Shown here: positions 1 through 64,000 of the stretch, piece by piece
How positions within the stretch are numbered: the first letter of the stretch is position 1
Layout: each line of letters begins with the position of its first letter
NCBI GenBank assembly: GCA_025611195.1
Contig: GCA_025611195.1_4718.1
DNA length: 64,000 bases
Source of the DNA: a phage
Direction: 5' to 3' (one strand)
Position numbers and translations under genes: made by a program
The notes under the pieces: model-generated
What the model was told of the DNA's origin: nothing
What the model saw: the letters and a program-made list of their open reading frames with translations, nothing else
Databases searched by the model: none

Positions 1-342
1 GATCCGTTTTGCCCCCTTTGCTTTTCCAAGTTCAATCGCACGTATTGCAGCATCCAACTCAGCCTGATTGTTCGTTACATTGAAACCCAAAGCCTCTAAC
101 TCATCCACGTATTCCTTGGGTTCGACAAGCACAGCGTCTTTAGGAAAGTTGAGTTTAGGGTCAACATAACCGTATTGTGTTGGTTTGGGCTTTCCACTTT
201 TTGAAGGTTCCAAGGTGCCTTTTATTTCTTTCACCATATCGTAGGTGTAGCCATGCACGCCATAGCCACCATACCCACTCGATGTTGGACGGGATCCTCC
301 ATCACAGTAGAAAACGGCACCAAGCTCAGTATTTCCTGCCAT
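1..342 (-). CDS. RNase H-like protein, N-terminal part (gene runs off the window start)
   Basis: Minus-strand ATG at 342..340, open to position 1; translation MAGNTELGAVFYCDGGSRPTSSGYGGYGVHGY...TNNQAELDAAIRAIELG resembles RNase HI catalytic motifs (DG[GS] and TNNxxEL). Not in the ORF track because it is truncated. Confidence 0.5.
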   Translation of the reverse strand, partial: MAGNTELGAVFYCDGGSRPTSSGYGGYGVHGYTYDMVKEIKGTLEPSKSGKPKPTQYGYVDPKLNFPKDAVLVEPKEYVDELEALGFNVTNNQAELDAAIRAIELGKAKGAKRI

Positions 343-392
343 TGTAAACCTCATTAATCATTGTCCGTATGATAGCCCAAAGTTGTACGGTA

Positions 393-944
393 TTACCGAT
401 TACCGTCAGTTGACGTTGGTTGATTGCGATCGATTTTCATTGACCGTAATTTTCCACCATTAGTTACACACTGATTGCGCTGTTCGACGGAGGTCAGACT
501 GTTACAGACATAATAAGTATCGATAAAACGCTCAACGCGTTCTTGAAACTTCCTCCCGGCAACTTGCTCTTTTTCAAAAGTTCGTAACGCACGATCGACC
601 TCACCTTGGAGAATCCGGTTCTGTTCAACCATACTGTCGATTAAACGGCCTCGCACTTCGTTCGATGTATAGAGTTGATGAATCAGTTCTCGGTTGGTGT
701 CTCGCGCATAGCGCAATGTTGTATTTTCCTGACGTAAACTATTCGCCTCAGCCATCAAGGTAAAGATTTTTTCGCCAGCAAATAACGTCACGATACCCAA
801 CACGATGAAAAAACCCGTAATCAAGAATATCGAGGACTGTCGAGCTCCATCTCGACGATAGCGTGTGGGTGGTCGCTTACTTCGCCGAAACAACTCGCGA
901 AGAAAAGGGAAAAGCCAGGGCAACGCCTTGAGTGTAGTAAACAT
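393..944 (-). CDS. hypothetical membrane protein (N-terminal TM helix plus coiled coil)
   Basis: ORF 393..1235 trimmed to ATG at 944 preceded by AAGGA; hydrophobic segment IFLITGFFIVLGIVTLFAG followed by heptad-rich region; upstream part of the ORF overlaps the long + gene. Confidence 0.45.
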   Translation of the reverse strand: MFTTLKALPWLFPFLRELFRRSKRPPTRYRRDGARQSSIFLITGFFIVLGIVTLFAGEKIFTLMAEANSLRQENTTLRYARDTNRELIHQLYTSNEVRGRLIDSMVEQNRILQGEVDRALRTFEKEQVAGRKFQERVERFIDTYYVCNSLTSVEQRNQCVTNGGKLRSMKIDRNQPTSTDGNR

Positions 945-998
945 GCGTGTGTCCTTGATAGTATGAAATTTCCAATACAACTTAACCGAGGACGTCGA

Positions 999-2339
999 AT
1001 GATTAGTATTTTTGGTTTTTATACGTACAAAGGGTACGCTAATAACCACCCAAAAACCACGGCGAAATTCGGTGAGTTCAGCCAGCATAGTGCTACGTTC
1101 AGTCGCGAGATCGGCATCTATACCAACACGGCGTACGCACGTACGACCCTGCTGGTATTGAATGCAGAAAACGAAGCTGGTGAAGCACAAACGCTGGATG
1201 ACAACACCGCAAATCAGATTCTTCAGGTTGGTCAATGGTTGCTGGAAAAAGCCTCATCGGGCGAAATCCAGGATGACAGAGACCAGGTTATCAGCTACCT
1301 AAAAGACGACTTCACAACGTATTTGGATTCTATCGACATCCCGACACCCACCACCGATGGGAAAGTCTATCTACCGGCGTGGATCAGTTTCAAGATAACC
1401 GCCACAGGTGATGTTGTCAAGATATGGCTGTCTGATAGCGTATTCCAAAGTCAATATCCAAAATACGAATATGAAGTCGTTCCTCCTGTTCCTAAGGATC
1501 AGTTAGACACCTTCTTCGAAGATCTGGCAACGTTGAAGAAACTGGTTGACAGTCGAAGTAGCGAGAAACTGACCGAAGAAATCAACGAGGTGCGCGACCA
1601 ATTCCCAGACACACAATTGTGGACGAAAACCTATAAAGCGTACGATTACACCGACGATTCGAAATACATCGATACCGATTGGACGGTGATTATCTACGGT
1701 GCAGCAGGTAACAATATTGATAATATCAAGGAGTTCCTGCAAAACTGGATTCTTAGCAATAGTACGCACGGACGCCCAGACTGGGAAATCGTTCTGCCAG
1801 ATCTTTTTATTCCGACAGAACACATCTTCATCCCGATCTGGAACCGTCACAGCGCTCCGGAGATGACCAATCAGGCACGTATCTATAGTCCCATCTTCGA
1901 TGATTCGTTGATGGATACCTACCTGAAAAACTTTGCTGATGGTTACGGTGAAACCGCCGAAGTCCGTAAATCGCTTCAAGCGGTGCCGACGCTATGGCGT
2001 TCGATCGGTTTCTTAAGTGTTGGTAACTCACGTAACCGTGATGGTAAACTTAAGTTCTACGATCGTTGGCCGCAATACGCGCTCATCAGCACAACCAGTA
2101 TTGATATTAACCGCATCGACGACGCGACACGTGAATTCATCACGTTCACTTACGAAATGCTGAAACTGGCGGAATCGCTTACTGAAGACGACCCGGTACC
2201 GTTGGGTTATAGTCGTGTTACGCGTGGTAGCAATAACTTCTTAGCGAAAAGCCACAACGATGTTCAGTATCTCTTCTTAACAAAAGAAGCGTTCCTGAAG
2301 AAAATGCCGGATGAAGCCGACACACCTGTTGGAGGTTGA
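999..2339 (+). CDS. hypothetical protein
   Basis: Long ORF 963..2339; ATG at 999 has GAGGA 6 nt upstream, ATG at 963 has no SD; no recognisable motif. Confidence 0.55.
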   Translation: MISIFGFYTYKGYANNHPKTTAKFGEFSQHSATFSREIGIYTNTAYARTTLLVLNAENEAGEAQTLDDNTANQILQVGQWLLEKASSGEIQDDRDQVISYLKDDFTTYLDSIDIPTPTTDGKVYLPAWISFKITATGDVVKIWLSDSVFQSQYPKYEYEVVPPVPKDQLDTFFEDLATLKKLVDSRSSEKLTEEINEVRDQFPDTQLWTKTYKAYDYTDDSKYIDTDWTVIIYGAAGNNIDNIKEFLQNWILSNSTHGRPDWEIVLPDLFIPTEHIFIPIWNRHSAPEMTNQARIYSPIFDDSLMDTYLKNFADGYGETAEVRKSLQAVPTLWRSIGFLSVGNSRNRDGKLKFYDRWPQYALISTTSIDINRIDDATREFITFTYEMLKLAESLTEDDPVPLGYSRVTRGSNNFLAKSHNDVQYLFLTKEAFLKKMPDEADTPVGG

Positions 2340-2341
2340 TT

Positions 2342-2968
2342 ATGGCTGTAACACGCATGACGCCAAGTCCCGGTGCGGTCGGGGTATTCACAGTATCCGC
2401 GCCGTTCTCCGTTGGTGCGTCAACGCTTTATACCGTTACAGCGTTGCGTAGATTCAGTGAAGTTATTGGTAGCGGAATCGATCTATTTAAGGAACTGTAC
2501 GAACCGTTATCGATAGACAAACCCACATTCGATGCGCATCTCGAAGCGAATGCTTATCTCGTTACGTTGCAACCGGATTACGGTGCGCCCGTACTGGTAC
2601 CCGATACGTATATCACATCGTACCCAAAGAACGATTCATTGCGGTATCGTCGCATTATTCTGGGTATCGATTTCGGGCCTCTTCCTCCAGGTCTTGACCT
2701 TTCGTATTTAACAACAATATTGAAAGGTAAGGCCAGTGATATTCTTGGTGTCGAACCTGAAGTTAAAATAATGGAAATCACTCTCGATGATACCGTTACA
2801 CAGGAACAACATCAGATAAACGAAGCCCGTCGTCAGGCTGCGATAAAAGAGCGAGATACCATTTACGCACGCTGTGAAACGCAAGAGAAGCAGATAACAG
2901 CTTTACTTGCAACCCAAAAGCAACTTATCAAATTGCTTCAGGACGCCGGAATCAATCCGACACCTTAA
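2342..2968 (+). CDS. hypothetical protein with C-terminal coiled coil
   Basis: ORF 2336..2968; ATG at 2342 preceded by GGAGG, stop of upstream gene overlaps (translational coupling). Confidence 0.5.
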   Translation: MAVTRMTPSPGAVGVFTVSAPFSVGASTLYTVTALRRFSEVIGSGIDLFKELYEPLSIDKPTFDAHLEANAYLVTLQPDYGAPVLVPDTYITSYPKNDSLRYRRIILGIDFGPLPPGLDLSYLTTILKGKASDILGVEPEVKIMEITLDDTVTQEQHQINEARRQAAIKERDTIYARCETQEKQITALLATQKQLIKLLQDAGINPTP

Positions 2969-2974
2969 CATATT

Positions 2975-3006
2975 CCCTCCTCCTTCCCTTACGGGTTGGA
3001 GGAGGG
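2975..3006. terminator. conserved two-tier GC hairpin (family copy, inverted orientation)
   Basis: CCCTCCTCC/GGAGGAGGG 9-bp stem enclosing CCC-TTAC-GGG; lies between convergent genes; A10 run at 3021..3030. Confidence 0.45.
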
Positions 3007-3041
3007 TTATGCCGTCAAGCAAAAAAAAAATGATAGTCACG

Positions 3042-3063
3042 GACCCTCCAATGAAGGAGGGTC
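3042..3063. terminator. GC hairpin
   Basis: GACCCTCC aatgaa GGAGGGTC, 8-bp perfect stem just downstream of the 3077 gene stop. Confidence 0.4.
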
Positions 3064-3076
3064 GTGACCGTCAGTT

Positions 3077-3778
3077 TTAGGATGTAGATAATCTCGCGTA
3101 CTTCTGGCGAACATGGTTCTTACGGCGAACTTCGTCATCCTCGTCACGCCATTCGAGGTAAGCAACGAATCGACGTAACTGTGCTGCTGTCATCGTTGAC
3201 GATCGGTCTTCTACATCTAGAACGACGTAACGAACGCCACCAACATCATCGCATTCAACGTAATTGAATACCATAAGACCATCACCGTATTCAACGACGG
3301 TAACTTCGAACCGTTTCTCGAACAAATAAAACAGTTCTGATTCGATGATCATCGGAATGACGCTTATATCAGCACGATCGAGGATTTCCATCATCGCCCG
3401 TAACGCGCGAGGAGTATGGCGAGCGAACTGACCGTTAAAACGTTCTCTCATCGCTTGTTCCACGCCATCTGTTTTTGTTCCAAACCAAGGACGTATTACA
3501 GATTTCGGTGGTGTAAGACGAAAGCGATATGCTTGTATAAACAACAGAATATCAGCGGCGTTAGGAAATTCTTCCTGGTCTTCGTATATCTTGCGGATAA
3601 TATCCGGAATCGTAACCATCAAGTATTTCTTATCGCCTCCCACTTTCTCGAGATTAGCAATATGCCCTTCTACTACCGGCTGGTAAACGAAATTATACCA
3701 ATGACGGTATCTTGCGGCACGCTGGTAGTTCGGGATAAAATTAAGAACAACATTCACTGCACGTTTTAACGGGTTCAT
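3077..3778 (-). CDS. hypothetical protein
   Basis: ORF 3077..3781; ATG at 3778 with GAAGGA upstream. Confidence 0.55.
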   Translation of the reverse strand: MNPLKRAVNVVLNFIPNYQRAARYRHWYNFVYQPVVEGHIANLEKVGGDKKYLMVTIPDIIRKIYEDQEEFPNAADILLFIQAYRFRLTPPKSVIRPWFGTKTDGVEQAMRERFNGQFARHTPRALRAMMEILDRADISVIPMIIESELFYLFEKRFEVTVVEYGDGLMVFNYVECDDVGGVRYVVLDVEDRSSTMTAAQLRRFVAYLEWRDEDDEVRRKNHVRQKYARLSTS

Positions 3779-3792
3779 CAAAAGGATCCTTC

Positions 3793-4206
3793 TTATGTTC
3801 TAATATGCACATCGTCAATCCCCTCGGTAATCCAGCCGATGGGAAGGACAATCGTTGTTATCGTGTTATGGGTGTAGGGATTAAGAAAATGGAAATAGTA
3901 ATTTTTGTTAGACTGTTCGATGCGCAGCTCGAGCTGCGCATCTTCAGGTAACCGCAACCAAGCACCGTACAGTTCATTAAACTTACGCTGAATTTTACCG
4001 GGGTTCATTGGAACCCTACGACCACGGTGGCGTAGCTGGCGTAATGATTCAATCAAACACTCAGAGATACCCATCACCGTTCCGTTATCGCTTGTATCAA
4101 TAACGATGAACTCATGTGACCCACGGCCATGATAGAATCCAGCAACAAGCGCAACGGCGACAACGACAACCGTACCGATACCTACGTACCAATAGTAAAC
4201 GTCCAT
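3793..4206 (-). CDS. small membrane protein
   Basis: ORF 3793..4227 trimmed to ATG 4206 (GAGG upstream); N-terminal hydrophobic helix VGIGTVVVVAVALVAGF. Confidence 0.45.
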   Translation of the reverse strand: MDVYYWYVGIGTVVVVAVALVAGFYHGRGSHEFIVIDTSDNGTVMGISECLIESLRQLRHRGRRVPMNPGKIQRKFNELYGAWLRLPEDAQLELRIEQSNKNYYFHFLNPYTHNTITTIVLPIGWITEGIDDVHIRT

Positions 4207-4217
4207 AACAGCCTCAC

Positions 4218-4751
4218 TTATGCCCAATAGTCGGCGAGCGGTTTCACCTTATTAATGGGTAACTGTACTTTACCGATGTTCTCTACATCCGCATCAGCGT
4301 AGAGAACGATTTTATCGTCGTCTCTTTCCCAACGAATAATAAATCGACCAGGAAGAAGATTACCCTGTTCAAGAGATGCTGTAACCTGTTGTGTTAAAAC
4401 AGACAACCAAGCAGGCATCAGTGTTGCAATATCTAAGTCATTTGACCACTCAGCACGTTGCTCCACTGGACGCAACATACGTTGGACGGTGCGTTGAACT
4501 GTTGCGGTGATATAGCCTTTATCTTCGTCACTGATTGGATCCGGACGAGACACGAAACGTTCAGCAGGCTTACGGGAAATATACTCATGTAGTTTGATGA
4601 GTGGTGTTGTCATAGTACTCGCTCCATCAGAATGTAATTGGGTAACCCGCAGGGTTGTCTGCATGTTATTCAGAAGCGCAAAAGCGCCATAAACAACAAC
4701 GATACCAAGTACAGCCAAAACAGAAATCATTAACGTGTATTGCATTGTCAT
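4218..4751 (-). CDS. small membrane protein
   Basis: ORF 4218..4793 trimmed to ATG 4751 (GAGGGG upstream); N-terminal TM helix LMISVLAVLGIVVVYGAFALL. Confidence 0.45.
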   Translation of the reverse strand: MTMQYTLMISVLAVLGIVVVYGAFALLNNMQTTLRVTQLHSDGASTMTTPLIKLHEYISRKPAERFVSRPDPISDEDKGYITATVQRTVQRMLRPVEQRAEWSNDLDIATLMPAWLSVLTQQVTASLEQGNLLPGRFIIRWERDDDKIVLYADADVENIGKVQLPINKVKPLADYWA

Positions 4752-4846
4752 CTTCCCCTCATACGCATCTTGAAGATTAGTTAAAAACAACAAAAGAAAA
4801 AACGATATAAAGCAAGGTCCTCTGATATCAGAGGACCTTGGATCAA

Positions 4847-5503
4847 TTAGCTTGCAGCATCTTCATTCGTATCAGGTTTGCTTCCCCCTAACAAACCGTC
4901 AAACAGACCCGTATGTTTCAGGTAGAAGAGAGCGATAGCGCCCATCGCTGCTGCGCTCGTCGCCGTTAACGCAACCCCAGCACGATACTGCCATTTACGG
5001 TCAGGCTTTTGATCAAGCGCCATACGACGCATGTATTCAGCCTCTGCTTCATTCCGATGAATTTCGGATTCTGCCAGACGGGCTAAGGTATCGCGGTCCA
5101 GGTTATCATAACGTACGTTCATGGTGGTTTCCTCTTGTTTGGAAGTTGATTGCTTGGTGAATTCTTGATCAACAGTCGTTTCGGTTGGTTCAAACGGCTG
5201 GTTGTTCATTTTCTGATCTTGATTGGTCATGATAGACTCCTTCGATTTTTGAGACGAAATTGATTTAAACCATCGTGGATGGAGGTATTCGGTTTTACAT
5301 GTACAGTTAAGTTTCTCGTGCATGAAAGCGTAAAAACGTTTTGCGCCTACACGTAAGGCTTTCAGCATTATCCATCCACGAGCACTCAAACGGTGTAGCT
5401 GTTGTGGTATATCTAGTTTCCTAGCCAAGCGAAAGTATCTTTCAATCACTTCGATAGGAAACCATTGTTGTTCCACATCGGTGAGACTGAAAGTCTTATC
5501 CAT
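4847..5503 (-). CDS. hypothetical protein with C-terminal transmembrane anchor
   Basis: ORF 4847..5530 trimmed to ATG 5503; C-terminal hydrophobic segment VALTATSAAAMGAIALFYL; strong internal AAGGAG+ATG at 5229 could mark a second start. Confidence 0.45.
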   Translation of the reverse strand: MDKTFSLTDVEQQWFPIEVIERYFRLARKLDIPQQLHRLSARGWIMLKALRVGAKRFYAFMHEKLNCTCKTEYLHPRWFKSISSQKSKESIMTNQDQKMNNQPFEPTETTVDQEFTKQSTSKQEETTMNVRYDNLDRDTLARLAESEIHRNEAEAEYMRRMALDQKPDRKWQYRAGVALTATSAAAMGAIALFYLKHTGLFDGLLGGSKPDTNEDAAS

Positions 5504-5527
5504 GATTGAAATCTCGCTGGCTTGCTT

Positions 5528-5551
5528 CACCTAGGTAATATAGCCGTGAAA
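5528..5551 (-). promoter_or_regulatory. conserved TATATTAC-containing motif (candidate phage promoter)
   Basis: Plus-strand CACCTAGGTAATATAGCCGTGAAA; about 25 nt upstream of ATG 5503 on the minus strand. Confidence 0.45.
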
Positions 5552-5652
5552 AATGTTGGAGTACATCGAATTCCACCACCGCGGCTATTTTATGGGCTAA
5601 GAGCCTAAACCAATCATCTTCGAAATCATCATCTACGAAACAGGAACCTATC

Positions 5653-6474
5653 ATGGATAAAGTATTTGTTTGTAAGCTGTTTACTAATGGCAATAGCCAA
5701 CCGATGTATCTGACCGATCCTGTTCTGGGTAATCGAAACAGCACCGTATTTAAAGAAGCTATCGATTACGCCAAAAACAAAGCCGTGAGAACACTGACGT
5801 CCGATGACTGTATCAATGGTATCACGTGGGCAGAGTTATTCGGCGATGCTGTTAGACACTTCATTCGGGATGCAAGAAAACAGGAAATCAGCCTCACGAC
5901 TATTGTTGTGCGCGAAAACGCAGAAATTTTATCAAACGTTTTGGTTGATTTTAGTGACGTTTACGTGTTTAATCCAGAGAACACTTTTGAACAATACCTT
6001 GCTGCCCTGAACAAACAGCTCGGTAAAGATATTCATCCCGAATTCGCCAAGTTAACGTATCAAGTACTTTTTAACGACGTCGATCCAAATACGAAGATCA
6101 ATACCAGCTTGTCGCCCCTGGTAAAGAAATACGGATCGGTTCTTGCTACAGCAACACCCGCCATCGATGGCGGTTATGATATCGAATTAGATGGTCCATT
6201 AAAAGAACAAGAACCTACTGGGGTTCGGGCAATACACCATACCCTCGTCGTTAAATCCGATGGTTGTGATGAGCATTACGCTATGACAAACGATGAAAAT
6301 AATCACCGTTTAACTCAAGCGATCGGTGTTCTACGTTATACCGAACCAACCACCGTAGACGATTATACTTCGACAACAACGCACACCACGTGTTTCATTT
6401 TCATTTATCCAAATGAAAGTGTGTACATTACTGACTGCTACGGCAACACTGTAGATAGCTTACGTCGTTATTAA
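5653..6474 (+). CDS. hypothetical protein
   Basis: ORF with ATG and AGGA upstream; followed by a UUCG-loop hairpin plus T-run. Confidence 0.55.
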   Translation: MDKVFVCKLFTNGNSQPMYLTDPVLGNRNSTVFKEAIDYAKNKAVRTLTSDDCINGITWAELFGDAVRHFIRDARKQEISLTTIVVRENAEILSNVLVDFSDVYVFNPENTFEQYLAALNKQLGKDIHPEFAKLTYQVLFNDVDPNTKINTSLSPLVKKYGSVLATATPAIDGGYDIELDGPLKEQEPTGVRAIHHTLVVKSDGCDEHYAMTNDENNHRLTQAIGVLRYTEPTTVDDYTSTTTHTTCFIFIYPNESVYITDCYGNTVDSLRRY

Positions 6475-6480
6475 TCATCG

Positions 6481-6505
6481 AGCCTGTCCTTCGGGGCAGG
6501 CTTTT
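6481..6505 (+). terminator. intrinsic terminator with UUCG tetraloop
   Basis: AGCCTGTCC-TTCG-GGGCAGGCT stem-loop followed by TTTTAT, 7 nt after the stop of 5653..6474. Confidence 0.6.
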
Positions 6506-6809
6506 ATGCTGCTAAATATCGGGAATAAGAATTAACAAAATAGGAAAATGGTGTGAATATAACACAAAGGAGGGAGATGATTATGTTACTCATTCTAATG
6601 GAGAGGGCGTTGCTGGCGGGTATATGCGCATTCTCTGTTAAACACGCTGTTGCTATCATGACTGAAGAAAGGCGTAATACGCATAATGTATTACGCTGAA
6701 AACAATGTCTGCATTAGTGTATGACGAGAAATCGTCGAGGCCCCCGTCTTCACGAGGGCCAACACCTATGCGCGACTATTTACCATCTACGAAACAAAGG
6801 GTTATAAAC

Positions 6810-7118
6810 ATGAGCAATTTGAATGTTGAATTTACTTCAACAACGCCTGTCATGAATGGCGTTGGTACTGAAACCAAGATCGTATTAGAACCCATTCCGG
6901 GGTTACGTGATCTCGGCGATTTTTACCAACTGATGCCACGTATACGGAAAGCCTTAAACAGCATCGATCTCGATTCTGATAAAGATTTCCAACACGATAC
7001 AGAAAATACCGATCATGTGCTGCTACCATCAGGAGTAGCAAAATTCACCTACACGCAAACATTGAAAGCCTCCGATGGTGAAATCCGTCGTTTTATTGTT
7101 GAAGTAGAAAGCGCATAA
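6810..7118 (+). CDS. hypothetical protein
   Basis: ORF 6705..7118; ATG 6810 has AAAGGG upstream, whereas ATG 6705 lacks an SD and would add a P/S/R-rich extension; start uncertain. Confidence 0.4.
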   Translation: MSNLNVEFTSTTPVMNGVGTETKIVLEPIPGLRDLGDFYQLMPRIRKALNSIDLDSDKDFQHDTENTDHVLLPSGVAKFTYTQTLKASDGEIRRFIVEVESA

Positions 7119-7122
7119 AAAC

Positions 7123-7154
7123 CATCCTCCCAACCCGTCAGGGAAGGGAGGATG
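7123..7154. terminator. conserved two-tier GC hairpin (family copy)
   Basis: CATCCTCCC/GGGAGGATG stem with loop AACCCGTCAGGGAA; between convergent genes. Confidence 0.45.
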
Positions 7155-7171
7155 AAATATGCCGTTATATG

Positions 7172-7801
7172 TTATTCAACAAATCCCGCGTTCAACAAAT
7201 TGTCGTAAACACGATTAGCGACATCAACAGGAGAATGTGTGTTACTGGTGTCTATACACAACGTTTTCGCGTCGCCGAGATAGTCCATAAAATCCATGTA
7301 ACGATAACGTCGTTTATTGAATGTCGCTTCATCGATGTTATCAAACATCTGATGTTTAGCGTGGCGAACACGGAACCGTCTTAAATACGTAGGATAGTCA
7401 ATATCCAGATAAACGTAGTAAGATGGCATGATAATCGACGGTAGGTTCGGCAACAACGCATCAAACAGCTTAACGTTAGCATCATTAACCTGATAAACGT
7501 ACGTCGAAGCAATCGAACGATCGCTAAGCACAGTCTTCCCTTCGTTAAGGGCTGGATGAATCACCTTATTGAAGAGATGATTCCGTTGCGACATCATCGC
7601 CAATAGTTCAGTTTCTGGATCGAATCTGTTCGTTGGCGTCTGATCTTCCAGGATAAGTTTACGAATCGCTTCTCCGTAGAGTGTACCGCCGGGTTCACGT
7701 ACAACACAGACATTGTTTAAACGACTGTGTAAAGACGAGATAACCGAACTCTTTCCTGAATAATCCAGACCTTCAATAACGATATATTTATTACGAGACA
7801 T
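7172..7801 (-). CDS. tmk: thymidylate kinase (dTMP kinase)
   Basis: P-loop KYIVIEGLDYSGKSS, REPGGT and LSDRSIASTYVYQ motifs match the Tmk family; ATG at 7801 with SD. Confidence 0.8.
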   Translation of the reverse strand: MSRNKYIVIEGLDYSGKSSVISSLHSRLNNVCVVREPGGTLYGEAIRKLILEDQTPTNRFDPETELLAMMSQRNHLFNKVIHPALNEGKTVLSDRSIASTYVYQVNDANVKLFDALLPNLPSIIMPSYYVYLDIDYPTYLRRFRVRHAKHQMFDNIDEATFNKRRYRYMDFMDYLGDAKTLCIDTSNTHSPVDVANRVYDNLLNAGFVE

Positions 7802-7817
7802 TCCCCGCTCCAATTAA

Positions 7818-8999
7818 CTATTTCGTTTTTGCCGTCAACGGTTGCGATACCGTAATCTCGACACGATTCTCATCGGTACGTTTAACGATGATAAGGTTGC
7901 GCTCGTCACCGAATGGTTCTGCTACCTTGGAAGCCTCTTTAAGATTTTCAAGAATCTCACCGAAAGCTTCAAATACCGCAAAACCAGAGCTAACATCAAT
8001 TCTTACTAAATGTACACGCATATCGTTTACGGTAACGGTGTCATCCGTCTTGAACCCGCAACAGGAGGGTAGACAGAACTGACCATTAACGCAGTTATCT
8101 AAGTATGCTTCACCGCCGAACATTTCTATTAACGTCACCGGTTTAAATGTTTTCTCTGGGAAAGCACTATTAAGGGTATCGTTTCCGTTCACGAACCAGA
8201 TCGTTACTTTATCTTCGGAATACGCTAGTCGGTACGGTTGGGTTGCGGACGCTTGCGCTTTATGCTGGTTAAATAACTTTGATTTTGTCGCAATCGCAGC
8301 ACGACCTTCGACGTCGAAGTACAGAACTTCATATCCAACACATCCGATAAACACGCGACGGTTATTAAGTTCCGGAATTCTGACTAATAATGCTTCACCG
8401 TTGTATCCAGTAGGAACAATACCGCGTAGGATGATAGATTCATTGTTCAATACCGAGTTATCTGCAGTGATACTTCGCATTACCGCTGGCGTCACTATTT
8501 TATCTGCGGTAGGTTCAGGTTGCTCAGCAATGCGGTCAAAAGGTTCGATGGTTACCGCGGGAACGAAGTATTCAACTATATGCTTGTTTTCAGCACCAAC
8601 GTCCATGACGGTGATCTGCAAACGCGTAGCATCCGAATTCAATGCCTGTCTCACACGTTCTGCATTAGGAGTATCGCGGTCAATATGAATCAAGGCTTTT
8701 ACCACACCGTCGTCTTCCAACCATCCTGTTAAAACGCGACCGACGATATCATTCACGTCACGAATCGGGAAGCGCAGTTCAGCGCCATCGAGCACTGCTT
8801 CGATTTTACTGCTAGTGACGGGCACCTTACCGTCGTTAAGATGTGCCAACAGACCGGTTAATGCATCTTCACTAACCGGATATTTTGTCGTTGTACTGAC
8901 CAACGGTACGATAAAACGATCTTCGCTGTATTTCTCTGCACCACAGATAACCGGGACTTGAGGGCATTGATCAACTAGGCCCCACTCAACAGTATTCAT
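7818..8999 (-). CDS. hypothetical protein
   Basis: 393-aa ORF, ATG with GAAGGA upstream; tightly packed in operon with tmk. Confidence 0.55.
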   Translation of the reverse strand: MNTVEWGLVDQCPQVPVICGAEKYSEDRFIVPLVSTTTKYPVSEDALTGLLAHLNDGKVPVTSSKIEAVLDGAELRFPIRDVNDIVGRVLTGWLEDDGVVKALIHIDRDTPNAERVRQALNSDATRLQITVMDVGAENKHIVEYFVPAVTIEPFDRIAEQPEPTADKIVTPAVMRSITADNSVLNNESIILRGIVPTGYNGEALLVRIPELNNRRVFIGCVGYEVLYFDVEGRAAIATKSKLFNQHKAQASATQPYRLAYSEDKVTIWFVNGNDTLNSAFPEKTFKPVTLIEMFGGEAYLDNCVNGQFCLPSCCGFKTDDTVTVNDMRVHLVRIDVSSGFAVFEAFGEILENLKEASKVAEPFGDERNLIIVKRTDENRVEITVSQPLTAKTK

Positions 9000-9031
9000 A
9001 ACGTTTTCCTTCTTGGGTTTTGTACATGTTG

Positions 9032-9646
9032 CTAACGGCGTTTTGTACCAACCTTCCCATTTCGATGGTCGTCAAGAATACGCCATTCTTCGAACAGGAG
9101 TTCAGCTGCGAAATAACCTACGGCGATGCTGTCTATCGCATGCTCATCAAGATTCGCTAACACAACACCGTTTCTGGGTGTGATGTTCATGAGGTTCAAC
9201 ACTTTCTGGCGAACATCGTCCTTACCGACACGGGACGTCATGATCCCAACGGCGCGTTTTGCGCTTCGGTTATCAACCCCTAAGAAAGACACCGTAGGGT
9301 CAAAATCGATAACCGTTGTCTGAATCGCTGAAAACAGTTCACTGAGCGCCATACCGCTTTGCTTGAAACGACCGATAAACGGTGTTTCACAAGCGACCGC
9401 TTGCGGTTGGTACTCTTGCAATAACGATGTCAGCGAACGACGATGTTCTTGGATACGTGCGGCACGGTTACCGTATCCAAGAGCAATATCGCCATCAGGA
9501 TCATATCGGCGTGAGGCGTGCCATGTCCCCGCATAAAGCAGTTCAATATCTTCGACACGCACGTCCAAACGCAGTAACGACGCACCGAGTGTATCGGTGC
9601 CAGGGTCGATTGCCAGAATATCGTAAGCGTATTCTGGTGGGATCAT
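9032..9646 (-). CDS. RuvC-like Holliday junction resolvase
   Basis: ILAIDPGTDTLGASL near N-terminus, acidic PQAVACETPF and LDEHAIDSIAVGYF segments resemble the RuvC catalytic core; start ATG 9646 overlaps the upstream stop (ATGA). Confidence 0.6.
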   Translation of the reverse strand: MIPPEYAYDILAIDPGTDTLGASLLRLDVRVEDIELLYAGTWHASRRYDPDGDIALGYGNRAARIQEHRRSLTSLLQEYQPQAVACETPFIGRFKQSGMALSELFSAIQTTVIDFDPTVSFLGVDNRSAKRAVGIMTSRVGKDDVRQKVLNLMNITPRNGVVLANLDEHAIDSIAVGYFAAELLFEEWRILDDHRNGKVGTKRR

Positions 9647-10455
9647 GGTGTTACAACAGCCTCTACTGACCACGGGAAGGTTTTCGCAATAACGCCTTCC
9701 AGGAAGCGTTCAACTTCGGCTTGCTCATACACCGAAAGCTTTTCAAACGGCGTTTGGTCCTCGGTTAAACCCACCGCATGAATAGGACCCAGATCTTTAA
9801 CCAGGGTAACTTCGCCTTTAACGCCTTCACGTTTAACGATAACCGCATGGTCATTAACCTTAGGGTCGTACAACACACGCATCATGGTTACCGCATCATC
9901 CGGTTCATAACCGAAATCGATCGCAACGCGAGCACTCGTCCCTTCTTCATCCAAGAGCTTGCTCAACGCTTTACAACGGTCTTCAATCCAATCCAACGCA
10001 ACCACGGTTTCTTGGCGTAGCTGAACCTCAACTTCTTTTCCTTGTTCGTCGATACGTTTCACGGTAACAAAATCACGCAATAAGCGGTCAGGAAGAAGGG
10101 AAGCGATAAGTTCAACGTTGGGTTCGGGTTTATCGTTTTCCAGAATGATGGTCGCTTGTGCGTCCAGATGTTCTTTAAAACGGATGTAACGTGTTAATCG
10201 CAGAACTTCATCCTGGGATTTTGCGTCTTCGGGAATAATCTCCGTCATGACGTTATAAATCTTTTCAGCGAACGTTGGAATTACGGTGATTGTAATTCGT
10301 GCTGGTGTACCACGCTCCTGGTACTCATCGGCTAACTTCTTTGCCATCCCGTTAAAGTAGGTCTGGAGAAACGGTTGTTGGGTTAAAAACATTTTCTCCA
10401 GATCGGAATAGCGATGCTTGCGCGCGTGGCCTAGCTTCTTCATGGGCTTTTTCAT
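9643..10455 (-). CDS. hypothetical protein (between SbcC-like and RuvC-like genes)
   Basis: ORF 9643..10458, ATG 10455 with AAGGA upstream; no Mre11/SbcD phosphoesterase motifs seen. Confidence 0.55.
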   Translation of the reverse strand: MKKPMKKLGHARKHRYSDLEKMFLTQQPFLQTYFNGMAKKLADEYQERGTPARITITVIPTFAEKIYNVMTEIIPEDAKSQDEVLRLTRYIRFKEHLDAQATIILENDKPEPNVELIASLLPDRLLRDFVTVKRIDEQGKEVEVQLRQETVVALDWIEDRCKALSKLLDEEGTSARVAIDFGYEPDDAVTMMRVLYDPKVNDHAVIVKREGVKGEVTLVKDLGPIHAVGLTEDQTPFEKLSVYEQAEVERFLEGVIAKTFPWSVEAVVTP

Positions 10456-10476
10456 CAACAGAAATCCTTATTTATC

Positions 10477-12933
10477 TTAAATAATCGTGACGTGTTCGTT
10501 ATACGTTTCAGGGAGGATGATGTTCGTTTTATCAAGAACCATACACTCAGCTTTACGGAATGATGCATGGTTGATAACATAGTGGCTGATGAACCACACT
10601 TGGCTTACGCGATGACCATCGACCAAACGACGAACAAAATCCATGGCATTAGATTGGTGCTGCGGATCAAATGTTGATGCGAATTCATCTAACATCAACG
10701 GATAATCCGTAAACCCCTTGTAATGCATCATCGCGATGATAAACGCGATATTGATAATTTCCTTTTGTCCCTTACTCCCATAAACAATATCTTTTCGCGG
10801 CGTCGGATACTTCTCAGTTAAAAGCGGAAAACGATAGTTCAATCCTTGCGCGTCGATAGCACACGGAAGTATCTGAAGTTGGTATTCCCAAATACTCGAA
10901 ATGATACCGTTCATGTATTCAACGAACGCGTTGATTGGACCAGCGATTGTTTCGGCAATCAATCCGTTGGATGGACTCAACTCATCCAGAACAAGTTGTG
11001 CGTAACTGAGCTGTTCTTCCACCTCTTTTTGCGTTGTTTCCAACTGAGCCAGAAGCTGCTGGTCGGTTTTAGCTTCCTGTAACTGCTGTTCGACATGACT
11101 TATCCGGCGAACCGTATCAGACATCGCAGCACGTAGTGATTTCGTGTAAAGATGCTGTAGATACTCCAACCACAGTTGCGTTAACGCTTTATCGCTACTA
11201 TCAGAACGTACCTGATCTTCCATAATCGCCGTAATGGTTTCCAATCTACCTTCCGTAGCTGTGATGGCTTGTGTTAACCGTTCAACGGTTGTTAACAACT
11301 CTGTCCTGTTCTTATAAAGCAGTTCTCGACGTTGCTGTAATGGTTCAACATCAACCGCTTGTACACGTTCGAGCATATCCTGAAGATGTTTACGTTCTTG
11401 CTCGGCTTGTGTATAACGCGCGAGTTTCTCGAATGCAAGCAACCAGTCGTTAATGATGCCAATACTGCGGAATCCTAAACCGTTTTTGCGGCCTTCTTCC
11501 AGCAGATTATCCCACATGGGTTTAATAGCGTAATAATCTTTCGTCCAACGCGTTAACTGACGATGCTGTTCCATCCAAAGCGTATAACGCTGCACCTTCT
11601 CATTAAGTTCGGCTAACGATTTCTCCTGTTCTTCAACCCAAGCGCGACCCTTCTGAATACGTTGTTCAATGCTCGCTTTGCTGGTCTTTTCTGTCTCACC
11701 AACATGAAAGCGATAATTGCATTTTGGACAGCTGGTCTGGGGTTGATGGTTAAGATGGTCAAGATGCGCTTCCAAATCGGCTAACGCGTGTTTCGCGTTA
11801 CGCAAACGCATTCGTGCCGCCTCTTCCTCCTTGATGTAAGCTTCAGCATCGTAAACATGATAGGTGTTGTCGGTATCAATCCATTCTTGCAATAGTTCCG
11901 TTAACGGAGCCTGAACTTGCGTGAGCTGTTGTAAACAAACCGCGGCGTCCAGATTCATCGTTAAAAGCTCACCTGGATGATCATGCTGAAGTTGTTCGTC
12001 CAAACAGGCAAGGCGGGCTTTAATCTGATCGATATCGCCTTCTCCAGACTGTTTCAACTGGTCAAGGATATTATCGATACCCAACAGCTCGTCAACCTGA
12101 CTTTCGAGTTTCGCATTCGCATTCGCGAGTTGCTCTCTTAGTTCAGCCAGATTCCGCTGTTCTTGTTGCGATGTTCCTCCTTGGTAACGAACAACCGCAC
12201 GAAGAAGCTCGCGATTAAAATGATGGGCACGTTGTGCGGATTCCAGAAGCTGTCGTTGATCAACATCGCTATCGAATAACGGCAATCCCATCATCGCTTC
12301 GAGCGCCGAGCGTTGCTGCTTTAACTCTGCTTCCAATCCCTGGTGGTCGGTTCCAGTGTATTTCGCTTCAATTCGCTGTGATGTTTCAACCAACTTATTC
12401 AATGTGTGCTCATTCACCGCTTTCAGTGAACGTACCTGTTGCTTAACAACCTGAAACAGCTCAAGCGCATAATCGACGTTAACCGGGCATATCTGCGTTA
12501 ATCGTTCGCGACGTTTCATCGGTCCCATTTCGGTGAACTGGTAAGCTGTTTCGTAACCTAACAACAAACGAATGGTGTCGTCATTAAGTTCGAAATGTTC
12601 TTCGATCAGTTTCCACTGGGCTGGTTGTGTGCCACCACCATTCAAGTTCTCACTGTCGTTAACGTAGAACTCGTGCTTAAACCCTTTTTCTAAACGACTG
12701 ATAAGACGGTATTGCTTATTACGGTGTTCGCAGCGGTACTCGTAATACCCGTCTTTATCAAAATCAGCGCGCTCGGGAACGGTTGGATACAGCAAAGGCA
12801 GTAGACTGCTCTTACCCGAACCATTACTACCTAGAATGAGTTGTACGGGATTATCTGGCCGGATGACCAGCTCCCGAATCATCCCGGTATCAAAACGATT
12901 GAATCCACGTAAGTGGAGATAGGTGCATCGCAT
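10477..12933 (-). CDS. SbcC/Rad50-like SMC-family ATPase
   Basis: N-terminal Walker A LILGSNGSGKSS, long central coiled coil with mid-protein CPKC zinc-hook, C-terminal Walker B LMLDEF and H-loop FISHY; start at 12933 or 12969 uncertain. Confidence 0.7.
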   Translation of the reverse strand: MRCTYLHLRGFNRFDTGMIRELVIRPDNPVQLILGSNGSGKSSLLPLLYPTVPERADFDKDGYYEYRCEHRNKQYRLISRLEKGFKHEFYVNDSENLNGGGTQPAQWKLIEEHFELNDDTIRLLLGYETAYQFTEMGPMKRRERLTQICPVNVDYALELFQVVKQQVRSLKAVNEHTLNKLVETSQRIEAKYTGTDHQGLEAELKQQRSALEAMMGLPLFDSDVDQRQLLESAQRAHHFNRELLRAVVRYQGGTSQQEQRNLAELREQLANANAKLESQVDELLGIDNILDQLKQSGEGDIDQIKARLACLDEQLQHDHPGELLTMNLDAAVCLQQLTQVQAPLTELLQEWIDTDNTYHVYDAEAYIKEEEAARMRLRNAKHALADLEAHLDHLNHQPQTSCPKCNYRFHVGETEKTSKASIEQRIQKGRAWVEEQEKSLAELNEKVQRYTLWMEQHRQLTRWTKDYYAIKPMWDNLLEEGRKNGLGFRSIGIINDWLLAFEKLARYTQAEQERKHLQDMLERVQAVDVEPLQQRRELLYKNRTELLTTVERLTQAITATEGRLETITAIMEDQVRSDSSDKALTQLWLEYLQHLYTKSLRAAMSDTVRRISHVEQQLQEAKTDQQLLAQLETTQKEVEEQLSYAQLVLDELSPSNGLIAETIAGPINAFVEYMNGIISSIWEYQLQILPCAIDAQGLNYRFPLLTEKYPTPRKDIVYGSKGQKEIINIAFIIAMMHYKGFTDYPLMLDEFASTFDPQHQSNAMDFVRRLVDGHRVSQVWFISHYVINHASFRKAECMVLDKTNIILPETYNEHVTII

Positions 12934-12960
12934 GCTATGATAATCCTTCTTCGATACCTT

Positions 12961-12976
12961 CTGAACCATGGTTCAG
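12961..12976. promoter_or_regulatory. perfect 16-bp palindrome CTGAACCATGGTTCAG
   Basis: In the divergent region between the SbcC-like gene and 13047..14135. Confidence 0.3.
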
Positions 12977-13046
12977 AATGCGAAGCTGAAGCCATACTTC
13001 AGCGTTATTTTCTATATCGTTATTTAAATCAGTAGGAGATTACAGC

Positions 13047-14135
13047 ATGAGCGATCTGGCAACAGACAACCGCACAAAAGGGAGTCAGTTAGCTCCAGAC
13101 AGCAACGTAAGCGTTTTCCGTATCTTTGCCTTGGGTACCGTTGCTGCCGACTTTTCCAATAAAAGTCTGGAGGAAGATCCGAACCAGGCGCTGGAGGTCT
13201 TTCTTGACGAGATGATGTCAGGTGCTGACGGGAAAGTTGAAGCGGCGGGAAGCGTGAAAGAAGTTAGTGCAACAGACGCTCAAGGGAACAGTTATACCGC
13301 AAAAGCGGCAACAACAACCAGCGTACAGTGTTACTGGTTACCCTTTGGTAGTAACCGGATGACAGCACCTAACTTGAGGAAAGGTCAGCGTGTGGTGGTC
13401 TGGCGTACTGCCGATGAAGAACAACTCTACTGGCAGCCCAAAGGAGGGGATAGTGAGCTGATGACCATGGAATCGGTTATCCTCACCGTCAGTGCACGTC
13501 CTAGCGCTAAGAAGGACCGTAAATCGATTTCAACGGAAGACTGCTATTACCTAATGGTTGATACCTTTCTTAAGAAAGCGGTTATCGGTACAAGCGCACA
13601 GCTTGGTGAAGTTACCCAAGTCTACATGGAACTTAATCTGGACGAGGGTTACTTACAGGTTGCGGACAGCGTCCATCAAAACCTACTATTGCTCCATTTT
13701 GTCGAGCATATGCTGCGATACCAAAACCAGGACGACAGCATTATCGACGTAACAAAAAAGAACATCACATTCCAATGCGAGGATACGCTCAAAGCAATCG
13801 CTAAGAACGATATCCGAATGAAAGCAAAAAATATTTATACGGAATGTGAGAACTTTGAACGTACCAGCAAAACAGAAAGCGTTACGAGTCAGAATGTTTC
13901 TTTGAAATGCGATCGCTACACCGCGCAAGTATCAGGACAAACCATATTCAAATGTCCGAATACGGTATTCACCGGAGCCGTGAGTTTCACTGGTGAAGAC
14001 GGAAACACGATGACATTGAACGGTAACTTCATACACGTCGCGGGATCTTGGCGTTCACCAAGCGGAACAAACGTGTACACTCACGACCACGGTGGTGTTA
14101 AATCCGGTAGTAGTAGAACCGACCCGTTTCAATAA
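13047..14135 (+). CDS. hypothetical protein (possibly structural)
   Basis: 362-aa ORF, AGGAG SD; beta-rich C-terminus ending in YTHDHGG; function not recognised. Confidence 0.5.
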   Translation: MSDLATDNRTKGSQLAPDSNVSVFRIFALGTVAADFSNKSLEEDPNQALEVFLDEMMSGADGKVEAAGSVKEVSATDAQGNSYTAKAATTTSVQCYWLPFGSNRMTAPNLRKGQRVVVWRTADEEQLYWQPKGGDSELMTMESVILTVSARPSAKKDRKSISTEDCYYLMVDTFLKKAVIGTSAQLGEVTQVYMELNLDEGYLQVADSVHQNLLLLHFVEHMLRYQNQDDSIIDVTKKNITFQCEDTLKAIAKNDIRMKAKNIYTECENFERTSKTESVTSQNVSLKCDRYTAQVSGQTIFKCPNTVFTGAVSFTGEDGNTMTLNGNFIHVAGSWRSPSGTNVYTHDHGGVKSGSSRTDPFQ

Positions 14136-14158
14136 AACAAAAAAGAAATATAACATAG

Positions 14159-14193
14159 CCTCCTTCCCCGGCCTTGGTGGCTAGGGAAGGAGG
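14159..14193. terminator. GC hairpin (family-like stem, different loop)
   Basis: CCTCCTTCCC/GGGAAGGAGG 10-bp stem; between convergent genes; A-rich run upstream. Confidence 0.45.
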
Positions 14194-14208
14194 ATTATAG
14201 TTTATTTA

Positions 14209-14598
14209 TTAACGCACTGCGTTCTGGATGATTTCTTTTCCGATCTTAACCAAAGCAGGTATCTGCACAGCGGTTGCGCCTCGATGACGAAACGCGGTCG
14301 TTAACGCGGTATCGATACTCACAGCACGTCCGTGGAGACGATCGAAATAGACTTGCGTGATTGCAGCAGCGTAATCCTTTCGCTGTTTCTTGGTTTGGTT
14401 TAATAGCGCCGCACTATGGCTAACGATGAAGTAAGCGATTAAGAAGAACGCCGCCGACCGCGAACCGGGTAGAAAACCTTGTCGCTTAGGAAGCATCTCA
14501 CAATCGCGAACAGTATTATCGTTCGCGAGCTCATCCATGTCAACGCAGCATAATTTTGCATAGGTGTGGAGATAGTGGGTAAAAGTTGAATTTAACAT
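14209..14598 (-). CDS. small hypothetical protein with one TM helix
   Basis: ORF 14209..14646 trimmed to ATG 14598 (GAGGA upstream). Confidence 0.45.
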   Translation of the reverse strand: MLNSTFTHYLHTYAKLCCVDMDELANDNTVRDCEMLPKRQGFLPGSRSAAFFLIAYFIVSHSAALLNQTKKQRKDYAAAITQVYFDRLHGRAVSIDTALTTAFRHRGATAVQIPALVKIGKEIIQNAVR

Positions 14599-14704
14599 GT
14601 TTCTTTCCTCGATTACAATGAGTTCAATGTATAGCTTAAACGTCACAGAACGACGTGTAGCGATTTGTTTTAATTTCTAAGGGGTTTCCTTATCTAAGAT
14701 TGAT

Positions 14705-15067
14705 TTAAAGCGTTCTGAAGAGTTCTGTATCGTTCTCGTCACGTAAACACGCTTCGTTCAACAATTCAGCTAACAACTTCGACCGAACTTCAACAAATGT
14801 CCTGAGGCGATGCTTCCATTCTAAACAGACGGTGTATGAACGATCTAACTTTTTGTGCTCGACGATAGATGCCGTGCAGTAGGTTTCGCGTTTATTCACA
14901 TCGTCCCAAACATCACGAATGATCGTCAAGCCTTTCTCAGTACATGTAAACGTTATAACGTAGTGATTGTTCGCTACTTCAACACGAACATCAGTAAATT
15001 CGTTTCGTAACGATGAGGTCTTAGTTAAACGATCAATAGCGAGCGATAAACCAACACGTTGTTGCAT
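14705..15067 (-). CDS. small hypothetical protein
   Basis: ATG 15067 with AGAGGGG upstream. Confidence 0.45.
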   Translation of the reverse strand: MQQRVGLSLAIDRLTKTSSLRNEFTDVRVEVANNHYVITFTCTEKGLTIIRDVWDDVNKRETYCTASIVEHKKLDRSYTVCLEWKHRLRTFVEVRSKLLAELLNEACLRDENDTELFRTL

Positions 15068-15068
15068 A

Positions 15069-15494
15069 TCAGATCCCCTCTTTCAGAATCTCATTAAGGC
15101 CGTCAGTAATCCAGTCGAACTTCGTCTTAATCATAGCTGGGGTCAATCCGTATACTTCCCACACAAGCTGTGGTTTATGTGTTCCATCGTCCAAACAAAG
15201 CACATCGATTGAGAGCATCATACCGCCCGTCAGTTTCATGTTCTCACAACTACGAAGATATGCGGATTCTAGCAATACTTTCCCTAACGCGGTGCAAGCA
15301 AACGTTAACCGGGAAGAATACATGTACGATGAAGTTTTACAGTAGGTTGCTGATATCGGTTGAATATGTTTGCGGAGTTTGGCGTCTTCACGTAAAAGCA
15401 GTAACGTGCGATGTAAACGCGTATGCTCGGTAACCGATGGGCTATATTCACCGATACGCTCTTCGACTACTGATTTAGGCCATTTAATTTCCAT
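15069..15494 (-). CDS. small hypothetical protein (MEIK- N-terminus)
   Basis: ATG with GAGGAAG upstream; abuts neighbouring genes. Confidence 0.45.
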   Translation of the reverse strand: MEIKWPKSVVEERIGEYSPSVTEHTRLHRTLLLLREDAKLRKHIQPISATYCKTSSYMYSSRLTFACTALGKVLLESAYLRSCENMKLTGGMMLSIDVLCLDDGTHKPQLVWEVYGLTPAMIKTKFDWITDGLNEILKEGI

Positions 15495-15509
15495 GTTATC
15501 TTCCTCGTA

Positions 15510-15953
15510 TTAACACTGTGTTCCATTCGATAAGCGGGTGGTATCAAAACGATCCAGTTGGTGTACAATGCTATCAGCAACACGATGCAAATAGTGTATT
15601 TTGTCCATTCGTGAAATCGCAGAAATCGTCCAGCAAGCCTCTGACGTCCAATAGGTGCCGTCTTCACTAAGGCTAACGTTATAAACTAACTTCGTCATCA
15701 CATTTCTCGCCTTATGCTCAGCAGACCAGAATATGTTTTCTAACACATCCTTCCCCGTTTGTGAAAACACGAACCCAAGCTTCACGTCGAAGTCGGATGC
15801 TTCAAGATTAACGCAGTGAAGATGATTCTCTAACGGCGCAAAAGAGGCTAAACGTTCCAGCGCATGTTGCAGTGTGGGATGATCGAGCTTTTCGAGATCA
15901 TCCACAGGTTGTTCAGGTACAATCGCGATCGATTTACAGAATTTAATTTCCAT
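15510..15953 (-). CDS. small hypothetical protein (MEIK- N-terminus, possible paralog of 15069..15494)
   Basis: ATG with AGAGGA upstream; same N-terminal MEIK start and similar length to neighbour. Confidence 0.45.
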   Translation of the reverse strand: MEIKFCKSIAIVPEQPVDDLEKLDHPTLQHALERLASFAPLENHLHCVNLEASDFDVKLGFVFSQTGKDVLENIFWSAEHKARNVMTKLVYNVSLSEDGTYWTSEACWTISAISRMDKIHYLHRVADSIVHQLDRFDTTRLSNGTQC

Positions 15954-16065
15954 GGTAGGTTCCTCTTGATAGTGGTTGATGATAGTAACGGGGACGGCGA
16001 TGTCCCCTTGGTTTCTTATTGCCCCGCCCGAACCCGATGGGGTACAGGCGGGTGATGTTGATGCG

Positions 16066-16473
16066 TTATAGCGGCATCAGACGTTCTTTAAGTTGGGTTA
16101 ACTTATTTGCAACGATGTTCTCAACGCCGATCATCTTGTTCATGTTGTCGAGGGTATCCTGCCAGATGAAAATATCCACGGAACCGGTTCCGACTAACGC
16201 GTTCTCAGGACGATGGTCACGGGTCACGTAGCGTGGTCTCTGCGGGCAGGTTTGTAACTCGATCCAAAGCGCATCTAACGGACCACGGTCCGTGACACCT
16301 AAGGCGAAGAATTCACCTCGTACGACCAGAACATCATCAGCCGTCCTGACGCGGGTTGATCCTTCGTACACCAATTCCATCTTTGCTCGACAGGCTGGGT
16401 TCTCGTTCCACGCCTGGACGGCATCGGCAAGGGCTATTGACGTTGCGGTGGTGTTCGTTTGATCATGTTGCAT
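16066..16473 (-). CDS. small hypothetical protein
   Basis: ATG 16473 with AGGAG upstream. Confidence 0.45.
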   Translation of the reverse strand: MQHDQTNTTATSIALADAVQAWNENPACRAKMELVYEGSTRVRTADDVLVVRGEFFALGVTDRGPLDALWIELQTCPQRPRYVTRDHRPENALVGTGSVDIFIWQDTLDNMNKMIGVENIVANKLTQLKERLMPL

Positions 16474-16550
16474 TCTAAGCTCCTGTAACGCTATCTAAGC
16501 GTCGTTTTAAGTTAAGGTATAGTTTCCCTTCCTTGGGTTCGTTTATTGCG

Positions 16551-16826
16551 TTACACGGCTTTACAGCTTGCGTAAACCACAACTGTTCCGTTGTTGATTG
16601 CCTCAACAACATCCTGGGTCAGTTTGGTCGCGAGTTTATTATCCGCACTCGGTACGTAATAACCTTCCCCTGTTTCAGTGACTAGGCGATAACGTACTAA
16701 TCCTACCGCACGCTCGACGCGTATCACCTTTTCAAGTTTGTATTTGATGATCTTCGTCAGGCTGACGGCGTCTGATGCGTAGATTGCTTTATAAACCTTG
16801 TTCTTTGCTGTCGGTTTCATCAACAT
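16551..16826 (-). CDS. small hypothetical protein
   Basis: ORF 16551..16889 trimmed to ATG 16826 (AAGGA upstream) to avoid overlap with the upstream gene. Confidence 0.4.
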   Translation of the reverse strand: MLMKPTAKNKVYKAIYASDAVSLTKIIKYKLEKVIRVERAVGLVRYRLVTETGEGYYVPSADNKLATKLTQDVVEAINNGTVVVYASCKAV

Positions 16827-16848
16827 GGTTTCTGTTTTCCTTGGTTTA

Positions 16849-17682
16849 TCACGATGCCAGGTCAGCGATATCCCAATGGGTATAACCAACCTCGCGGATG
16901 AGCTCTGCTGTTTCTTCGAACAGTGGGGTAGGGCTAATGACCGGTAACCATTTCCCCTCTCGGGTTATCTTGACTTCGACGGTCTGTAAGTTCGTGTTCC
17001 AACGAACATCATAAACCAGCGCATAGCCAAGAGGATGAACAAGTCCATCTTGGTTAAATGTCTCCAAAAGACCTCGTACGTCTTCTTCGTAGGATGTTTT
17101 CGACAAGACAGCACGTACTCGTCGCAGTCTCTTCGTGATAACCTTTCCCAGCTCGATGCTCTCCCAGCCTGTCATGACGCAAGGATTGTCATCACGACGA
17201 AGAGACCGAGAAATATAAATAGAATCGCTCGCGGTAAGGTGTACCCACCCAAGATCGCAGTATGCGACAGGTCGTGGTGATTCTCCTTCGATAACCGTCG
17301 GTTCATCCAACATCGCCACAACACCGCAGTCTGCGAACTCCGGCGATACTTCATCCAGCATCTTAATACGGCTTTCTTGGCCGGTATGGTCAGGATCAAC
17401 ATGCGCGTAGTAGTAATTAGGCTCTATCGCACGGTATTGCGCAATACGTCTACGGAAGTCAGGATCCTGCATTCCCAGCGGATGGTAATACGCAAGCTGT
17501 TGCTTTATACCATCCTTGATTACCAACAGAAGATCTTCGCGATCTGATGCGGGATCTTCCACCACGATGTATTTAACAATCGCTTTCAGGTTCTTAACGA
17601 TGTTATCCGGAAGTTTCTCGATATCTCGAGCATCGTAGACGCGGTTAACTACAGTGCTTACAAGGTGTTTTGATAGGCTCAT
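16849..17682 (-). CDS. hypothetical protein, paralog of 18039..18821
   Basis: C-terminal VHPLGYALVYDVRWNTNLQTVEVKITREGKWLPVISP aligns with VHPLGFAWVSEVRYNPRKKRVEAKVLNERWLPVVQP of the other gene. Confidence 0.5.
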   Translation of the reverse strand: MSLSKHLVSTVVNRVYDARDIEKLPDNIVKNLKAIVKYIVVEDPASDREDLLLVIKDGIKQQLAYYHPLGMQDPDFRRRIAQYRAIEPNYYYAHVDPDHTGQESRIKMLDEVSPEFADCGVVAMLDEPTVIEGESPRPVAYCDLGWVHLTASDSIYISRSLRRDDNPCVMTGWESIELGKVITKRLRRVRAVLSKTSYEEDVRGLLETFNQDGLVHPLGYALVYDVRWNTNLQTVEVKITREGKWLPVISPTPLFEETAELIREVGYTHWDIADLAS

Positions 17683-17751
17683 CGATGATCTCTCTTTGTT
17701 ATTTCTACCGATAACTCGGCATAAGGGGACAATGATGTCCCCATGTTCATG

Positions 17752-18042
17752 TTAACTCCCTCTGTGGCATGAAAACAGAGCGTCTAATTGCTCCCGTTGT
17801 TCTTTTAAGTATGCGGGAAGCTGGTCTTCCCGTACCGTTCCGATTTCCAACGTGATGTACCAGCGTTGTTCGGAAGCCTGCCATTGAAAACTGCTCTGTA
17901 ACCTCAGGATGTTGGGATCGTGTACCATGCTTGCGCTGTAACGGTTGAACCAATTCAGGTATTCTGCTTTCCCTTCCTCGTCGGCAACGTAACGCTGCAC
18001 GCTGTTCTTCCCTTTGTTCTCGTATCCTGTTGCACGTATCAT
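17752..18042 (-). CDS. small hypothetical protein
   Basis: ORF 17752..18096 trimmed to ATG 18042 (AGGAG upstream, ATGA overlap with upstream stop); an alternative frame 17747..18091 is also open. Confidence 0.4.
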   Translation of the reverse strand: MIRATGYENKGKNSVQRYVADEEGKAEYLNWFNRYSASMVHDPNILRLQSSFQWQASEQRWYITLEIGTVREDQLPAYLKEQREQLDALFSCHRGS

Positions 18043-18821
18043 GCGAACGTTTCTCCTGTAACGTGTTGTGGGCGTTGTAGCATGGTAGCATCCCATTGTA
18101 CGATCCGGCTCCGGCTTACCCGCATCATGATGGATTCATCGTCAAGCCCTGGTTGCACAACCGGTAACCAACGTTCGTTAAGCACCTTCGCTTCAACCCG
18201 TTTCTTGCGTGGGTTGTAACGCACCTCGCTAACCCAAGCGAATCCAAGCGGATGGACCACCCGTGGATAATACATGCGAAGCAATTGATGCATCCGATCC
18301 AGTACCTCCAGGTCAGCATCGGTCAGGTATGGTTTCACCATGGTAAGCTTTTTGGTGTAATACGTTCCGGTGGTATGATTGATCCAACCAGGAAGCACGT
18401 GATGGAACCCTACCTGTAATGGCGTATCCCCGTTCACCTTCAACCAACCGTATCGCCCTGTCGCACGTCCCTCATCGTAAGCAACTTGTGCAAGCTGATC
18501 GATGAACGCACGATCGGTGATCTCGATGCGTTCCACCCGTTCATCCAACGCACCGCGTACCACGAATCCGCTCGCGCTCATCCGCGCAGGATGCTGGCTG
18601 CGATGCGCGTACCAATTCTTGTTGCCGGTAAGCAGGTAAGGGTACGTGTGAGCACCCCGCCAAACAACCGTTCCGTTCGTCCCATCAACACAGTGTACAT
18701 ACATCCCATCTTGACCGTTGTTGTAGCATGCTACCTTCACGCATTCGTTTTGAACATCGCTCGGTAACGCCAGGTATTCACCTTCGGTAAACATGGTATC
18801 AAAAATGATTTCGTCGTTCAT
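18039..18821 (-). CDS. hypothetical protein, paralog of 16849..17682
   Basis: ATG 18821 with AGAGGA upstream; first gene downstream of the AT-rich region. Confidence 0.5.
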   Translation of the reverse strand: MNDEIIFDTMFTEGEYLALPSDVQNECVKVACYNNGQDGMYVHCVDGTNGTVVWRGAHTYPYLLTGNKNWYAHRSQHPARMSASGFVVRGALDERVERIEITDRAFIDQLAQVAYDEGRATGRYGWLKVNGDTPLQVGFHHVLPGWINHTTGTYYTKKLTMVKPYLTDADLEVLDRMHQLLRMYYPRVVHPLGFAWVSEVRYNPRKKRVEAKVLNERWLPVVQPGLDDESIMMRVSRSRIVQWDATMLQRPQHVTGETFA

Positions 18822-18911
18822 CTAAAAAAGATCCTCTGTTTTTCACGTTAATTAAACAACGTATTGATTTCTATTTAACGCAATACGAACATTGTACGTA
18901 TGCATCATGAA

Positions 18912-18929
18912 GGTAATATAGTCGTGAAA
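18912..18929 (-). promoter_or_regulatory. conserved TATATTAC-containing motif (candidate phage promoter)
   Basis: Plus-strand GGTAATATAGTCGTGAAA; about 90 nt upstream of the first gene of the small-gene cluster (ATG 18821). Confidence 0.45.
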
Positions 18930-19031
18930 GGATTTGCATTAAAGCAAGGGTTTTGTTTTAAGAAGGGATGGATTTAGAAGAGGTGTTTCAAGGAAGGTAA
19001 ACGAGGATAGGTATTTTGATTTAAGTAAGAT

Positions 19032-19396
19032 GTTATCTGTATTTGTTAAAAGTGTATTGTCTATGTTATCTTGTTTATCTTAGGTTATGTCTTATTGTTT
19101 AATCGTTTTATCTTTGTAGGTTAAATTGTTCTAGTTATCTTGTTGTATAAAGTAATTCAATAAGCTTATCTTCAAAATGATAAATAACTTGTGTTTATTG
19201 TACATGCTAATCAAAAAACCATTTGTGATACTCTTCTTCACGTTGTTCATCAGAGTATCTCGTCTATACTCATTGCATTCGTATACGACATAACCGTTAT
19301 ACGCTAACGCTACGCTTATAGCTTGATAACTCTAAGGATAAAAACATAAACTCGCTTCGCTCGTTTAGTTTTTCTTTTTCTTAGAGTTATCTTGTT
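19032..19396. repeat. iteron-like direct repeats (GTTATCTTGTT) in AT-rich non-coding region
   Basis: Exact 11-mer at 19065..19075, 19134..19144 and 19386..19396, plus at least four degenerate TTATCTT copies at 19032..19180. Confidence 0.5.
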
Positions 19397-19557
19397 GCTC
19401 GTCTCTAAAGGACTTCGCTCCTCCCCCGTCCCCCGAAGGGGCCGAGGTCGTGGAAATTTTACTTTCCAAATACATTTACAACATCTGTAAACTTTTACTC
19501 CAGGTACTTAATCTTATCATTAGAAATTATAAAGAGAAGAATAAACACAAACATAAA

Positions 19558-19589
19558 CCTTCCTCCAACCCAACAGGGAAGGAGGAAGG
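19558..19589 (-). terminator. conserved two-tier GC hairpin (family copy)
   Basis: CCTTCCTCC/GGAGGAAGG stem, loop AACCCAACAGGGAA; directly after stop of 19603..20496. Confidence 0.45.
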
Positions 19590-19602
19590 GGATTAATTAA
19601 AA

Positions 19603-20496
19603 TTATTCGGAAACGTTGTAACCGAATACCGCTTTACCGTAGGTGTGAGTACCGTCAGCTAATGACAGCACCAACACGTGGTTGTACGTAGCGTTAACGC
19701 CTTTATCGGTGGAATCGGTGGTAGCACCGTTATAGACGAAAGTAGCCGTTTGCAGATTGGCTTTCAGCTCGGTGATGATCTCGTCGCCCACACCCGTCTG
19801 CTCTTTGATCAGCGTGGTCAGGTTACCTGCCAGGCTTTCATCGATCTTGGTTTCGTTACTGGTAATCGCCTGTAAACCTGCGGTGTAGGTACTGAAGTCT
19901 AACGGATAGGTTAACAGACGCGCTGAGGTCTTGGTGCCATCGCCTTCATCAACGTAGGTTAAGTTACCCAGGTTGGTAACCTTGATGATGTTGGACAGAT
20001 CCAGCGTGGTGTTATAAACCTTAACTTGAACAGAACCGTACCAAGCCAGCGAATCTTCTTTGGCTTTCAGGGTGATCGTCTGGATACCATGATCGTCGAA
20101 GGTAACCGGCGTAGCTAACGTATCGGCTTTGATGTCTTTCGCTTTATCCAGGAACTTCTCACCGGAAGGTGTGATCATACCGTAGCGTTGAGCTACAAGG
20201 TCAACCACATCACCGATGGTGGTGTTTTTATTAACGTTAACGCGTACGGCGATCTTCTGGAACCACTTAGCCAGATCCAGACGATGATAGGTAACATCGC
20301 GGTCATTGAAGTAAGGAGTACCTTCACCAGGGCTAAGCGTTAAAGTTGCATCTGGAGCAGAATCGCTTTTGGATTTAAGAACGTATTTAAGGTCGGTGGG
20401 TTTGAAGTTGGCACCCGTATCGGCGTTGAGTGTGTTAATCTCATCAACGATAAGTTGCCAAGGTGTTTTTAAAGTAAGTGATACTTGAGCTGTCAT
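19603..20496 (-). CDS. putative virion structural protein (YxRxDL / LAW[TY]GSV paralog family)
   Basis: Motifs YHRLDLAKWF and SLAWYGSVQVKVY shared with 20643, 31567, 33389 and 34251 genes; fairly host-adapted codons; GAGGAAG SD. Confidence 0.55.
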   Translation of the reverse strand: MTAQVSLTLKTPWQLIVDEINTLNADTGANFKPTDLKYVLKSKSDSAPDATLTLSPGEGTPYFNDRDVTYHRLDLAKWFQKIAVRVNVNKNTTIGDVVDLVAQRYGMITPSGEKFLDKAKDIKADTLATPVTFDDHGIQTITLKAKEDSLAWYGSVQVKVYNTTLDLSNIIKVTNLGNLTYVDEGDGTKTSARLLTYPLDFSTYTAGLQAITSNETKIDESLAGNLTTLIKEQTGVGDEIITELKANLQTATFVYNGATTDSTDKGVNATYNHVLVLSLADGTHTYGKAVFGYNVSE

Positions 20497-20533
20497 TTTC
20501 TTCCTCGATGGTTGTTACATTACTCTCAAAAGA

Positions 20534-20547
20534 TGTAAACGTTTACA
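20534..20547. promoter_or_regulatory. perfect 14-bp palindrome TGTAAACGTTTACA
   Basis: Centred in the 146-bp divergent region between two codon-optimised structural genes (19603..20496 and 20643..21185), flanked by TATATA runs. Confidence 0.35.
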
Positions 20548-20642
20548 GAAATTAATATATCTTTATATATAAAATGTAAATACTATGGAGAACGACTCCG
20601 ACTCTCCTTTTCGACCATCAAAAAATCAGAGGATACATAATC

Positions 20643-21185
20643 ATGGCCTTAGACTTTAACAAAGCAGCCAAATCCCTTCTGCTTGATCTTATCAACACCA
20701 AAGCAACCCGCCCACTGACTGAAGAAGAACTGCAGTTCGGTACTCCGGGAGCATCTTCCGAACATGAAAAGAACACCGTTATCCAGCTGGATGCTGCAGC
20801 TGAAGCAGCTAACCTGCAGGGTACTCAGCAGTTCTACTACGATCGTCTGGCTCTGTCCGAAGTTTTCGCTGATGTAACCAGCGATGTTACTTTCGAACTG
20901 CCGCACGGCACTGACAGCATTAAGGCTTCCGAGCTGGTAAGCAAGCTGGTCACCAAATTCGGTCTGGCTTCCCTGACCGGTGAAATCAATGAAGAAACCT
21001 TCCAGCTGTCTGCTGGCACTGTTGGTGAAGTAACCCTGACTGCGATCGAGGGTGGTCTGGTATATACCGGCACCCTGCAGGTTGCACTGACCTACGCACC
21101 AGCACCGAAAGACGAACTGGCAACCGTTCTGGCGAATAACGTAGCTGAAGGTTTCGTGAAACCTGAAGTTGCTGTCGTTGGCTAA
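20643..21185 (+). CDS. abundant small structural protein (short member of the same paralog family)
   Basis: Strongly biased codon usage (CTG, GGT, ACC, GAA) like the capsid gene; motifs FYYDRLALSEVF and GGLVYTGTLQVALTY; GAGGA SD; double stop codon. Confidence 0.6.
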   Translation: MALDFNKAAKSLLLDLINTKATRPLTEEELQFGTPGASSEHEKNTVIQLDAAAEAANLQGTQQFYYDRLALSEVFADVTSDVTFELPHGTDSIKASELVSKLVTKFGLASLTGEINEETFQLSAGTVGEVTLTAIEGGLVYTGTLQVALTYAPAPKDELATVLANNVAEGFVKPEVAVVG

Positions 21186-21384
21186 TAAGCACGTAGAGCA
21201 ATAGTATGGGTTTTGTACAGCTCGGCTATTGCTCTTCTACAATTTGGTTGTAACAATCTGCGTGGTTGCACGCTTATCTTTCTCAATGAGCGCTTCATAC
21301 GAAGCGTGGTGTTGAAAGGGTTGTGGATCTCCTCAAGCGGCCAGGGACCCAGACCAACCTGAATAAACACAAACACATGTTAAG

Positions 21385-21416
21385 CCCCTCCTCATCCGTT
21401 ATTGGGTGGGGAGGGG
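21385..21416. terminator. GC hairpin with U-rich tail
   Basis: 13-bp stem CCCCTCCTCATCC/GGGTGGGGAGGGG (two G-U pairs), loop GTTATT, then TCTTATACGTCTTTAT; between convergent genes. Confidence 0.45.
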
Positions 21417-21479
21417 TCTTATACGTCTTTATGCGTTCCGTTCGTTCTGGAGCGTTTTAGGACGGTTTATGATGGTGTT

Positions 21480-22115
21480 TTACTCAACACTGAACCCGTT
21501 CAAGATGATCGCTTCATAACGCTTACGTTCACGACGTTTGCGTGCCTGCCAACCGTAGATGAATTTCTCATCTTTCTCGCGTCGCTCTGCTAACTCGATG
21601 TAATAAGTGCTCTGCATATCCAGCATCGCATCGATGAGATAATCCTTACCGGTTGCACCACGCTTAGCGATGTATGCGTCGAGCGCGCTTAACGTCGCAG
21701 GTCCCATCAAACCGTCGGCGTTGATATTTTTCCAGTAAGTTTGGCGGTTGTTCATGACGTTCAGATAACGCTGGAGGTTCTTAACCGGAACGGTTTTGCC
21801 TGCGTTGATACCCAGGTCAAAGAGACGATCAGCCAAGAACACGGAACGTTTCATGACCTCATCAAGCTTCATCTTATCCCAGAAGTGGGTCTTGTAGATA
21901 AAGAACGCCATTTCCGTGGTAAGGTTACGCATGTTACCGTCCCAGCCGAATTTCGTTTTCAGCGTGGTTTTGTATTGATCGGCGAGTGTTTTCGTAATGC
22001 CGTGGTTCGTGATTCCGCCCGAATCATCGGGATCGTCGACGTAACCTGCTTCGATGCTAGTTTTGTCACGAATTATGAATTCGCAAGTAAAATCTTTTTC
22101 AGTAATCTTAGCCAT
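21480..22115 (-). CDS. endolysin (GH108-type lysozyme with C-terminal peptidoglycan-binding domain)
   Basis: N-terminal EAGYVDDPDDSGGITNHGIT matches the GH108 catalytic motif; GAGGAG SD 5 nt before ATG. Confidence 0.75.
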   Translation of the reverse strand: MAKITEKDFTCEFIIRDKTSIEAGYVDDPDDSGGITNHGITKTLADQYKTTLKTKFGWDGNMRNLTTEMAFFIYKTHFWDKMKLDEVMKRSVFLADRLFDLGINAGKTVPVKNLQRYLNVMNNRQTYWKNINADGLMGPATLSALDAYIAKRGATGKDYLIDAMLDMQSTYYIELAERREKDEKFIYGWQARKRRERKRYEAIILNGFSVE

Positions 22116-22241
22116 TAGAACTCCTCATTTAAATAACGATTTAGAGGAACAGGAAGGGTCTAGAACGCGATAAACGATTTAACCCAGGCAAACCCTAGAT
22201 TAAACTTTTCGAAGCGTTACAACGCGTTCTAGAACGCTGAA

Positions 22242-24290
22242 TTAAATACCCTTGGTTCCTTTCACGTGATGTGCAATTTCTTCAACCATTGCACGCAGGG
22301 CACGAAGTTGTTGGTCGTGTTCATACCAACCGCCTAACAGAACCCCGCTATACACCATGGTGTCAAGACTTAACAGCCCTTTATCTGATACGTTGATCAT
22401 TTCCGGGAACTGTTCTTGAACACGCTGTGCGATAACACCGATCTTCTCGACATCAGGATCGTAGTTGTGACGGAAACGAGCGAGTCCGCTATGTGCCATC
22501 TCACGTAAACGATCACTGAAAGATTCCGGATGGTCTTTCAGATAACGGATGTCATGTTTACTGCGTTCATCAGAACGGATGTATGCGTTAGGAACATCGA
22601 TGTTGCTGTTGAAGTACAGCGCACTACCGCCACCGGCAGAGTTCCCCCAATAGAAGCTGGTTAAGATGCTACCCCCGTTACCTGTAACGTGCACCGTGCT
22701 GCCTACACGGGTTCCCCCACTACCATCAACGAAGACAAGCTTGTTCCCGCTGTAAGAACCCCAGAACAAACGGCTGTCGATGATGTTTGTTGCAGCGAGG
22801 CGAGCGTTACGTGGTGTAGAATACACGGTGTTAACATCTTGCTGTGCTTGCGCATCGGAAGCGATACCGTAGTTCTGAACATTCCCTAAGCCTACCTGGG
22901 CTTTGTTAACGGCGTGAGGGTTATCCCGACGGTTAGCGTGAGCATTAACCAGATCGCCCGCCAGTTTTTGAATAGCCCAGTTGGTAGATTGTGGCGTCAT
23001 ATAGCGGTTAGTTGCAGAACCACCTTGCGCTTCAGCTTGGTTAGCAGTTGGATAGTTCTCAACGCTTCCCAACCCTACCTGTGCTTTAGACACTTGGTGC
23101 GGGTTGTTCTTGTCGGCGATGTGCGCATTAAGCGGAACTAACGCGAAGGTCTCAATGGACGCTTTGGTGGTGTTCGGTGCCATTAATCGGTTAGCTGCAA
23201 CACCCGCACGCGCTTCTTCTTCAGAAGCCATCGGATAGTCTTGCACATTCCCTAACCCAACCTGCGCCTTGGTTACTCTGTGTGGGTTGTTGTAATCGGC
23301 TTTATGCGCATTAAGTGGAATCAATGCGAACTGTTCAATCGCTGCAACGGTACGTAGCGGTGTCATGAAACGGTTGTTCGCTGTTCCGGCTTTCGCCTCA
23401 TCATCCGAAGCGGTCGGGAAGTTATCAACGTTCCCAAGGTTAACCTGTGCTTTGGTGACGCTATGTGGGTTATCTCGACGGTTAGCATGCGCGTCGACTA
23501 GATCGCCCGCCAGTTTAGCAATCGCCCATCCAACCGTCTGTGCTGTCATGTATCGGTCAGGTGCGGTACCGGCTTCTGCCTCCGCCTTGTTTGCGGTAGG
23601 ATAGTTCTGTACGTTACCTAGTCCGACTTGGGCTTTTGTTACTTCATGCGGGTTATCGGTACGGTTAGCGTGCGCGTAATGCAGATCGGTCAGATCTTTA
23701 TCCGCTGCTTGCATGTCTTTGCGTAACTGATCGATTGCCGCCCAGAGACGGTTATCGGACGCAGCATCACCGATGAGTATTGCGGCTTTTAGCGAATAGA
23801 TCGCTAAGCAAAGATGTTCGGTACCGTAGATAGCACTAACGTGGTGGATGTGTGGTTCAGGCGGATAAAGTTCCGGTTTGTTCTTGATGTCGTCCCAGTT
23901 GATCGGACGATCGTCAAGTTTGAGTTCTTCGATAGCCTGATACAACGCATCAATAAGACTTACGTAAACACCACCGATGATACGATAGTCGTTAACTAAT
24001 GTACCCTCGATGTCATCGTTGATGATGGCGATGGCCGCACAGATTTCTTTACCAGCGTAAAGCGTAGCGTCCTGATACAAGAAAATGGGTTTGTAATCCA
24101 CGCCGCGTACCAGTGTCTTACCGGTAAGCTTTTCGGTGATAACCAGACTTTCGGTGAAGAACGGTCCGCCATCGAGGGCGTAACATTTATTCTCGGTTCG
24201 TGGAACGGTGTGCTCTTCACCAACGATGTGGTTGCTATCGAGCGTGCCGGTCCAGTCCTCGGGGTACTTCAGGGTAATTGGTGTTGACAT
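22242..24290 (-). CDS. tail fibre protein with C-terminal intramolecular chaperone (S74-like) domain
   Basis: Five NPHxVTKAQVGLGNVxNY repeats; C-terminal ~110 aa beginning SDERSKHDI resembles the self-cleaving chaperone domain of fibres/endosialidases. Confidence 0.8.
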   Translation of the reverse strand: MSTPITLKYPEDWTGTLDSNHIVGEEHTVPRTENKCYALDGGPFFTESLVITEKLTGKTLVRGVDYKPIFLYQDATLYAGKEICAAIAIINDDIEGTLVNDYRIIGGVYVSLIDALYQAIEELKLDDRPINWDDIKNKPELYPPEPHIHHVSAIYGTEHLCLAIYSLKAAILIGDAASDNRLWAAIDQLRKDMQAADKDLTDLHYAHANRTDNPHEVTKAQVGLGNVQNYPTANKAEAEAGTAPDRYMTAQTVGWAIAKLAGDLVDAHANRRDNPHSVTKAQVNLGNVDNFPTASDDEAKAGTANNRFMTPLRTVAAIEQFALIPLNAHKADYNNPHRVTKAQVGLGNVQDYPMASEEEARAGVAANRLMAPNTTKASIETFALVPLNAHIADKNNPHQVSKAQVGLGSVENYPTANQAEAQGGSATNRYMTPQSTNWAIQKLAGDLVNAHANRRDNPHAVNKAQVGLGNVQNYGIASDAQAQQDVNTVYSTPRNARLAATNIIDSRLFWGSYSGNKLVFVDGSGGTRVGSTVHVTGNGGSILTSFYWGNSAGGGSALYFNSNIDVPNAYIRSDERSKHDIRYLKDHPESFSDRLREMAHSGLARFRHNYDPDVEKIGVIAQRVQEQFPEMINVSDKGLLSLDTMVYSGVLLGGWYEHDQQLRALRAMVEEIAHHVKGTKGI

Positions 24291-24303
24291 AACCTGGAGG
24301 TCC

Positions 24304-26907
24304 TTATAACGTGACTGTACCTAATTTGGTTGTCTTATTGAGATTGATGACAGAAATCTGGGTATCGCTGGTCGTAATCGTCCCGATGTTAACGCGCTGC
24401 CCTTTATCATCTTCTTGCTTGTGGATGGTTAACTCCAATTCTAACTGGTCGCCATTAGGAACAACGGAAACGTACCATGTTTTATTACCTGGTGAGCTAT
24501 TATAGTCTTTTAGGTTATAATGGCCTTTAGGTAGGGTCATGACTTTACCAGCAAACAAGCAAGTGATGTCTTCGTTGATGTAGATATCGTAACCGGAAGC
24601 AGCAACGACCGTAGAAACCATGTAACGGTTTTTAACAGCGAGAGCTTTATATTCCGCAACGGAATTGCCGACAACACTAAAGACTTGACCGCCATTACCC
24701 ATCACCGTAGAGACTGCGGCATCAACATAACCGATTCCCCACACCGGATGTACGTTCCAACGATAGCCGCTTGACTGTAGGTAAGCATACAAACCTTCAA
24801 ATGCGATGGTTGTCCAGTTCCCATCGTTTTGTCGTCCAGCTCGGAACTGATAGGTGTTCTGGTTCCCTGCAGACTGACGTAAATACGGAACATGTCCAGC
24901 AACAAGCCACCCATCACTCACCTTCTTGTAAGCTAATACACCCCAGGCGGCATTCTGACTGTAGATATTTGTTGAATCGGGGTCTTCGACATAACCCAGC
25001 AGTTTGGTTACGCCCGTCACCGTAATAGCGCCTTTACGTGCGGATACGGTAACCTCCGCAGCGATTCGTCCATGTACGCGTGTGCTGGTATTACAGCCAG
25101 CAACAAACAGAATACACGGTGCGTTTGTACCATCTGGAGGTACGGCTAACGCATGCTGCCACCGACTGACGCCAGACACCTTGTTTCCGGTATATGCGTT
25201 CCACACGAGCTGTCCGCCTGCTTGCAGGTTGGCTGCGGTTATGCTGATGGCTTCACCGGAAGGTGCGAGTTTGGTGGCGTCGTATCCGATTTTACCGGAT
25301 AAGTTTGAATCAGTTAAATAAGACCCGCTAACTACCGTATTGTCATCGCTTAAATGTACGGTTAGGAAAGGTCGCGACATTTGACCTGCGCTAACCACCA
25401 CGTTGTTGGAAGGCGGAAAACCGTAAACGTCAATACCTTCTCCCTGATAACGGTAATCGAGATTCCAGTCATAGGTCACTAGACGAGCCTCAAAATTACC
25501 CTGTCCACCACCCGTACGTGAGTTAACGAAAACCTTGTTTTTAGAAAAGAAACCCAGGTAACCATGGGACGCGAGTGCACCTACGATGCGATCCCCGACG
25601 TTTTTCCAGTATGAGTCGTACTGTATTCCACCAGTAGGACCGAGTTTGGCGAGTTCGTCGAACACATTTCCAGAGAAACCGTTGATGGTGTACGATCGCG
25701 CTTGGGGGGCGGATAAATTGTCGTTTTGGATAATGGCTACCTGACCGCGTTCGTTGATTTCGATATTCCCGGTACCGTTACCCGAACGCCATTGCCAGAA
25801 ACCATCGTTATACTCACTTGTTCCATCGGTTGTAGTAGATGGTCCTACCCAGTCTATCCCGCTATCTGTTGACACGTATGTGGATTGTCCAGCGCCCGGG
25901 TTCATGCTGTAACTGTTGTTGGCGGTTTCAAAATCGAGATAGAACTGATGTAGCCCGTTCTTTTGCTGGTTTTTGCGGTTGTTCGTCCACCATGCCGAAG
26001 CAATCAGAATACGTGCTTTAGTACCTTTGGTTGCTGCGAGCATACGAATCTGAGCACGCCAGACGGTTTGACCGATCCCATCAGAAGGGAAATCGTTAGT
26101 AGTTATGCGGTTGCAGACAATCATCTCGGCACTGTTGCTTATCGCCGTTCCTTCTATCGTTCTACCGCTAATATTCGTAAGCTGTGTAGCCGCTACGCTG
26201 CCACCGCTGGGACCGATGGAAGATTTGGTTACGGTATAAACATTTAAGTAGAGTTTATAACTGTTAGTGCCAGCGATAGCGATGTAGATTTTACCGTTAA
26301 TTTCCCAACAGCAGATATGCGGTGATGTATCAACAAAGTTGGCAAGACTACCATCAAGATACATGGCGACATGTTTGGATGCGTCAAACGTTCCGTCTGT
26401 CAACGCGATAAACATTTTAGGGCTGCTACCGTCTTCAAAAGCAGCTTGACCTAACATGATACCGTTCTGGTGACAGTATATCACCGTAGGAATACGATCG
26501 AGCGTTGCGGGCTCATAGCGGCGGCTGGTTGGAATAACTTCAGTGATCTGTCCGTTTTGATTTGTTTTACAGATAACGTAGTAAACCCCTTTCTTTACGC
26601 TGTTCGTTGCCGAACGCAGTAACACGATGGTACCATCGGATTCACGGCATACGCCGTAACGACGGTATTTGTCGTTTAGACAGATAGCACCATCAGCGGA
26701 GCCTTCGATTGCCAGAGGAAAATAACTTTGATCCCCAACCTGTTCGATATCGGTTACGCCGATATCGATGTATTTTTCCATCTCGGTGTCGAACTCAGCG
26801 GTACTATAGGCACCGAGATCGCTCGCCTTTAGTCCCGTTGGGTTGTCGCGACTGGCGATACGTGTATTAACGCTACTCACCAGTTCACTGAACTTTTTCA
26901 TTGCCAT
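24304..26907 (-). CDS. large tail/receptor-binding protein
   Basis: 867-aa G/S/T/N-rich ORF between the fibre genes; N-terminus carries RDNPTGLKASDLG, a single fibre-repeat-like motif. Confidence 0.55.
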   Translation of the reverse strand: MAMKKFSELVSSVNTRIASRDNPTGLKASDLGAYSTAEFDTEMEKYIDIGVTDIEQVGDQSYFPLAIEGSADGAICLNDKYRRYGVCRESDGTIVLLRSATNSVKKGVYYVICKTNQNGQITEVIPTSRRYEPATLDRIPTVIYCHQNGIMLGQAAFEDGSSPKMFIALTDGTFDASKHVAMYLDGSLANFVDTSPHICCWEINGKIYIAIAGTNSYKLYLNVYTVTKSSIGPSGGSVAATQLTNISGRTIEGTAISNSAEMIVCNRITTNDFPSDGIGQTVWRAQIRMLAATKGTKARILIASAWWTNNRKNQQKNGLHQFYLDFETANNSYSMNPGAGQSTYVSTDSGIDWVGPSTTTDGTSEYNDGFWQWRSGNGTGNIEINERGQVAIIQNDNLSAPQARSYTINGFSGNVFDELAKLGPTGGIQYDSYWKNVGDRIVGALASHGYLGFFSKNKVFVNSRTGGGQGNFEARLVTYDWNLDYRYQGEGIDVYGFPPSNNVVVSAGQMSRPFLTVHLSDDNTVVSGSYLTDSNLSGKIGYDATKLAPSGEAISITAANLQAGGQLVWNAYTGNKVSGVSRWQHALAVPPDGTNAPCILFVAGCNTSTRVHGRIAAEVTVSARKGAITVTGVTKLLGYVEDPDSTNIYSQNAAWGVLAYKKVSDGWLVAGHVPYLRQSAGNQNTYQFRAGRQNDGNWTTIAFEGLYAYLQSSGYRWNVHPVWGIGYVDAAVSTVMGNGGQVFSVVGNSVAEYKALAVKNRYMVSTVVAASGYDIYINEDITCLFAGKVMTLPKGHYNLKDYNSSPGNKTWYVSVVPNGDQLELELTIHKQEDDKGQRVNIGTITTSDTQISVINLNKTTKLGTVTL

Positions 26908-26919
26908 TATTCACCTCGA

Positions 26920-27405
26920 TTAAATAGGCGAGTCGGGAAGCTGACCATCATCGATCTCGATGGCGGCCACCTTACGTGTCGCAGCAAGATGTGATGTACC
27001 CTGGACTTTGTTCCAGGTACCGATACGCATGGTGTTTTTGTAGCTGCTATCGCTATCGTTCAGCGTGTAAACAAAACCGCTATCGGTTACGGCAAGATAG
27101 ATCCAGCCTACAGACTCACTGATACCCGACACGTCCAAAGTTGTTGCTGGCACCGTCCCTACCACCGTGTTGTATTCCGCTGTACCTTGGCCAATGCTGA
27201 TCCGCCCGTTGCTGTAACTGGCTGCCGGAAGCGTTTTATTTCGACTGAAGAAAAGAAACGGAAGGTAACGCTGGGTAACAAGCGGTGCAAGTTTAGGAGC
27301 CACTTCGGTCTTAGTGTAGACATCTGTTTGTTCTGGCGTTACCTCGTGAGGGTTCTTTTGGGTAAGATACGTTCCCCATTCAGAAAGCAGTGTTGATAGC
27401 TTCAT
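26920..27405 (-). CDS. small tail-fibre-associated protein
   Basis: N-terminal KNPHEVTPEQTDV resembles one fibre repeat; lies in the fibre module. Confidence 0.5.
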   Translation of the reverse strand: MKLSTLLSEWGTYLTQKNPHEVTPEQTDVYTKTEVAPKLAPLVTQRYLPFLFFSRNKTLPAASYSNGRISIGQGTAEYNTVVGTVPATTLDVSGISESVGWIYLAVTDSGFVYTLNDSDSSYKNTMRIGTWNKVQGTSHLAATRKVAAIEIDDGQLPDSPI

Positions 27406-27409
27406 GCGG

Positions 27410-27919
27410 TTACCCCATGTAACGTTTTTGGCCGAGGATGAAGACTTTGTTAAATACCACCGAAGTGATTCCTGATGCGTTACAGCTTACCTGCCCGACG
27501 CGAATTGCTGTTGACGTATCGACCCCAGCACTACTCTGCCAGCTCCAATCAATCGATCCGTCTTTCTGATGAATGAAAAGATAACCGGTTTTGTTCGCCC
27601 AGTCGGAAGTAAGATTTTTGATGTCTAACGTTCCTTTCGCCAGAATATAGTCGGTACCGGCGATCATGACGGGGATTTCAGGATACGAGATTACCGTACC
27701 GCTAGCGGTAACGTTGCTGATGCGATCACTACGGATATCGGTACAATCACCGAAATACGCTACGGGGAGTATCCCCTTAGGTAGCTTTTTGTCGATTCTC
27801 GTATCGATCGTGCTTTTATCGGGTGCGTCGATTTGCGCTGCAGTGACTTGGTTAGGGTTATCCTTCCTTGCATACCACGTCGTCATGCGAGCACCCAACT
27901 CACTCATTTTTGTGCCCAT
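27410..27919 (-). CDS. small tail-fibre-associated protein
   Basis: ORF 27410..27925 (GTG) trimmed to ATG 27919 with AGGA upstream; N-terminal RKDNPNQVTAAQIDA motif. Confidence 0.5.
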   Translation of the reverse strand: MGTKMSELGARMTTWYARKDNPNQVTAAQIDAPDKSTIDTRIDKKLPKGILPVAYFGDCTDIRSDRISNVTASGTVISYPEIPVMIAGTDYILAKGTLDIKNLTSDWANKTGYLFIHQKDGSIDWSWQSSAGVDTSTAIRVGQVSCNASGITSVVFNKVFILGQKRYMG

Positions 27920-27976
27920 TTTCACGTCCTATCGAAAAATAAAAAGAAGGAAAGGTGGGTAGAACCCACCCATCCA

Positions 27977-30130
27977 TTATAACGTTTCGAAGTCTTTTGC
28001 CTTGATGACCGCGTTGAAGTTGGCAAGGAATTCCTTAAGTAATGCTTGGAAAACATCGCGGAACGCCGCGTTCGTCTTCAAGCTGGTTAAATAATCGTTC
28101 TTAAGGTAATCACTAAGCTTACCGATCTTCTGCATTGTCACGCCTTCATCGTTCTCTCCGGGTTCCTGGCTATTGATATTAGCCCACTTGATCCCTTCGA
28201 GATCGCCATCAGCAAGGAAGTTAGCTGGCGTCTCATCATCGTTAAGGATTTTGATCGTGTCGCTGGATTCAATACCACCGTAAGCTTCCAGAAGCTGGTT
28301 GACGGTCAACTTATTGACGTTGATTGAACCATTAGCACCATCGATACCGAGTCCGGTACCCGTGATAGACGTTGCTGAAAGATCGATTGGTCCGGTTAAC
28401 TTACCCCCATTGATAGGGAGCGCACCGACTTGTTCGGCTGTGTGCGTGTGATCTGCTAACGCCGCGAACGCTGCAATCGACTTGTAAGTCGAGTACGGTG
28501 TCATGTACGCCGTCTGGTTAGTCCTGTCAGCAGCTTGCACATCGGTGGCGACAGCAAAGTCCTGTACGTTCCCTAACCCCACTTGTACCTTGGTTACTTC
28601 ATGCGGGTTACTCTTATCGACAACGTGTGCTGCAAAACCATCACCTGCTAAAGCGATGATCGCTGCTTTTGTCGCAGCCGGTGTCATATAGCGGTTGGTC
28701 GCTACACCTGTTTGCGCTTCCACATCAGAAGCAACAGGGTAGTTCTCAACACTCCCCAACCCAACCTGGGTTTTCGTTACCCTGTGCGGGTTCTCGGTAT
28801 TTGCGATGTGGCTACTGAACCCTTGACCAGCCATTTGCTCGATCGCGTAACGAACAAGTATTGGTGTCATGTACTTGTTGTTAGCCTGACCGTCGATCGC
28901 TTCTTGGGTAGTAGCAACCCCAAAGTTCTGCACACTTCCCAGACCGACTTGGGCTTTTGTCACCCCATGCGGGTTATTGGTGTTACCGATATGTTCGGTT
29001 ACGGTTGGGGTGATTAACGCTGCGATAGCGGCGGCTGTGGTCGCAGGCGTCATGTATTTGTTGTTAGCAACACCCGCACCAGCTTCCCCATTAGACGCTA
29101 CACCATAGTTCTGTACGTCCCCCAGCCCTACCTGTGCTTTCGTAACAGCATGAGGGTTGTTATTATCCTCGGTATGGGTTGTTAACGTAGCGTTGACATG
29201 ATCGATGCGTGTACTTAAGCCGTCCGTGATTGCCTTGATTGCTGCTCGTACACCCGCTGGAGTCGTGTACAGATTAGTGGCTGTACCGGTAACGGTTGTA
29301 TTATCATCGGCTACACCGTAGTTCTCAACGTCTCCGAGTCCCACCTGGGCTTTGGTCACCTTGTGTGGGTTGTTGCGGTTACTGATGTGTGCGGCGGCAC
29401 TATCACCACTAAGGTTAGCGATCATCTTGCGCGTCATCGCCAACGTCATGTACAGATTTTCACCGACAGTTTCCAGATCGCTCTCAGTCGCTGTTGTGAA
29501 ATTCTGCACATTCCCTAAGCCCACCTGGGCTTTCGTAACGCCGTGGGGATTATCGCGTCGATTCTCATGCTGTACTAACGCAGTCATTGCTTTATTGAAC
29601 CCTTCTTCAAGCGGTTCTTTCAATGACTCGATTGCAGCCACCACATCGTCCCACGTCATTGTGTCGGTTTCGACATTATGTTGGTGGTTGATTGGTGGGA
29701 ATACAGAAGGAACGTCGGCAACCTTTTCCCAGAACGTAACACGAGGATCGTAAAGGTTGTTGGCTAAAACGTTAAGAATTTGTTGTTGATCAAGTGTAAA
29801 CTCACCCCCCAGTGAATAGTAGTTCAGTTGCAACTGTCCACTGAATGCGGTGTCCAACAGCATGATGGAACCGTATAATTCCAGGCCGGTCAGCGCAGCC
29901 ATGGCACGGAAGGGGTGAGTGCATAAAAAGTCAACGCCTTCTTCCAGATACGCGTTTGTTTCAGGGTTGTAGATCTTTAACCCATTACGAAAATAGGGTG
30001 CGTATTTAGGAACGAGAAAGTTAAATCCGGTCCCCGTGGAAGGACGGACAGTGACGAGTTCTTCTGGAACCCATGCGCCATCCAAATTCCCCTGCGGGTT
30101 ATACGGAAGGCGTTTAATTTCATCTGTCAT
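27977..30130 (-). CDS. tail fibre protein
   Basis: Six NPHxVTKAQVGLG(N/S/D)V(Q/E)N(F/Y) repeats; N-terminal region similar to that of the 22242..24290 fibre; no chaperone domain. Confidence 0.8.
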   Translation of the reverse strand: MTDEIKRLPYNPQGNLDGAWVPEELVTVRPSTGTGFNFLVPKYAPYFRNGLKIYNPETNAYLEEGVDFLCTHPFRAMAALTGLELYGSIMLLDTAFSGQLQLNYYSLGGEFTLDQQQILNVLANNLYDPRVTFWEKVADVPSVFPPINHQHNVETDTMTWDDVVAAIESLKEPLEEGFNKAMTALVQHENRRDNPHGVTKAQVGLGNVQNFTTATESDLETVGENLYMTLAMTRKMIANLSGDSAAAHISNRNNPHKVTKAQVGLGDVENYGVADDNTTVTGTATNLYTTPAGVRAAIKAITDGLSTRIDHVNATLTTHTEDNNNPHAVTKAQVGLGDVQNYGVASNGEAGAGVANNKYMTPATTAAAIAALITPTVTEHIGNTNNPHGVTKAQVGLGSVQNFGVATTQEAIDGQANNKYMTPILVRYAIEQMAGQGFSSHIANTENPHRVTKTQVGLGSVENYPVASDVEAQTGVATNRYMTPAATKAAIIALAGDGFAAHVVDKSNPHEVTKVQVGLGNVQDFAVATDVQAADRTNQTAYMTPYSTYKSIAAFAALADHTHTAEQVGALPINGGKLTGPIDLSATSITGTGLGIDGANGSINVNKLTVNQLLEAYGGIESSDTIKILNDDETPANFLADGDLEGIKWANINSQEPGENDEGVTMQKIGKLSDYLKNDYLTSLKTNAAFRDVFQALLKEFLANFNAVIKAKDFETL

Positions 30131-30162
30131 GATGCGCCCTTTACAAGTTGTTAGTAAGTGTG

Positions 30163-30180
30163 GGATACCCTGGGGTATCC
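30163..30180. promoter_or_regulatory. 18-bp palindrome GGATACCCTGGGGTATCC
   Basis: Between divergent starts of the fibre gene (30130) and 30235..31515; AATATTACTGTAAC lies 20 nt downstream. Confidence 0.3.
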
Positions 30181-30234
30181 TGTGTTAACAGCGGTAAAAT
30201 ATTACTGTAACTATAAAATAAGGGGGCCTCTCCC

Positions 30235-31515
30235 ATGTATACATTGGTAAAAACTTACGGATTACCCGTAGGTTCCGGCACGGCCTGGACAGCACTTGAG
30301 GCGGGTGAAAGTGTCCTGAGTACGTTGTTCTCAGCGTATCAAAAACTCAAGATCCAGGTTCATGAAAGCTATGCTGACCAGCAACAAGTTATTGATCTGT
30401 ACACATTTCAATCCGAGCTTCAAAACAGCAATGACACGCTCAATGCGTGGTTGAAAGCGAAATCGGATGCGCACACCAACCTTCGAGGACAGCCTGGTGA
30501 GCTGTCGATTAAAACCCACAAGCTTTATTGTCACGACGTTATTACCGTAGGCTTTCTCCCTAAAGTCGGTAATAGCGGTTATCATCCGAGCAACGCGATC
30601 CCTGAGTCGGAACGTACCGATATCCTGTTGACGAAAGCGGATACGAATTACGAAAATATCGGCAAACATTGCTTGTTCACCGTAGGCGGTTATGTTCATC
30701 CTCATGTTTACGGTAAAGACGTCGGTGTCTATATCCAGGGTGGGTTCGAGACAGCACAGCGTAGCCAAGAAAACGATATCGGCATGATTGATTTTAGTCG
30801 TATCGGGAGTTTGGAAATCCACGCTATCACAGAAGAGATGCTTGCTGATTCCACGAAGCTCTTGCCGTATAAGGACGAGATGTACTTACGGCTACCACGC
30901 AAGGTCGCCGAAGATGAAACCGTCGCGCTTGTGTTCGGGGGATATCTACACCTTCTTGACGATTGTTACACGATCGTTAGTGACACGACGGCAAAAATAA
31001 ACTGCAGAAACATGTTTCTGTATGAAAGATACTTCCGCTCCCGCAAATACCTTGATTTAACGTCTCTTGGTATTCTGTTGAACGAAGAAGACCCGCAGTC
31101 CGATATTGTTGCCAATCGTTTACTGTCTGATAAGACTTTAAAAGCATGGGTGACACACCCCTGCAGTTTCTGGGTGTATATCAAAGCAACATCGATTCAG
31201 GTTACACAAGAACCTTTACCACGAAGTGGTGTACCAGGACAATATTTCTTAGGTAAGAAACCGGAAGGACTGATTCGAGCTGACCTCGGTGAGTTACCGG
31301 CTTACGTGCAGACCTATGAAAAACCGTTATGGGTACTTCACTCACGCTGGGGACTTCGTAAGAACATGTTGTTTGAAAACACGTTGTACAAACATACACG
31401 CGTTAAGCGGCTTAACGATACACCTTATCTTCACCAGGTCTGGTTGGAAACGCACGCGACGTTGCAGACAGTACATAAGCTCGAATTGATCGATTCCAGT
31501 CAGAAAAACAAATAA
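30235..31515 (+). CDS. hypothetical protein in tail module
   Basis: 426-aa ORF, ATG with AAGGGGG upstream; only + gene within the tail module. Confidence 0.5.
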   Translation: MYTLVKTYGLPVGSGTAWTALEAGESVLSTLFSAYQKLKIQVHESYADQQQVIDLYTFQSELQNSNDTLNAWLKAKSDAHTNLRGQPGELSIKTHKLYCHDVITVGFLPKVGNSGYHPSNAIPESERTDILLTKADTNYENIGKHCLFTVGGYVHPHVYGKDVGVYIQGGFETAQRSQENDIGMIDFSRIGSLEIHAITEEMLADSTKLLPYKDEMYLRLPRKVAEDETVALVFGGYLHLLDDCYTIVSDTTAKINCRNMFLYERYFRSRKYLDLTSLGILLNEEDPQSDIVANRLLSDKTLKAWVTHPCSFWVYIKATSIQVTQEPLPRSGVPGQYFLGKKPEGLIRADLGELPAYVQTYEKPLWVLHSRWGLRKNMLFENTLYKHTRVKRLNDTPYLHQVWLETHATLQTVHKLELIDSSQKNK

Positions 31516-31525
31516 ACAAACATAA

Positions 31526-31557
31526 CCCTCCTCCAACCCATCAGGGAAGGAGGAGGG
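31526..31557. terminator. conserved two-tier GC hairpin (family copy)
   Basis: CCCTCCTCC/GGAGGAGGG stem, loop AACCCATCAGGGAA; between convergent genes. Confidence 0.45.
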
Positions 31558-31566
31558 AATATGTTG

Positions 31567-32472
31567 TTATGCCACGTATAACGTTAGATAACCGTCGATG
31601 AGCGTATTCATCACACTGAGTTGAAGTACAACAGCTTTACGAGCGTCTGTACGTACACCAAATGGTAGTGTTTTGAAATGCTCTGGATCGGCTATTACTT
31701 TCGCATTCTGCAAGTTGAGCGGTCCAGGTATTGACGACAATACCCAACGATCGTTGGCCGTAAGACCGTCGATCTCTTCAGAGAGACCCAATTGCAGTGC
31801 GTTCATTTCTGCGATTAATGCCTCCGATTGTGTATCACCTGAGGTTAACGTATACCCATCAGTAAGTGACGTTAGAACATCATCAGACATGAACCAGTTG
31901 TACGAAACAATAGCGCCTGGGAGTTTATCACTATCTCGATCGATGAGATAATTCAACCCAGCCAACATATTGTTGCGAATGAGGTTGTTGAGGTCGTTAT
32001 GTCCTGAAGTTAACTCAACAAGTAATTGACCAACCCATACTTGGTTACCAGGTTTAGGTGTTATCGCAACATGTATCGGTGATTTGGATTTATCCAGATC
32101 CGCGTCGACAATCTCGGTTTTATTGAGAAGGATACCGTACGTTGATGCTAAGACAGGTAATATCTCAGAGACCTTGGTCAGCGCGTCTAAGGTTTCGATC
32201 TCGATGGGCCAGCGGTGCTGGCCACCAGACCAAATACCCAGTTTACCAAGATCAACGCGGTTATAATAGATGTCGACAGAGTTCACCAGCCCTGAACCTG
32301 GTTGGGGATGCACAGTTAACTTGCTGTTACGCTTGTACCCTGTGCTTTCAGAAGCCTCACCGATAACCAGTTTATCCAGCGTTACGCCTCGAGCATCGAA
32401 ATCGCTATGCTTTCGAATCAGCCGAAAGAGGATTTCTTTCGATTCTAACCCTAGGATTTCACTGTACTCCAT
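31567..32472 (-). CDS. putative structural protein (paralog family)
   Basis: Motifs YYNRVDLGKL, NQVWVGQLLVELT and ANDRWVL...LNLQNAKV shared with 33389 and 34251 genes. Confidence 0.55.
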   Translation of the reverse strand: MEYSEILGLESKEILFRLIRKHSDFDARGVTLDKLVIGEASESTGYKRNSKLTVHPQPGSGLVNSVDIYYNRVDLGKLGIWSGGQHRWPIEIETLDALTKVSEILPVLASTYGILLNKTEIVDADLDKSKSPIHVAITPKPGNQVWVGQLLVELTSGHNDLNNLIRNNMLAGLNYLIDRDSDKLPGAIVSYNWFMSDDVLTSLTDGYTLTSGDTQSEALIAEMNALQLGLSEEIDGLTANDRWVLSSIPGPLNLQNAKVIADPEHFKTLPFGVRTDARKAVVLQLSVMNTLIDGYLTLYVA

Positions 32473-32487
32473 TTAACACCCCTTAGG

Positions 32488-33372
32488 TTACGGTAGGATT
32501 TCTGCGCCTGTCGGGCCTGCCTTACGAGCTTCCAACGCACCAAGGTCGTATTTCAACGTCAGCGTATCGTTGGTGGTAAATAGGTTGTGGTAAGTCGAAA
32601 TCAGATCGGTAACCTGTGCGCCTACGATTTCGTTCATGTCGAAGGTAGAACCTTGACCATCTTCAGCACGAACGATTTTGTCACCAGCAGAGACCATCCC
32701 AATTTCAGAAATAACCGCGTACTCTTCACCACCTTCGGTGAGTTTAGCCACATTGAGATATTCGTTAATATCCCATGGTGTCCAGACCAAAGAGACCTTA
32801 CAGCTATAATCGTAGTACTCTCCGGTCGCCACCAGAATTCCTGTTGTTGGAATATCCGGTCGGGGCGGGTTGAGGTTCTTGTCGGTTGGATGCCATTCGA
32901 TGGTCTGAGCAACACCATCGATGTACTTGGTATACCGCATGGAGCGGACAACGTTATCGAAATCGATACGACGACCGTAATAACAGATGTACTTTTTACC
33001 GTTTTCCAGCGTCTCAATACGACGTAACCCAAATTTAGCGCGTTCGTCTGTGGTCAAATCGTTACCAACTTCACGCATCACGAAAGGTTTGATTTTCCAT
33101 GGTGAAAGATCGCTTGCTTCGTGAGCGATCGGCATCGAGGAAGGGATGCCGTTAGCGTTGCGGATGAATTCGTGACCTTGGTTGCCGATACAGAAGTAAC
33201 GTACAGCAGGATTACCCTCGGGGTAAATCTTTGATTGAATCTGAAGCTTTTCGTTCAAGGTGCTGTGTTCTTCCCACGCATGAGGAAGACCGAGCGTAAG
33301 GTTCGTTTGTACTTGACCGCCGATAATCGTACGGACGATACGATCGGTAGCACGGATTTGTGTAGAAGCCAT
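32488..33372 (-). CDS. putative structural protein
   Basis: 294-aa ORF embedded between paralog-family genes; no recognised motif. Confidence 0.5.
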   Translation of the reverse strand: MASTQIRATDRIVRTIIGGQVQTNLTLGLPHAWEEHSTLNEKLQIQSKIYPEGNPAVRYFCIGNQGHEFIRNANGIPSSMPIAHEASDLSPWKIKPFVMREVGNDLTTDERAKFGLRRIETLENGKKYICYYGRRIDFDNVVRSMRYTKYIDGVAQTIEWHPTDKNLNPPRPDIPTTGILVATGEYYDYSCKVSLVWTPWDINEYLNVAKLTEGGEEYAVISEIGMVSAGDKIVRAEDGQGSTFDMNEIVGAQVTDLISTYHNLFTTNDTLTLKYDLGALEARKAGPTGAEILP

Positions 33373-33388
33373 GTCTTTTCCTATTTAA

Positions 33389-34240
33389 TCAGTTATATTG
33401 CATCAACAGGATACCGCCGTAGTTCGTGCAGTAATCTTGGCTAAGCGTAACGATAACAGCGTTAGCGAACGCAGGGTTAACAGGATAACCCTGTGCGATA
33501 AGTTCTGTTGTTTTACCGGTTGCGAGTACGGTAGCCCCGTAAAGGTTGTTTTCGTCTTCACGGCCGTTATAAACCCATGGGGTTGGTGCAACGTTGTTGA
33601 ATAAGCTGACCATTGCGCTTAGGTTACCACCAACCTTTAACCCGGCAAGATCGGAACGGATTGCCGTGCAGTCTATAGCGTAACTGTAGACCAATGCCTG
33701 GATACGATTTGCGGTGTAGTACGGGAAATTGAGACCGGTCATCACCGAAGTCTTCATCATCCCCGCAATATCGTGGGCACTATCGAGGAGGTAGAATGTA
33801 ACACTTCCCGTCCAAGCCAATCCGGTGTTTTTCAATTCTACGACATGAGGGAATGGGTATTCATCACCTCGTACAATCGGAGAATCGACGCAGCTATCCT
33901 GATCGATAACGATTCCGTACGTCGATTGGATCAGAGGGATAAGATCGTGCGTTGTTTTAACCCCGGCGTCGATAGCAAGCTTCGGTTCCATTCCCAAGAA
34001 GAAGTCTTGGATAGGGATACGATCGTACCACACGTAGCTGCTTTCACGGTATTGTGCTGGCGTTACTGTTGCCGAAGGCGATACCTTAGCGCGGGTGTTC
34101 CGTTTATACGCGTGGTTTCCGTTTTCAGCAGCATCCGTGATCTCAAGCGCATCGAAGTTAAAGTCGAAGTCAGGATTGGCTGCCTGAATAAGTTCGGCGA
34201 CCAGTACTTTAGGACTTTTGTTTAACAATTTCTGACTCAT
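33389..34240 (-). CDS. putative structural protein (paralog family)
   Basis: Motifs WYDRIPIQDFF, GLAWTGSVTFYLL and YCTNYGGILLMQYN. Confidence 0.55.
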   Translation of the reverse strand: MSQKLLNKSPKVLVAELIQAANPDFDFNFDALEITDAAENGNHAYKRNTRAKVSPSATVTPAQYRESSYVWYDRIPIQDFFLGMEPKLAIDAGVKTTHDLIPLIQSTYGIVIDQDSCVDSPIVRGDEYPFPHVVELKNTGLAWTGSVTFYLLDSAHDIAGMMKTSVMTGLNFPYYTANRIQALVYSYAIDCTAIRSDLAGLKVGGNLSAMVSLFNNVAPTPWVYNGREDENNLYGATVLATGKTTELIAQGYPVNPAFANAVIVTLSQDYCTNYGGILLMQYN

Positions 34241-34250
34241 TGTTTATTCC

Positions 34251-35198
34251 TTAGCCTTGTTCTTCTGGAGAACGACCCTGGAGGCTTGCGGTATGTCCGT
34301 CGACGTTGTAATAGAAAATCAATGGACCGCCGACAGCAGTACAGTAGTTTTCATCCAGACTGATCTCGATACCGTATTGGTAACCCGCTCGTGCTGGAAT
34401 ACGTCCGCCTAACTCGCCGTTGAAAGCCACTTTAGCGTTATACAGGTTATACGGTGCGATGTTGTCGTCTAATACCCAACGGTCGGCGGTCATTTCAGCC
34501 AGAAGATCGGCGACCACCACATCGCTAATGACTGTACCTGTTACCAGCGAAGCCAGCTGCTCACCGTAATCGGAAGTATTGCGACTGTAACTGTAGATCT
34601 CACCGCTAGCGCGTACGCCCTGTCCGAAGAACTTAAGACCATCAAGCTCTTTGATTGCGATAATATCATCAAGATTCGGTACACGCGATTTCATCAAGAT
34701 ACGAACACTTCCCGTCCAAGCCAGGCAACTAGATACGACACGGAGCAATTGTCCGTTAACGGTATCCCAGTTAAGTTCGTCGTTGACAATTTCTTCTGCG
34801 GTAAGGCCGAGACCGAAACGTTCTTTGATGATAGGCCAGATATCACGCATCTTGGTGGCATCTGGCGCATCGATAAGAATAGGTGCTACGTTACGTAGAT
34901 ACGCACCGATGTTAATACGATCGTAATACAGCGTCGTCGAACCTTCATAATCGTCTAACTCGGTAAGCTTAGCGGTTGCTGTTGCCGTAATCTGGGTATC
35001 ACGCTCGTAGGCGCTTTGGTTGGTGGTTGGTGTCCCTAAAACCAATAATTCAGGGGTTAGAACATGTTCTCCGTTCTGAGGTGGGTTATCGTGGTTGATA
35101 AGACCATACACGAGATCGGATGAGGGTAAAGAGACGTCGACCGGGTAAAGTTCGGTGTCGTCAATAGTTGTTACCGTATCACTCACGGTGACCTCCAC
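34251..35198 (-). CDS. putative structural protein (paralog family)
   Basis: Motifs YYDRINIGAYL, CLAWTGSVRILMK and YCTAVGGPLIFYYN; start is GTG at 35198, or GTG at 35186 which has GGAGG upstream. Confidence 0.5.
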   Translation of the reverse strand: MEVTVSDTVTTIDDTELYPVDVSLPSSDLVYGLINHDNPPQNGEHVLTPELLVLGTPTTNQSAYERDTQITATATAKLTELDDYEGSTTLYYDRINIGAYLRNVAPILIDAPDATKMRDIWPIIKERFGLGLTAEEIVNDELNWDTVNGQLLRVVSSCLAWTGSVRILMKSRVPNLDDIIAIKELDGLKFFGQGVRASGEIYSYSRNTSDYGEQLASLVTGTVISDVVVADLLAEMTADRWVLDDNIAPYNLYNAKVAFNGELGGRIPARAGYQYGIEISLDENYCTAVGGPLIFYYNVDGHTASLQGRSPEEQG

Positions 35199-35245
35199 GC
35201 CAGGAATTAATTAAAAAAGACTTTACGATTTGCTGCACTATCACG

Positions 35246-37657
35246 TTAAGCGTCCTCGATAGGCAAAGGTTTAACAATCAAACGATTGAGCGGATTCGAT
35301 AGACGCATACTGATAGGCTTATACGCAACATGATTCGTCTCACTTAGAACCGCTGACCTGAAACGACCATTCACCTGTTTGTAGATTGGTTCTATCCAAA
35401 GACCTCGAAGGTCATGTTTGCGGAAACGCTGTTCGAACGGTTTGATCGGGTTTATAGTCAGCCCATGCAACGACTCCGACAGTAAACGCTCACGAAGATC
35501 GCGTGGTGCCCGACCTGGGAACGGCGCAAGCCACAAACCATCGAGTGGGTTTTTACGGAAACGTAACGAGATAGGATCACTGACGACTTGTGCCCAATAT
35601 TGCGTACTGAATCGAACGGTTTGAGTATTCTCGTAACCGCTACAATCGCACCAGGTTGGTTTCGGAGGCGCTTCCAAACTTTCAACCGCTGATTCACGCC
35701 AGTTCGTCATCGGGTTGTTATCATGTACGAATTTGATAACTTCCGTAGCCTGGTTATCCGTATCGTGAACGTTTGCTTGCGCCCAGTCTTCCCACAGTTC
35801 TTCACTACCGCGTACTAAACTCGAACCAAGACGAACGGCGATTTTGTTTAGCGGCTTGATTGGATCGCTGTTGATTGTCTGGATAAAATGGATGGTGTAA
35901 CTGCTCAATGTCTTAAGCAGCTGCAGCATTCCGTATTGAATATCCTTAAGACTGGTGACATCTTCCAAATCTTGACCGGTGGCCTTTGTGAAGATATCGA
36001 GAGCTAGGATTCCCGCCTCTTCTTGACTGATTGCGTCAAGCTCCCAATCCATCGCTAAGAACCATTCCTTGTAAAGCTGACCGATACCGAAGTCGACACC
36101 AACATCCATGTAGAAATTTTCAACGATCGCTTCAGCCATGCCTCGAGCTTGATAATGTTCTTGGAGCTGGTACATGAACTGATGACGACGCCAGCCTTGG
36201 TAAATCTCGGTAACGACGTTGAGAAACTCTTCAGTACTGACGACCGCACGCAGCGTCACTTGCTTATCCAAACACCACCAGATCAGTTTATCGGGAATGA
36301 TAGCAGGATCGGTAATGCTGCGGAGATGGTCGAATGTCGGTAGCGTCAATACCCGGACATGGTTAGCATGTATCTTAGGTACTTCAATCAGCGTCATGCC
36401 CATCGAATAGTTAAGCAAGTACAAGAACAGCTTGTATGCATCTTTCATCGACATCGTCATGGTATCACCCGTCACCGGGTTGGTTGTCGTTAACCGTGAC
36501 TGATACATGCCTATTGCGCTAAGATGGATCCATTCATTCAGTAGGAAATCATACTTAGGATACAATTCACTGTCTGTAAGGTCTTCCGCTTCACTTTCCA
36601 ACACCTTGGTCGTTAAGGTGTTGTTGTCGTGCATCGACATCTTCTCTATTGTGCGGTTAAGCTCGGTATAATACTCTGCTTCGTTATCCCGCGCTAAAGG
36701 GAACTGTTGCTGCATCACGGTGGTGACCTTACGTCTTACCGTACCGTTGCCGACGATCTCTTGAAGGTTAAGCGGTTTACGCTCCATGTAAACTGTAGGT
36801 TTTAACGTCTGAGGTATCTCGGAAGCGTCTTGTTTGATCGAGAACGCACCGATTGGAATTCCACGTTCGGTTAATACCTTTTGAATGAGCTTATCGTAGT
36901 TTTCCGTTCTGCCCATGTTTCTTTCAACGTAAGCGATGTTACGATAGAACCAGAGCATTTGGGATTCGGTCATGTATCGCTCGAAACGATCGAGACCTTG
37001 ATGGCTTGCCAGATAACTCCAGATATGGAAGCTATGGGCATAATGGGTATGACAGTTTTCCCAACGAATACCTTTTATCATCTCAGGTATTTGTGTGAAT
37101 AGGATGGCGTATAACGCAGGCCAATGAAGCATATCGACGCTTTCATACGCCGGATGTTCCCAACGTCTAAAGTAGTCGTCGATTTCCTGCTGTAACCGTG
37201 GAATAAGGTTGGCCTCGCGCGATTCAACCTCTCGTGTATCGTACCAGAGAATCTCATGATTGCGTGCCGCAATTGCTTTCTCGATATCGATGGGGTTAAG
37301 GATACCCAAGATCAACATACGTTGTTCCGGGTACCGCGCAATTAAACGATTGAAATAATCTCCACCATACGCGTACTCCCTTGCCGTCATGCGGTGCCGT
37401 AACATGTTTTCCTTGGTGAACTCGATCTCTTCGAGCGTATCCAGGGAATTTACGGTCATCATTGTCTGACAAGGATGATACTCGCCAGCGAGATTCATGT
37501 AGTATAACCACGTGCGTGGGTCGTCCCCGACGGCCATCTGGTAGACTTCGGAAACCTTGAGGTTTAACCGTTCTGCCGTGATGTCGCTTTTAATAATCAG
37601 GGTGTCCGTTAGACGCTGCACGCTTTCCGAATAAAGCTGATAGTCAGTGTTGGACAC
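35246..37657 (-). CDS. large hypothetical protein with C-terminal RFRK...GLW repeats
   Basis: ORF 35246..37726 (TTG); GTG at 37657 has GGAGGA 6 nt upstream and avoids overlap with the divergent + gene; start uncertain. Confidence 0.5.
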   Translation of the reverse strand: MSNTDYQLYSESVQRLTDTLIIKSDITAERLNLKVSEVYQMAVGDDPRTWLYYMNLAGEYHPCQTMMTVNSLDTLEEIEFTKENMLRHRMTAREYAYGGDYFNRLIARYPEQRMLILGILNPIDIEKAIAARNHEILWYDTREVESREANLIPRLQQEIDDYFRRWEHPAYESVDMLHWPALYAILFTQIPEMIKGIRWENCHTHYAHSFHIWSYLASHQGLDRFERYMTESQMLWFYRNIAYVERNMGRTENYDKLIQKVLTERGIPIGAFSIKQDASEIPQTLKPTVYMERKPLNLQEIVGNGTVRRKVTTVMQQQFPLARDNEAEYYTELNRTIEKMSMHDNNTLTTKVLESEAEDLTDSELYPKYDFLLNEWIHLSAIGMYQSRLTTTNPVTGDTMTMSMKDAYKLFLYLLNYSMGMTLIEVPKIHANHVRVLTLPTFDHLRSITDPAIIPDKLIWWCLDKQVTLRAVVSTEEFLNVVTEIYQGWRRHQFMYQLQEHYQARGMAEAIVENFYMDVGVDFGIGQLYKEWFLAMDWELDAISQEEAGILALDIFTKATGQDLEDVTSLKDIQYGMLQLLKTLSSYTIHFIQTINSDPIKPLNKIAVRLGSSLVRGSEELWEDWAQANVHDTDNQATEVIKFVHDNNPMTNWRESAVESLEAPPKPTWCDCSGYENTQTVRFSTQYWAQVVSDPISLRFRKNPLDGLWLAPFPGRAPRDLRERLLSESLHGLTINPIKPFEQRFRKHDLRGLWIEPIYKQVNGRFRSAVLSETNHVAYKPISMRLSNPLNRLIVKPLPIEDA

Positions 37658-37684
37658 GATCGGTCCTCCAAGGAGCCAGTGTAA

Positions 37685-40591
37685 ATGAACGATATAAATA
37701 AAGGGCGCGTCGCCCTCGAACGTCAAATGAGCAATAATGACGTTGCGAAGGCACTCATGAACAAATTTGTCGCTCCTGCTCCGCAGTCACGTCTTTATAA
37801 TACACGTGATGCGGAAGGAGCGAGCGGTCGTTTCGGGTTAGTTGTTCCCGACCAAATGACGATGAACACGGTTACGCGTGCGACCGCGACAAACATCGAG
37901 GATAATAAAAACATTCTCGAGCTGTTCCCTGAACTTAAACGCGTGATGCAGATCTACGTTGCCGCGTTGACGAACCCTAACGATCTTAAGACGGTCGAGA
38001 TGTTTATCGATAGCGAAGATTTCCCCGGTAGGGTCGCAGAAATCGTTCAGCCGATGATCGATACCATCGACACGCATTTTAAGAATATCTATAAAATAAA
38101 GACGCTTATCCCTCGTATCATCGAAGACGTCTTCTTTATCAAGGGCAGTTATAACTTCGTTGTTCTGCCAGAAAGCACGCTCGACCGCGCTATTAACGGT
38201 AACGGTCAACTGAAACTTGAAGAATACGGATTTAGAGACAACCACTTTGCAAGTTGGGGGCTTTTAGGTAACGATAGTCGCAAACGTCACGAAAATCAAT
38301 TACCTTCGACGGTTTCGATGGAAGATTATTTCTCAGGCGTTAATGAAACCATACCGTACGATCCCGTTGTCCGTATAGACAGCATTAAGTTTACCAATAC
38401 CCTGCTTCGTGATAAGGACGGTAAATTCATTGAAGCGAAGATCGATATTCCGGATATGGTTACGGTTGTCGATAACCCGGATATCCTCCGTATGCCTATT
38501 TTGCATCAGCGTCGAGCAGCGACAGCGGTGCAGCGTGCGTTACGCGCGAACACATTAGGAGGTAGTGGTTTGGTAACGCTGTCGGGTGATCCAACCCAAA
38601 CCGCTAACCGACGCGAGCTAACGCAAGAGCAGGTTAACGAGATTTGGAATAAACTCAACATCCAACGCCACACTAAGGTATCTCCCGTTTACGCGTTGGC
38701 AACCCCAGATACACTCGATCGTCAAAGTGTTGGTCACCCCGGCGTGATGCATGTACCGCCTGAGGCATTAGAACCAGTACATGCGCCAGGTGATCCGGAG
38801 AACCATATCGGGTATTTAGTTCAGTTGGATGAGTTTGGTTATCCGGTGCGTTTGGTTGAAGATGCGGCGTATTACAAACAGTTGGAAGGTCGGTTGTCGA
38901 AGATCACCGCGGATATCGCAGGTACTTCAAGCAACGGCATGGCGAGCGAGATGATCGGCGCGGCCAAGAACATGGTCCAAGGTACGTCATGTAATCAAGT
39001 AGACATGTCGGCCTTCGTATCGTCGTACGAATCATTGATGCAGCGCTACATTGTTGAACGTATCGTCAACGGTTATCTTGGTAGTGCGGTGGAGATCGGT
39101 GCGACATCATCGTTTTACCTATCGATGCTTGCTCGCAGTCTCGCCCACAAGCAGACTCGTGTTTTGTTTATTCCTCGTGAGATGGTGACATACATCGCTT
39201 ATGAATACAACAAATACGGTATCGGTCGTTCACTGCTTGAAAGTACGAAGATGATCTCGTCGCAACGAGCCATGCTCATGGTTCAAGAACTGATGGCGAA
39301 AATCAAAAGTTCGTTGAACTATACGACGCTAAGCGTAATGCTTGAAGACACCGACAGAAACCCGGTCGATACCGTCGAACAGGCATTACATAGTTTCGCT
39401 CGCGTCTACCAGTCTGGTTTCCCGTTGGGTGAAACTAACCCAATGGATATCATCAACGCGTACGAACGAAGCTCGATTCGATTGAAGGTTGAGGGGAATA
39501 ACCCACGCTTCCCGAAATTGAATACAGATGTCAGCGTTGAGCAGCGTAACTATCAGTCTCCTGATAACGAATTGATGGATCGTTACCGCCGTGACCATTT
39601 CATGGGTTTGGGAGTTTCTCCAGAGATTATCGATACTTCCTACCAATCTGAATTCGCGGCTTCTGTGATTACCGCCAACGCGATGCAAGAGAAGCAGTTC
39701 ACGGTTTGTCGTGAGGTTATCACGAACGGCTTAACTGATCACATCAAGAAGTACACGGCTTACAGTCCTGTATTGTTGACGTCGCTACGAAACACGGTTC
39801 GTGCGAACATGTCTAAGCTCTCCCAAGCACAATTGAAACAGCTTTTTGGTAGCGATTTCGAAAACGGCGTTATTCGTAACGTTAATGCTTATCAGGAGAT
39901 CGACGACCAGTCAGCAACAATGGACCTGGATTATTCTAAACCGGAAGTTCAGGAAGTTATTGCCGATGCTTATGTATCCATGTTCTTAAACAGTCTGCAG
40001 GTGCGTTTACCGAACAGCAATGCTCGCCGCCTTGAAGATCAGGTACGTGAATATAATCAGTACAAGGAAGCGATTACAGCGCAACTTGATGATTATTTAA
40101 CCCCTGATTACGTCATGGGTCTGGGTGGGGTTGATGAAACAACACTGCAGATGATCCGCGCATGCATTATTGGTACCGCGATGCGTACGTGGGCAAAAGA
40201 GAACAACTTCAATCAGGAGCTGGCTGATCTCTTCAGTCTTGACGATAAGAAGAATGCCGTGCAAGATTGGAAACGTGCATCCATGGAGCATATTGAAATC
40301 ATGGGTAAATGCATGGGTGATTTTGCATTGTATATTCAGAATCTGACGAAGAAGATTGAAGAGAAGATGGGGGATCAAGCACAGGACGGCAGCGTTTCAT
40401 CTGATGGTTCTTGGTCGTCTGATTCAAGTAGTGATACCGGTTCTTCTGATGACTTTGGTGGTGATGATTTCGGGGATACCGATTTCGATACCGAAACGAT
40501 GGAGGAAACCTCAACAGAGGAGACAACCACGTCTGAGGATACGACTACCGACACAACGTCAGAAGACGAGACTTCAGGTGATATTGTCTAA
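37685..40591 (+). CDS. large hypothetical protein with acidic S/T/D/E-rich C-terminal tail
   Basis: 968-aa ORF, AAGGAG SD before ATG 37685; last ~70 aa are almost entirely S, T, D and E. Confidence 0.55.
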   Translation: MNDINKGRVALERQMSNNDVAKALMNKFVAPAPQSRLYNTRDAEGASGRFGLVVPDQMTMNTVTRATATNIEDNKNILELFPELKRVMQIYVAALTNPNDLKTVEMFIDSEDFPGRVAEIVQPMIDTIDTHFKNIYKIKTLIPRIIEDVFFIKGSYNFVVLPESTLDRAINGNGQLKLEEYGFRDNHFASWGLLGNDSRKRHENQLPSTVSMEDYFSGVNETIPYDPVVRIDSIKFTNTLLRDKDGKFIEAKIDIPDMVTVVDNPDILRMPILHQRRAATAVQRALRANTLGGSGLVTLSGDPTQTANRRELTQEQVNEIWNKLNIQRHTKVSPVYALATPDTLDRQSVGHPGVMHVPPEALEPVHAPGDPENHIGYLVQLDEFGYPVRLVEDAAYYKQLEGRLSKITADIAGTSSNGMASEMIGAAKNMVQGTSCNQVDMSAFVSSYESLMQRYIVERIVNGYLGSAVEIGATSSFYLSMLARSLAHKQTRVLFIPREMVTYIAYEYNKYGIGRSLLESTKMISSQRAMLMVQELMAKIKSSLNYTTLSVMLEDTDRNPVDTVEQALHSFARVYQSGFPLGETNPMDIINAYERSSIRLKVEGNNPRFPKLNTDVSVEQRNYQSPDNELMDRYRRDHFMGLGVSPEIIDTSYQSEFAASVITANAMQEKQFTVCREVITNGLTDHIKKYTAYSPVLLTSLRNTVRANMSKLSQAQLKQLFGSDFENGVIRNVNAYQEIDDQSATMDLDYSKPEVQEVIADAYVSMFLNSLQVRLPNSNARRLEDQVREYNQYKEAITAQLDDYLTPDYVMGLGGVDETTLQMIRACIIGTAMRTWAKENNFNQELADLFSLDDKKNAVQDWKRASMEHIEIMGKCMGDFALYIQNLTKKIEEKMGDQAQDGSVSSDGSWSSDSSSDTGSSDDFGGDDFGDTDFDTETMEETSTEETTTSEDTTTDTTSEDETSGDIV

Positions 40592-40622
40592 ACGGATGTA
40601 AAAAAAAATAACACATAGTTAA

Positions 40623-40657
40623 CCTTCTCCCCAACCCGATGAGGGAAGGGGAGAAGG
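40623..40657. terminator. conserved two-tier GC hairpin (family copy)
   Basis: CCTTCTCCCC/GGGGAGAAGG stem, loop AACCCGATGAGGGAA; A9 run at 40600..40608; between convergent genes. Confidence 0.45.
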
Positions 40658-40673
40658 GCTATGCGCTATTTAA

Positions 40674-40952
40674 TTATTTTCGAGAGGTTAACCACGATTC
40701 AATTGCGGTGAGGTTGCATTTCAGTTCACGCCAACTAGGGTGTGGTGGGATCACAGCACCTTTGTCGATTACGGTTAGCTGAACCTGGTACTTCTGTTGC
40801 ATACGCGCTACCGTATCGCTTACCGAGAGGAAAAGCTGGTAACGTTCGTACGCTGTCAGTTCGCGGTCCTGATAAACCGCGTAGGTGGCTAACGTAACTT
40901 CGCGTAAGTCCTTTGCGTCTACAGAGACGGTGATGAGTTTATATTGACTCAT
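40674..40952 (-). CDS. small hypothetical protein
   Basis: 92-aa ORF between hairpin element and the Q/P/Y-rich gene. Confidence 0.45.
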   Translation of the reverse strand: MSQYKLITVSVDAKDLREVTLATYAVYQDRELTAYERYQLFLSVSDTVARMQQKYQVQLTVIDKGAVIPPHPSWRELKCNLTAIESWLTSRK

Positions 40953-41014
40953 ACGGTTTCCTTATCGACTAGGGTATTGCAAACTACAATACCCGTCATC
41001 GGATGATAACTTAA

Positions 41015-43573
41015 TTACTGCTCTTCACGTTCCAACAGATACTCGGAAGCGGTAATACCGTTTACCGTACGTACTGCTTTCAGACGAGTATCATCACTCA
41101 GAATCACGGTAACAGACTGCAGACCTTTTACTTTGGTCTCGAAGGTCTTGAATACCTGATCCAGCATACGAGCAATGCTTGGGTTGGTTGCAGCCGATGC
41201 GTGAGTGTAACCATTCTGGTTCAGCTTCAGAATCTTGGCGTTGGTTGGTACACGAAGAACAACATGCGGACGCATTGCGAACACACTGTGGTTAAACCAG
41301 TAAGCATCGTTACTATCTTCGTCGGTGACGATGTCTGGATTAACACGCATGTCTTCGGTAGCCGCGTCTGCCAAACGACGTTCGATTTCGTCAGCATCCA
41401 GAGAGCCGTCCTTCTCCAGTTCTGCACGATACTCACTCATGGCAACCAGATGACGTTCACGATTCGCTGCAGATTTTTCGTGAGCGGCTTTCAGGTAGTC
41501 ATGCATGTTGTACAGTTCTGCTATGGAAAGACGAATGTTCCACTGACCTTCGCCGTCACGATTGCAGTAGAGACACTTCAGCATGTTGACCCAGGTGTAG
41601 TAGCAATTGGAGAACTCATCTTCAATGAACTTTTGATCCATTTTAAGATCGTGAATCAGCCAACCGGACAGTTCTCCGATATCATCAACGAAGCTAGAGA
41701 TGGTGGTTTCAGAGAAGTTCTTCGGTACGATACGTTTGATCAGCTTGTTAACGTCTTTGGTCATGCTATCGTTCAGGAAATGCCAAATACGCAGAGGGAT
41801 GACGTCACGATACTGTTGCATGATCTGACGATAAGCTTTGATATCGTCGCTACGACCTTTATCAATAGACAACGCGTCCAGGAATTCATGGATAGCATCC
41901 AGCTCTTTGTCGGTATAGGTTCCCAGATAGGAATTGACCGTGGCAAGGAATGCTAATGCGTCGTTTTGGTTGACGTCAGTGTTGGTCTGCTGAATGATCG
42001 CTACTGCAGCTTTGGTTTCAGCATCCTCAACGCTTGACGCTGCGATCGCGTCGGTAACAGTAAACAGTTTCATTTCGCGCTGTTCGCCGACAACGATCGG
42101 TTCACGTTGAATCGGTTTGTTAAGACTAACGCGAACAACTTCTGCTTGCGCGATACGATCCAGTTTTACCATTTCCTGCTCTGCCATACGACGAGCGGTT
42201 GGATCTGATTCAAGTTCGATGTATTCCACTTCTTCCTCCGTGAGGGATGTAATGTCAACAATGGTTTCATGAAGAATTCCGTTTTCGTCGATACGTGCTC
42301 GACGAGCGAAGTGTCTGAAGTCATACAACGTTGGCCAGCGACAATTCGGCGCGTAGTCTTTGGCCTTCAAACGCATCTGCATAAATTCTTCATGTTGAAC
42401 AACACGACCGTAACGCTTAGCATCTTCGGTCGCATCAATTGGATTAACGGTCTTTGTTACCGTAGCGGAACGAGCCGTACGAATGGGTTCCGGTTTAGTC
42501 TGCACAGGTTCAGGTTGAACGGATTTCTGTTGTCCGGCCTTAACATGCCATTCGGGTTCTTCGTACCGTTCAGCAAATTGCTCGGCTGCTGCAAAGATAT
42601 CATTGATGCCACCAATATCTCCTTCTGGGTTCGTCGAATATACCCGTGGTTGCGGTGCCTCATAACGCGGCGCTGCGGTAGCAGGTGCGTCATTAACGAT
42701 AGGATCGTCATCACCAACATCGTACAAACGGTTGAACGCACAATCCTTCGAATCGATATACGATGGAGCTTGTGGTTGGATAACCGTCGGTCGAGGCTGT
42801 GCGCCGTATCCCGGCATTGTTGGAGCCATACCACGCATAACTGCCGGGTTAGGTTGGTATTGTGGTTGTGGGTAGGTTCCACCATACGTGGGATATGCGG
42901 GCTGTTGCGGTTGACCGTACCCACCGCCAACCATCGCATTTGCTTGCGGCCCACGGTAAGTCATCCCCAGTTGCATTACCTGCTGCTTCAGACCACGGGA
43001 CTTCTGCGCTATTTGCGCTAGACTCCCACTTTTATTTAGCTGCGTGTACTTATTCGCGGCTTCCGGGTTAATGCGCGATAATTCAATCGCACGATAATAT
43101 TCCGGGTATTGATTGGCTTCAAAGAGCCAGGTTACGAGGTGATACAGCGCAACTGTGCTCACAGCAGCAGAGACGATCTGGTCGTTGGACGCATTCTGCG
43201 GCATCGGGTTGATGTAAGAGAATACGTTCCAACAACAGTCTTCAACAAGCGATTCCATCATCATATCGTTATTGGTGTAACGTGCGACGAACTCGGTTTG
43301 TATTTTATCCTGTTGGGCGAAGTCTTTCAGGACATTGAAGACGGCTTGACGGATTTTGACGATCGTCGCTTCTTGGGTGATGAAGTTATAGTTCTGCTGA
43401 TATGATGGTTGTTGGTACTGTGGTTGTTGATAGGTGTTATTCGGGTATGCGCCGTACGGTGGTTGCTGGTACTGTTGCTGGCGAACCTGCTCAGCCGCAT
43501 AATTAATCGTGCTCGCATAAGGGTTTTCGCTGTAGCCCATTTGCTGATACATGTTGTTACTGCCATTATACAT
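41015..43573 (-). CDS. large protein with Q/P/Y-rich low-complexity regions
   Basis: 852-aa ORF; N-terminus and a central segment are QQPxYG-type low complexity. Confidence 0.55.
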   Translation of the reverse strand: MYNGSNNMYQQMGYSENPYASTINYAAEQVRQQQYQQPPYGAYPNNTYQQPQYQQPSYQQNYNFITQEATIVKIRQAVFNVLKDFAQQDKIQTEFVARYTNNDMMMESLVEDCCWNVFSYINPMPQNASNDQIVSAAVSTVALYHLVTWLFEANQYPEYYRAIELSRINPEAANKYTQLNKSGSLAQIAQKSRGLKQQVMQLGMTYRGPQANAMVGGGYGQPQQPAYPTYGGTYPQPQYQPNPAVMRGMAPTMPGYGAQPRPTVIQPQAPSYIDSKDCAFNRLYDVGDDDPIVNDAPATAAPRYEAPQPRVYSTNPEGDIGGINDIFAAAEQFAERYEEPEWHVKAGQQKSVQPEPVQTKPEPIRTARSATVTKTVNPIDATEDAKRYGRVVQHEEFMQMRLKAKDYAPNCRWPTLYDFRHFARRARIDENGILHETIVDITSLTEEEVEYIELESDPTARRMAEQEMVKLDRIAQAEVVRVSLNKPIQREPIVVGEQREMKLFTVTDAIAASSVEDAETKAAVAIIQQTNTDVNQNDALAFLATVNSYLGTYTDKELDAIHEFLDALSIDKGRSDDIKAYRQIMQQYRDVIPLRIWHFLNDSMTKDVNKLIKRIVPKNFSETTISSFVDDIGELSGWLIHDLKMDQKFIEDEFSNCYYTWVNMLKCLYCNRDGEGQWNIRLSIAELYNMHDYLKAAHEKSAANRERHLVAMSEYRAELEKDGSLDADEIERRLADAATEDMRVNPDIVTDEDSNDAYWFNHSVFAMRPHVVLRVPTNAKILKLNQNGYTHASAATNPSIARMLDQVFKTFETKVKGLQSVTVILSDDTRLKAVRTVNGITASEYLLEREEQ

Positions 43574-43608
43574 TTCTTACGATCCTTTTTATTTTATTCG
43601 GTTATGTG

Positions 43609-45405
43609 TCAATCGATTATGTCACGATCGTTAATTTCTACAATTTCTTCATCGAATCGACCGACGTCTTTCTTCAAGCCTGCATTTGTTGCTGCAACGT
43701 CATTTGCGATTTGTGGGGTAATGATTAACCGACCGCGTTCATCGATAGGTGCGTACATACTGAACTTCTGACGTCCGGTTGGTTCGGAGTGTGGAAGATT
43801 CAGATAGCTTGCGCAGAACGGGATGGAACCACTCACCAAACGACTCTCGTCAGCCAACGCAGCACCGCCTGCATTTTGGCTCTGGAGAACAACATGCGTG
43901 CTCACTTTGAACAGCATGCAATCGCCCGGTGACTGAATCGATGTTGCCACTTTCTCACGCTTATCACGATTGCTCTGGATATTGAGAATCGCTTCCGTTG
44001 CAACTTGATTGCGCAACGCCTTCTGTACATCGCGATTGGTCATCTCTTTACGGTTGTTCTGTCGTTTACCACGTTCCGTGGTTTTAAGATGGAACCCCAG
44101 TTTAAAGATGCTTTTACGCACATCCTCCATGACGTATTCCAACACCATCAATTCCTTACCGAACATCGTCGTGGTATCAACACGACTCATTTCGATAGTA
44201 ACGTTGTCAATCAGATACGCCATAAATTCGTAGAAGTCGTCGCAAGGAATATTTTCCTGTTTGAACTTCTTCTGTTGAATTTCATCAACGTAAAGATCGA
44301 GACTGTCGATGTGGTGGTTTACATCACGCAACAAACGCGCATCCGCATTGTTGTTATTAAAGATAATCAAACCGAGTAATGTACGCCAATGGTCTGGCGC
44401 ATTAGCGAACTCTTCAACCGGATAGTCTTCCGGGAAACGATCGTAATAACGGTCGATGAGATATAAGAACGCGCCGACAAGGCCAAGAACAATACGTTCC
44501 GTACCTCCACGTCTTACAGCGATTTGAATATCGGGATGTTTATAACGTACAGCGTTAGCGCTACGGCTTTTACCGCTTTTGCTGATACTAAAGCCTTTAG
44601 GAATAACCCCCATGGTGCGATAGATTACCCATTGGTCGCGCGGAAAATCGCGTTCAGCAAGATTCCGTCCGGTGACGGCTTCGACGCCAGCAAAACGTCG
44701 GAAACATTCACCCACCCCATACTTCGCAAAGAGATAGTGACCCAGTGTGGTTACGCTGGTGTGGTTGATGTTGTCACCGTTCACTTTACTTTGTTTGGTA
44801 AGATGATAGATTTGCGACCAGGGTAACGACAGGTAATGACGATAATCGATACCCGTTGGTGTATCATTGCTCAGGAACTGATACGGTGTACGTTTAACCG
44901 TGATTTTGTCACGCGGAAGCATGATGAACGCCATGTCTTTCGTGTAACTGATTACAGGGTCAGCGAGCACTGCACTGAGAATGAAGTTCGCACCACGTAG
45001 ACGCATTTTACCACCCTGACCTACCGCGGGCAATAGGAGAGGATGTCGGATAATGCAGTAGTCCTTTCCTGGTTCGCGGCGGTCACCTGATTCCATCGCA
45101 CCATACCAGCGGAATTCTAGCATCACCATAAACACGTCGGAAGGTGCAAGGTCGAAGGTCAGCTTACCGCTATCCTTCCCTTTGGTTTTCTTTCCTCCGC
45201 TTAAGTAGTGGAACTGTTCGCGGGCCATACAACGACGCAGGCCATGATACACCAGATCCTTAGGTAAACTATCTTTGCTGTTCCGCCAAAGACGATCAAC
45301 ATAGGACTCAACATCTTGCATCTTATCGACGACGATGTTGCGTGCTATCTTCTCGTTCATCTTCGGTGCAAGCTCAGCGACAGCTTTGCAGAATCTAGGA
45401 TCCAT
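43609..45405 (-). CDS. hypothetical protein
   Basis: 598-aa ORF with no internal stops. Confidence 0.55.
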   Translation of the reverse strand: MDPRFCKAVAELAPKMNEKIARNIVVDKMQDVESYVDRLWRNSKDSLPKDLVYHGLRRCMAREQFHYLSGGKKTKGKDSGKLTFDLAPSDVFMVMLEFRWYGAMESGDRREPGKDYCIIRHPLLLPAVGQGGKMRLRGANFILSAVLADPVISYTKDMAFIMLPRDKITVKRTPYQFLSNDTPTGIDYRHYLSLPWSQIYHLTKQSKVNGDNINHTSVTTLGHYLFAKYGVGECFRRFAGVEAVTGRNLAERDFPRDQWVIYRTMGVIPKGFSISKSGKSRSANAVRYKHPDIQIAVRRGGTERIVLGLVGAFLYLIDRYYDRFPEDYPVEEFANAPDHWRTLLGLIIFNNNNADARLLRDVNHHIDSLDLYVDEIQQKKFKQENIPCDDFYEFMAYLIDNVTIEMSRVDTTTMFGKELMVLEYVMEDVRKSIFKLGFHLKTTERGKRQNNRKEMTNRDVQKALRNQVATEAILNIQSNRDKREKVATSIQSPGDCMLFKVSTHVVLQSQNAGGAALADESRLVSGSIPFCASYLNLPHSEPTGRQKFSMYAPIDERGRLIITPQIANDVAATNAGLKKDVGRFDEEIVEINDRDIID

Positions 45406-45444
45406 TACTCACTCCTTTCAGAAAGTTGCTTAAGCAGATTAAAG

Positions 45445-46881
45445 TTACTTTTTCGATGACGTCTTCTCAAGAATCTTGAAAAAGGTCATACCTATACCGA
45501 CAACGGCCGCAGTTATACTCGCAGCGGCTTTCCAAACATCGACGTTACGTTGACGTCGCGCTTCTTCCGCTTCACGTTGTCTTTTTGCCTCTTCATCACG
45601 TCGACGTATCTCAGCAGCAAACTCGTCGTGCTTACGTTTGGCTTCTTCGTCTCGACGACGAAGTTCAGCGACGAATTCTTCATGTTTGCGTTTGGCCTCG
45701 TCATCACGACGTTTTAAATCAGCTTGATAATCTTCGTGTATTTGTCTACGTAGATCATCTTGACGTTTCATTTCGGCTTGGTGTTGTTCCATCCTACGTT
45801 TTGATTCGTCTCTAAGCTGATCGAGTTCGGCTTTGTGTTGTTCATCGCGCAGCTTTGCGTCGGCGCGATGCGCTTCGTGCATCTGTGCGATAACCGCCTT
45901 GTGTTCATCCGCCATACGCCGCATTTCAGCCATCACCCCTTTAAGGGTTTCTTCTGATGACTTACGTTCATAGCTACGCTGGTCGAAATCATTTTTGTAG
46001 GCTTCTTTTTGGATGGGGTCGCGCCAATGCAATGCCGATTCACGTGTCGGAAAAACATTATACTTCCACATCTCTTTTTCCAAATCTTCGACCGGTACGA
46101 AGACGGAGTCGTTATTCCCGAAGGTAACCAACATACCTGGCGCGCCTGCTCCATTCGTTGGTTTTATTTCGAACGCTTTCCCCAGCACGTTAACCCATAG
46201 GCTATACGGATTATGAAAGTCGGGCGGCGTCCAATGGATAGTGAGTTGCGTTCCGAGAATCCGGAAACCCTCTGTCTTTCCTGTCAAGCTCCGCGCACAT
46301 GTTGCGATGTAGGGGTGATCAATCCCTTTCGTAACATGGTCTGCGCTTTTGTATTCTCCTTTAACTTTTACGATTGCCACGTTGATTTGCGCGACATAAA
46401 TAGGTTGATTAAAGTTCAACGTGTTGAGGTCAATTTGACATATCTCATCCAGCGTATCGTACCAGTCTTGCTGGTCTAATAGACGCGGTATTTTCTCTGT
46501 GTTAACGGTGCGATGGATATGCGGTTTCCTTATCGCATAACCGGTGCCGTTTTTAACGCGGAGTATATCCCGACGTCTACCCGCGTAGACGAAGTTTCTG
46601 AATGCACCATTCGCATTAGATATGTCATGGCTGTCAACTATTACAGGACTACGAAATTTTGAACGTCGTACGATCCTGAATGTATTGCCGTCCTCAACTC
46701 TACCAGGAATGTACTGGAACATATTGTCGGAGGTGATAACCAACACGGTATGGCCGGATTCATTAATACATGCCCACCCTAATTCCAGGTCATACAACGG
46801 TTCAGCATAACCGTCAATGCGATATGCGTGCGTACCATCCCACGGTTCGAACGCGGTATCACATATTGGCATGGAGGGCAT
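45445..46881 (-). CDS. coiled-coil protein with tandem RRRDEEAKRKHEEF repeats and C-terminal TM anchor
   Basis: ORF 45445..46887 (TTG) trimmed to ATG 46881 with GGAGG upstream; about three 18-aa charged repeats then hydrophobic AAASITAAVVGIGMTFF. Confidence 0.5.
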   Translation of the reverse strand: MPSMPICDTAFEPWDGTHAYRIDGYAEPLYDLELGWACINESGHTVLVITSDNMFQYIPGRVEDGNTFRIVRRSKFRSPVIVDSHDISNANGAFRNFVYAGRRRDILRVKNGTGYAIRKPHIHRTVNTEKIPRLLDQQDWYDTLDEICQIDLNTLNFNQPIYVAQINVAIVKVKGEYKSADHVTKGIDHPYIATCARSLTGKTEGFRILGTQLTIHWTPPDFHNPYSLWVNVLGKAFEIKPTNGAGAPGMLVTFGNNDSVFVPVEDLEKEMWKYNVFPTRESALHWRDPIQKEAYKNDFDQRSYERKSSEETLKGVMAEMRRMADEHKAVIAQMHEAHRADAKLRDEQHKAELDQLRDESKRRMEQHQAEMKRQDDLRRQIHEDYQADLKRRDDEAKRKHEEFVAELRRRDEEAKRKHDEFAAEIRRRDEEAKRQREAEEARRQRNVDVWKAAASITAAVVGIGMTFFKILEKTSSKK

Positions 46882-47031
46882 CGTCAACCTCCATCAGATT
46901 GAAAACTATCACGCATAATGCATTTCCCTTTTCTTGTTCTTATCAAGCCGACAGCCGACGGTTTCAGCATCGTCCCTAGCGCGAGAACGACCTTACGTGT
47001 TGTCTATGCCTTATTAATCGCAGGCGTCTGT

Positions 47032-47055
47032 CACCTAGGTAATGTAAGCGTCAAA
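47032..47055 (-). promoter_or_regulatory. variant of the conserved motif (candidate promoter)
   Basis: Plus-strand CACCTAGGTAATGTAAGCGTCAAA; about 150 nt upstream of ATG 46881. Confidence 0.35.
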
Positions 47056-47089
47056 TTTTTTCTATTTATAACGATAAACGGCATAGAAA

Positions 47090-47119
47090 CCTCCCCCAAC
47101 CCTTACGGGCTGAGGGAGG
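47090..47119 (-). terminator. GC hairpin (family copy, inverted orientation) in capsid-gene 3' region
   Basis: CCTCCC/GGGAGG stem enclosing CCC-TTAC-GGG; a second hairpin CCGGA..TCCGG lies at 47140..47155. Confidence 0.4.
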
Positions 47120-47218
47120 CTGACTTATGTATCACGGTGCCGGATGAATGTCCGGTGCAATGAAACCATCCGCAACGTTGTCGTCAAGAATATCATCCAA
47201 CGAAGCAGCTACGGTAGT

Positions 47219-49441
47219 TCAGTTAGTCTGAACCGGCAGCTTGATGTTTTCAGTGTAGACCTTACGCAGGTTCACAACGTTAATCAGACCCAGCAGCGGG
47301 CAGTTGTTAACGAAGCGGCAGCGAGGCTGAACCATGGTTTCTTTAGAAACCTGACCGTTACGGGTAACCTGAGCAACAGATACCAGTTCCGGTACATACA
47401 GGAACATACCGAAGGTCAGCGGATCCGGAGAACCCTGGATACCACGAGACAGGGTCACGAAGATCTTATCACGCAGCAGGACGTTCGGGTTATCTACAAC
47501 CACGAAGTTGAAGCTTACACCAACGGTACGGAAATCACCATCGGTCTGCAGGAACTGCGGGATGTAGTTGTCGGTTGCTACTACGCAACGCGGTTTCTCA
47601 TCAGCGTTGGAAGACAGCAGCTGCAGAGCTGGCTGATAACCAGACTCGGAGTACATGCGATATGCCATCTCACGAATCACGTTCATGATCGCAGCGGACA
47701 CTTCGGCACGACGTTCTGCAGTGGTGGTACCCTGAACAGATTTCGCCAGGTCCAGATTGATTTCTTCGAACCACGGACGGATCAGGTAACGACCGAAACC
47801 TTCGATCTGGATATCACCGAACTGACGGAAGCGAGAGGTCGCAACCGCTTTCAGTGCATCTTTGTAGCTGAACAGTTTCTCAACCATCAGGTTGTCGAAA
47901 CGTGCGTTAGCAGCTTGGATCAGAACGTCCAGGTCAGCAGCGTTTTCTTCCCAATCCAGCGGACGAGGAATAGAGAACGGAGCCAGCAGGCCGATTGCGT
48001 AACGTTCTTGCTTCATGTTGAAGTCAAGGTGTTTACCACGTTCACGACGGTTGCTGTTGTTACGGCGAATACGCAGTTCGTAACCAACCAGTTTGAAGCT
48101 CAGGTCGTCAGCCAGGTCTTTAAATTCTTGGCTCTTACGCGGCTGTTCGATGTTGTCCTGATCAACCAGGCGATACAGTTCAGCGTTAGCACCGTTAACA
48201 CGCAGACCTGCTTTCTCTACGTTGGAAGAACCGTAAACTTCGATAGCCAGCTGAGCAGCAGATTTCGCATCGATGATGTCCTGCAGCGCTTCAGCTTTCG
48301 CGCCTTTAACGTCAACGGTGTTCTCATCAACGAAGATGGAGTGGGTGTCGAACGCCAGGGTCATTTTGCGGAAGTCGCCTTCCAGGGATTTCTGGAAACC
48401 GTTGGTAATCAGACCGGATACGTCGAACGGAACGTAAGAGGTCTTGCTGTGCTTGGCTGATTTGATTTCCACCAGGATTTTGGTCAGCGTGATCTGAGCA
48501 TCCAGCGCGTCGGTGTTGTCGCTGTAACCGTTAGCCAGAATGCTATCGTCTTCAGCGATACCGATCATGTCGATCAGTTTATCAACAGCCAGGTAAGACG
48601 TTTTGTAAGTTACGCCTTTGATCTCGATGTCGCGCGGAGCAACGATAGTTTTGTCAACGAAGTACTGCGCGTTAGCATCGTCAGCACGATAGATCGGATG
48701 CAGATCGGTCACGTCGTTGGACAGAACGTCGTTGTACATGAACGCATCCAGCAGCGGACGACGTACCCAATCAGCCGGAGTACCGTCAGCGTTACGACGC
48801 AGGTGGTTGAACACCAGCGGACGACGGAAAGATACATCATAACCGATCTGGTTCGGAGCCAGAACGATGGTGTTGTACAGTTCGTTACCCATGCGGCTCA
48901 GACGAGAAGCCTTCACGTTGAACACAACGGAGTACGGCATCATGTCACGCAGTTCTTTCTGGTCGTAGGACAGCTGAACCAGTTCTTCAGATTCGCAACC
49001 GCAGGAATCAGCAGCCATCATGACGAAGTTAGAGCTGTCAACTTCACGGCCAGACGGAGTGGTGCTGATGTTCATGGAACGTGCTTGTTTAGCATATTCC
49101 ACCGGGTTGCCATGAGCCAGCATGATCAGTGCTGCTGCACGAGCCTGCTGTGCGTTCATGGTGAACAGCTGTTCTTCAATACGCTGCTTCTCTTCCGGAG
49201 TGGTGGTTTCGAAGCCCAGCATGGACAGAACCGGTTCTTCTGCTTTACGGATGTCGCTGCTGAAGCTCTTAACATCCATATCGTTAACCAGTTTGTCCAT
49301 GGATTTGAAATCAACCTTAGAAGCAGATTCCATAGACAGGAAGGTGTTCTCCAGACCTTTGTCTGCTGGTTTGCTACCATTAGCGGTCAGGAACTGGCGA
49401 GTGGCCGCGACCTGTTGGCTAAGAAGGGTTTTATCATTCAT
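47219..49441 (-). CDS. putative major capsid protein (jumbo-phage type)
   Basis: 740 aa, strongest host-optimal codon bias in the window, AAAGGA SD; size fits phiKZ-like capsid proteins; the assignment is inferred, not motif-proven. Confidence 0.6.
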   Translation of the reverse strand: MNDKTLLSQQVAATRQFLTANGSKPADKGLENTFLSMESASKVDFKSMDKLVNDMDVKSFSSDIRKAEEPVLSMLGFETTTPEEKQRIEEQLFTMNAQQARAAALIMLAHGNPVEYAKQARSMNISTTPSGREVDSSNFVMMAADSCGCESEELVQLSYDQKELRDMMPYSVVFNVKASRLSRMGNELYNTIVLAPNQIGYDVSFRRPLVFNHLRRNADGTPADWVRRPLLDAFMYNDVLSNDVTDLHPIYRADDANAQYFVDKTIVAPRDIEIKGVTYKTSYLAVDKLIDMIGIAEDDSILANGYSDNTDALDAQITLTKILVEIKSAKHSKTSYVPFDVSGLITNGFQKSLEGDFRKMTLAFDTHSIFVDENTVDVKGAKAEALQDIIDAKSAAQLAIEVYGSSNVEKAGLRVNGANAELYRLVDQDNIEQPRKSQEFKDLADDLSFKLVGYELRIRRNNSNRRERGKHLDFNMKQERYAIGLLAPFSIPRPLDWEENAADLDVLIQAANARFDNLMVEKLFSYKDALKAVATSRFRQFGDIQIEGFGRYLIRPWFEEINLDLAKSVQGTTTAERRAEVSAAIMNVIREMAYRMYSESGYQPALQLLSSNADEKPRCVVATDNYIPQFLQTDGDFRTVGVSFNFVVVDNPNVLLRDKIFVTLSRGIQGSPDPLTFGMFLYVPELVSVAQVTRNGQVSKETMVQPRCRFVNNCPLLGLINVVNLRKVYTENIKLPVQTN

Positions 49442-49590
49442 TGAAAGTATCCTTTACAGAATTAACTTATATAAGTCGGTCGATAGACCATAGCGTACAC
49501 GCGTGCATGCGCCACTATAGTATCAGTAAACACTTACCGTTATTGAGGTTGTGATACAACACTAAAAATGCCGCATAACTTTTCCCTACG

Positions 49591-50211
49591 TCACAAACGA
49601 CGCAGGCGATAATGGATGGAACGATTGGTGCAATATGAACGGAACAGCGGCAATTGCGCAACTTCCGCAAGACTCATATTAATTCGCAGATGTTCAATAA
49701 CGGCGCTGTAGTTATCAGCAATACGATCGCTCAATAACTCTTCTGCCAATAAAGGAAGACAATCGACAACAATCGCGATCACATCCTCATTAACATAACG
49801 CACCCGAACACTCAACGGACGTTTGTCTGGGCTGTAAGTTGGATCCGCCAAACGACGTTCAATATCACGCGGATAGCTCGTCAGTAAATGGTAATAACCA
49901 TTGTCATAACGATTGATGTACTCACACAGCACATCAACATTCTTCTCCGACGGCAAACCTGTTTCGTCATAGTGATACGCAAACATACCACCAAGTAGGT
50001 TGTTAAGATGTACCGCAGGGTTCGCTTGTTCGTGTTCTTTCGTGATGAAGAAAGGCACGTTTTGGGCTGCGAAATAAAAACCTACATCATTGGGCGATAG
50101 TATGCCGAAAAGACTTTTAGGATCCAACAGCACCTGTAAGTCATCACGCGCATTTCGAATAATCGCGTGTTCTACCCAATTCGGAACGACGAGATATCGG
50201 AGTTCCTTCAT
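49591..50211 (-). CDS. hypothetical protein
   Basis: 206-aa ORF immediately upstream of the capsid gene promoter region. Confidence 0.5.
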   Translation of the reverse strand: MKELRYLVVPNWVEHAIIRNARDDLQVLLDPKSLFGILSPNDVGFYFAAQNVPFFITKEHEQANPAVHLNNLLGGMFAYHYDETGLPSEKNVDVLCEYINRYDNGYYHLLTSYPRDIERRLADPTYSPDKRPLSVRVRYVNEDVIAIVVDCLPLLAEELLSDRIADNYSAVIEHLRINMSLAEVAQLPLFRSYCTNRSIHYRLRRL

Positions 50212-50250
50212 TATGATTACCTCTTTGCAAGTATCGAAAGGATTGAGTCG

Positions 50251-51861
50251 ATGGACCCAAAACAGATAGCCATTAAGATTATTACGTTACTGTTTCGTAA
50301 CGCACAATTGAACCATCCCGATCCCAGTACGATCGACCATGTTAAATCCGTCTTAGATAAAGTCGAACCCCCGAAAAACCATCTCGCTACGGACATAGAT
50401 AGAGAGGTTTTCAACAACCTGATGAATACCATTCATTGGATGCTGGAACAACCGTTATCGGAACCTTTCGACAAACAACAGTTGTTACAAAGGATACGTT
50501 TAGATTGCCTTGAGCAAAGCAATCTTTACGAGATTCTTGCCGACGGACTGTACGATATCGAAGACGATGCTCATATCAGTAAGGTCTGTTCGCTTTATTA
50601 CAACGAATTGCGTAACCTGGTTACCCGCCGTCGTGTTTTCGAAACCTTTAGAAACACGTACATGGATATCAGTAACGGGCGACTTGGGGATAAAGAATTT
50701 TTCGATGCGATGGCGAATTTGAAATTATCGCTTGATAGTATCGAAATGGATACCGAAAATCCCGAAGAGATGTCGTGTATGGTTGATGGCTTTATTGCCG
50801 ACAGCGAAGACGATATCGAGAAAGTCGAACGCATGTTCGTCAAAGCGATGGAACGTAACAGTCCTGAAGGTGGGTTTGTAACCGGCTGGCAAGGTTTTAA
50901 TAAAATGTTGGGGTCGGTCGGCGTTTTACGTCGCGGTACCTTAGGACTGATTGGTGCAATGCAGCACCGAAATAAATCGGGTGTGTTGTTAAAACTGTTC
51001 ACGCATCTGGCATTGTACAATAAACCTCATTTCTTTTTTCCGGAGCGAGCAAAGAAAGCATTACTGATTCATTTGTCAACAGAAAACGAAGTAGAAGAAA
51101 ACACGCTTCAGATATACAAGAACATGCGAGAACAGGAAACAGGCGAATATGTCGATATTCGTAAGATTGACCCTCGCGAGGCATCACGTTATGTGTTGAA
51201 GGTGTTCAACGATGCGGGTTTCTCTGTTTGTATGCGCCGTGTTGACGGGATGAGTTACAAACAACTCGCTAATCTCATCGACCATTTCGAACGCATGGGT
51301 TATGAGGTCATGGCGTTGTTCATTGACTATCTGAAAATGTTCTCATCGGAAGGGCTGGATAGAAATGGACCGACCGGCGCATGGCTACAAGAACTCTTCA
51401 ACAAAGTCCGTAACCTCTGCAGTGTTAAACGTATTTTAGGTATGACCGTACACCAGCTGTCATCCGACGCGAAGATGCGCGCACGTGATGGTAACGACGA
51501 AGAGTTTGTTGACCAGGTCGCAGGCTTAAGTTACTGGGATGGTTGTAAAGGGATTGACCGTGAGATCGATCTTGAAGTGATTGTTGATATCGTTAAGGAA
51601 CCGGGTAAACGTCAAAGCTGGCAAGTCTTTGCATTAGGGAAGGACCGTCAACCGGATAACGGTTCAACAAAACCTGAGGATAAACATTTCACAATGCCAT
51701 TCCAAACCATCGGGATGCTTCCTGATGATTACGGTAAGAAAGCAGTATACTGCCGTAAGGTTGGTGGACAACCGGTCTCCGAGGGAGGTAAAGGTCCGTG
51801 GAACAAATTCGATGAAAATGCAGCACCGAGTAATGAATTACAATTTGATTTAGAATTTTAA
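50251..51861 (+). CDS. hypothetical protein with degenerate P-loop/RecA-fold-like motifs
   Basis: ORF 50167..51861 trimmed to ATG 50251 (AAAGGA upstream); segments GAMQHRNKSG, ALFIDYLKMF and TVHQLSS weakly resemble DnaB-type helicase motifs. Confidence 0.5.
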   Translation: MDPKQIAIKIITLLFRNAQLNHPDPSTIDHVKSVLDKVEPPKNHLATDIDREVFNNLMNTIHWMLEQPLSEPFDKQQLLQRIRLDCLEQSNLYEILADGLYDIEDDAHISKVCSLYYNELRNLVTRRRVFETFRNTYMDISNGRLGDKEFFDAMANLKLSLDSIEMDTENPEEMSCMVDGFIADSEDDIEKVERMFVKAMERNSPEGGFVTGWQGFNKMLGSVGVLRRGTLGLIGAMQHRNKSGVLLKLFTHLALYNKPHFFFPERAKKALLIHLSTENEVEENTLQIYKNMREQETGEYVDIRKIDPREASRYVLKVFNDAGFSVCMRRVDGMSYKQLANLIDHFERMGYEVMALFIDYLKMFSSEGLDRNGPTGAWLQELFNKVRNLCSVKRILGMTVHQLSSDAKMRARDGNDEEFVDQVAGLSYWDGCKGIDREIDLEVIVDIVKEPGKRQSWQVFALGKDRQPDNGSTKPEDKHFTMPFQTIGMLPDDYGKKAVYCRKVGGQPVSEGGKGPWNKFDENAAPSNELQFDLEF

Positions 51862-51887
51862 ACGCAAAAAAAAAAGATTGTACGGTT

Positions 51888-51919
51888 CCCTCCTCCAACC
51901 CGTAAGGGAAGGAGGAGGG
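51888..51919. terminator. conserved two-tier GC hairpin (family copy)
   Basis: CCCTCCTCC/GGAGGAGGG stem, loop AACCCGTAAGGGAA; A10 run at 51866..51875; between convergent genes. Confidence 0.45.
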
Positions 51920-51934
51920 TTATGACCGCGGTGG

Positions 51935-52261
51935 TTAACTTATCGTCATAAATTCGCTTGGTGAGAATTTCCAACCATTCTCATTGAGAAGTGTGTTGAG
52001 TTTCGCTGCGACGATAAGCCATGCATGCATAGCCGTTATGTCGTATTGGCGATTCACTCGACGTTGGTTTTCGATATTGATTTGCTCCTGTTCAGTGATG
52101 TTTGGATAGAGTGAGATAGCGCTGGGCTTACCCAACGCGCTAGTCATCACCGCAGTACATTCACTGATAATGTTGTTTAAGTGGTAGTTGTATACCGTTC
52201 CACGCATGACGCGATGACGGCATTCGATAATAGCGTCGTAAATGATTTCTCGAGTAATCAT
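51935..52261 (-). CDS. small hypothetical protein
   Basis: 108-aa ORF following a hairpin element. Confidence 0.45.
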   Translation of the reverse strand: MITREIIYDAIIECRHRVMRGTVYNYHLNNIISECTAVMTSALGKPSAISLYPNITEQEQINIENQRRVNRQYDITAMHAWLIVAAKLNTLLNENGWKFSPSEFMTIS

Positions 52262-52267
52262 GATAAC

Positions 52268-52669
52268 TTAAAACATACGTTCGTTTTTAGCACGTGCGGC
52301 CATTACCAGATCGTAGATACCCGCGGTTCGTAAACATTCGTCGTAGTAACGATGTGCGCCTTCCTCAGCCATCCATGATAACCCACGACTATCCGCAACA
52401 ATAACCAATTTGTTATTGTTGAATGCACACACAACACGGTAAGTCGCGTTGTTATTCGGATCGCGAGTGATCAGTTCATAGACACCGTTAACAGGTTTAC
52501 TGAATTCGCCATTTAACGGGACGAGTTCGGTAGTACCTTCAGCAAACGTTACGTTGATCGGAGAAGGATCTTTAGCGATAACAGTATATTCCACATTGTG
52601 TTCTTTACTGGTCATAATGCCGAAGTAAGAACTGATAGGAGAACGCGGTACACTAAGAATATTAAACAT
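52268..52669 (-). CDS. small hypothetical protein
   Basis: ORF 52268..52771 trimmed to ATG 52669 with AAGAGGA upstream. Confidence 0.45.
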   Translation of the reverse strand: MFNILSVPRSPISSYFGIMTSKEHNVEYTVIAKDPSPINVTFAEGTTELVPLNGEFSKPVNGVYELITRDPNNNATYRVVCAFNNNKLVIVADSRGLSWMAEEGAHRYYDECLRTAGIYDLVMAARAKNERMF

Positions 52670-52739
52670 GAAAGTTGTCCTCTTAATTGGATATAAATTG
52701 TTGAGTTTGTGATTGGGAAATGAAAACGTTGTTTCGGTT

Positions 52740-53312
52740 TTAGACGATGAGTGACCAGGTGGTAAGCACACCGCTTGCGAATTCGAGCTTAAGACGTTTA
52801 CCGATAAGTTGTTGTTGAATCATCTTTTCAGTGATACGTCGATCTTGCTGAACCGCTTTATCAAACGCTTCTTTCGCTTCGGCTTGGTAGAAGTTCGTTT
52901 CTTCGTTGTCGTCGATCTCTTCGAGAGCGTCATCGTCGATGTCAGCAAGTTTCACTCGACCGTTTTCATCAGGTTGTTCTGCAGGCTCATTGTCATAAGG
53001 CGTGTCTTTTGTTGGTGCGACACGATGATGCAACTCGACCTGTGTTAACATGATCTCCATCTCACCATCGATAGGGATGATTTCATCGGCGCAGCCGTTT
53101 TCGGTCAGCTCTCGACTTTCCAGTAATGTCGTGGTGACAGAGAACACCTCTTCAACAGGAACCTCATCATCGTCGATAGTGTTAACCGTATTGCTGGTAA
53201 CTTCGGCAACGACCATCAAATCGAATGCGTGAGGATCACCTGGCATTTTGATTCCTGGAAGTTTGTTGAGGTACCAAGGATCGAGAATCATGATTTCTGG
53301 ATTAAACATCAT
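52740..53312 (-). CDS. acidic hypothetical protein
   Basis: 190-aa D/E-rich ORF with GAAAGG upstream of ATG. Confidence 0.45.
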   Translation of the reverse strand: MMFNPEIMILDPWYLNKLPGIKMPGDPHAFDLMVVAEVTSNTVNTIDDDEVPVEEVFSVTTTLLESRELTENGCADEIIPIDGEMEIMLTQVELHHRVAPTKDTPYDNEPAEQPDENGRVKLADIDDDALEEIDDNEETNFYQAEAKEAFDKAVQQDRRITEKMIQQQLIGKRLKLEFASGVLTTWSLIV

Positions 53313-53383
53313 TTTACCTTTCTATGTTAGGTGGATTGCGGATAGAAGAATCAATGCATAAACTAATTTAAGTTTGTTAAGGT

Positions 53384-54286
53384 TTACTTAGCCTTTGAGT
53401 TATGCGGACTAACATGCTGTTGTACTCGTTGGATTGTATCGTAGTACGGGTTAGATTGGTTGAACATGTTGTTGTGTGGGGGATAGCCATATGGCGCATT
53501 TTGCCTTGTTGGTGAGAAACCTTGTTGAGAAGGACGGTTTGAATTAACCGCGAGTACGTAGTAAACCAAATTTTGACGGTCGAATGTTCCTTCGTTTTTG
53601 AAAGTGTCGGCGTAGGCTTTTACCGCTGGAGTGAGCCTATCACCATCGGCTGTAATAATTGTACCGTCTGGGTAAACTTCCCGAACGACGCACCATGTTC
53701 CGATGAGAACATCTTTAGGTGCTGTATTACCATATCCGGTTGTAACGGTAAGGTAAGTATCGAACCCTTCAGAACAACAAGGATGACGATAGATGGGTCC
53801 TGTCATTTCCGTTCTATCGGTATCGCTACATTGTTCTATTGAGAGCGATGATGTGTCGGTTTTGAAATTGTCAAATTCTTTCTTTAAGTCGATTACGGGT
53901 TCTTTCGTATAGTACTTCTTGATTGCTTTGACGTAAAGATCAGGAACGGTTGTCAGCAATCCGTTATACCTGATTCTCAGGTTTTCGAGTAATCCAAAGA
54001 TGCTCGCGCATGCCTGTTCGCGAGGTTTTGTAAGATAAGAGATCCCCTCAGGAACGCTGGGATCTTTGAGAAAGAAGATTGCGTTATTGTCGTTGTGCGA
54101 TGCGTTGAAGAAAACGATTGATTCGATATATACGGAGCATAGGCTGTCATTGGCGTCGTCAGATAACACCCAGATGCACTCATCGGTCGTCTTGTTTAAA
54201 AGTTCTGTTTTGTCGACCAAACGTTGTTTCATTGCGAGGAAATGTGCCTGTTGTTCAGCAGTTAATTCACGATAAATAGTGGTCAT
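53384..54286 (-). CDS. hypothetical protein, paralog of 54372..55145
   Basis: ORF 53384..54364 trimmed to ATG 54286 (AAGGAG upstream); shared segment YRHPCCSEGFDTYLTVTTGYG...WCVVREVYPDGTIIT vs YIHPECHTTYDRYLTITGG...WRMIREIYPDGRIVT. Confidence 0.5.
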   Translation of the reverse strand: MTTIYRELTAEQQAHFLAMKQRLVDKTELLNKTTDECIWVLSDDANDSLCSVYIESIVFFNASHNDNNAIFFLKDPSVPEGISYLTKPREQACASIFGLLENLRIRYNGLLTTVPDLYVKAIKKYYTKEPVIDLKKEFDNFKTDTSSLSIEQCSDTDRTEMTGPIYRHPCCSEGFDTYLTVTTGYGNTAPKDVLIGTWCVVREVYPDGTIITADGDRLTPAVKAYADTFKNEGTFDRQNLVYYVLAVNSNRPSQQGFSPTRQNAPYGYPPHNNMFNQSNPYYDTIQRVQQHVSPHNSKAK

Positions 54287-54371
54287 GTTGGGCTCCTTGA
54301 TTACGATAAGGATGATTGCGGTTTTGTGGGTTTGGTAGGGCCCTAAACAAAGGAACCCTACCAATATTAGG

Positions 54372-55145
54372 TTAATCAGGATCGGCGTAGAAATGGTGAG
54401 GATAGCCGGAGTACGATCCTGCGTTACCGGCTATGGATTCTTTCTGGGAATCGACGACGAGCGCATAGAACTGTCGGGAATTTGTTAGCGTTGAGAAATA
54501 AGCGGAAAGGACTTTTTCATTCAATGCATCACAAGGTAGGCAGGTGCGACCGCAAAACGTCACGATACGGCCGTCAGGATAGATCTCACGAATCATTCTC
54601 CACTCACCGATATCCACTGGTGATGGCGCTGCTACACCACCTGTTATCGTTAAGTAACGATCGTACGTGGTATGGCATTCAGGATGAATATAGATCGGCT
54701 TGTTCGTTTCGACAGGTTCCGAAGTATCTCGACGACTAAGAAGCTCAACGACTTCAAGATAAATCGTTGGTAGATCGCGGAGAATACCGGTGCTACGACG
54801 TTTCTTTGTGATTCGCGGACGAATCTCGTTGAGAGCGTATTCGAGCTTACGTTCAGCTTCGTACGCATCGAGTTTTATCAAGCGACCCGGTTCATCGGAA
54901 TGATCCTGAGTTACGTAAACGAAATACGTGTCGCCTTTTGCAGCGTGAAAGATTCGAGCGACCTTAAATGTTTCTACGGTACGATAACCAAGGCGCGATT
55001 GATTTTCCACAGGAGAAAATATCCAATGCCGTCCTTCGTCAGCCTCAACAATTTCGTTGAAACTATCTGTCTGTTCTGGGACCTGGTAGTCAGCCAGTAA
55101 TGTGTCGAGAGCATCATCAGCCAGTTTGATGTAAATATCTGTCAT
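54372..55145 (-). CDS. hypothetical protein, paralog of 53384..54286
   Basis: ATG 55145 with GAGGA upstream; preceded by the TATATTAC-type motif and a palindrome. Confidence 0.5.
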   Translation of the reverse strand: MTDIYIKLADDALDTLLADYQVPEQTDSFNEIVEADEGRHWIFSPVENQSRLGYRTVETFKVARIFHAAKGDTYFVYVTQDHSDEPGRLIKLDAYEAERKLEYALNEIRPRITKKRRSTGILRDLPTIYLEVVELLSRRDTSEPVETNKPIYIHPECHTTYDRYLTITGGVAAPSPVDIGEWRMIREIYPDGRIVTFCGRTCLPCDALNEKVLSAYFSTLTNSRQFYALVVDSQKESIAGNAGSYSGYPHHFYADPD

Positions 55146-55201
55146 GTTTGTATCCTCGGTTATTAAGAGAAATTTACAGTGATAACAGTAAGCGTTGTTA
55201 T

Positions 55202-55225
55202 CACCTAGGTAATATAGTCGCGAAA
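55202..55225 (-). promoter_or_regulatory. conserved TATATTAC-containing motif (candidate promoter) overlapped by a palindrome
   Basis: Plus-strand CACCTAGGTAATATAGTCGCGAAA; about 57 nt upstream of ATG 55145; inverted repeat GTGATAACA-N8-TGTTATCAC at 55179..55204. Confidence 0.45.
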
Positions 55226-55259
55226 TAAACTGGAGTAATGCGCTTAAGACAGCATAAAC

Positions 55260-55291
55260 CCCTCTCCCAACCCGTCAGGGAAGGGAGAGGG
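55260..55291 (-). terminator. conserved two-tier GC hairpin (family copy)
   Basis: CCCTCTCCC/GGGAGAGGG stem, loop AACCCGTCAGGGAA; immediately after stop of 55296..56663. Confidence 0.45.
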
Positions 55292-55295
55292 AATA

Positions 55296-56663
55296 TTAAA
55301 CGGTTGGACGAACGGTATTGTCTTTTTCTGGTGCGATCCATAACGTGACCGTACCATGGCATGTCCACTGTGGTTCACGTACAGAAGAACCCGCCATCGT
55401 TACAGCGCAATCGGTACGCATGATGACCCCATATGCTTCGCAGAGGTTGTTATCCTGCATCCACACAACTTTAGCGGGCATACCGGGATACAACAGATCC
55501 ATGTTTGCGTATTCCCACACCAACTGCATTGTTCTACCGCGTAATCCAGCAGTATTGCTTATTTCACGCCATCGGTTATCGGTTACGCGTCCCATCCCTT
55601 TCGCCACCTTCACGTTATCGCTACGCTCTTCAGTTACGTACTCGCTAACGTTTACGGTACGACTGATTATGGTATCGCCCCCCTTTGATAATGTCATCCC
55701 CTGACTCATCTGACTTGCCGAAACAAAACGCCCACCCGCATTACCTAACAACGAAGCCGCGTTATTGACGTCGCTTACCGACGCCCCTCTCGTACATGCA
55801 ATTTCCACGTATTTGTCGCGATTGATCCAGGTCTTGTCCATACCCGGAAACATATCGGCAGGATAGTTGTAAAAGATAGCTGTACGTCGACCGTCAGAGA
55901 AACGGGTTTCGTCGTATAAGGGGTAGATATACAGATACGGGGATTGATAATAACAACCGACATCTGCTGAATAAATACCAACCTGGTTCTGGATTTTATC
56001 TACGAGATCCATCGCATTGGTACCGTGTGGAAGAATAAGCAACTTGAATGGGTTGTCGTTATTCGGTGCAACGATATCCACACCCTGCATTTTGAATCCG
56101 GTGTCAGCTTCAACCGCAGAAAGTATCTTGCTGAATTCAAGGCGCAACACATCCAGCACTTTCGATCCAGTATAGTTCTCACCGGTTTCTGATTGCATGA
56201 AGCTTTCAAGAACAGGATCGAACAGTTGAAATTGAAGATCGACCATTTGTTCGTAGTCTTTCTTCGAAGAATCGGTTGCGGTACGTTCGTCGGTAGCAGA
56301 CATACGACTGTCTACGGTTGTTAAACAGACCGCCCGGTAGACATAAGCCTGTGCGGCATCGTCTACGGTTTGGCGTTGTCCGCGCATCAGGCTGTACGCC
56401 TGCACGATGATGCGCATTTTAAGTTGTTGTTGGTACGGTAGAATGTATTTTCCGTAACTGCCTGGTGGAAACTTTACAGAGATATAAAGTTCATCCCCTG
56501 CGTTACGTTCATAGTCTCGATACGTGTGGACTTGAGTCACTAAAGGAACAGACACCGTCATTGACGGCGTGATTAATTCCGCGGTGACTTTATACGCAAC
56601 AGCAACAGCTTCCTGCGCAAACGTACCGATATACCGTCCTAACGGCGTCTGTTTGTAATCCAT
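55296..56663 (-). CDS. putative virion protein
   Basis: 455-aa ORF in a tightly overlapping run of long minus-strand genes near the capsid gene. Confidence 0.55.
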   Translation of the reverse strand: MDYKQTPLGRYIGTFAQEAVAVAYKVTAELITPSMTVSVPLVTQVHTYRDYERNAGDELYISVKFPPGSYGKYILPYQQQLKMRIIVQAYSLMRGQRQTVDDAAQAYVYRAVCLTTVDSRMSATDERTATDSSKKDYEQMVDLQFQLFDPVLESFMQSETGENYTGSKVLDVLRLEFSKILSAVEADTGFKMQGVDIVAPNNDNPFKLLILPHGTNAMDLVDKIQNQVGIYSADVGCYYQSPYLYIYPLYDETRFSDGRRTAIFYNYPADMFPGMDKTWINRDKYVEIACTRGASVSDVNNAASLLGNAGGRFVSASQMSQGMTLSKGGDTIISRTVNVSEYVTEERSDNVKVAKGMGRVTDNRWREISNTAGLRGRTMQLVWEYANMDLLYPGMPAKVVWMQDNNLCEAYGVIMRTDCAVTMAGSSVREPQWTCHGTVTLWIAPEKDNTVRPTV

Positions 56664-56665
56664 GT

Positions 56666-57271
56666 TTAACGACCCCGTTGCTGTTGTTGAATGATGAATT
56701 CTTCGATCTTCGTGCCACGGAATTCGCTGTGACGAACTGCTTGCAGCTGCTCTTCAACGGTTGGACCAGCGTGGAGACCACCACGACGTGCACGGTTGAT
56801 GCCGATGCGACGACGTTGACCGATTTCACGCAAACGTGAAGATAATCCGCTCATTTCGGTTGGGTCTTTAATACGACCGCGTGCAACGTTCCACAGACCA
56901 CCCATGAACTCTTCGAGAATACGACTGGCTTCGAGAGATGGTACGCGTGCGTTAGGATCGTTTTCGAGATTGTATTTAACGTATTCCGTGTGTTCCAGAA
57001 GAAGCATGAACATCTTCATGGCGTTCACGTCAGGATTTGCAATACGCATAGGGACACCACGAGAATGCTTCTCAGCAGCCTGCGGTACGGTGAGCTGTGC
57101 GGGCACCTCTTCGTTCATGGTCATATCGTCGATTTCTGCAACCCCTGAAGAGTAGACACCGCTGACCTCATTGGTGTAATTGTCCACCATGAATTTACGG
57201 GGAATCCAGAATTCGAATTTACGTTCAAATAGACGTTTGGTTGGAGTATCTTTAACGTGTTGTAGACTCAT
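56666..57271 (-). CDS. hypothetical protein
   Basis: 201-aa ORF whose stop overlaps the next start. Confidence 0.5.
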   Translation of the reverse strand: MSLQHVKDTPTKRLFERKFEFWIPRKFMVDNYTNEVSGVYSSGVAEIDDMTMNEEVPAQLTVPQAAEKHSRGVPMRIANPDVNAMKMFMLLLEHTEYVKYNLENDPNARVPSLEASRILEEFMGGLWNVARGRIKDPTEMSGLSSRLREIGQRRRIGINRARRGGLHAGPTVEEQLQAVRHSEFRGTKIEEFIIQQQQRGR

Positions 57272-58584
57272 GGCTCAATAGCTCCTGCTCGTAACAGCAT
57301 AATAACGAACGGTGTGAAATAATAACGGTCCAGCGGAGAAAGCAACGGTAATGCGTCAACCATCTGTTTCAGTGCTGGGTGACTGATCGCTTTCTCATCG
57401 ACCATATCACGCACCATACTCTCAATGATTGTCATTGGGGCTTGGTTGCGATAGAAAGCCTCTGTGAAAACATAGTACGGATCGTCTGCTACCGATGGAA
57501 ATAACGGAACGTCGTCATACTCCATCGATGTATGATTGGTCACCAATGGGTTTGTCGGCGGTGTGTTTTCAGGCACAGCCAACTCTTTACCTACGTCTTC
57601 ACCGAGCGACGTGGTCGCAGGCCACATACAGAATCGCGCCCCGCTAAAACGAATCCCACCTGCAGCTGGGTACTGATAGAAACGCTTTGTTGACAACAGT
57701 GTGAATTTCACCGTCAACCGCGCCTCGTCTTCCCGACGTCCGTCCATGACCCATTCAAAGACAGAAATCGCGTTCGCTTCCTGGCTATCATCTACATTAA
57801 GACGTCCGAAGTTCCATGAGGGTTTTCCTTCAAGCGACGACCATAATTTCGTAAACGCGTTAACACACCAGGGGTCGTAGGTTGCAGCATCTTGACCAGG
57901 AACAAGCAGCGTGTTTAATTCACGGCTGTAAAATTCGTGGTAATACGCGTGACAAAGTCCCAGCGCACGACGGAGATAATCATACTTACGATTGTATTTC
58001 TCCGTTGCCATTACGGGATGTTTTCCGTGCTTTAACTGGTCTTGGTCGTACAGTGTATCCTCAACGATTTTCGCTTCCAGTTCGATAAGCTGTTTTTCGT
58101 CAAGAATACGCTGGAAGGAAATATCGCATTCGTAAGCCGGTGCTAAGCTGATGTTCTTCGGTGTGATTCTGGTGATAGTGTACACCGCGATACGATGATC
58201 GAGACCGGAGATTAACAGCATGTTACCTAAAAGAGGAACCGATACTGCCGGAAGTATACACGTACCCTCGGATTGAAAACGTGCGGTACCGTTGTCGTAC
58301 GACGGCGTCAATGACGACATTAACTTGATAGGGTAATGTCTGATACGACGGTACTGTTGTTCGGCGATATCGCGGTTAGCTTGAAAACTGCTTTGTTCAT
58401 CATCACGACCGAGAATCTGTTCGTAATAATCACATTCTACGGAATAACCGGATGCGTAATTCACCAGTCCGATTTGACTATTGTATTGCTCATCCACCAC
58501 CGCAGAACGATAAACATCGTCGCGAGCCTTCGCAGGCTGTTGGGGGTTGATGATGGGTTTCGCGGGCTTCTTAGCGAGCGCCAT
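57268..58584 (-). CDS. putative virion protein
   Basis: 438-aa ORF overlapping both neighbours by a few nt. Confidence 0.55.
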   Translation of the reverse strand: MALAKKPAKPIINPQQPAKARDDVYRSAVVDEQYNSQIGLVNYASGYSVECDYYEQILGRDDEQSSFQANRDIAEQQYRRIRHYPIKLMSSLTPSYDNGTARFQSEGTCILPAVSVPLLGNMLLISGLDHRIAVYTITRITPKNISLAPAYECDISFQRILDEKQLIELEAKIVEDTLYDQDQLKHGKHPVMATEKYNRKYDYLRRALGLCHAYYHEFYSRELNTLLVPGQDAATYDPWCVNAFTKLWSSLEGKPSWNFGRLNVDDSQEANAISVFEWVMDGRREDEARLTVKFTLLSTKRFYQYPAAGGIRFSGARFCMWPATTSLGEDVGKELAVPENTPPTNPLVTNHTSMEYDDVPLFPSVADDPYYVFTEAFYRNQAPMTIIESMVRDMVDEKAISHPALKQMVDALPLLSPLDRYYFTPFVIMLLRAGAIEP

Positions 58585-60136
58585 AGCGTTTCACTCCTAC
58601 GATGGTACCGACAAGAATTCTCGGTACGAATAAACTACGATGTTTGAACCATGAAGCGGTTGTTGGGATACGTTTGATGGCTTCGATAAGCCCGATTAGC
58701 GTATAACATCCCCGGCTGTTCTTCTTAGGCCAGTACTTTTTATCTAAACCTAATACCGCAAACAGTTCATCCACCAGATTGGGATAACAACACAACGCTT
58801 CAAGCGTCTCAACCTGTAACTGACTTAAATCTAACAGTATCGCCAGACGAACGTGGTAATCACTCCGTAAGTCTAACTGATCTTTCGCTTCAAGATCACC
58901 AACGTCGGTTAATGTCCACGCGTCTCTTGCGTAGCGGTATTTACCCTTCCAAACCTCAAGGAAAAAAGGAGATTGGTAATGGCATTTTGACCATTCTGGG
59001 TACTCGCGGAACCACCGAACAAGATCGGGATGGAATTCACCTTCTTCGGCTAACGCGTCCAACGTCACCAACAGGTTAGGTTGTTCAGGATCGATAGCGA
59101 GTAGCGCGGTGAAAAGCGTGCTTGATGGAAGCTCGGTCTCCACGCTCGATGGTGGCAGCCATTCATCCAAATCGGGATACCGATACGCTTGAATCGATGC
59201 ACCCTGTTCCGGCAAGAACGAATCACGAAGAATGTCCTGATACTGCACCACCATACCACCACGACGTGCACGGGATTTATCACGCACCGAGAGGCTCGGT
59301 TTGTAAAGGTACTCTTCGGGGAGTATCTGTTGGTGTACTTGAACCGGATACCGTGCTACGATGTGTGTTGGTGTGTCGTACGTGTAACGGTAAGAGAATG
59401 TAGCGTTGTACGAAGAACTGTTCTCATTCTTCTCTGGCTTCGGAGCGTCAGTGAAATCAAATTGACCAGAGATCTCTTCTTGCATTTCCCTGATAACCAA
59501 TTTAACGCTCTTACCGTCACCTGCGACTGTCGTCATGGTGGTTGCACGGTTGTCGAACCCGTCTCTAAGGTATTCGCTGAACTTATCCTTGTAACCCGCT
59601 ATTGCTTCTCGGTGTGTGTGAATAACTTTTAACAGCATGAGAAACTGTGTAGGGATCGCATAGCTGTATTCAGCACTGAGAAACGCGGCAACATGCTGAC
59701 TTGTGAGCAAACGTTTCATGTCGTACCACCAACGTTCGGCGGTGACCTGATCCTCGAACCGTTTGGTGATCTGCATGGTCGCAACCATCGTACTGTAAAC
59801 AGGTACTAGCGATACGCCAAGGTTACGGTCTTCAAATACTGGAAGACTGTTTCGTTTGTAAACGGTATCGTACATGGACGCCTGTTCTTCAGGAACAACG
59901 TTAAGCTCGATTTGGATAAACCCGTCAGCAGGCCCTTTTACATCCTGATCAACAACTTGCGGCGGTTGCTCGTTCGCAGCGCTCATTTTAGCGTGAAGAG
60001 CTTCCCCTCGAAAAAGAATATTCTCGCGATTGTAATCCCACCCGCAAAGCTCGCTGATCTGCCGTAATACCGCGATTGCAACTGGACGTGTTACCGTCGC
60101 GTATACGTCATTGATTTTTCGATCAAGTTTAGGCAT
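58571..60136 (-). CDS. putative virion protein
   Basis: ORF 58571..60163 trimmed to ATG 60136 with GAGGA upstream, overlapping the upstream stop. Confidence 0.55.
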   Translation of the reverse strand: MPKLDRKINDVYATVTRPVAIAVLRQISELCGWDYNRENILFRGEALHAKMSAANEQPPQVVDQDVKGPADGFIQIELNVVPEEQASMYDTVYKRNSLPVFEDRNLGVSLVPVYSTMVATMQITKRFEDQVTAERWWYDMKRLLTSQHVAAFLSAEYSYAIPTQFLMLLKVIHTHREAIAGYKDKFSEYLRDGFDNRATTMTTVAGDGKSVKLVIREMQEEISGQFDFTDAPKPEKNENSSSYNATFSYRYTYDTPTHIVARYPVQVHQQILPEEYLYKPSLSVRDKSRARRGGMVVQYQDILRDSFLPEQGASIQAYRYPDLDEWLPPSSVETELPSSTLFTALLAIDPEQPNLLVTLDALAEEGEFHPDLVRWFREYPEWSKCHYQSPFFLEVWKGKYRYARDAWTLTDVGDLEAKDQLDLRSDYHVRLAILLDLSQLQVETLEALCCYPNLVDELFAVLGLDKKYWPKKNSRGCYTLIGLIEAIKRIPTTASWFKHRSLFVPRILVGTIVGVKRYGAR

Positions 60137-60512
60137 CGATGTCATCCTCGCTAATTTCACCATATCCTTGTTGTCGATATCCGGTATAATGAATCAGACT
60201 GCTCTGTAGAAGCTCTTTAACGAGCCCTAGACGCGTTTTATCTGCTTCATTGGACGTTTCCATTAATGTTTCTATTTCGTTGTTTAAAACAGCGTATAGC
60301 GCTTCTAACGGCAATCCTTGGATGATTGGTTTGCTGGTGCCTTCTGGCAATGCCGCAACAGGAATCTGCACGACGGTTTCATGCGCAGTATGCGGGTTAA
60401 TACGACAAATATACATACCTGGTACTGAATGTCGCGGGCACGCCGCTACCAAGCATGTCTGTTGTTGCGCACCGTTAAGTGCGAGTGGTAGAAATTTTGC
60501 TTCACGTCTCAT
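60129..60512 (-). CDS. small hypothetical protein
   Basis: 127-aa ORF. Confidence 0.45.
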   Translation of the reverse strand: MRREAKFLPLALNGAQQQTCLVAACPRHSVPGMYICRINPHTAHETVVQIPVAALPEGTSKPIIQGLPLEALYAVLNNEIETLMETSNEADKTRLGLVKELLQSSLIHYTGYRQQGYGEISEDDIDA

Positions 60513-60563
60513 CGCAGATTCCTGTTTGAAAGATAAGATATCACATGATGGTCGACAGCATAA

Positions 60564-60585
60564 AGCCCACCCCGAAGGGCGGGCT
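60564..60585 (-). terminator. hairpin with UUCG tetraloop (minus strand)
   Basis: Minus-strand AGCCCGCCC-TTCG-GGGTGGGCT followed by TTATGCTG, 16 nt after stop of the 1127-aa gene. Confidence 0.45.
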
Positions 60586-60600
60586 GTTTATGCGCACGGA

Positions 60601-63600
60601 TTACTTGTAGGCACCGCAGTGTGCTTTGATGAGGAAAAGCACCGCTTGCATCGGTTTATTGAACTGTTGCCATAACGTCAATGCCGGATGGAACAACCAA
60701 TCTTCCAGGCCAAGAACAATACCGTAGTTAACGACATTATTAACATCGTTCTCAACGTTGAGTTCGCTATCCAGGAATTTATCGATTGAACGCAGGGCCT
60801 GCATGGCGTTGTCAGCAATAAGCCACGCTTCATGCGCTTCACGAGCCGCACGGAGCAATGCTTCCAGTTCGCTGGTGCTGGCTACCGGTAACTCCTCACT
60901 GGTGAGGTCGTCAGAAACCGTAAACTGGCGATTGATACCGGTGTAGATCCACTGCATCAGTTTCGCCGCTTCCTCGTTCGGGTTGTTACGTGTTGTCGCA
61001 TAGGTCGCGCTCATCTTCACGATATGCGTTTCACCAAGATACGCTTTGGACCCAACGCCTTTACGATCGCTGTCTTTCCACGGCTGTACGGTAGCGACCA
61101 TGAGCTTATCCCATTTCTGAATAGGAATACGCTTCAGACCAACAACCGATCCGGCGGATGTTTCGGACTGGTTGCTCTTCCGCACTTCGCCGAGTTCACG
61201 ATCGATAGCAACGATTAATTCACGCGTCATGTTACCAAGCATTTTGATTTCACCCAACGCAGCGATAAGCTTCTTCACATCGGTAATCGGTTCACCACCG
61301 ATGGTAAGATGACGGATGAAACGTTTCAGAATAATCCGTTCTGCTGCTGGGTTACCGCGACGCGCTTTAGCCAACGCTTGCTGTGTTTCGGCGAACAGCT
61401 TATCCCATGGAGCCGTAGCGGCGGTATAGTAACGGTGGTTGGTTTCAATCCAGTTACCGATACGGTTGACCGCACTCTTAACGGTATCCATGAATCCTTC
61501 CATCGCAATTTCGGTAGCTTCGACGTTACCCTGGAAGTTATCAGGACCGATCTCGCGTGCCGCTACCAGAATACCTTCCACCGCACTCACCGCATGCCGA
61601 CCGATAGCCAGATTTCGCTGTGCTTCTTCAGCACGCTCAACGAATTCCACCACTGCAGGATCGTCAACGATTTCCGCCTCGACAACAACACGTGTACCCG
61701 CATCACCTTCCAATGTCTCGATAGTGACAACCGGATCGTTTTCACCAGCAACATCCTGGTACTCTTCCTGTTTGAGTTCGCCGTTATCGGCCGCTGCGAC
61801 AGCGGTGAGTATACGGACGGTAACATCACCGAGTTCTTTCGCAGCGAATCCGTAGACGGTGCATGCTGTTGTCGCAAAGTTCATCAGTGCGCGTGTGCGT
61901 TTAACGATGTAGCCAACGCCGTAGTCACTACCGTTCTTATCGAGGTCGCGGATTAACCGTTCAGCTGTCTCCTGAAGTTGTGTAGCTGCTTTCAGAAGGT
62001 CTTCGTTAAACAGTTTCGTTGACGCATCGATCAGCATATCAACGCTAACGTTAGACGGTACGGCATCATCCTGCTGTTTCATGGCGCTAAGTTCGTCGCG
62101 GAACTTACGGATACCGTCTAAAGCGGCGTCGGCACTATGTCCGAACGCGGCCACGCCAGACATTGTTGTTGCTGTCAGCATGTCCGTATCAGCGTTTGGA
62201 CTTTCGCCTTCTTTAAGATCCTTCAGCTGGTCGAAGAACTTACGGGATGCTTCAGCGATACGTTTGCTGTCTTTTACCGCGTTTACGATTTTATCGACGG
62301 ATTTAGCATCGTTCGCAAGCAGCGTATCGAGTTTGTTCCATTCGACGTTGACTTTCTTTTCATCCGAAGTATTACTCGGTGGAGGAAGCAGTTTCATCAC
62401 CGGTGCTGTGCGTTGTTCTTTGGTCAGCTTGTTGGCCTTCCCTTCGATTTTTTTCTTATTAACACCAAAGAGATTTTTCAAACGCGCCACGAGGGCTTTT
62501 AAGAACTTCGCGACCGCTTCGTAAACCGATTTCAGAATCTGTTTAAAGCGACCCGGCTGCTTTTCCCCGTCTTCCAGATTAAGATCGCTGTTCAGCGCGA
62601 CATCAAGCTGTTTGTACGATTCCATGATGTATTCGTCTTTGATTTCAGGACGAATCTCGAAGCTTTCCATCGGACCTTCAGCCGGACGGAATTCCATTTT
62701 CAGTTCGCCTTGCAGAGTAGGGTCGACAATGGCGATCGCTTCACCCTGACCATCAGCGTTAAAGCGTTCAGCGTAACGAGTACGACGAACAATAACACTC
62801 TTATCCCCATCAAGACGACGTACCACCATGGTGCCAGGAATGTACGGTTGTTCTGTTTCAATGACGGTAACATCTGTCTCACCTTCACCGAGAATAACCG
62901 ATGCGCGCTGTTCAACAACAGGAACATCTAATACACCACGGGCTTCCAGCTCTTGATGAATTTCGAACGACTCTTGTTTCAGATCTTTATCTTCTTCGTT
63001 TTCGTCGTCTTCATCGTCACCTTTGGTGTTTTCATCACCCTCGGTGGTTTTGGTGTCGGCAGCATCAGCATCGGCGTCTGCGTTGGTGGGTTCTTCGGAC
63101 GCAGGTTCGGCGGTGCCGTCCTCGGTAGGCGTTTCATCAGCGTTATCGACATCAACATCGCCTTGCAGTTCTGTTTCCTGAGCAACTGCTTCGGCTTTCT
63201 GCTCGCCGGTATTACCGTCATTAGCGTCGACAGCAGGTTGTTCGTCAGCGACGGTATCTTCAACCTTTTCTACTTTCTCTACGACACGTTTAATCACAGT
63301 GACTTTGATGGGTTCTTCCGTTGTTTTGGTTTCTGGTACCGCATCGGCTACCGCAGGTGCTGTTTCAACAACAGGTTCTGCTTCTTCCGGTTCGACGACA
63401 CTACCTTTAACACCCTCGGTAGTTTCCGCAGGTTGTGCTGCCTGTTCGATTTGTGTTGGGTTGGTTGGATCGATGGCGTTAGCCGCATCCTGAATCTTGT
63501 TCTTCAGGTTATCGCGGTCAGCGTTAACGGTCGGGTCATTGGTCACTTTCGGTGCCGGTGTTTCGGTCGGTGCGTTTGCCGGATACGGGTTCTTCGGCTC

Positions 63601-63984
63601 TTCACCAGGTGCGGTTGGTACCGCGATCAGAACGAACGGTTGAACATCGTTACCGTCTTCCATGGTCACGCCACCGTTGCTCGGTGTGAAACGAATTCGT
63701 AAACTACCATCGATAGGACGGGTCACAATAACAGCACGCACGACATCCTCACCGTTTTCATCCGTGCTACGAATCACACGAACGGCGTCATCAACAGTAG
63801 CCCCTTCCTCGAGCGTATCTGATTCGATCGTCGCTTCGATGCTGTCTGGCCGTGCCGCTGTAGGTAATGCGATCACTTGCTCTTCTTTATCGGTAGAAAG
63901 CGTTGCTTTGACTTCGATGGGTGTATCGCCGCTTTCCAGGTTAAGATGCGACTTACGCATCAGATCAGCTAACGATTTTTTCAT
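60601..63984 (-). CDS. giant acidic protein (possible head/internal protein)
   Basis: 1127-aa ORF with AGAGGA upstream; central ~200 aa are extremely E/D/T/P/A-rich. Confidence 0.55.
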   Translation of the reverse strand: MKKSLADLMRKSHLNLESGDTPIEVKATLSTDKEEQVIALPTAARPDSIEATIESDTLEEGATVDDAVRVIRSTDENGEDVVRAVIVTRPIDGSLRIRFTPSNGGVTMEDGNDVQPFVLIAVPTAPGEEPKNPYPANAPTETPAPKVTNDPTVNADRDNLKNKIQDAANAIDPTNPTQIEQAAQPAETTEGVKGSVVEPEEAEPVVETAPAVADAVPETKTTEEPIKVTVIKRVVEKVEKVEDTVADEQPAVDANDGNTGEQKAEAVAQETELQGDVDVDNADETPTEDGTAEPASEEPTNADADADAADTKTTEGDENTKGDDEDDENEEDKDLKQESFEIHQELEARGVLDVPVVEQRASVILGEGETDVTVIETEQPYIPGTMVVRRLDGDKSVIVRRTRYAERFNADGQGEAIAIVDPTLQGELKMEFRPAEGPMESFEIRPEIKDEYIMESYKQLDVALNSDLNLEDGEKQPGRFKQILKSVYEAVAKFLKALVARLKNLFGVNKKKIEGKANKLTKEQRTAPVMKLLPPPSNTSDEKKVNVEWNKLDTLLANDAKSVDKIVNAVKDSKRIAEASRKFFDQLKDLKEGESPNADTDMLTATTMSGVAAFGHSADAALDGIRKFRDELSAMKQQDDAVPSNVSVDMLIDASTKLFNEDLLKAATQLQETAERLIRDLDKNGSDYGVGYIVKRTRALMNFATTACTVYGFAAKELGDVTVRILTAVAAADNGELKQEEYQDVAGENDPVVTIETLEGDAGTRVVVEAEIVDDPAVVEFVERAEEAQRNLAIGRHAVSAVEGILVAAREIGPDNFQGNVEATEIAMEGFMDTVKSAVNRIGNWIETNHRYYTAATAPWDKLFAETQQALAKARRGNPAAERIILKRFIRHLTIGGEPITDVKKLIAALGEIKMLGNMTRELIVAIDRELGEVRKSNQSETSAGSVVGLKRIPIQKWDKLMVATVQPWKDSDRKGVGSKAYLGETHIVKMSATYATTRNNPNEEAAKLMQWIYTGINRQFTVSDDLTSEELPVASTSELEALLRAAREAHEAWLIADNAMQALRSIDKFLDSELNVENDVNNVVNYGIVLGLEDWLFHPALTLWQQFNKPMQAVLFLIKAHCGAYK

Positions 63985-64000
63985 AAAGCGTTATTCCTCT

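Follow-up and report, generated by a model that had tools for sequence, protein, structure and literature searches.

The window (the whole 64,000-nucleotide stretch of phage DNA that was analysed) belongs to a relative of the E. coli jumbo phage Goslar, with a nucleotide identity of 92.6%. A preliminary description had grouped five of its open reading frames as a structural family. All five, here called genes A to E, were confirmed in position and extent, and are orthologs of Goslar gp22, gp23, gp31, gp33, and gp34, respectively (87-99% amino acid identity), with order and orientation unchanged between the two phages. Gene A (19603-20496, minus strand; 90.9% identical to gp22) and gene B (20643-21185, plus strand; 180 amino acids, 86.7% identical to gp23) diverge from a 146-bp control region (20497-20642). 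Genes C (31567-32472; 93.7% identical to gp31), D (33389-34240; 96.5% identical to gp33), and E (34251-35198; 98.7% identical to gp34) lie together on the minus strand. Gene E has an uncertain start: the Goslar annotation corresponds to 35186, not 35198. Between D and C lies a gene that is not a family member (32488-33372, minus strand). It codes for a DUF7208 protein (PF23838, E = 3.6e-96), the ortholog of Goslar gp32 and phiKZ gp139, and BLASTP revealed no similarity between it and the five family genes. Gene C is located downstream of this baseplate spoke gene, an adjacency that is kept in distant jumbo-phage contigs.

Membership in the DUF7941 family

Each of the five genes matched Pfam family PF25613 (DUF7941), with E values from 6e-21 to 2e-62 (8.7e-52 for A, 3.2e-54 for C, 7.8e-47 for D, and 2e-62 for E) and bit scores of 75.6 (B), 160.5 (D), 176.7 (A), 184.7 (C), and 211.6 (E), the curated gathering threshold being 27 bits. 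PHROG 1037/2935 was also matched by all five. Pairwise BLASTP alignments, which had been suggested as a check, gave 20-27% identity and were significant for most pairs (E = 1e-5 to 1e-19); the exceptions were A-B (E = 0.47) and B-D (E = 0.053), and other members link these pairs. No sixth member was found among the other ORFs of the window with a profile built from A-E, and none of the five genes matched the inner-body family PF12699 at E ≤ 0.1.

The motifs on which the family had originally been proposed held up in part. In its strict form, [YW]Y[DNH]R[ILV] is present in four genes but not in gene A, which has TYHRL, and [LV]AW[TY]GS[VL] is present in A, D, and E but not in B (LVYTGTL) or C (QVWVGQL). 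The C-terminal motif YCT..GG.L, ascribed to three genes, was found in two, D (YCTNYGGIL) and E (YCTAVGGPL). Since two of the three motifs are missing from some members, and A and B taken as a pair do not align significantly, one could suspect a chance likeness among unrelated structural genes. We give this practically no credence: independent Pfam and PHROG profiles match all five genes, and for both A and B the predicted fold corresponds to one solved chain, PDB 9xqd chain 0 (PHIKZ127, i.e., phiKZ gp127). The same chain was matched by the DUF7941 family profile (E = 5e-18), and chance similarity is refuted by these results taken together. The family profile alone found phiKZ gp127; nothing came up when PDB sequences were searched with E or B singly. 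When a one-to-one ortholog of gp127 was sought among the five paralogs, A, D, and E all matched and none could be assigned; identities of gp127 to the five are 16-24%. We conclude that the five genes are, as had been claimed, paralogs arisen by duplication, and that they belong to DUF7941, a family of nucleus-forming jumbo phages.

Each DUF7941 context that was examined is a jumbo-phage-like structural locus (the 3025 library representatives of the family carry no genomic context). In IMG/VR, three close relatives of gene A only were found. A scan of 185,579 bacterial and archaeal species genomes with E-group patterns, which finds close patterns only, revealed no relative. DUF7941 is probably confined to jumbo phages of the phiKZ-like, nucleus-forming kind. 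It corresponds to "paralog family B" of phage SPN3US, which comprises gp138-154 and others (Thomas 2016, Ali 2017; PMC5105663, PMC5694885); SPN3US gp141, gp143, and gp160 match PF25613 with E values of 1.3e-84, 8e-83, and 6.9e-11. SPN3US, like the phage studied here, has one abundant long member (gp141, 303 amino acids) and one abundant short member (gp160, 175 amino acids), but its 17-20 members form one tandem array, while the five members here form two clusters. Goslar shares the long/short abundant pair and the domain layout described below (10.64898/2026.04.21.720040); it differs in having members (gp86, 91, 92, 93, and 161) without counterparts among the ORFs of the window. A chain-forming DUF7941 virion module has thus already been described in SPN3US, phiKZ, and Goslar, and the family relationship reported in the preliminary description is correct but not new.

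Control region, codon usage, and copy number

The region between A and B contains, as described, a perfect 14-bp palindrome, TGTAAACGTTTACA, at 20534-20547. It was confirmed by sequence reading and a pattern search, having been missed by a repeat finder. The palindrome is perfect in the window's phage but not in Goslar, and in three relatives the 5-bp arms TGTAA/TTACA alone are kept, with a variable center. A candidate late-promoter-like TATG start site for gene B, ATACTATGG, lies at 20580-20588, and a GGAGA..TCTCC hairpin in the B 5'UTR at 20587-20607; TGTAA-N4-TTACA, TATGG, and the hairpin are retained in four phages. The late promoter of phiKZ has TATG at the start site (PMC12809450). The exact sequence ATACTATRG occurs in the A/B region and upstream of the capsid gene (47219-49441) and nowhere else, while TGTAARYGTTTAC, at no more than one mismatch, was found only at 19486, 20534, and 49526, the last being upstream of the capsid gene. 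Gene B and the capsid gene therefore have promoter-like elements in common. For gene A, a search of the minus strand gave no conserved TATG motif at a start site. Scanning for σ70-type promoters was uninformative, which is not surprising in a phage with polymerases of its own.

A terminator-like hairpin (19558-19589, minus strand) directly follows the gene A stop codon and is followed by a T-rich run on the same strand; it shows paired changes, CCTTCCTCC/GGAGGAAGG to CCTCCTCC/GGAGGAGG, in L003, L016, and L017. A structured, ultra-conserved non-coding element of 256 nt (19213-19468) also adjoins gene A. Neither Rfam nor tRNA scans of the window gave any match.

Codon usage of gene B had been described as being as biased as that of the capsid gene. 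The bias is indeed strong, but close to that of the capsid gene rather than equal to it: the effective number of codons (ENC) of B is 37.0, the second lowest of 57 genes, versus 30.3 for the capsid gene. The codon adaptation index (CAI, referenced to the capsid gene) is 0.616 for B (rank 2 of 57), 0.445 for A (rank 3), and 0.214 for C (rank 52). The expectation that the short member is a very abundant virion component was borne out by its Goslar ortholog, gp23, estimated at ca. 2144 copies per virion; gp22, the ortholog of A, is the second most abundant family member (ca. 577 copies), followed by gp33 (ca. 112), gp34 (ca. 27), and gp31 (ca. 8.5), the low-copy ortholog of C (10.64898/2026.04.21.720040). 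The CAI order, B > A > E ≈ D > C, follows the Goslar copy-number order with only D and E swapped. That codon adaptation ranks the paralogs nearly by measured copy number is an addition of the present analysis.

Domain layout and divergence

A DUF7941 module consists of an NTD of ca. 150 residues followed by a conserved linker of ca. 20 residues and, in most members, a CTD of ca. 110 residues. The AlphaFold 2 model of gene A has this full layout (NTD at about residues 10-162, a low-confidence linker at 163-185, and CTD at 186-297), and its sole Foldseek match was 9xqd chain 0 (E = 7e-7), the only solved member. The model of gene B (pLDDT 90.7) consists of the NTD and a tail formed by the conserved linker, without a CTD, and also matches the phiKZ gp127 fold; B covers positions 4-173 of the 276 of the PF25613 profile. 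Custom NTD and CTD profiles agreed with the presence of both full-length and CTD-less short forms.

The linker follows the pattern h-x-L-x-x-h-h-x-x-x-x-L-x-G-[FL]-x-[YF], where h is hydrophobic, and the L-x-G-F core of the tail lies within DLATVLANNVAEGF. The same motif connects NTD to CTD in A-E, ends gene B, and joins tandem NTDs in members found elsewhere. Among the best 150 of the 3025 library representatives, 24 had an NTD-NTD arrangement, 7 NTD-NTD-NTD, and 9 NTD-CTD-CTD, with a tandem repeat period of ca. 170 residues, the length of B. Pfam independently counts two to three DUF7941 stretches in the tandem proteins. These covalent NTD arrays, read from domain profiles, are a further addition of the present analysis. 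Members elsewhere also carry Ig-like, SPRY, and ConA-like lectin domains as fusions, and those of Goslar include glycoside hydrolase/LRR fusions (10.64898/2026.04.21.720040).

Among B orthologs, conservation is highest in the N-terminal helix (0.89) and the C-terminal tail (0.81), and is 0.61-0.75 in the middle. Out of 15 genes for which dN/dS was determined, B had the highest value (0.30) and A the next (0.20); values for portal and core baseplate genes were 0.03-0.05. The gp23 ortholog is the most diverged protein relative to Goslar in the structural block at 19603-40591, and in L003 and L004 B is only 51-57% identical, with gp25 at 98% there. The abundant short member is thus the fastest-evolving gene of the block, which is also an addition of this work. 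In the second cluster, the order portal/gp35-E-D-DUF7208-C is kept in contigs whose portal proteins are only 26-28% identical. Judging from this conservation, the gp35-gp34-gp33-DUF7208-gp31 gene order is ancient, again an addition of the present analysis. While the genes are paralogs, the preliminary picture of repeated duplication does not extend to a recent duplication of the three genes around DUF7208, which form part of this old, conserved block.

Assembly and location of the DUF7941 proteins

The preliminary description had viewed the family as a tail or baseplate building block. This is supported by phiKZ, where gp127 was modeled in the outer peripheral baseplate (PDB 9xqd chain 0; Xiao et al. 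2026, PMC13250141) and where a dimer chain of gp139, the DUF7208 protein, forms the baseplate spoke, in a band that terminates at gp127 (PMC13250141). Goslar spokes are formed by gp32, likewise a DUF7208 protein. Together with the conserved portal/gp35-E-D-DUF7208-C order, the gp139 band ending at gp127 links the family to the baseplate, and the DUF7208 protein is likely a docking partner of DUF7941 members. In phiKZ there is one gp127 per star lobe, hence six per virion by arithmetic for six lobes, and gp127 is not a high-copy polymer. A baseplate assignment does not readily accommodate the SPN3US members found in tailless particles (see below), and for the abundant copy a tail or baseplate location is tentative.

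Goslar gp22, which is 91% identical to A, forms filaments several hundred nm long in negative stain in the absence of virions; AlphaFold 3 predicts head-to-tail gp22 dimers, and Basu et al. 2026 propose that head-to-tail polymers form a "fibre cloud" at the Goslar baseplate (10.64898/2026.04.21.720040). The cloud is a proposal, because Goslar cryo-EM maps show no density for any DUF7941 protein (10.64898/2026.04.21.720040). The tandem NTD fusions and the common linker motif provide indirect, sequence-level support for head-to-tail self-assembly, and the DUF7941 module, instead of being a rigid building block, is predicted to polymerize with itself into chains. The linker of one protomer, with the CTD where present, would dock onto the NTD of the next, giving flexible, mixed head-to-tail filaments. 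Gene B, with NTD and linker only, would be the mass-produced chain unit and gene A the second bulk unit; C, D, and E, encoded in the baseplate operon around DUF7208, may be adaptors that tie the chains to the outer baseplate. Chaperone-usher pili, which assemble by donor-strand exchange, offer a functional analogy, in that a short extension completing the next subunit or docking onto it may likewise yield an open-ended head-to-tail fiber made of a bulk subunit and low-copy adaptors. However, there is no fold similarity (Foldseek probability 0.04 for the type 1 pilus), and no usher or chaperone is evident here.

The high dN/dS of B and A, the divergence of B, and the fusions to lectin, Ig-like, and SPRY domains argue for external exposure, and the filaments are probably outside the virion and subject to selection from there; any part that they play in host recognition would be an inference. 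Overall, we put a probability of roughly 60% on self-polymerizing DUF7941 filaments with A and B as bulk units and C, D, and E as baseplate adaptors, most likely external.

SPN3US data conflict with the baseplate model, the family having been assigned to the head from tailless-mutant proteomics (PMC5105663, PMC5694885). The gp138-154 family is present in CsCl-purified, DNA-filled tailless particles that lack the tail tube, the tape measure, and fiber-like proteins; densitometry of the tailless mutant put gp141 and gp160, whose DUF7941 membership was confirmed here, at over 300 copies of each in a capsid (PMC5105663, PMC5694885). This result speaks against the bulk units being anchored by way of the tail. 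A and B could then be head components, either a capsid-surface coat or fibers or internal proteins packaged with DNA, with only the low-copy members in the baseplate. PHROG places the family under "head and packaging", and Goslar gp22 and gp23 are absent from the atomic model, like the packaged PF12699 proteins (10.64898/2026.04.21.720040). The PF12699 inner-body proteins resemble DUF7941 in being paralogs restricted to chimalliviruses, one or two of which are very abundant in the virion, though they constitute a separate Pfam family and are packaged and injected. The fast evolution of B would fit injected proteins too. We nevertheless consider a head location unlikely. No capsid-surface density was assigned to DUF7941 in Goslar or phiKZ maps; the Pfam matches are long and of low identity and give no hint of propeptide processing, which packaged head proteins typically undergo, and peptide coverage reaches 90% for Goslar gp23 and 94% for SPN3US gp141. 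Lectin, Ig-like, and glycoside hydrolase/LRR fusions suit an exterior role, and ca. 60 MDa of extra protein would be a costly load within the capsid.

The Goslar virion preparation also held chimallin and PhuZ (10.64898/2026.04.21.720040), which indicates that large assemblies co-purify. A and B might therefore be free intracellular filaments, for instance a matrix holding virions in late "bouquets". Self-assembly of gp22 without the virion, the absence of visible virion density, and the presence of the proteins in preparations of both complete and tailless particles are what a co-purifying polymer would give. We regard this as improbable, since phiKZ gp127 is a genuine part of the baseplate (PMC13250141), DUF7941 genes lie in structural operons, strong late-type expression signals are common to a family gene and the capsid gene, and a high dN/dS is not obviously expected of an internal scaffold.

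A more speculative, and in our estimation rather unlikely, variant has A and B as a tail-independent, hypervariable polymer coat or matrix, capsid-attached or free, with only C, D, and E as true baseplate parts. If this were so, the tailless-particle data of SPN3US and the phiKZ structure would no longer conflict, and it would be understandable that expression and rate of evolution both peak in the same member; such a coat might serve to divert or block binders from the host or the environment, or might glue the bouquets together.

In nucleus-forming jumbo phages, several of them candidates for phage therapy, DUF7941 proteins account for tens of megadaltons per virion, and their location and role are contested between the head (SPN3US genetics) and a baseplate fiber cloud (Goslar and phiKZ structures). 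The present analysis offers handles on this question: the short form appears to be a hypervariable chain unit with capsid-level expression, natural tandem fusions may indicate the head-to-tail order, and the linker motif is an obvious target for mutagenesis.

DUF7941 paralogs and their relatives

The sole record in the phage collection matching positions 19000-36000 was that of vB_EcoM_Goslar, an Escherichia jumbo phage that forms a nucleus and belongs to the Chimalliviridae (92.6% nucleotide identity). All five open reading frames of the paralogous family proposed in the preliminary description were present and, by position and identity, are orthologs of Goslar genes: gene A (19603-20496, minus strand) of gp22, gene B (20643-21185, plus strand; 180 aa) of gp23, gene C (31567-32472, minus) of gp31, gene D (33389-34240, minus) of gp33, and gene E (34251-35198, minus) of gp34. 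Each matched Pfam PF25613 (DUF7941), with E-values from 6e-21 to 2e-62 and scores well above the 27-bit cut-off, as well as PHROG 1037/2935 ("virion structural protein"). Pairwise BLASTP revealed 20-27% identity, with E-values of 1e-5 to 1e-19 for most pairs; the weak pairs, A-B (E 0.47) and B-D (E 0.053), were connected only via other members. Since the profiles match all five proteins, chance similarity among unrelated genes is excluded. The shared motifs are real but had been overstated: the first, in its strict form, was found in four of the five genes, the second in three, and YCT..GG.L in D and E, i.e., in two genes and not the claimed three. A profile of genes A-E revealed no sixth member among the remaining ORFs of the window. 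Gene 32488-33372, which separates C from D and codes for the baseplate spoke protein DUF7208, is unrelated to A-E. The family is already known from Pfam and from the jumbo phages SPN3US (2016-17), phiKZ and Goslar (2026).

The family profile matched PDB 9xqd chain 0 (PHIKZ127) over its full length (E 5e-18). In an AlphaFold2 model of gene A, an N-terminal domain (NTD, residues ~10-162) and a confident C-terminal domain (CTD, 186-297) flank a low-confidence linker (163-185). The single structural match of the model was again 9xqd_0 (phiKZ gp127).

Expression signals of genes A and B

The strong codon bias ascribed to B was borne out. Its effective number of codons (37.0) was second lowest among 57 genes, behind the capsid gene (47219-49441; 30.3), and its codon adaptation index (CAI) referenced to the capsid gene (0.616) also ranked second, with gene A third. 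Preferred codons of the capsid gene are used in B (e.g., CTG 83%, CAG 100%, TTC 88%). The order of paralogs by CAI, B > A > E ≈ D > C, nearly matches that of copies per virion of the Goslar orthologs (gp23 2144, gp22 577, gp33 112, gp34 27, gp31 8.5; Table S4, 10.64898/2026.04.21.720040); the exception is D and E, which differ little in CAI and change places.

The 146-bp region between A and B does contain a perfect 14-bp palindrome, TGTAAACGTTTACA, at 20534-20547. Its arms, TGTAA/TTACA, are invariant in four phages and its 4-nt centre varies, so the perfect 14-mer is peculiar to the window. Also invariant in the four phages are TATGG in the same region and a GGAGA..TCTCC hairpin where the B mRNA is predicted to begin. 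ATACTATRG has exact matches upstream of B and of the capsid gene only, and TGTAARYGTTTAC, with at most one mismatch, is found at only three sites, all intergenic (19486, 20534, and 49526, the last ahead of the capsid gene). The Goslar copies of this element at gp23 and at the capsid gene are identical. Late promoters of phiKZ have a start-site TATG as their defining feature (PMC12809450). The palindrome, we infer, belongs to a putative strong late-promoter upstream element common to B and the capsid gene. Upstream of these two genes (20534-20588, plus, and 49515-49538, minus, respectively), GTAARYGTTTAC and ATACTATRG are shared, as is an AGGATAC ribosome-binding context; the common elements may represent a strong late-promoter module of Goslar-like phages.

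Gene A is followed by an ORF-free gap of 781 bp. A block of ~290 nt in this gap is 95-100% identical in 14 Goslar-like sequences; synonymous sites of nearby genes differ by 0.2-0.9 (dS). The segment 19213-19468 (256 nt) folds with z = -5.5 on the minus strand and z = -4.2 on the plus strand. The minus-strand element contains a C(UUCG)G tetraloop, has upstream of it (up to 19500) a promoter-like motif similar to the ones preceding B and the capsid gene, and carries at its 3' end a hairpin, then a T run. At one hairpin apex, four pair combinations occur (AU/UA, AU/CG, GU/CG, GC/CG) with pairing always kept, and the G·U pairs are valid only on the minus strand. The element is absent from two related phage sequences (L004 and L015) and had no Rfam or tRNA match; it is a candidate new structured phage non-coding RNA. 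The left part of the gap (18900-19210) contains several GTTATCTTGTT-like repeats and is less conserved, with insertions and deletions relative to Goslar.

Evolution, modular architecture and proposed assembly

Among 15 genes of the block compared with Goslar, dN/dS was highest for B (0.30), followed by A (0.20); values for the portal, gp35, gp32, and gp30 were 0.03-0.05. In the related sequences L003 and L004, identity was 51-57% for B, 78-87% for A, 90.5% for the endolysin, and 98% for gp25. Thus, the family member with the highest expression is hypervariable. Conservation across B orthologs peaks at the N-terminal helix (0.89) and the C-terminal tail (0.81), the middle being most variable. 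The divergent long/short pair adjoining the endolysin persists at identities of A as low as 51%. Contigs of 62-287 kb in which portal identity is only 26-28% retain the order portal / gp35–E–D–DUF7208–C. C, D, and E therefore form a baseplate-operon set of ancient origin and did not arise by recent duplication. The earlier interpretation, repeated duplication of a tail or baseplate building block, is supported in part.

A whole-library profile search (E <= 1e-3) returned 3025 cluster representatives, and architectures were scored for the best 150 of these: 90 were NTD-CTD, 24 NTD-NTD, 7 NTD-NTD-NTD, 9 NTD-CTD-CTD, and 16 NTD only, several of the latter being 156-193 aa long, like B. The repeat period of tandem forms, ~170 aa, is the size of B. 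Pfam detected two to three DUF7941 stretches per tandem protein, and fusions of DUF7941 to Ig-like, SPRY, and ConA-like lectin domains. A linker motif, h-x-L-x-x-h-h-x-x-x-x-L-x-G-[FL]-x-[YF] (h, hydrophobic), was found at the C-terminal end of B (DELATVLANNVAEGFV), between NTD and CTD in A-E, and between successive NTDs of tandem proteins. The occurrence of one motif in three settings, which is fusion-type evidence, argues for a head-to-tail order of the modules and for the linker as a functional element. Tandem arrays and codon bias do not feature in the 2026 Goslar preprint; it lists eight further DUF7941 members (gp31, 33, 34, 86, 91, 92, 93, 161), presents AlphaFold 3 predictions of head-to-tail oligomers and negative-stain filaments of purified gp22, and proposes that a "DUF7941 fibre cloud" is attached to the peripheral baseplate (10.64898/2026.04.21.720040). 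In the phiKZ structural atlas, five gp139 dimers make a band that terminates at gp127 (PMC13250141); gp139 is a homolog of Goslar gp32, whose window counterpart is the DUF7208 gene between C and D.

We propose, with a probability of about 0.6, that DUF7941 modules polymerise head to tail via linker docking. B would be the bulk unit and A the second unit of an external polymer, with C, D, and E acting as low-copy adaptors near the DUF7208 spoke. Free filaments that co-purify with virions would agree with gp22 self-assembly and with the chimallin and PhuZ present in the Goslar preparation, but we consider this improbable.

Association of the abundant pair, A and B, with the head is somewhat less improbable, though still unlikely, and draws on SPN3US. 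Its "paralog family B" (gp138-154 and others), described as perhaps larger than any other set of paralogs in a phage genome, was placed in the head on the basis of members found in tailless particles that were DNA-filled and CsCl-purified and were without tail tube, tape measure, and fibre-like proteins; abundant gp141 (303 aa) and gp160 (175 aa) each exceed 300 copies per capsid (PMC5105663, PMC5694885). Pfam confirms gp141 (E 1.3e-84), gp143 (8e-83), and gp160 (6.9e-11) as DUF7941, so the pattern of one long plus one short abundant member, seen in the window and Goslar, recurs in this distant relative. The NTD and CTD profiles matched SPN3US gp138-145, 148, 151, 154, and 155. The head assignment conflicts with the baseplate proposal for the abundant Goslar members; SPN3US is not mentioned in the Goslar preprint (10.64898/2026.04.21.720040). 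Six proteins of the published family (gp146, 147, 149, 150, 152, 153; SPN3US 115393-135346) had no NTD or CTD profile match, and gp146 and gp147 had no Pfam DUF7941 match; family B may be a mixture of DUF7941 and a second family interleaved with it.

Other features of the window

The minus-strand gene 16849-17682 (277 aa) has no Goslar ortholog. With 29% identity, it is a paralog of the adjoining gp21-like gene (18039-18821), with which it shares HPLG[YF]A.V..VR[WY]N, and represents an extra copy inserted between the orthologs of gp19 and gp20. At 22242-24290 and 27977-30130 (minus), the Goslar gp25 and gp29 orthologs encode large fibre-like proteins, each with many copies of a ~45-50-aa repeat containing NPH.VTKAQVGLGNVQNY; a Peptidase_S74 conserved domain is listed in the Goslar gp25 annotation. 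The portal protein (Goslar gp36 ortholog) has a long acidic Ser/Thr/Asp/Glu-rich C-terminal tail (40400-40591).

Exact CTATATTACC occurs at 5534-5543, 18912-18921, and 55208-55217, always on the minus strand, intergenic, and upstream of minus-strand genes, within longer common contexts such as CGACTATATTACCTAGGTGA. It resembles TATATTAC, the core of the phiKZ early (virion RNA polymerase) promoter. If CTATATTACC is an early promoter core, it would mark early operons adjoining late structural genes.

Follow-up and report, generated by a model that had tools for sequence, protein, structure and literature searches.

The DNA analysed here, a window of 64,000 nucleotides from a phage (contig GCA_025611195.1_4718.1 of GenBank assembly GCA_025611195.1), is 91.7% identical to Escherichia phage Goslar, and the two gene maps are collinear. 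Goslar is a jumbo phage of the nucleus-forming kind, with RNA polymerases encoded in its own genome. A sequence-only reading of the window had noted the hexamer TGTAAA upstream of five genes and had tentatively proposed it as a shared late-promoter or initiation element of codon-optimised structural genes. All five copies were found where that reading placed them:

20542-20547, minus strand: TGTAAA, 45 nt from the ATG of gene 19603-20496 (minus)
20575-20580, plus strand: TGTAAA, 62 nt from the ATG of gene 20643 (plus)
30140-30145, minus strand: TGTAAA, 9 nt from the ATG of the fibre gene 27977-30130 (minus)
49453-49458, minus strand: TGTAAA, 11 nt from the ATG of the capsid gene 47219-49441 (minus)
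55173-55178, minus strand: TGTAAA, 27 nt from the ATG of gene 54372-55145 (minus)

Gene 19603 is Goslar gp22, which encodes an abundant DUF7941 virion fibre protein, and the product of gene 27977-30130 is a tail-fibre-like virion protein. Gene 54372 has no recognisable structural function and shows low codon adaptation. The label 'codon-optimised' suits the capsid gene, 20643 and 19603, which hold CAI ranks 1-3 among 58 genes when E. coli weights are used, but not the fibre gene (21st) or 54372 (36th). Functional assignments made below are what we infer from motif positions and statistics, from patterns of conservation and from likeness to phiKZ sequences.

Expected counts were derived from composition and from shuffles (300 for hexamers, 100 for the window palindrome and 200 for the stem-loop), and conservation was compared across four Goslar-like genomes. 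Over the whole window TGTAAA is not enriched (37 copies versus 43.2 expected). On the sense strand of upstream intergenic DNA in the window, the predicted enrichment is present (6 copies versus 1.47 expected, a count reached in 0 of 300 shuffles), although the hexamer ranks only 36th of 1,910 there and a single palindrome supplies two of the six sites. The enrichment is not seen genome-wide in Goslar, where 10 copies lie upstream of genes versus 5.8 expected (22/300 shuffles; rank 366 of 3,620). Nor is there a strand bias in Goslar, given that the antisense count is also 10 and that tandem intergenic regions hold 4 sense and 4 antisense copies. Distances to the start codon range from 0 to 74 nt, and the site before gene 20643 is not conserved, reading TGTAAA, TGTGAA, TGTAAA and TATGAA in the four genomes. 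Because enrichment and strand bias are lacking, spacing is loose, the 20643 site varies and the copy before 54372 lies in an early-type leader, TGTAAA is not a general late promoter, and the notion of one shared late-promoter element fails. The hexamer is absent upstream of most known late structural genes (sheath, tube, baseplate and others), many of which have a phiKZ-like TATG 30-70 nt upstream instead. The TATATAA run said to lie nearby is not a general companion either, since TATATA occurs twice in Goslar intergenic DNA versus 7.6 expected and differs between related genomes.

TGTAAA does have a genuine but modest link with the genes for the highest-copy virion proteins. It is found upstream of 5 of the 15 highest-copy genes and 5 of the 232 others (Fisher 9e-5), making it the top-ranking hexamer in this comparison, with a family-wise p of 0.02 that becomes 0.08 once intergenic length is matched. 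Leaders of high-copy genes are richer in AT (63.5% versus 58.1%), yet with composition controlled 5 copies are observed versus 0.63 expected, and the association is replicated outside the window region (2/10 versus 4/178, p=0.03). The three top-CAI genes of Goslar all carry TGTAAA. So do the virion genes that have no upstream TATG (gp22, gp29, gp58 and gp61), as would fit an alternative start site marked by TGTAAA.

These associations favour a reading in which (C/T)TGTAAA is the late promoter or initiator of the non-virion RNA polymerase, and in which the capsid, gp58, gp61 and fibre genes have very short leaders. The divergent spacer at gp61 offers just 34 nt to hold a promoter, and promoters of the phiKZ type are read at their very start site (PMC4666361), such that a motif close to the Shine-Dalgarno sequence is not absurd. 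However, three of the five supporting genes had generated the hypothesis, the TATGG block adjoining the 20643 copy is conserved where the copy is not, and TGTAAA is unlike TATG or any mapped jumbo-phage promoter. Together with the genome-wide counts, the length-matched p value, the early-leader copy and the many late genes without the hexamer, this makes such a promoter quite improbable.

Alternatively, TGTAAA beyond the palindrome might be a coincidence of AT-rich leaders and A-rich spacers that precede GGA-type Shine-Dalgarno sequences (TGT followed by an AAAGGA-like stretch). Scanning 64 kb will yield some hexamer common to five upstream regions, and the modest ranks, absent strand bias and length-matched p value are what coincidence would produce. 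Moreover, AAAGGA is the commonest hexamer in the -26 to -6 zone, where TGTAAA is 181st. Pure coincidence is nonetheless unlikely in view of the composition-controlled excess, the replication outside the window and the close match between the gp41 and gp58 leaders described below.

A better late-promoter candidate than TGTAAA is a phiKZ-like (C)TATG(G/C). Among intergenic hexamers TTATGC ranks first in the window phage and in Goslar alike, and 54 of 299 matches to [CT]TATG[GC] are intergenic versus 21 expected. TATG itself is weakly over-represented (58 versus 47 expected by composition), with 58 sense versus 35 antisense copies and a density peak 30-45 nt before ATGs. At 30-70 nt it precedes 7 of 10 high-copy genes versus 27 of 117 others (p=0.004), and CCTATG and CTATGG rank next after TGTAAA in association with high-copy genes. 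The candidate starts near two of the genes under discussion are these:

49488-49493, minus strand: CTATGG, phiKZ-type candidate late start of the capsid gene (TATG, with G as +1 at 49489)
49573-49578, minus strand: TTATGC, a second TATG-type candidate start, 131 nt before the capsid ATG
20583-20588, plus strand: CTATGG, candidate late start of gene 20643 (G as +1 at 20587), giving a 56-nt leader

The capsid leader predicted from 49489 is 48 nt long and opens with a small stem-loop (GGUC-UAUC-GACC). Similarly, the sequence TATGGAGAACGACTCCGA that follows the 20643 CTATGG forms a 5'-terminal stem-loop, and it is invariant in the four genomes in which the TGTAAA site varies. Late starts of the non-virion RNA polymerase at the capsid gene and 20643 are most likely at these conserved CTATGG sites, 48 and 56 nt before the ATGs, which would correspond by homology to TATG, the late promoter of phiKZ, whose G is +1.

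In TGTAAACGTTTACA, a copy of GTAAA-N3-TTAC, one arm is the TGTAAA that precedes gene 19603 (20542-20547, minus strand). The 12-base palindrome GTAAA-N3-TTAC is previously undescribed and nearly confined to intergenic DNA. Its copies in the window are as follows:

19487-19498, unstranded: second palindromic copy GTAAACTTTTAC (TCTGTAAACTTTTAC at 19484-19498), about 105 nt 3' of the 19603 stop codon
20534-20547, unstranded: perfect palindrome of 14 bp, TGTAAACGTTTACA, whose core GTAAA-CGT-TTAC spans 20535-20546, between the divergent genes 19603 (minus) and 20643 (plus)
30194-30205, plus strand: copy GTAAAATATTAC, in the divergent region between fibre gene 27977-30130 (minus) and gene 30235 (plus), 29 nt before the 30235 ATG
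30247-30258, plus strand: copy GTAAAAACTTAC, 12 nt within gene 30235 and 53 bp from the 30194 copy
49526-49537, plus strand: copy GTAAACACTTAC (capsid-sense GTAAGTGTTTAC), in the capsid upstream region, 85-96 nt before the capsid ATG

GTAAA-N3-TTAC has 7 matches in the window versus 0.67 expected (0/100 shuffles) and 17 in Goslar, of which 14 are intergenic versus about 1.2 expected (P = 4e-14). Each of the other arm spacings, N0-2 and N4-8, yields 0-1 intergenic matches in Goslar. When GTAA-N4-TTAC with at least one fifth-base arm is required, 12 Goslar sites qualify, 10 of them cleanly intergenic and one more straddling a stop codon. The 12-mer occupies five places in the window and about 12 in Goslar. 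All copies have two-fold symmetry, and five or six are perfect in both five-base arms (5+5). They occupy the control regions of capsid, sheath/gp219, gp22/gp23, gp29/gp30 and chmA/gp245. The arms of the TGTAAACGTTTACA site are invariant in the four genomes and its N3 spacer alone varies (CGT/TAC/CAC/CAC), and the 30194 copy is identical in Goslar (26414). The 30247 copy may be functional, or may be retained by coding constraint alone. Gene 19603 is flanked by an inverted pair formed by the 19487 copy and the 20535-20549 copy, which are 93% complementary over 15 nt and lie 1036 nt apart. From the sequence-only interpretation as a whole, what survives is this palindrome signal at 19603 and the high-copy association, rather than a shared late promoter.

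We hypothesize that the phage's own transcription apparatus recognises this palindrome, which in Goslar would play the part of the 'middle' promoter box of phiKZ (AAanTTACc). Recognition could be directly by a phage RNA polymerase or, as the two-fold symmetry hints, by a phage dimer that brings a polymerase in. In six copies the GTAAA arm is the one distal to a same-strand ATG, which lies 29-68 nt downstream, and T(A/G)ATG occurs 17-20 nt downstream of the palindrome at gp22, gp245 and gp144, although the putative TAATG start of gp245 is TAAAG in two relatives. Distances to the nearest ATG vary from 16 to 96 nt, and several copies have no following same-strand gene, namely those located 3' of 19603, between the convergent genes gp224 and gp223, and just past the stop codons of gp68, gp104 and gp243. 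Both features argue against a simple promoter reading.

A different function for the same sites would be as operators, where a dimeric phage DNA-binding protein (a repressor, an activator or an insulator-like factor) binds in either orientation and at variable positions and modulates the promoters nearby, with no promoter role for the palindrome. Symmetry, rigid arm spacing and promoter-less placement suit this idea, as do the paired copies around the 30235 start and around gene 19603 and the Goslar sheath/gp219 copy, which sits exactly between two divergent TTATGC motifs. Furthermore, for the phiKZ middle promoters Yakunina et al. suggested possible recruitment of a polymerase through a DNA-binding protein (PMC4666361). 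However, no candidate binding protein was identified, extra GTAAA half-sites do not cluster around the palindromes, and the orientation of the six copies noted above is that of a directional promoter box. The palindrome also has TTAC in common with the early promoter and resembles the phiKZ middle promoter P78M, and we consider a purely operator function somewhat unlikely.

A caveat in the original proposal, that some copies overlap the Shine-Dalgarno sequence, is correct and consequential. The capsid TGTAAA directly abuts this sequence (TGTAAAGGATAC-N5-ATG), and the fibre copy abuts a weak one (TGTAAAGGGCGCATC-ATG); 4 of the 10 sense sites in Goslar are 9-13 nt from an ATG. The leader of gp58, the other most abundant virion protein beside capsid, reads TGTAAAGGAAAC-N5-ATG in the same register as capsid, and the leaders of gp41 and gp58, the two genes with the highest CAI, have 11 of 12 bases in common in the same register. 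Conservation of the capsid copy is uninformative because the region is invariant in the four genomes. A search for structure or rRNA complementarity at these copies found none. The abutting copies (capsid and fibre, with gp58 and gp61 in Goslar) would be part of the region where translation of very highly expressed late mRNAs starts, or of their 5' leader, and the occurrence of TGTAAAGGAWAC-N5-ATG at the genes for both of the most abundant virion proteins points to selection for a strong ribosome-binding context.

Gene 54372 has a leader of another kind:

55207-55216, minus strand: motif cgacTATATTACCTaggtga, resembling an early (virion-RNAP type) promoter, before gene 54372
55178-55205, minus strand: 10-bp stem-loop GGUGAUAACA-N8-UGUUAUCACU, where the early transcript of 54372 is predicted to begin

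The early motif, ttcacgRcTA(T/C)ATTACCT, is present in the window at 5533-5542, 18911-18920, 47037-47046 and 55207-55216, and cgacTATATTACCTaggtga also precedes chmA in Goslar, which is an early gene by RNA-seq. The stem-loop has a predicted energy of -11.4 kcal/mol (z = -4.35, 0/200 shuffles), and it ends on the first T of TGTAAA, which follows immediately 3'. The hexamer here would be incidental, as part of an early-transcript leader. Overall, the five TGTAAA strings are not a single element but form four groups: a palindrome arm, the capsid and 20643 leaders with their CTATGG sites, the copies that abut a Shine-Dalgarno sequence, and the early leader. For this account as a whole, chances are about even.

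Highly expressed phage genes are known to have A/U-rich translation enhancers near the Shine-Dalgarno sequence, as in the T7 gene 10 leader. The fused TGTAAA sites are comparable in that they too precede genes whose CAI and protein copy number are very high, although we know of no specific enhancer of this type that has the TGTAAA sequence. The late promoter of the AR9 nvRNAP (non-template 5'-AACA-N6-TA/G-3', with uracil-dependent template-strand recognition) is likewise a short motif for a non-canonical phage multisubunit RNAP. However, it has no sequence similarity to TGTAAA or the palindrome, and AR9, which is not a chimallivirus, carries uracil in its DNA.

Early promoters of jumbo phages are AT-rich sequences of about 10 nt centred near -10 (TATATTAC in phiKZ), and the core of the window's early motif is identical to that of phiKZ. 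The palindrome shares the TTAC end of TATATTAC, to which the GTAAAATATTAC copies match at 7 of 8 bases, whereas the upstream halves differ (ttcacggc versus GTAAA) and TGTAAA is not part of the early motif. The phiKZ late promoter, 5'-T(-3)ATG(+1)-3', is recognised by the nvRNAP subunit gp123 (PMC4666361, PMC12809450). TGTAAA contains no TATG and has no resemblance to it. In contrast, (C/T)TATG(G/C) is enriched and oriented upstream of genes and is found before capsid, 20643, sheath and other high-copy virion genes, and a hairpin-TATGC arrangement is also seen in phiKZ; the Goslar candidate motif is seemingly extended relative to that of phiKZ (TTATGC or CTATGG).

The phiKZ middle motif, 5'-AAanTTACc-3', is centred about -24, as in P78M, according to Ceyssens 2014 as relayed by Yakunina 2015 (PMC4666361), and phiKZ nvRNAP alone does not use it in vitro (PMC4666361). 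Its literal consensus, AAWNTTACY, is not enriched in Goslar intergenic DNA (3 of 38 matches), and no palindrome lies upstream of the Goslar virion-RNAP genes, whose phiKZ counterparts are middle genes. The Goslar element also differs in being an explicit and often perfect palindrome that occurs even where no gene follows, and the likeness to the middle motif is one of sequence. Both motifs consist of an A-rich block followed by TTAC, both share TTAC with the early promoter of their own phage, and both precede some virion genes. P78M in the phiKZ genome is tagtGTAAAaTTACCaaatgtgttaaataTATG, with GTAAAaTTACC and a TATG start 18-19 nt downstream; it has the same GTAAA and TTAC arms as the Goslar palindrome, separated by N1 rather than N3, a difference of 2 nt.

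The window shares 91.7% identity with Escherichia phage vB_EcoM_Goslar over a 12-kb stretch that covers the observation and is collinear with that genome throughout, corresponding to the end of the Goslar record followed by its first ~58 kb. Goslar, the E. coli model chimallivirus, is a jumbo phage that forms a nucleus (Chimalliviridae). By the phiKZ model, an injected virion RNA polymerase (vRNAP) transcribes early genes, its non-virion counterpart (nvRNAP) transcribes middle and late genes, and host RNA polymerase is not needed. Our gene sets comprised the 247 annotated Goslar CDS, all validated, and 58 window genes identified by homology, with the upstream intergenic DNA taken for each. Conservation was assessed among four Goslar-like genomes (the window phage, Goslar and two IMG/VR contigs). 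The regions of the capsid gene, gp58, gp61, gp245 and 176757 hardly differ among these, so conservation there is uninformative, and the gp22/gp23 spacer alone is usefully variable. The next relatives, at ~33% capsid identity, are too distant for non-coding comparison.

With gene products numbered as in Goslar unless phiKZ is named, window gene 47219-49441 is gp41, the major capsid protein; genes 19603 and 20643 are the DUF7941 paralogues gp22 and gp23, present at ~580 and ~2,140 copies per virion in the quantitative virion proteome; and gene 27977 is gp29, a virion protein resembling tail fibres. A two-gene block (53384-55145) that is missing from Goslar and has its own early-type promoter includes gene 54372. 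The window phage carries the following genes that are absent from Goslar, which retains only a gp47 remnant near 55140-55241:

16849-17682, minus strand: gene with no Pfam match
53384-54364, minus strand: gene with no Pfam or PHROG match
54372-55145, minus strand: gene with no Pfam or PHROG match

The sequence-only reading had proposed that TGTAAA, recurring upstream of the capsid gene and genes 19603, 20643, 27977 and 54372, is a shared late-promoter or initiation element. Each of the five quoted strings is there, and their recurrence is partly real statistically, but the shared late-promoter interpretation is not supported. Specifically, TGTAAA occurs 10 times upstream of Goslar genes (5.8 expected) and also 10 times in antisense, which is essentially the lack of general upstream enrichment that the reading itself had said would refute its proposal. 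Across the whole window the hexamer is not enriched (37 copies versus 43 expected). On the sense strand of upstream intergenic DNA in the window it reaches 6 copies against 1.47 expected, where 35 hexamers score higher, and in the upstream DNA of the full Goslar genome it ranks 366 among 3,620. In tandem spacers, where direction is unambiguous, four copies are sense and four antisense; its distance to the ATG ranges from 0 to 74 nt; and unbiased, mismatch-tolerant 9-mer discovery did not recover it. TGTAAA also lacks TATG, all four bases of which are needed in a phiKZ-type late promoter. The sole cited site with an adjacent TATG precedes gene 20643 (TGTAAATACTATGG), and there TATGG is kept while TGTAAA is not: across the four genomes the hexamer reads TGTAAA, TGTGAA, TGTAAA and TATGAA, next to an invariant TATGGAGAACGACTCCGA. 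The practical message is negative: annotating TGTAAA as a late promoter is not warranted.

Other known signals did not account for these sites. A scan of 18800-31000 for host sigma-70 promoters (-35/-10 with 16-18 nt spacing) yielded 10 matches versus 16.6 expected, none at TGTAAA sites. Rfam covariance models gave no match at the gathering threshold anywhere in the window, and around UGUAAA the leaders predicted for the capsid, 20643, 19603 and fibre genes do not outdo shuffles in folding. The T4 late promoter TATAAATA, from which TGTAAATA at 20643 and gp61 is one base away, was set aside: it requires host RNA polymerase plus gp55, and the site is not conserved. Also rejected was an upstream ORF ending at the TAA within the capsid-leader TGTAAA; by eye, the frame from the ATG of TATG stops sooner.

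A residual TGTAAA signal is associated with abundant virion proteins. Virion copy number and codon adaptation index (CAI, with Sharp & Li 1987 weights) served as expression proxies in place of per-gene temporal classes, and the 15 highest-copy virion genes were set from the quantitative virion proteome. No hexamer is more strongly associated with this set than TGTAAA (5/15 versus 5/232; Fisher 9e-5), with a family-wise permutation p of 0.02, or 0.08 with intergenic lengths matched. When dinucleotide composition is controlled, 5 are observed versus 0.63 expected, on par with Shine-Dalgarno (SD) hexamers and CCTATG/CTATGG. Genes outside the window region provide an independent replication through gp58 and gp61 (2/10 versus 4/178, p=0.03), and the hexamer lies upstream of all three highest-CAI Goslar genes, gp41, gp58 and gp23.

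At four of the 10 Goslar sites the hexamer is fused to the SD sequence, 9-13 nt from the ATG. The capsid protein gp41 and the inner-body-like gp58, which lead the virion proteins in both abundance and codon adaptation, share TGTAAAGGA(T/A)AC-N5-ATG in the same register. Their ribosome-binding regions are nearly identical: TGTAAAGGATAC-TTTCA-ATG for gp41 (window 49442-49458, minus strand) and TGTAAAGGAAAC-AAATT-ATG for gp58 (Goslar segment L002, 15092-15108). We interpret the SD-fused copies as belonging to the region where translation of the most highly expressed late mRNAs is initiated. As a further and unlikely reading, SD-proximal UGUAAAGGAWAC might be a separate enhancer dedicated to the most abundant virion proteins. 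Because gp22, gp29, gp58 and gp61 have no upstream TATG, TGTAAA may alternatively have a transcription start-site role at these four genes.

The sole cross-genus hint for the SD-proximal hexamer comes from two syntenic short divergent spacers, and the likeness is weak. Both the phiKZ gp88/gp89 spacer (segment L018, 38955-38993, 39 nt; CTGCAAACC) and the Goslar gp62/gp61 spacer (L002, 17732-17765, 34 nt; TTGTAAATAAGG) have a T-rich run, then TG(C/T)AAA, then an SD sequence.

Gene 54372 has an early-promoter-like motif in its control region. This motif, ttcacgRcTA(T/C)ATTACCT(a/t)nGTGA, matches the phiKZ early promoter TATATTAC exactly in its core and occurs as eight exact copies in Goslar, one of them upstream of chmA, an early gene by RNA-seq. 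Jumbo-phage early (vRNAP) promoters consist of a ~10-nt AT-rich motif, of which TGTAAA forms no part. The window contains four early-promoter-like motifs:

5533-5542, minus strand: early-promoter-like motif
18911-18920, minus strand: early-promoter-like motif
47037-47046, minus strand: early-promoter-like motif
55207-55216, minus strand: early-promoter-like motif upstream of gene 54372

With such a motif upstream, gene 54372 looks early in type rather than late. Its codon adaptation is low (CAI rank 36 of 58). After the motif at 55207-55216 comes a strong stem-loop, which ends on the first T of the TGTAAA upstream of 54372. A 5′ stem-loop as a general feature of early transcripts was rejected, as it is convincing at only two of the four window motifs, where a stable one marks the predicted transcript 5′ end. 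We propose TATATTACCT as a candidate early motif of Goslar.

One of these motifs lies in a ~780-bp region (18822-19602) that has no ORF of at least 60 aa and separates genes 18039-18821 and 19603-20496. The region also holds a palindrome copy of the kind described below, a hairpin-TTTATG, and three direct ~20-nt repeats with AAGATAAC (19057-19076, 19126-19145 and 19378-19397) plus an inverted copy (19325-19344). It might serve as an origin of replication, an ncRNA or a regulatory hub.

The candidate late signal is TATG. In phiKZ, late promoters are TATG and nothing more; transcription starts at its G, and TATG is read by the nvRNAP subunit gp123 (PMC4666361, PMC12809450). The top intergenic hexamer in both genomes is TTATGC (Goslar, 17 versus 3.3 expected; window, 7 versus 0.67). 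TATG is oriented (58 sense versus 35 antisense), peaks 30-45 nt upstream of ATGs, and occurs 30-70 nt upstream of 7/10 high-copy virion genes versus 27/117 others (p=0.004). CTATGG lies 48 nt upstream of the capsid ATG and 56 nt upstream of that of gene 20643, and both predicted leaders have a small stem-loop at +1, neither fold being statistically unusual. (C/T)TATG(G/C), often right after a hairpin, is a candidate late motif for Goslar.

In neither genome is any intergenic k-mer signal stronger than that of a GC-rich hairpin with (T)TTATGC(Y)G immediately after it. About 20 TTATGC copies in Goslar (segments L001-L005) lie directly 3′ of such hairpins, and copies without a hairpin stand upstream of the capsid, sheath, gp219 and gp40 genes. 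The window copies are:

3007-3012, plus strand: hairpin-(T)TTATGC(Y)G
6504-6509, plus strand: hairpin-(T)TTATGC(Y)G
17719-17724, minus strand: hairpin-(T)TTATGC(Y)G
55252-55257, minus strand: hairpin-(T)TTATGC(Y)G
60558-60563, minus strand: hairpin-(T)TTATGC(Y)G, paired with 60588 around a single hairpin
60588-60593, plus strand: hairpin-(T)TTATGC(Y)G, forming a bidirectional version with 60558

As in Goslar and the window, phiKZ has a hairpin-TATGC arrangement (L018). This arrangement may join a terminator to a TATG late start, or may be a terminator motif that is conserved.

Comparison of the four genomes upstream of gene 19603 revealed invariant TTTCTGTAAA and TTACATCTTTTGAGAGT flanking three variable bases (CGT, TAC, CAC and CAC), and these invariant arms with their variable spacer led to GTAAA-N3-TTAC, a new rigid palindromic box. 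Counting both strands, the window has 7 matches versus 0.67 expected, a number that none of 100 shuffles reached, at the following sites:

19487-19498: palindrome site
20535-20546: palindrome site, perfect palindrome TGTAAACGTTTACA
30194-30205: palindrome site
30247-30258: palindrome site
49526-49537: palindrome site

In Goslar, 14 of 17 matches are intergenic (~1.2 expected, P = 4e-14), and a spacing scan finds enrichment at N=3 only, with 0-1 intergenic matches at N0-2 and N4-8. All copies hold GTAA-N4-TTAC as an inverted repeat, and one or both arms must be 5 bp long. This intergenic bias, the single enriched spacing and the two-fold symmetry are what is expected of a dimeric DNA-binding protein's palindromic operator. 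Isolated GTAAA half-sites around the palindromes do not cluster significantly. Goslar has 12 distinct sites, five or six of them perfect (5+5):

gp22/gp23 spacer
3′ of gp22, so that an inverted pair flanks the gene
gp29/gp30 spacer, with a second copy 53 bp off, just inside gp30
capsid upstream region
sheath/gp219 spacer, with divergent TTATGC on either side
chmA/gp245 spacer
upstream of gp69, gp144 and gp103
adjoining the stop codons of gp68, gp243 and gp224

Four of the five genes in the original proposal have a palindrome in their control region, and the TGTAAA of 19603 alone forms part of one.

In the sheath/gp219 divergent spacer (Goslar 197128-197165; L004 47128-47165), the palindrome GTAATATTTTAC has divergent TTATGC on both sides at 1-2 nt, arranged as cgCATAAtt-GTAATATTTTAC-g-TTATGcc. 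From its sequence, this spacer resembles a symmetric late promoter that would serve the tail sheath gene in one direction and gp219 in the other.

The perfect copy TGTAAACGTTTACA looks, by the cre/GalR consensus sequences, like a host LacI/GalR-type operator. We informally rejected this candidate, as the CG at its centre is missing from the other genomes (spacers CAC and TAC) and from the other copies, and host factors are expected to be kept out of the phage nucleus. In the Goslar annotation, gp115 is transcriptional-regulator-like and gp119 has a SANT/Myb domain. The palindrome might be the site of a dimeric phage transcription factor, or a symmetric box for a modified phage RNA polymerase, that activates a class of strongly expressed virion genes in the phage nucleus, a proposal that we consider unlikely as it stands. 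If it is true, no sequence-specific regulatory site would have been defined earlier for an E. coli chimallivirus, and the palindrome would supply the recognition principle still missing for phiKZ-type middle promoters.

How the non-canonical RNA polymerases of nucleus-forming jumbo phages recognise promoters is only partly understood. The review literature holds that middle and late jumbo-phage promoters are not predictable bioinformatically, and a published promoter map for Goslar did not turn up in our literature search. All functions given here are inferred, and the analysis yields testable candidates, namely the early motif TATATTACCT, the late motif (C/T)TATG(G/C), and the palindromic box at the capsid, sheath and fibre control regions. 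These predictions are quickly checkable, because CRISPRi-ART manipulation of Goslar is possible and RNA-seq data exist.

Among the closest known systems to compare with the palindrome is the phiKZ middle promoter, AAanTTACc, centred near -24 (PMC4666361). The phiKZ middle promoter P78M carries AAAATTACC, and middle promoters are not used by nvRNAP alone in vitro (PMC4666361). In the phiKZ genome, P78M reads tagtGTAAAaTTACCaaatgtgttaaataTATG, with GTAAA and TTAC arms, one spacer base, and TATG 18-19 nt downstream. The arms are thus common to P78M (GTAAAaTTACC) and the Goslar palindrome, whereas the Goslar spacer is two bases longer. Palindrome copies precede gp22, gp30, gp219, gp144, gp245 and gp69, and T(A/G)ATG lies 17-20 nt downstream of three of these six gene-proximal copies (gp22, gp245 and gp144), the gp245 instance not being conserved. 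Taken literally, the phiKZ consensus AAWNTTACY has 38 matches in Goslar, 3 of them intergenic versus 2.7 expected. Virion RNA polymerase genes and some virion-protein genes belong to the middle class in phiKZ; in Goslar, no palindrome copy precedes the vRNAP genes gp78, gp196, gp205, gp207 or gp210.

We therefore treat the palindrome, by analogy and short of proof, as working like a phiKZ-type middle-promoter box. Its symmetry and the copies at promoter-less positions keep alive the alternative that it may be the operator of a dimeric protein. Judged by these motifs, the promoter logic of the phage likely parallels that of phiKZ, with early TATATTAC and late TATG, and the GTAAA-N3-TTAC box may correspond to the middle class.

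Follow-up and report, generated by a model that had tools for sequence, protein, structure and literature searches.

Between positions 22,242 and 30,130 of the window, a 64,000-nucleotide stretch of phage DNA, lie five minus-strand open reading frames (ORFs), all of which an ORF check recovered at the coordinates given in a first-pass annotation. The region shares 91.9% nucleotide identity with the jumbo phage Goslar across 99% of its length, and the five genes are orthologs of Goslar gp29-gp25, with the same gene order, equal protein lengths, and 93-97.5% amino-acid identity. Judged by homology, the block is the tail-fibre module of a Goslar-like giant Escherichia coli phage (chimallivirus). 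Its initial description as a tail-fibre module is borne out, since both repeat-bearing proteins are homologous to the PhiKZ gp131 paralog family, and their Goslar counterparts, gp25 and gp29, are abundant in virions and carry the label tail fibre in the mass-spectrometry table. Goslar gp25 has already been annotated with a Peptidase_S74 domain, and gp26-gp28 as hypothetical (Korf et al., 2019); the latter three are absent from the discussion in the text of a recent preprint (10.64898/2026.04.21.720040). The system is therefore of a known kind and new only in some details.

The module is flanked by genes that are informative about its surroundings. A divergently transcribed gene (30235..31515, plus strand) encodes the 426-aa ortholog of Goslar gp30, a homolog of PhiKZ gp130 (E 3e-26, residues 1-337), whose position and orientation are unchanged across PhiKZ, RAY, PCH45, and the related genomes L003-L006. 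As the PhiKZ fibres dock beneath gp130, a protein of the peripheral baseplate, the gp30 ortholog is by analogy the likely docking platform of the fibres. The nearby gp32 matches PhiKZ gp139 (E 5e-51). Directly downstream of the gene of the second fibre lies a lysin gene (21480..22115, minus strand), which encodes a 211-aa ortholog of Goslar gp24 comprising GH108 and PG_binding_3 domains (Pfam E 1e-20 and 1e-18). It is probably the last gene of the fibre-module transcription unit; the Goslar annotation places a terminator after gp24, and gp24 is found at 51/76/120 copies per virion (low/median/high estimates), within the range of the fibres.

In fibre A (717 aa; 27977..30130, minus strand), the ortholog of Goslar gp29, residues 1-175 (nt 29606-30130) form a gp131-type N-terminal anchor domain and residues 187-556 (nt 28463-29572) hold six 61-aa repeats; the C-terminal domain (residues 557-717) starts with HTHTAEQVGALPINGG and ends in a helical tail. 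Fibre B (682 aa; 22242..24290, minus strand), the ortholog of Goslar gp25, has its anchor domain in residues 1-172 (nt 23775-24290) and carries five repeats of 61 aa in residues 206-504 (nt 22779-23675); residues 505-572 (nt 22575-22778) make up a glycine-rich tip, and a Peptidase_S74 intramolecular chaperone occupies residues 573-682 (nt 22245-22574). The proposed relationship between their N-terminal domains holds: BLASTP aligns the two fibres from residues 43-45 onward, and both match PHROG 2163 from residue 1 (E 1e-134 for fibre A and 2e-143 for fibre B). The anchor domain of about 175 aa is thus present in both proteins, and BLASTP alignments with PhiKZ begin at residue ~4-10, with fibre A matching gp131 (E 4e-44) and fibre B matching gp135, gp131, gp134, and gp133 (E 1e-30 for gp135, 3e-21 at the weakest). 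A regular expression and a repeat HMM agree on six and five copies of the repeat around NPHxVTKxQVGLGxV, as first counted, each copy with an i-E of 1e-26 to 1e-31. The repeat period, initially put at ~45 aa, is in fact 61 aa (183 nt), with spacings of 60, 71, 61, 61, and 61 in fibre A and 61 throughout in fibre B. Differences from the Goslar proteins cluster at the tip of fibre B and, in fibre A, in the repeats and at the C-terminus.

The chaperone-like end beginning SDERSKHDI, assigned to fibre B alone, was confirmed by a Pfam match to Peptidase_S74 (PF13884; E 2.1e-5, scoring 25.2 bits where the cutoff is 22) spanning residues 573-631 and profile positions 1-56 of 58; in fibre A, the Pfam search returned no match. 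Fibre B orthologs in L003 and L006 also match Peptidase_S74. The domain opens with S573-D-E-R-S-K578, a Ser-Lys dyad at the +5 spacing defined by S911 and K916 of endoNF (PMC8326128), and SDERSK aligns with SDRRIK of the chaperone of the S16 long-tail-fibre protein gp37 (6F45). Fibre B shares with the endosialidase, T5 pb1, and S16 gp37 chaperones the C-terminal position after the fibre tip, the S-D-x-R-x-K start, and the dyad, but it matches them only weakly (25 bits; PDB E 0.022), its upstream tip is glycine-rich with only ~70 residues, and its cleavage is predicted. The earlier suggestion that one fibre is self-cleaving is supported by the above-cutoff match together with the dyad; these motifs are present, and from them the chaperone is predicted to cut itself off at Ser573 using Lys578. 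Among the virion peptides starting with A-D in Goslar Table S4, those of the mature region (AEAEAGTAPDR..., ASIETFALVPLNAHIADK, and DLTDLHYAHANR) are present, and the only two testable chaperone-domain peptides, DHPESLSER and AMVEEIAHHVK, are absent; because the predicted site follows an arginine, cleavage there is indistinguishable from a tryptic cut. Fibre A is not processed at its C-terminus, given that the extreme C-terminal peptide of Goslar gp29, ATDFETL, which serves as a control here, was detected among virion peptides. Thirteen of the 22 differences between fibre B and Goslar gp25 fall in residues 501-550, and the tip may be a short, fast-evolving element that becomes exposed after chaperone release.

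Between the two fibre genes lie three genes, referred to here as the trio, which are contiguous, tightly spaced, and kept in order in six phages. Trio protein 1 (Goslar gp28; 27410..27925, minus strand) has 171 aa from the GTG at 27925, or more likely 169 aa from the ATG at 27919; its N-terminal helix with an NP-motif (KDNPNQVTAAQ) is followed by a beta-domain spanning residues 72-170, here termed Cdom. Trio protein 2 (161 aa; Goslar gp27; 26920..27405, minus strand) carries the N-terminal motif KNPHEVTPEQ...YTKTEV and a diverged Cdom. Trio protein 3 (867 aa; Goslar gp26; 24304..26907, minus strand) has a variable beta-rich middle with a beta-propeller (approximately residues 115-760, nt 24625-26564), flanked by a conserved motif at the N-terminus (residues 3-57, nt 26737-26901) and a Cdom, likewise conserved, at the C-terminus (residues 761-867, nt 24307-24627). 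A motif [RK]DNP..VT had been proposed to open each of the three; a repeat-related motif is indeed found in all of them, but the literal pattern occurs in the 171-aa protein alone (KDNPNQVT), since the 161-aa protein reads KNPHEVT and the 867-aa protein RDNPTGLK. The fibre-repeat HMM alone gave E values of 0.026 and 0.36 and no hit for the trio proteins. An HMM made solely from the trio N-termini matched every repeat in the two fibres (E 1.3e-17 and 1.1e-14) and, besides the fibres, nothing else among the 677 ORFs of the window; it also matched PhiKZ gp131, gp133, gp134, and gp135 (E 3e-9 to 6e-7), with E 1e-7 to 3e-9 at their last, variant repeat. In addition, trio protein 2 shares 50% identity across 28 aa with PhiKZ gp131 residues 318-345 and aligns with the trio-1 family in hhalign (probability 97.5%, E 5e-12, 118 columns), and the C-terminal domains of trio proteins 1 and 3 match.

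Profile comparisons thus mark the three proteins as paralogs of one another and as members of the fibre family in which the gp131-type anchor domain was not found; for this reason, we class them as headless relatives and not as full gp131-family members. The N-terminal motif is the most conserved part of each, and they keep only the last shaft unit (helix and NP-motif), followed by a beta-domain of the type found in receptor-binding protein (RBP) shoulders. This domain resembles those of the p2 and 1358 lactococcal RBPs and the TssK shoulder domain at 8-13% sequence identity, but it is C-terminal instead of N-terminal and is not accompanied by a neck or head domain. Anchored proteins with a Cdom are encoded by Erwinia phage RAY, in which gp18 has the order anchor, repeat, Cdom, and gp19 the order anchor, repeat, insert, Cdom.

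The 867-aa protein is only 52% identical to its L003 ortholog, while fibres A and B are 99.6% and 99.3% identical, and no nucleotide match was found across 24625-26564. Its middle is therefore an exchangeable cassette, replaced wholesale between otherwise near-identical phages. An AF2 model of medium confidence (pLDDT 71.5) shows a propeller fold in this part, which has no sequence match to lectin or hydrolase families and in which neither a family signature nor the catalytic residues of the lectin, sialidase, or GH43-like type were found. Because of the wholesale replacement, this middle part is the most likely host-range determinant, and it is a candidate for carbohydrate recognition, a function suggested by the fold class.

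Published mass spectrometry detects all five orthologs in Goslar virions, with copy numbers (low/median/high) of 58/87/136 for gp25, 50/75/118 for gp29, 9.5/14/22 for gp28, 9.2/14/22 for gp27, and 8.5/13/20 for gp26, that is, a ratio of approximately 6:6:1:1:1, which, being label-free, is equally compatible with 36:6, 72:12, or 108:18. The genes of fibre A and trio protein 1 are separated by a gap of 51 nt, which contains a GC-rich hairpin followed by a U-run (27953..27971, minus strand) that resembles a terminator or attenuator. In Goslar, L003, L006, L004, L005, and PCH45, a hairpin with a U-run, different in sequence, directly adjoins the first trio gene on its upstream side, regardless of which gene comes before. 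As fibre B is encoded downstream of the low-copy trio and is yet abundant, the conserved hairpin alone is insufficient to explain the dosage.

Among the closest known systems is that of PhiKZ, in which cryo-EM revealed 12 fibres; beneath gp130, the base of each consists of six gp131-like N-domains together with a six-helix bundle. Fibres and peripheral baseplate were docked there at low resolution only (PMC13250141), and in the Goslar map they are unresolved (10.64898/2026.04.21.720040). PhiKZ gp131-gp135 and the module described here have in common a divergent gp130 homolog followed by a run of paralogs, with a gp139 homolog nearby, the same N-terminal anchor domain, and a repeat of the 61-aa type with a terminal variant repeat NPHxVTAxQVxxYTKxQVD. 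In both, one member bears a distal beta-propeller, and gp132 is likewise a very small headless paralog. They differ in that PhiKZ has four anchored paralogs with one or two repeats each, as counted with the repeat HMM in gp131-135, whereas here two are anchored (five to six repeats) and three are headless; moreover, the PhiKZ propeller shows no sequence similarity to that of the 867-aa protein, and neither the S74 domain nor the Cdom was detected in PhiKZ gp131-135. In principle, the trio also resembles the secondary proteins of branched RBP systems with a docking peptide (Klebsiella KP32-type, PMC13352976), which are anchor-less, with a short conserved N-terminus and variable distal parts. 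Since Pfam and PHROG searches found no T4 gp10-like branching domain in fibres A or B, we keep this as a functional analogy only. G7C and CBA120 provide further branched RBP systems with an N-terminal docking peptide. In contrast to the KP32, G7C, and CBA120 systems, the presumed docking element here is itself a shaft-repeat copy, and primary and secondary proteins are paralogous.

We estimate a probability of approximately 0.7 that the locus, with orthologs in Goslar gp29-gp25 and homologs in PhiKZ gp131-gp135, is a peripheral baseplate fibre module which is assembled as follows. The anchor domains of fibres A and B would plug into the gp130-like platform formed by gp30, from which shafts of six and five 61-aa repeats would extend. 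Both fibres are probably present together at each docking site, as suggested by analogy with the six-domain fibre base of PhiKZ and by their equimolar amounts in Goslar virions. The glycine-rich tip of fibre B would be folded in cis by its Peptidase_S74 chaperone, which would then cut itself off, with the chemistry predicted from the motifs. The trio may enter the virion as a 1:1:1 set, possibly a heterotrimer, docking via its invariant N-terminal unit on a fibre or the fibre base; its 867-aa member has the large beta-propeller inserted between the motif and the beta-domain. The original proposal that the three intervening proteins dock onto the fibre is accordingly plausible but unproven, and they are better described as anchor-less fibre-family paralogs than as fibre-docking proteins.

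The first-pass annotation attributed the shuffling of receptor-binding modules to recombination among DNA repeats which it took to be near-identical, both inside each fibre gene and from one to the other. Distal domains after the final repeat do vary among relatives (S74 tip, tip with a separate chaperone, Ig-like domains, or others), repeat numbers vary among distant relatives (6/5, 5/6, and 6/3), and the junction between the fibre A anchor and repeats forms a visible boundary against Goslar (98% versus 84%). However, the intragenomic copies are only 60-75% identical, with a mean of 61% in an 84-nt core and a longest shared exact word of 18 nt; Tandem Repeats Finder detected no array; close relatives all have the same repeat numbers and gene lengths; and the sharpest exchange lies not in the fibre genes but inside the 867-aa gene, where tandem repeats are absent. 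The premise of near-identity is therefore largely refuted, and a repeat-driven mechanism is very unlikely: shuffling is real between phages at domain boundaries, but a route via the fibre-gene DNA repeats, which are too diverged, is not supported.

The role of the trio can also be read differently. Its members could be independent RBPs, each a homotrimer, that dock not on the repeat fibres but on the peripheral baseplate, where gp30 or the DUF7941/DUF7208 proteins are possible sites. The trio has neither the anchor domain nor canonical repeats, its beta-domain resembles p2 RBP and TssK shoulders that dock directly on baseplates, and the high estimates of ~20-22 copies approach the 18 expected for six homotrimers each. 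We nevertheless regard this arrangement as rather unlikely, because the most conserved element of the trio is homologous to the shaft repeat, specifically to the shaft-ending unit of PhiKZ gp131 and gp133-135, and in RAY the beta-domain sits at the distal end of anchored fibres and not at the baseplate end. A role of the 171-aa and 161-aa proteins as assembly chaperones or adaptors that stay attached to the 867-aa protein, instead of being its structural paralogs, is highly improbable. Their genes are small and immediately precede a large receptor-binding gene, the module of the relative L004 includes a gene for a bona fide Phage_tail_APC chaperone, and some fibre chaperones, such as S16 gp38 (6F45), stay on the virion; against this, the N-motif and beta-domain common to the small proteins and the 867-aa protein identify them as paralogs, neither small protein has a Pfam or PHROG chaperone match, and in purified virions both occur in amounts equimolar to the 867-aa protein.

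Within the fibre-module reading, we tentatively propose, as an unlikely but appreciable possibility, that the three headless paralogs form one pseudo-symmetric heterotrimer which, acting in trans, completes a homotrimeric shaft at its last repeat layer, with each chain contributing a helix, an NP-motif strand, and a shoulder beta-domain, and one chain alone carrying the propeller. If this is true, the heterotrimer would be a split fibre, in which the specificity cassette could be swapped without touching the anchored shaft genes.

Five minus-strand genes at 22242-30130 correspond to gp25-gp29 of Escherichia phage vB_EcoM_Goslar, a nucleus-forming jumbo phage of 237 kb, with which 22000-30300 shares 91.9% nucleotide identity over 99% of its length. 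Two encode repeat fibres with an N-terminal anchor domain, fibre A (27977-30130, minus strand, 717 aa) and fibre B (22242-24290, minus strand, 682 aa), which are one-to-one orthologs of Goslar gp29 and gp25, respectively. The three proteins encoded between them, hereafter the trio, are C (27410-27925, minus strand, 171 aa), D (26920-27405, minus strand, 161 aa), and E (24304-26907, minus strand, 867 aa), one-to-one orthologs of gp28, gp27, and gp26, respectively. Amino-acid identity to the Goslar orthologs is 93-97.5%, and an E. coli isolate assembly has a 135-kb contig encoding proteins identical to A-E. The mechanical open reading frame of C begins at GTG 27925; ATG 27919, two codons later, is used in the Goslar annotation and in all relatives and is the more likely true start (MGTKMSEL, 169 aa). 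A read-through fusion from A into C, which share a frame, was rejected owing to in-frame TAA and TAG stops between them.

The module represents a variant form of the PhiKZ gp131-135 fibre set, and its direct orthologs are Goslar gp25-29. Fibre A matches PhiKZ gp131 (E 4e-44), fibre B matches gp135, gp131, gp134, and gp133 (E 1e-30 to 3e-21), and gp30, the likely docking platform encoded divergently from A (30235-31515, plus strand), matches gp130 (E 3e-26). The PhiKZ layout is the same, with gp130 divergent and followed by gp131-135, and proteins of the gp131-135 type form the twelve peripheral fibres of PhiKZ (2026 structural atlas, PMC13250141). The N-terminal domain of A was found in 287 phage records, all of PhiKZ/EL/SPN3US/RAY-type jumbo phages, whose genomes often have two or three copies of it.

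In the Goslar cryo-EM study (2026 preprint, 10.64898/2026.04.21.720040), the peripheral baseplate and fibres could not be resolved, and gp25 and gp29 were named as likely fibre components. Its Table S4 gives low/median/high copy estimates of 57.7/86.7/136 for gp25, 50.1/75.3/118 for gp29, 9.5/14.3/22.4 for gp28, 9.2/13.8/21.6 for gp27, and 8.5/12.8/20.1 for gp26; therefore, all five Goslar orthologs are virion proteins. The two fibres are equimolar, as are gp26-28, and the ratio of fibres to trio is approximately 6:1. Since the three published normalisations span 36:6 to 108:18, with 36:6, 72:12, and 108:18 all fitting, the copy numbers agree equally with a heterotrimer and with three homotrimers.

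The surroundings of the module include DUF7941 genes (19603-20496, minus strand; 20643-21185, plus strand; 31567-32472, minus strand; and neighbours) and a DUF7208 gene at 32488-33372, whose product is a homolog of PhiKZ gp139 (E 5e-51). DUF7941 proteins have been proposed to form long baseplate-anchored filaments, a 'fibre cloud' (10.64898/2026.04.21.720040), and the whole 19-34 kb stretch thus looks like a host-recognition and peripheral-baseplate island. Directly downstream of B lies an 'endolysin' gene with GH108 and PG_binding_3 domains (21480-22115, minus strand). Its Goslar ortholog, gp24, is a virion protein with an estimated 51/76/120 copies per virion, a range matching both fibres, and an LFQ area/mass value of 8.2 compared with 9.3 and 8.0 for the two fibres. 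The protein may be a virion-associated lysin of the fibre/baseplate module, instead of or besides a lysis enzyme.

Regular-expression counts and a repeat HMM agree on six repeat copies in A and five in B, as the first-pass annotation had proposed, with every copy scoring an i-E of 1e-26 to 1e-31 and sharing the invariant core H-x5-NPH-x-V-[TSN]-K-x-Q-V-x-L-G-x-V. The period, previously put at about 45 aa, is 61 aa (183 nt) from start to start, except for one 60-aa and one 71-aa unit in A. The proposed similarity of the N-terminal domains was borne out: both fibres match PHROG 2163 from residue 1, and they align with each other from residue ~45 through the repeats (39% identity, E 1e-92). The copies had also been described as near-identical at the DNA level, which they are not: their identity is 60-75% (mean 61% over the 84-nt core), the longest exact word common to any two is 18 nt, and Tandem Repeats Finder did not detect the array at all. 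Sequence comparison of A, B, and E with all PDB chains returned nothing meaningful (best for E at E>0.2), so that the 61-aa repeat has no solved homolog detectable by sequence; a match of A to ribosomal protein L18e (E 0.008) was rejected as spurious. NCBIfam gave no match for any of six proteins.

Each trio protein had been said to start with one repeat-like motif, [RK]DNP..VT. As written, this pattern fits C alone (KDNPNQVT), the corresponding segments being KNPHEVT in D and RDNPTGLK in E, yet the motif is real and homologous to the fibre repeat according to three independent tests. The fibre-repeat HMM by itself barely sees it: among 677 window ORFs, C (E 0.026) and D (E 0.36) were the two best non-fibre matches, and E was not matched; significance therefore comes from the reverse comparison and from PhiKZ. 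A second HMM, trained on nothing but the N-terminal 55 residues of C, D, and E orthologs, picked up each repeat in fibres A (E 1.3e-17) and B (E 1.1e-14) and no other ORF in the window. In PhiKZ gp131, gp133, gp134, and gp135, it also matched, at 3e-9 to 6e-7, the final, variant repeat (NPHxVTAxQVxxYTKxQVD), located before the C-terminal domain, and plain BLASTP aligned D with residues 318-345 of gp131 (50% identity, E 1.4e-4). An initial homolog search for C had returned only relatives at least 80% identical, and a distant-ortholog profile was needed to go deeper; searched against 1.84 billion representatives, the C-family profile drew in multi-repeat fibres through the motif segment, with up to 13 matched stretches. 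The motif is the most conserved part of each trio protein, being invariant in homologs of E down to 34% identity, in homologs of C down to 30%, and in orthologs of D down to 36%.

By sequence, C, D, and E belong to the fibre family as headless paralogs, relatives without the gp131-type anchor domain, of which an HMM search found none in any of the three. A C-terminal beta-domain (Cdom; PHROG 3573/26864/7449) occupies residues 72-170 of C and 761-867 of E (custom HMM, 1e-44 and 3e-52), and D is homologous to C over both motif and Cdom (hhalign 97.5%, E 5e-12, 118 columns). Fusion evidence linking the trio to the fibres comes from Erwinia phage RAY, in which gp18 consists of anchor, repeat, and Cdom, gp19 has the same anchored plan with a large insert between repeat and Cdom, and gp20 is a headless version. 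In Serratia phage PCH45, headless proteins of 159 and 887 aa adjoin two anchored repeat fibres. The trio is contiguous in all four Goslar-group contigs compared (L003-L006), always running C-D-E, with neighbouring genes 0-12 nt apart or overlapping by 4 nt, and fibre B lies either before or after it. The best 150 of 739 representatives matched by the C profile included 60 short headless proteins, 35 long ones with a C-terminal Cdom, and 47 multi-repeat fibres; the headless form is therefore common. A weak Pfam match of D to Lyase_8 (E 0.01) was set aside as sub-threshold, scoring 15.8 bits where the cutoff is 27. PhiKZ gp132 (L002 8811-9143, 110 aa), named as a paralog but given no place in the structure (PMC13250141), holds little beyond one fibre repeat (repeat HMM 4e-16, residues 40-88) and, having no anchor domain, represents a minimal headless paralog.

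As anticipated, Peptidase_S74 was found only in B (Pfam, residues 573-631, E 2.1e-5, 25.2 bits against a cutoff of 22). The domain starts S573-D-E-R-S-K578, in agreement with the defining Ser-Lys dyad at +5 spacing (S911/K916 in endoNF, S587/K592 in MyRF; PMC8326128), and its best PDB sequence match, the distal subunit of the Salmonella phage S16 long tail fibre (6F45, E 0.022), places SDRRIK opposite SDERSK. Among peptides starting with A-D in the Goslar peptide list, those from the mature region of gp25 are present, and neither of the only two from the chaperone domain (DHPESLSER and AMVEEIAHHVK) appears; the control peptide ATDFETL, from the very C-terminus of gp29, was detected. For these two testable peptides, the pattern is tentatively consistent with cleavage of B. 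The suggested self-cleavage also has the S74 domain and the dyad residues in its favour. The glycine-rich segment of ~70 residues between the last repeat and Ser573 contains 13 of the 22 differences between B and Goslar gp25, as expected of an exposed receptor-binding tip.

Module exchange is documented by the middle of E and by the fibre tips. Compared with L003, a 236-kb contig in a Salmonella Enteritidis assembly, identity is 99.6% for A, 99.3% for B, 98.6% for gp30, 93.5% for C, 83.9% for D, and only 52% for E. The nucleotide flanks of the middle of E are 94-98% identical to L003, with 21000-24624 and 26565-33400 aligning at 94-95%, whereas 24625-26564 has no detectable nucleotide similarity to it. 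This propeller-bearing cassette of ~1.9 kb, whose L003 counterpart is 10341-12274, has a sharp left breakpoint coinciding with the start of Cdom; on its right side, similarity fades gradually through the D gene (79%). The comparison with Goslar shows the opposite pattern, with 92% identity for E, 98% for the anchor domain of A, and only 84-86% for the repeats and C-terminus of A. In more distant relatives, what comes after the last repeat of the B-type fibre is either an unrelated 130-aa tip or a short tip, the latter with a separate chaperone gene behind it (Phage_tail_APC, 30.6 bits; cutoff 26.6), and the A-type fibre is extended by Invasin_D3/Big_1 Ig-like domains. Exchange is therefore real and takes place between phages at domain boundaries, with E as the main hot spot. 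The proposed shuffling through DNA repeats is not upheld, the repeats being too diverged and their numbers constant among close relatives.

The first trio gene is directly preceded by a GC-rich hairpin with a U-run (27953-27971, minus strand). It also occurs before the first trio gene in Goslar, PCH45, and L003-L006, whatever gene precedes, conserved in position and differing in sequence between lineages. It agrees with the ~6-fold lower dosage of the trio and does not account for the abundant B downstream. Goslar, L003, and L006 differ at only 0-1 of 110 nt across the 104-nt divergent intergenic region between A and gp30 (30131-30234), which is better conserved than the flanking genes and contains a perfect palindrome at ~30160-30177, GGATACCC-CA-GGGTATCC, of which the more distant L004 and L005 retain one half-site only. 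The palindrome is a candidate regulatory site for the divergent late genes. A sigma-70 promoter scan returned fewer sites than in shuffled sequence and is therefore uninformative; Goslar-type phages use their own RNA polymerases.

Starting from the observed homologies, domain maps, virion presence, stoichiometric ratio, dyad residues, and cassette replacement, we propose that the anchor domains of A and B would plug into the gp30 platform, where both fibres probably sit together, given their equimolar amounts and the six N-domains in the PhiKZ base. The S74 domain would fold the tip of B, and autoproteolysis at Ser573 would free it. C, D, and E may join as a 1:1:1 set through their invariant unit of helix plus NP-motif and dock onto the fibre or its base, and the propeller of E may bind a surface carbohydrate and set host range.

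Goslar-like genomes, traced through protein clusters of A, B, and E, occur in hundreds of assemblies labelled E. coli (including O157), Salmonella (many serovars), Shigella flexneri, and Enterobacter hormaechei, often as separate contigs of ~235-245 kb in isolate assemblies. This suggests frequent carriage of virulent Goslar-like jumbo phages (a carrier state or pseudolysogeny) or their co-culture with clinical and food isolates.

That gp25 has an S74 domain, and that gp25 and gp29 are labelled as fibres, was already recorded. In the literature searched, we found no mention that gp26-28-type proteins are fibre paralogs lacking the anchor, that they share an RBP-shoulder-like domain, that RAY has anchored counterparts of the trio, or that the 867-aa gene contains a cassette. 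Goslar and PhiKZ are model nucleus-forming phages, and fibres are the unresolved part of both published virion structures; our analysis adds useful detail on that part rather than a new kind of system, and leaves the general principles of phage biology unchanged. It places gp26-28, three Goslar-type virion proteins so far called 'hypothetical', in the fibre family, offers a model of stoichiometry and architecture by which the missing density can be tested, and points to the middle of the 867-aa gene as a natural host-range cassette, which is of relevance to engineering host range and interpreting receptor screens.
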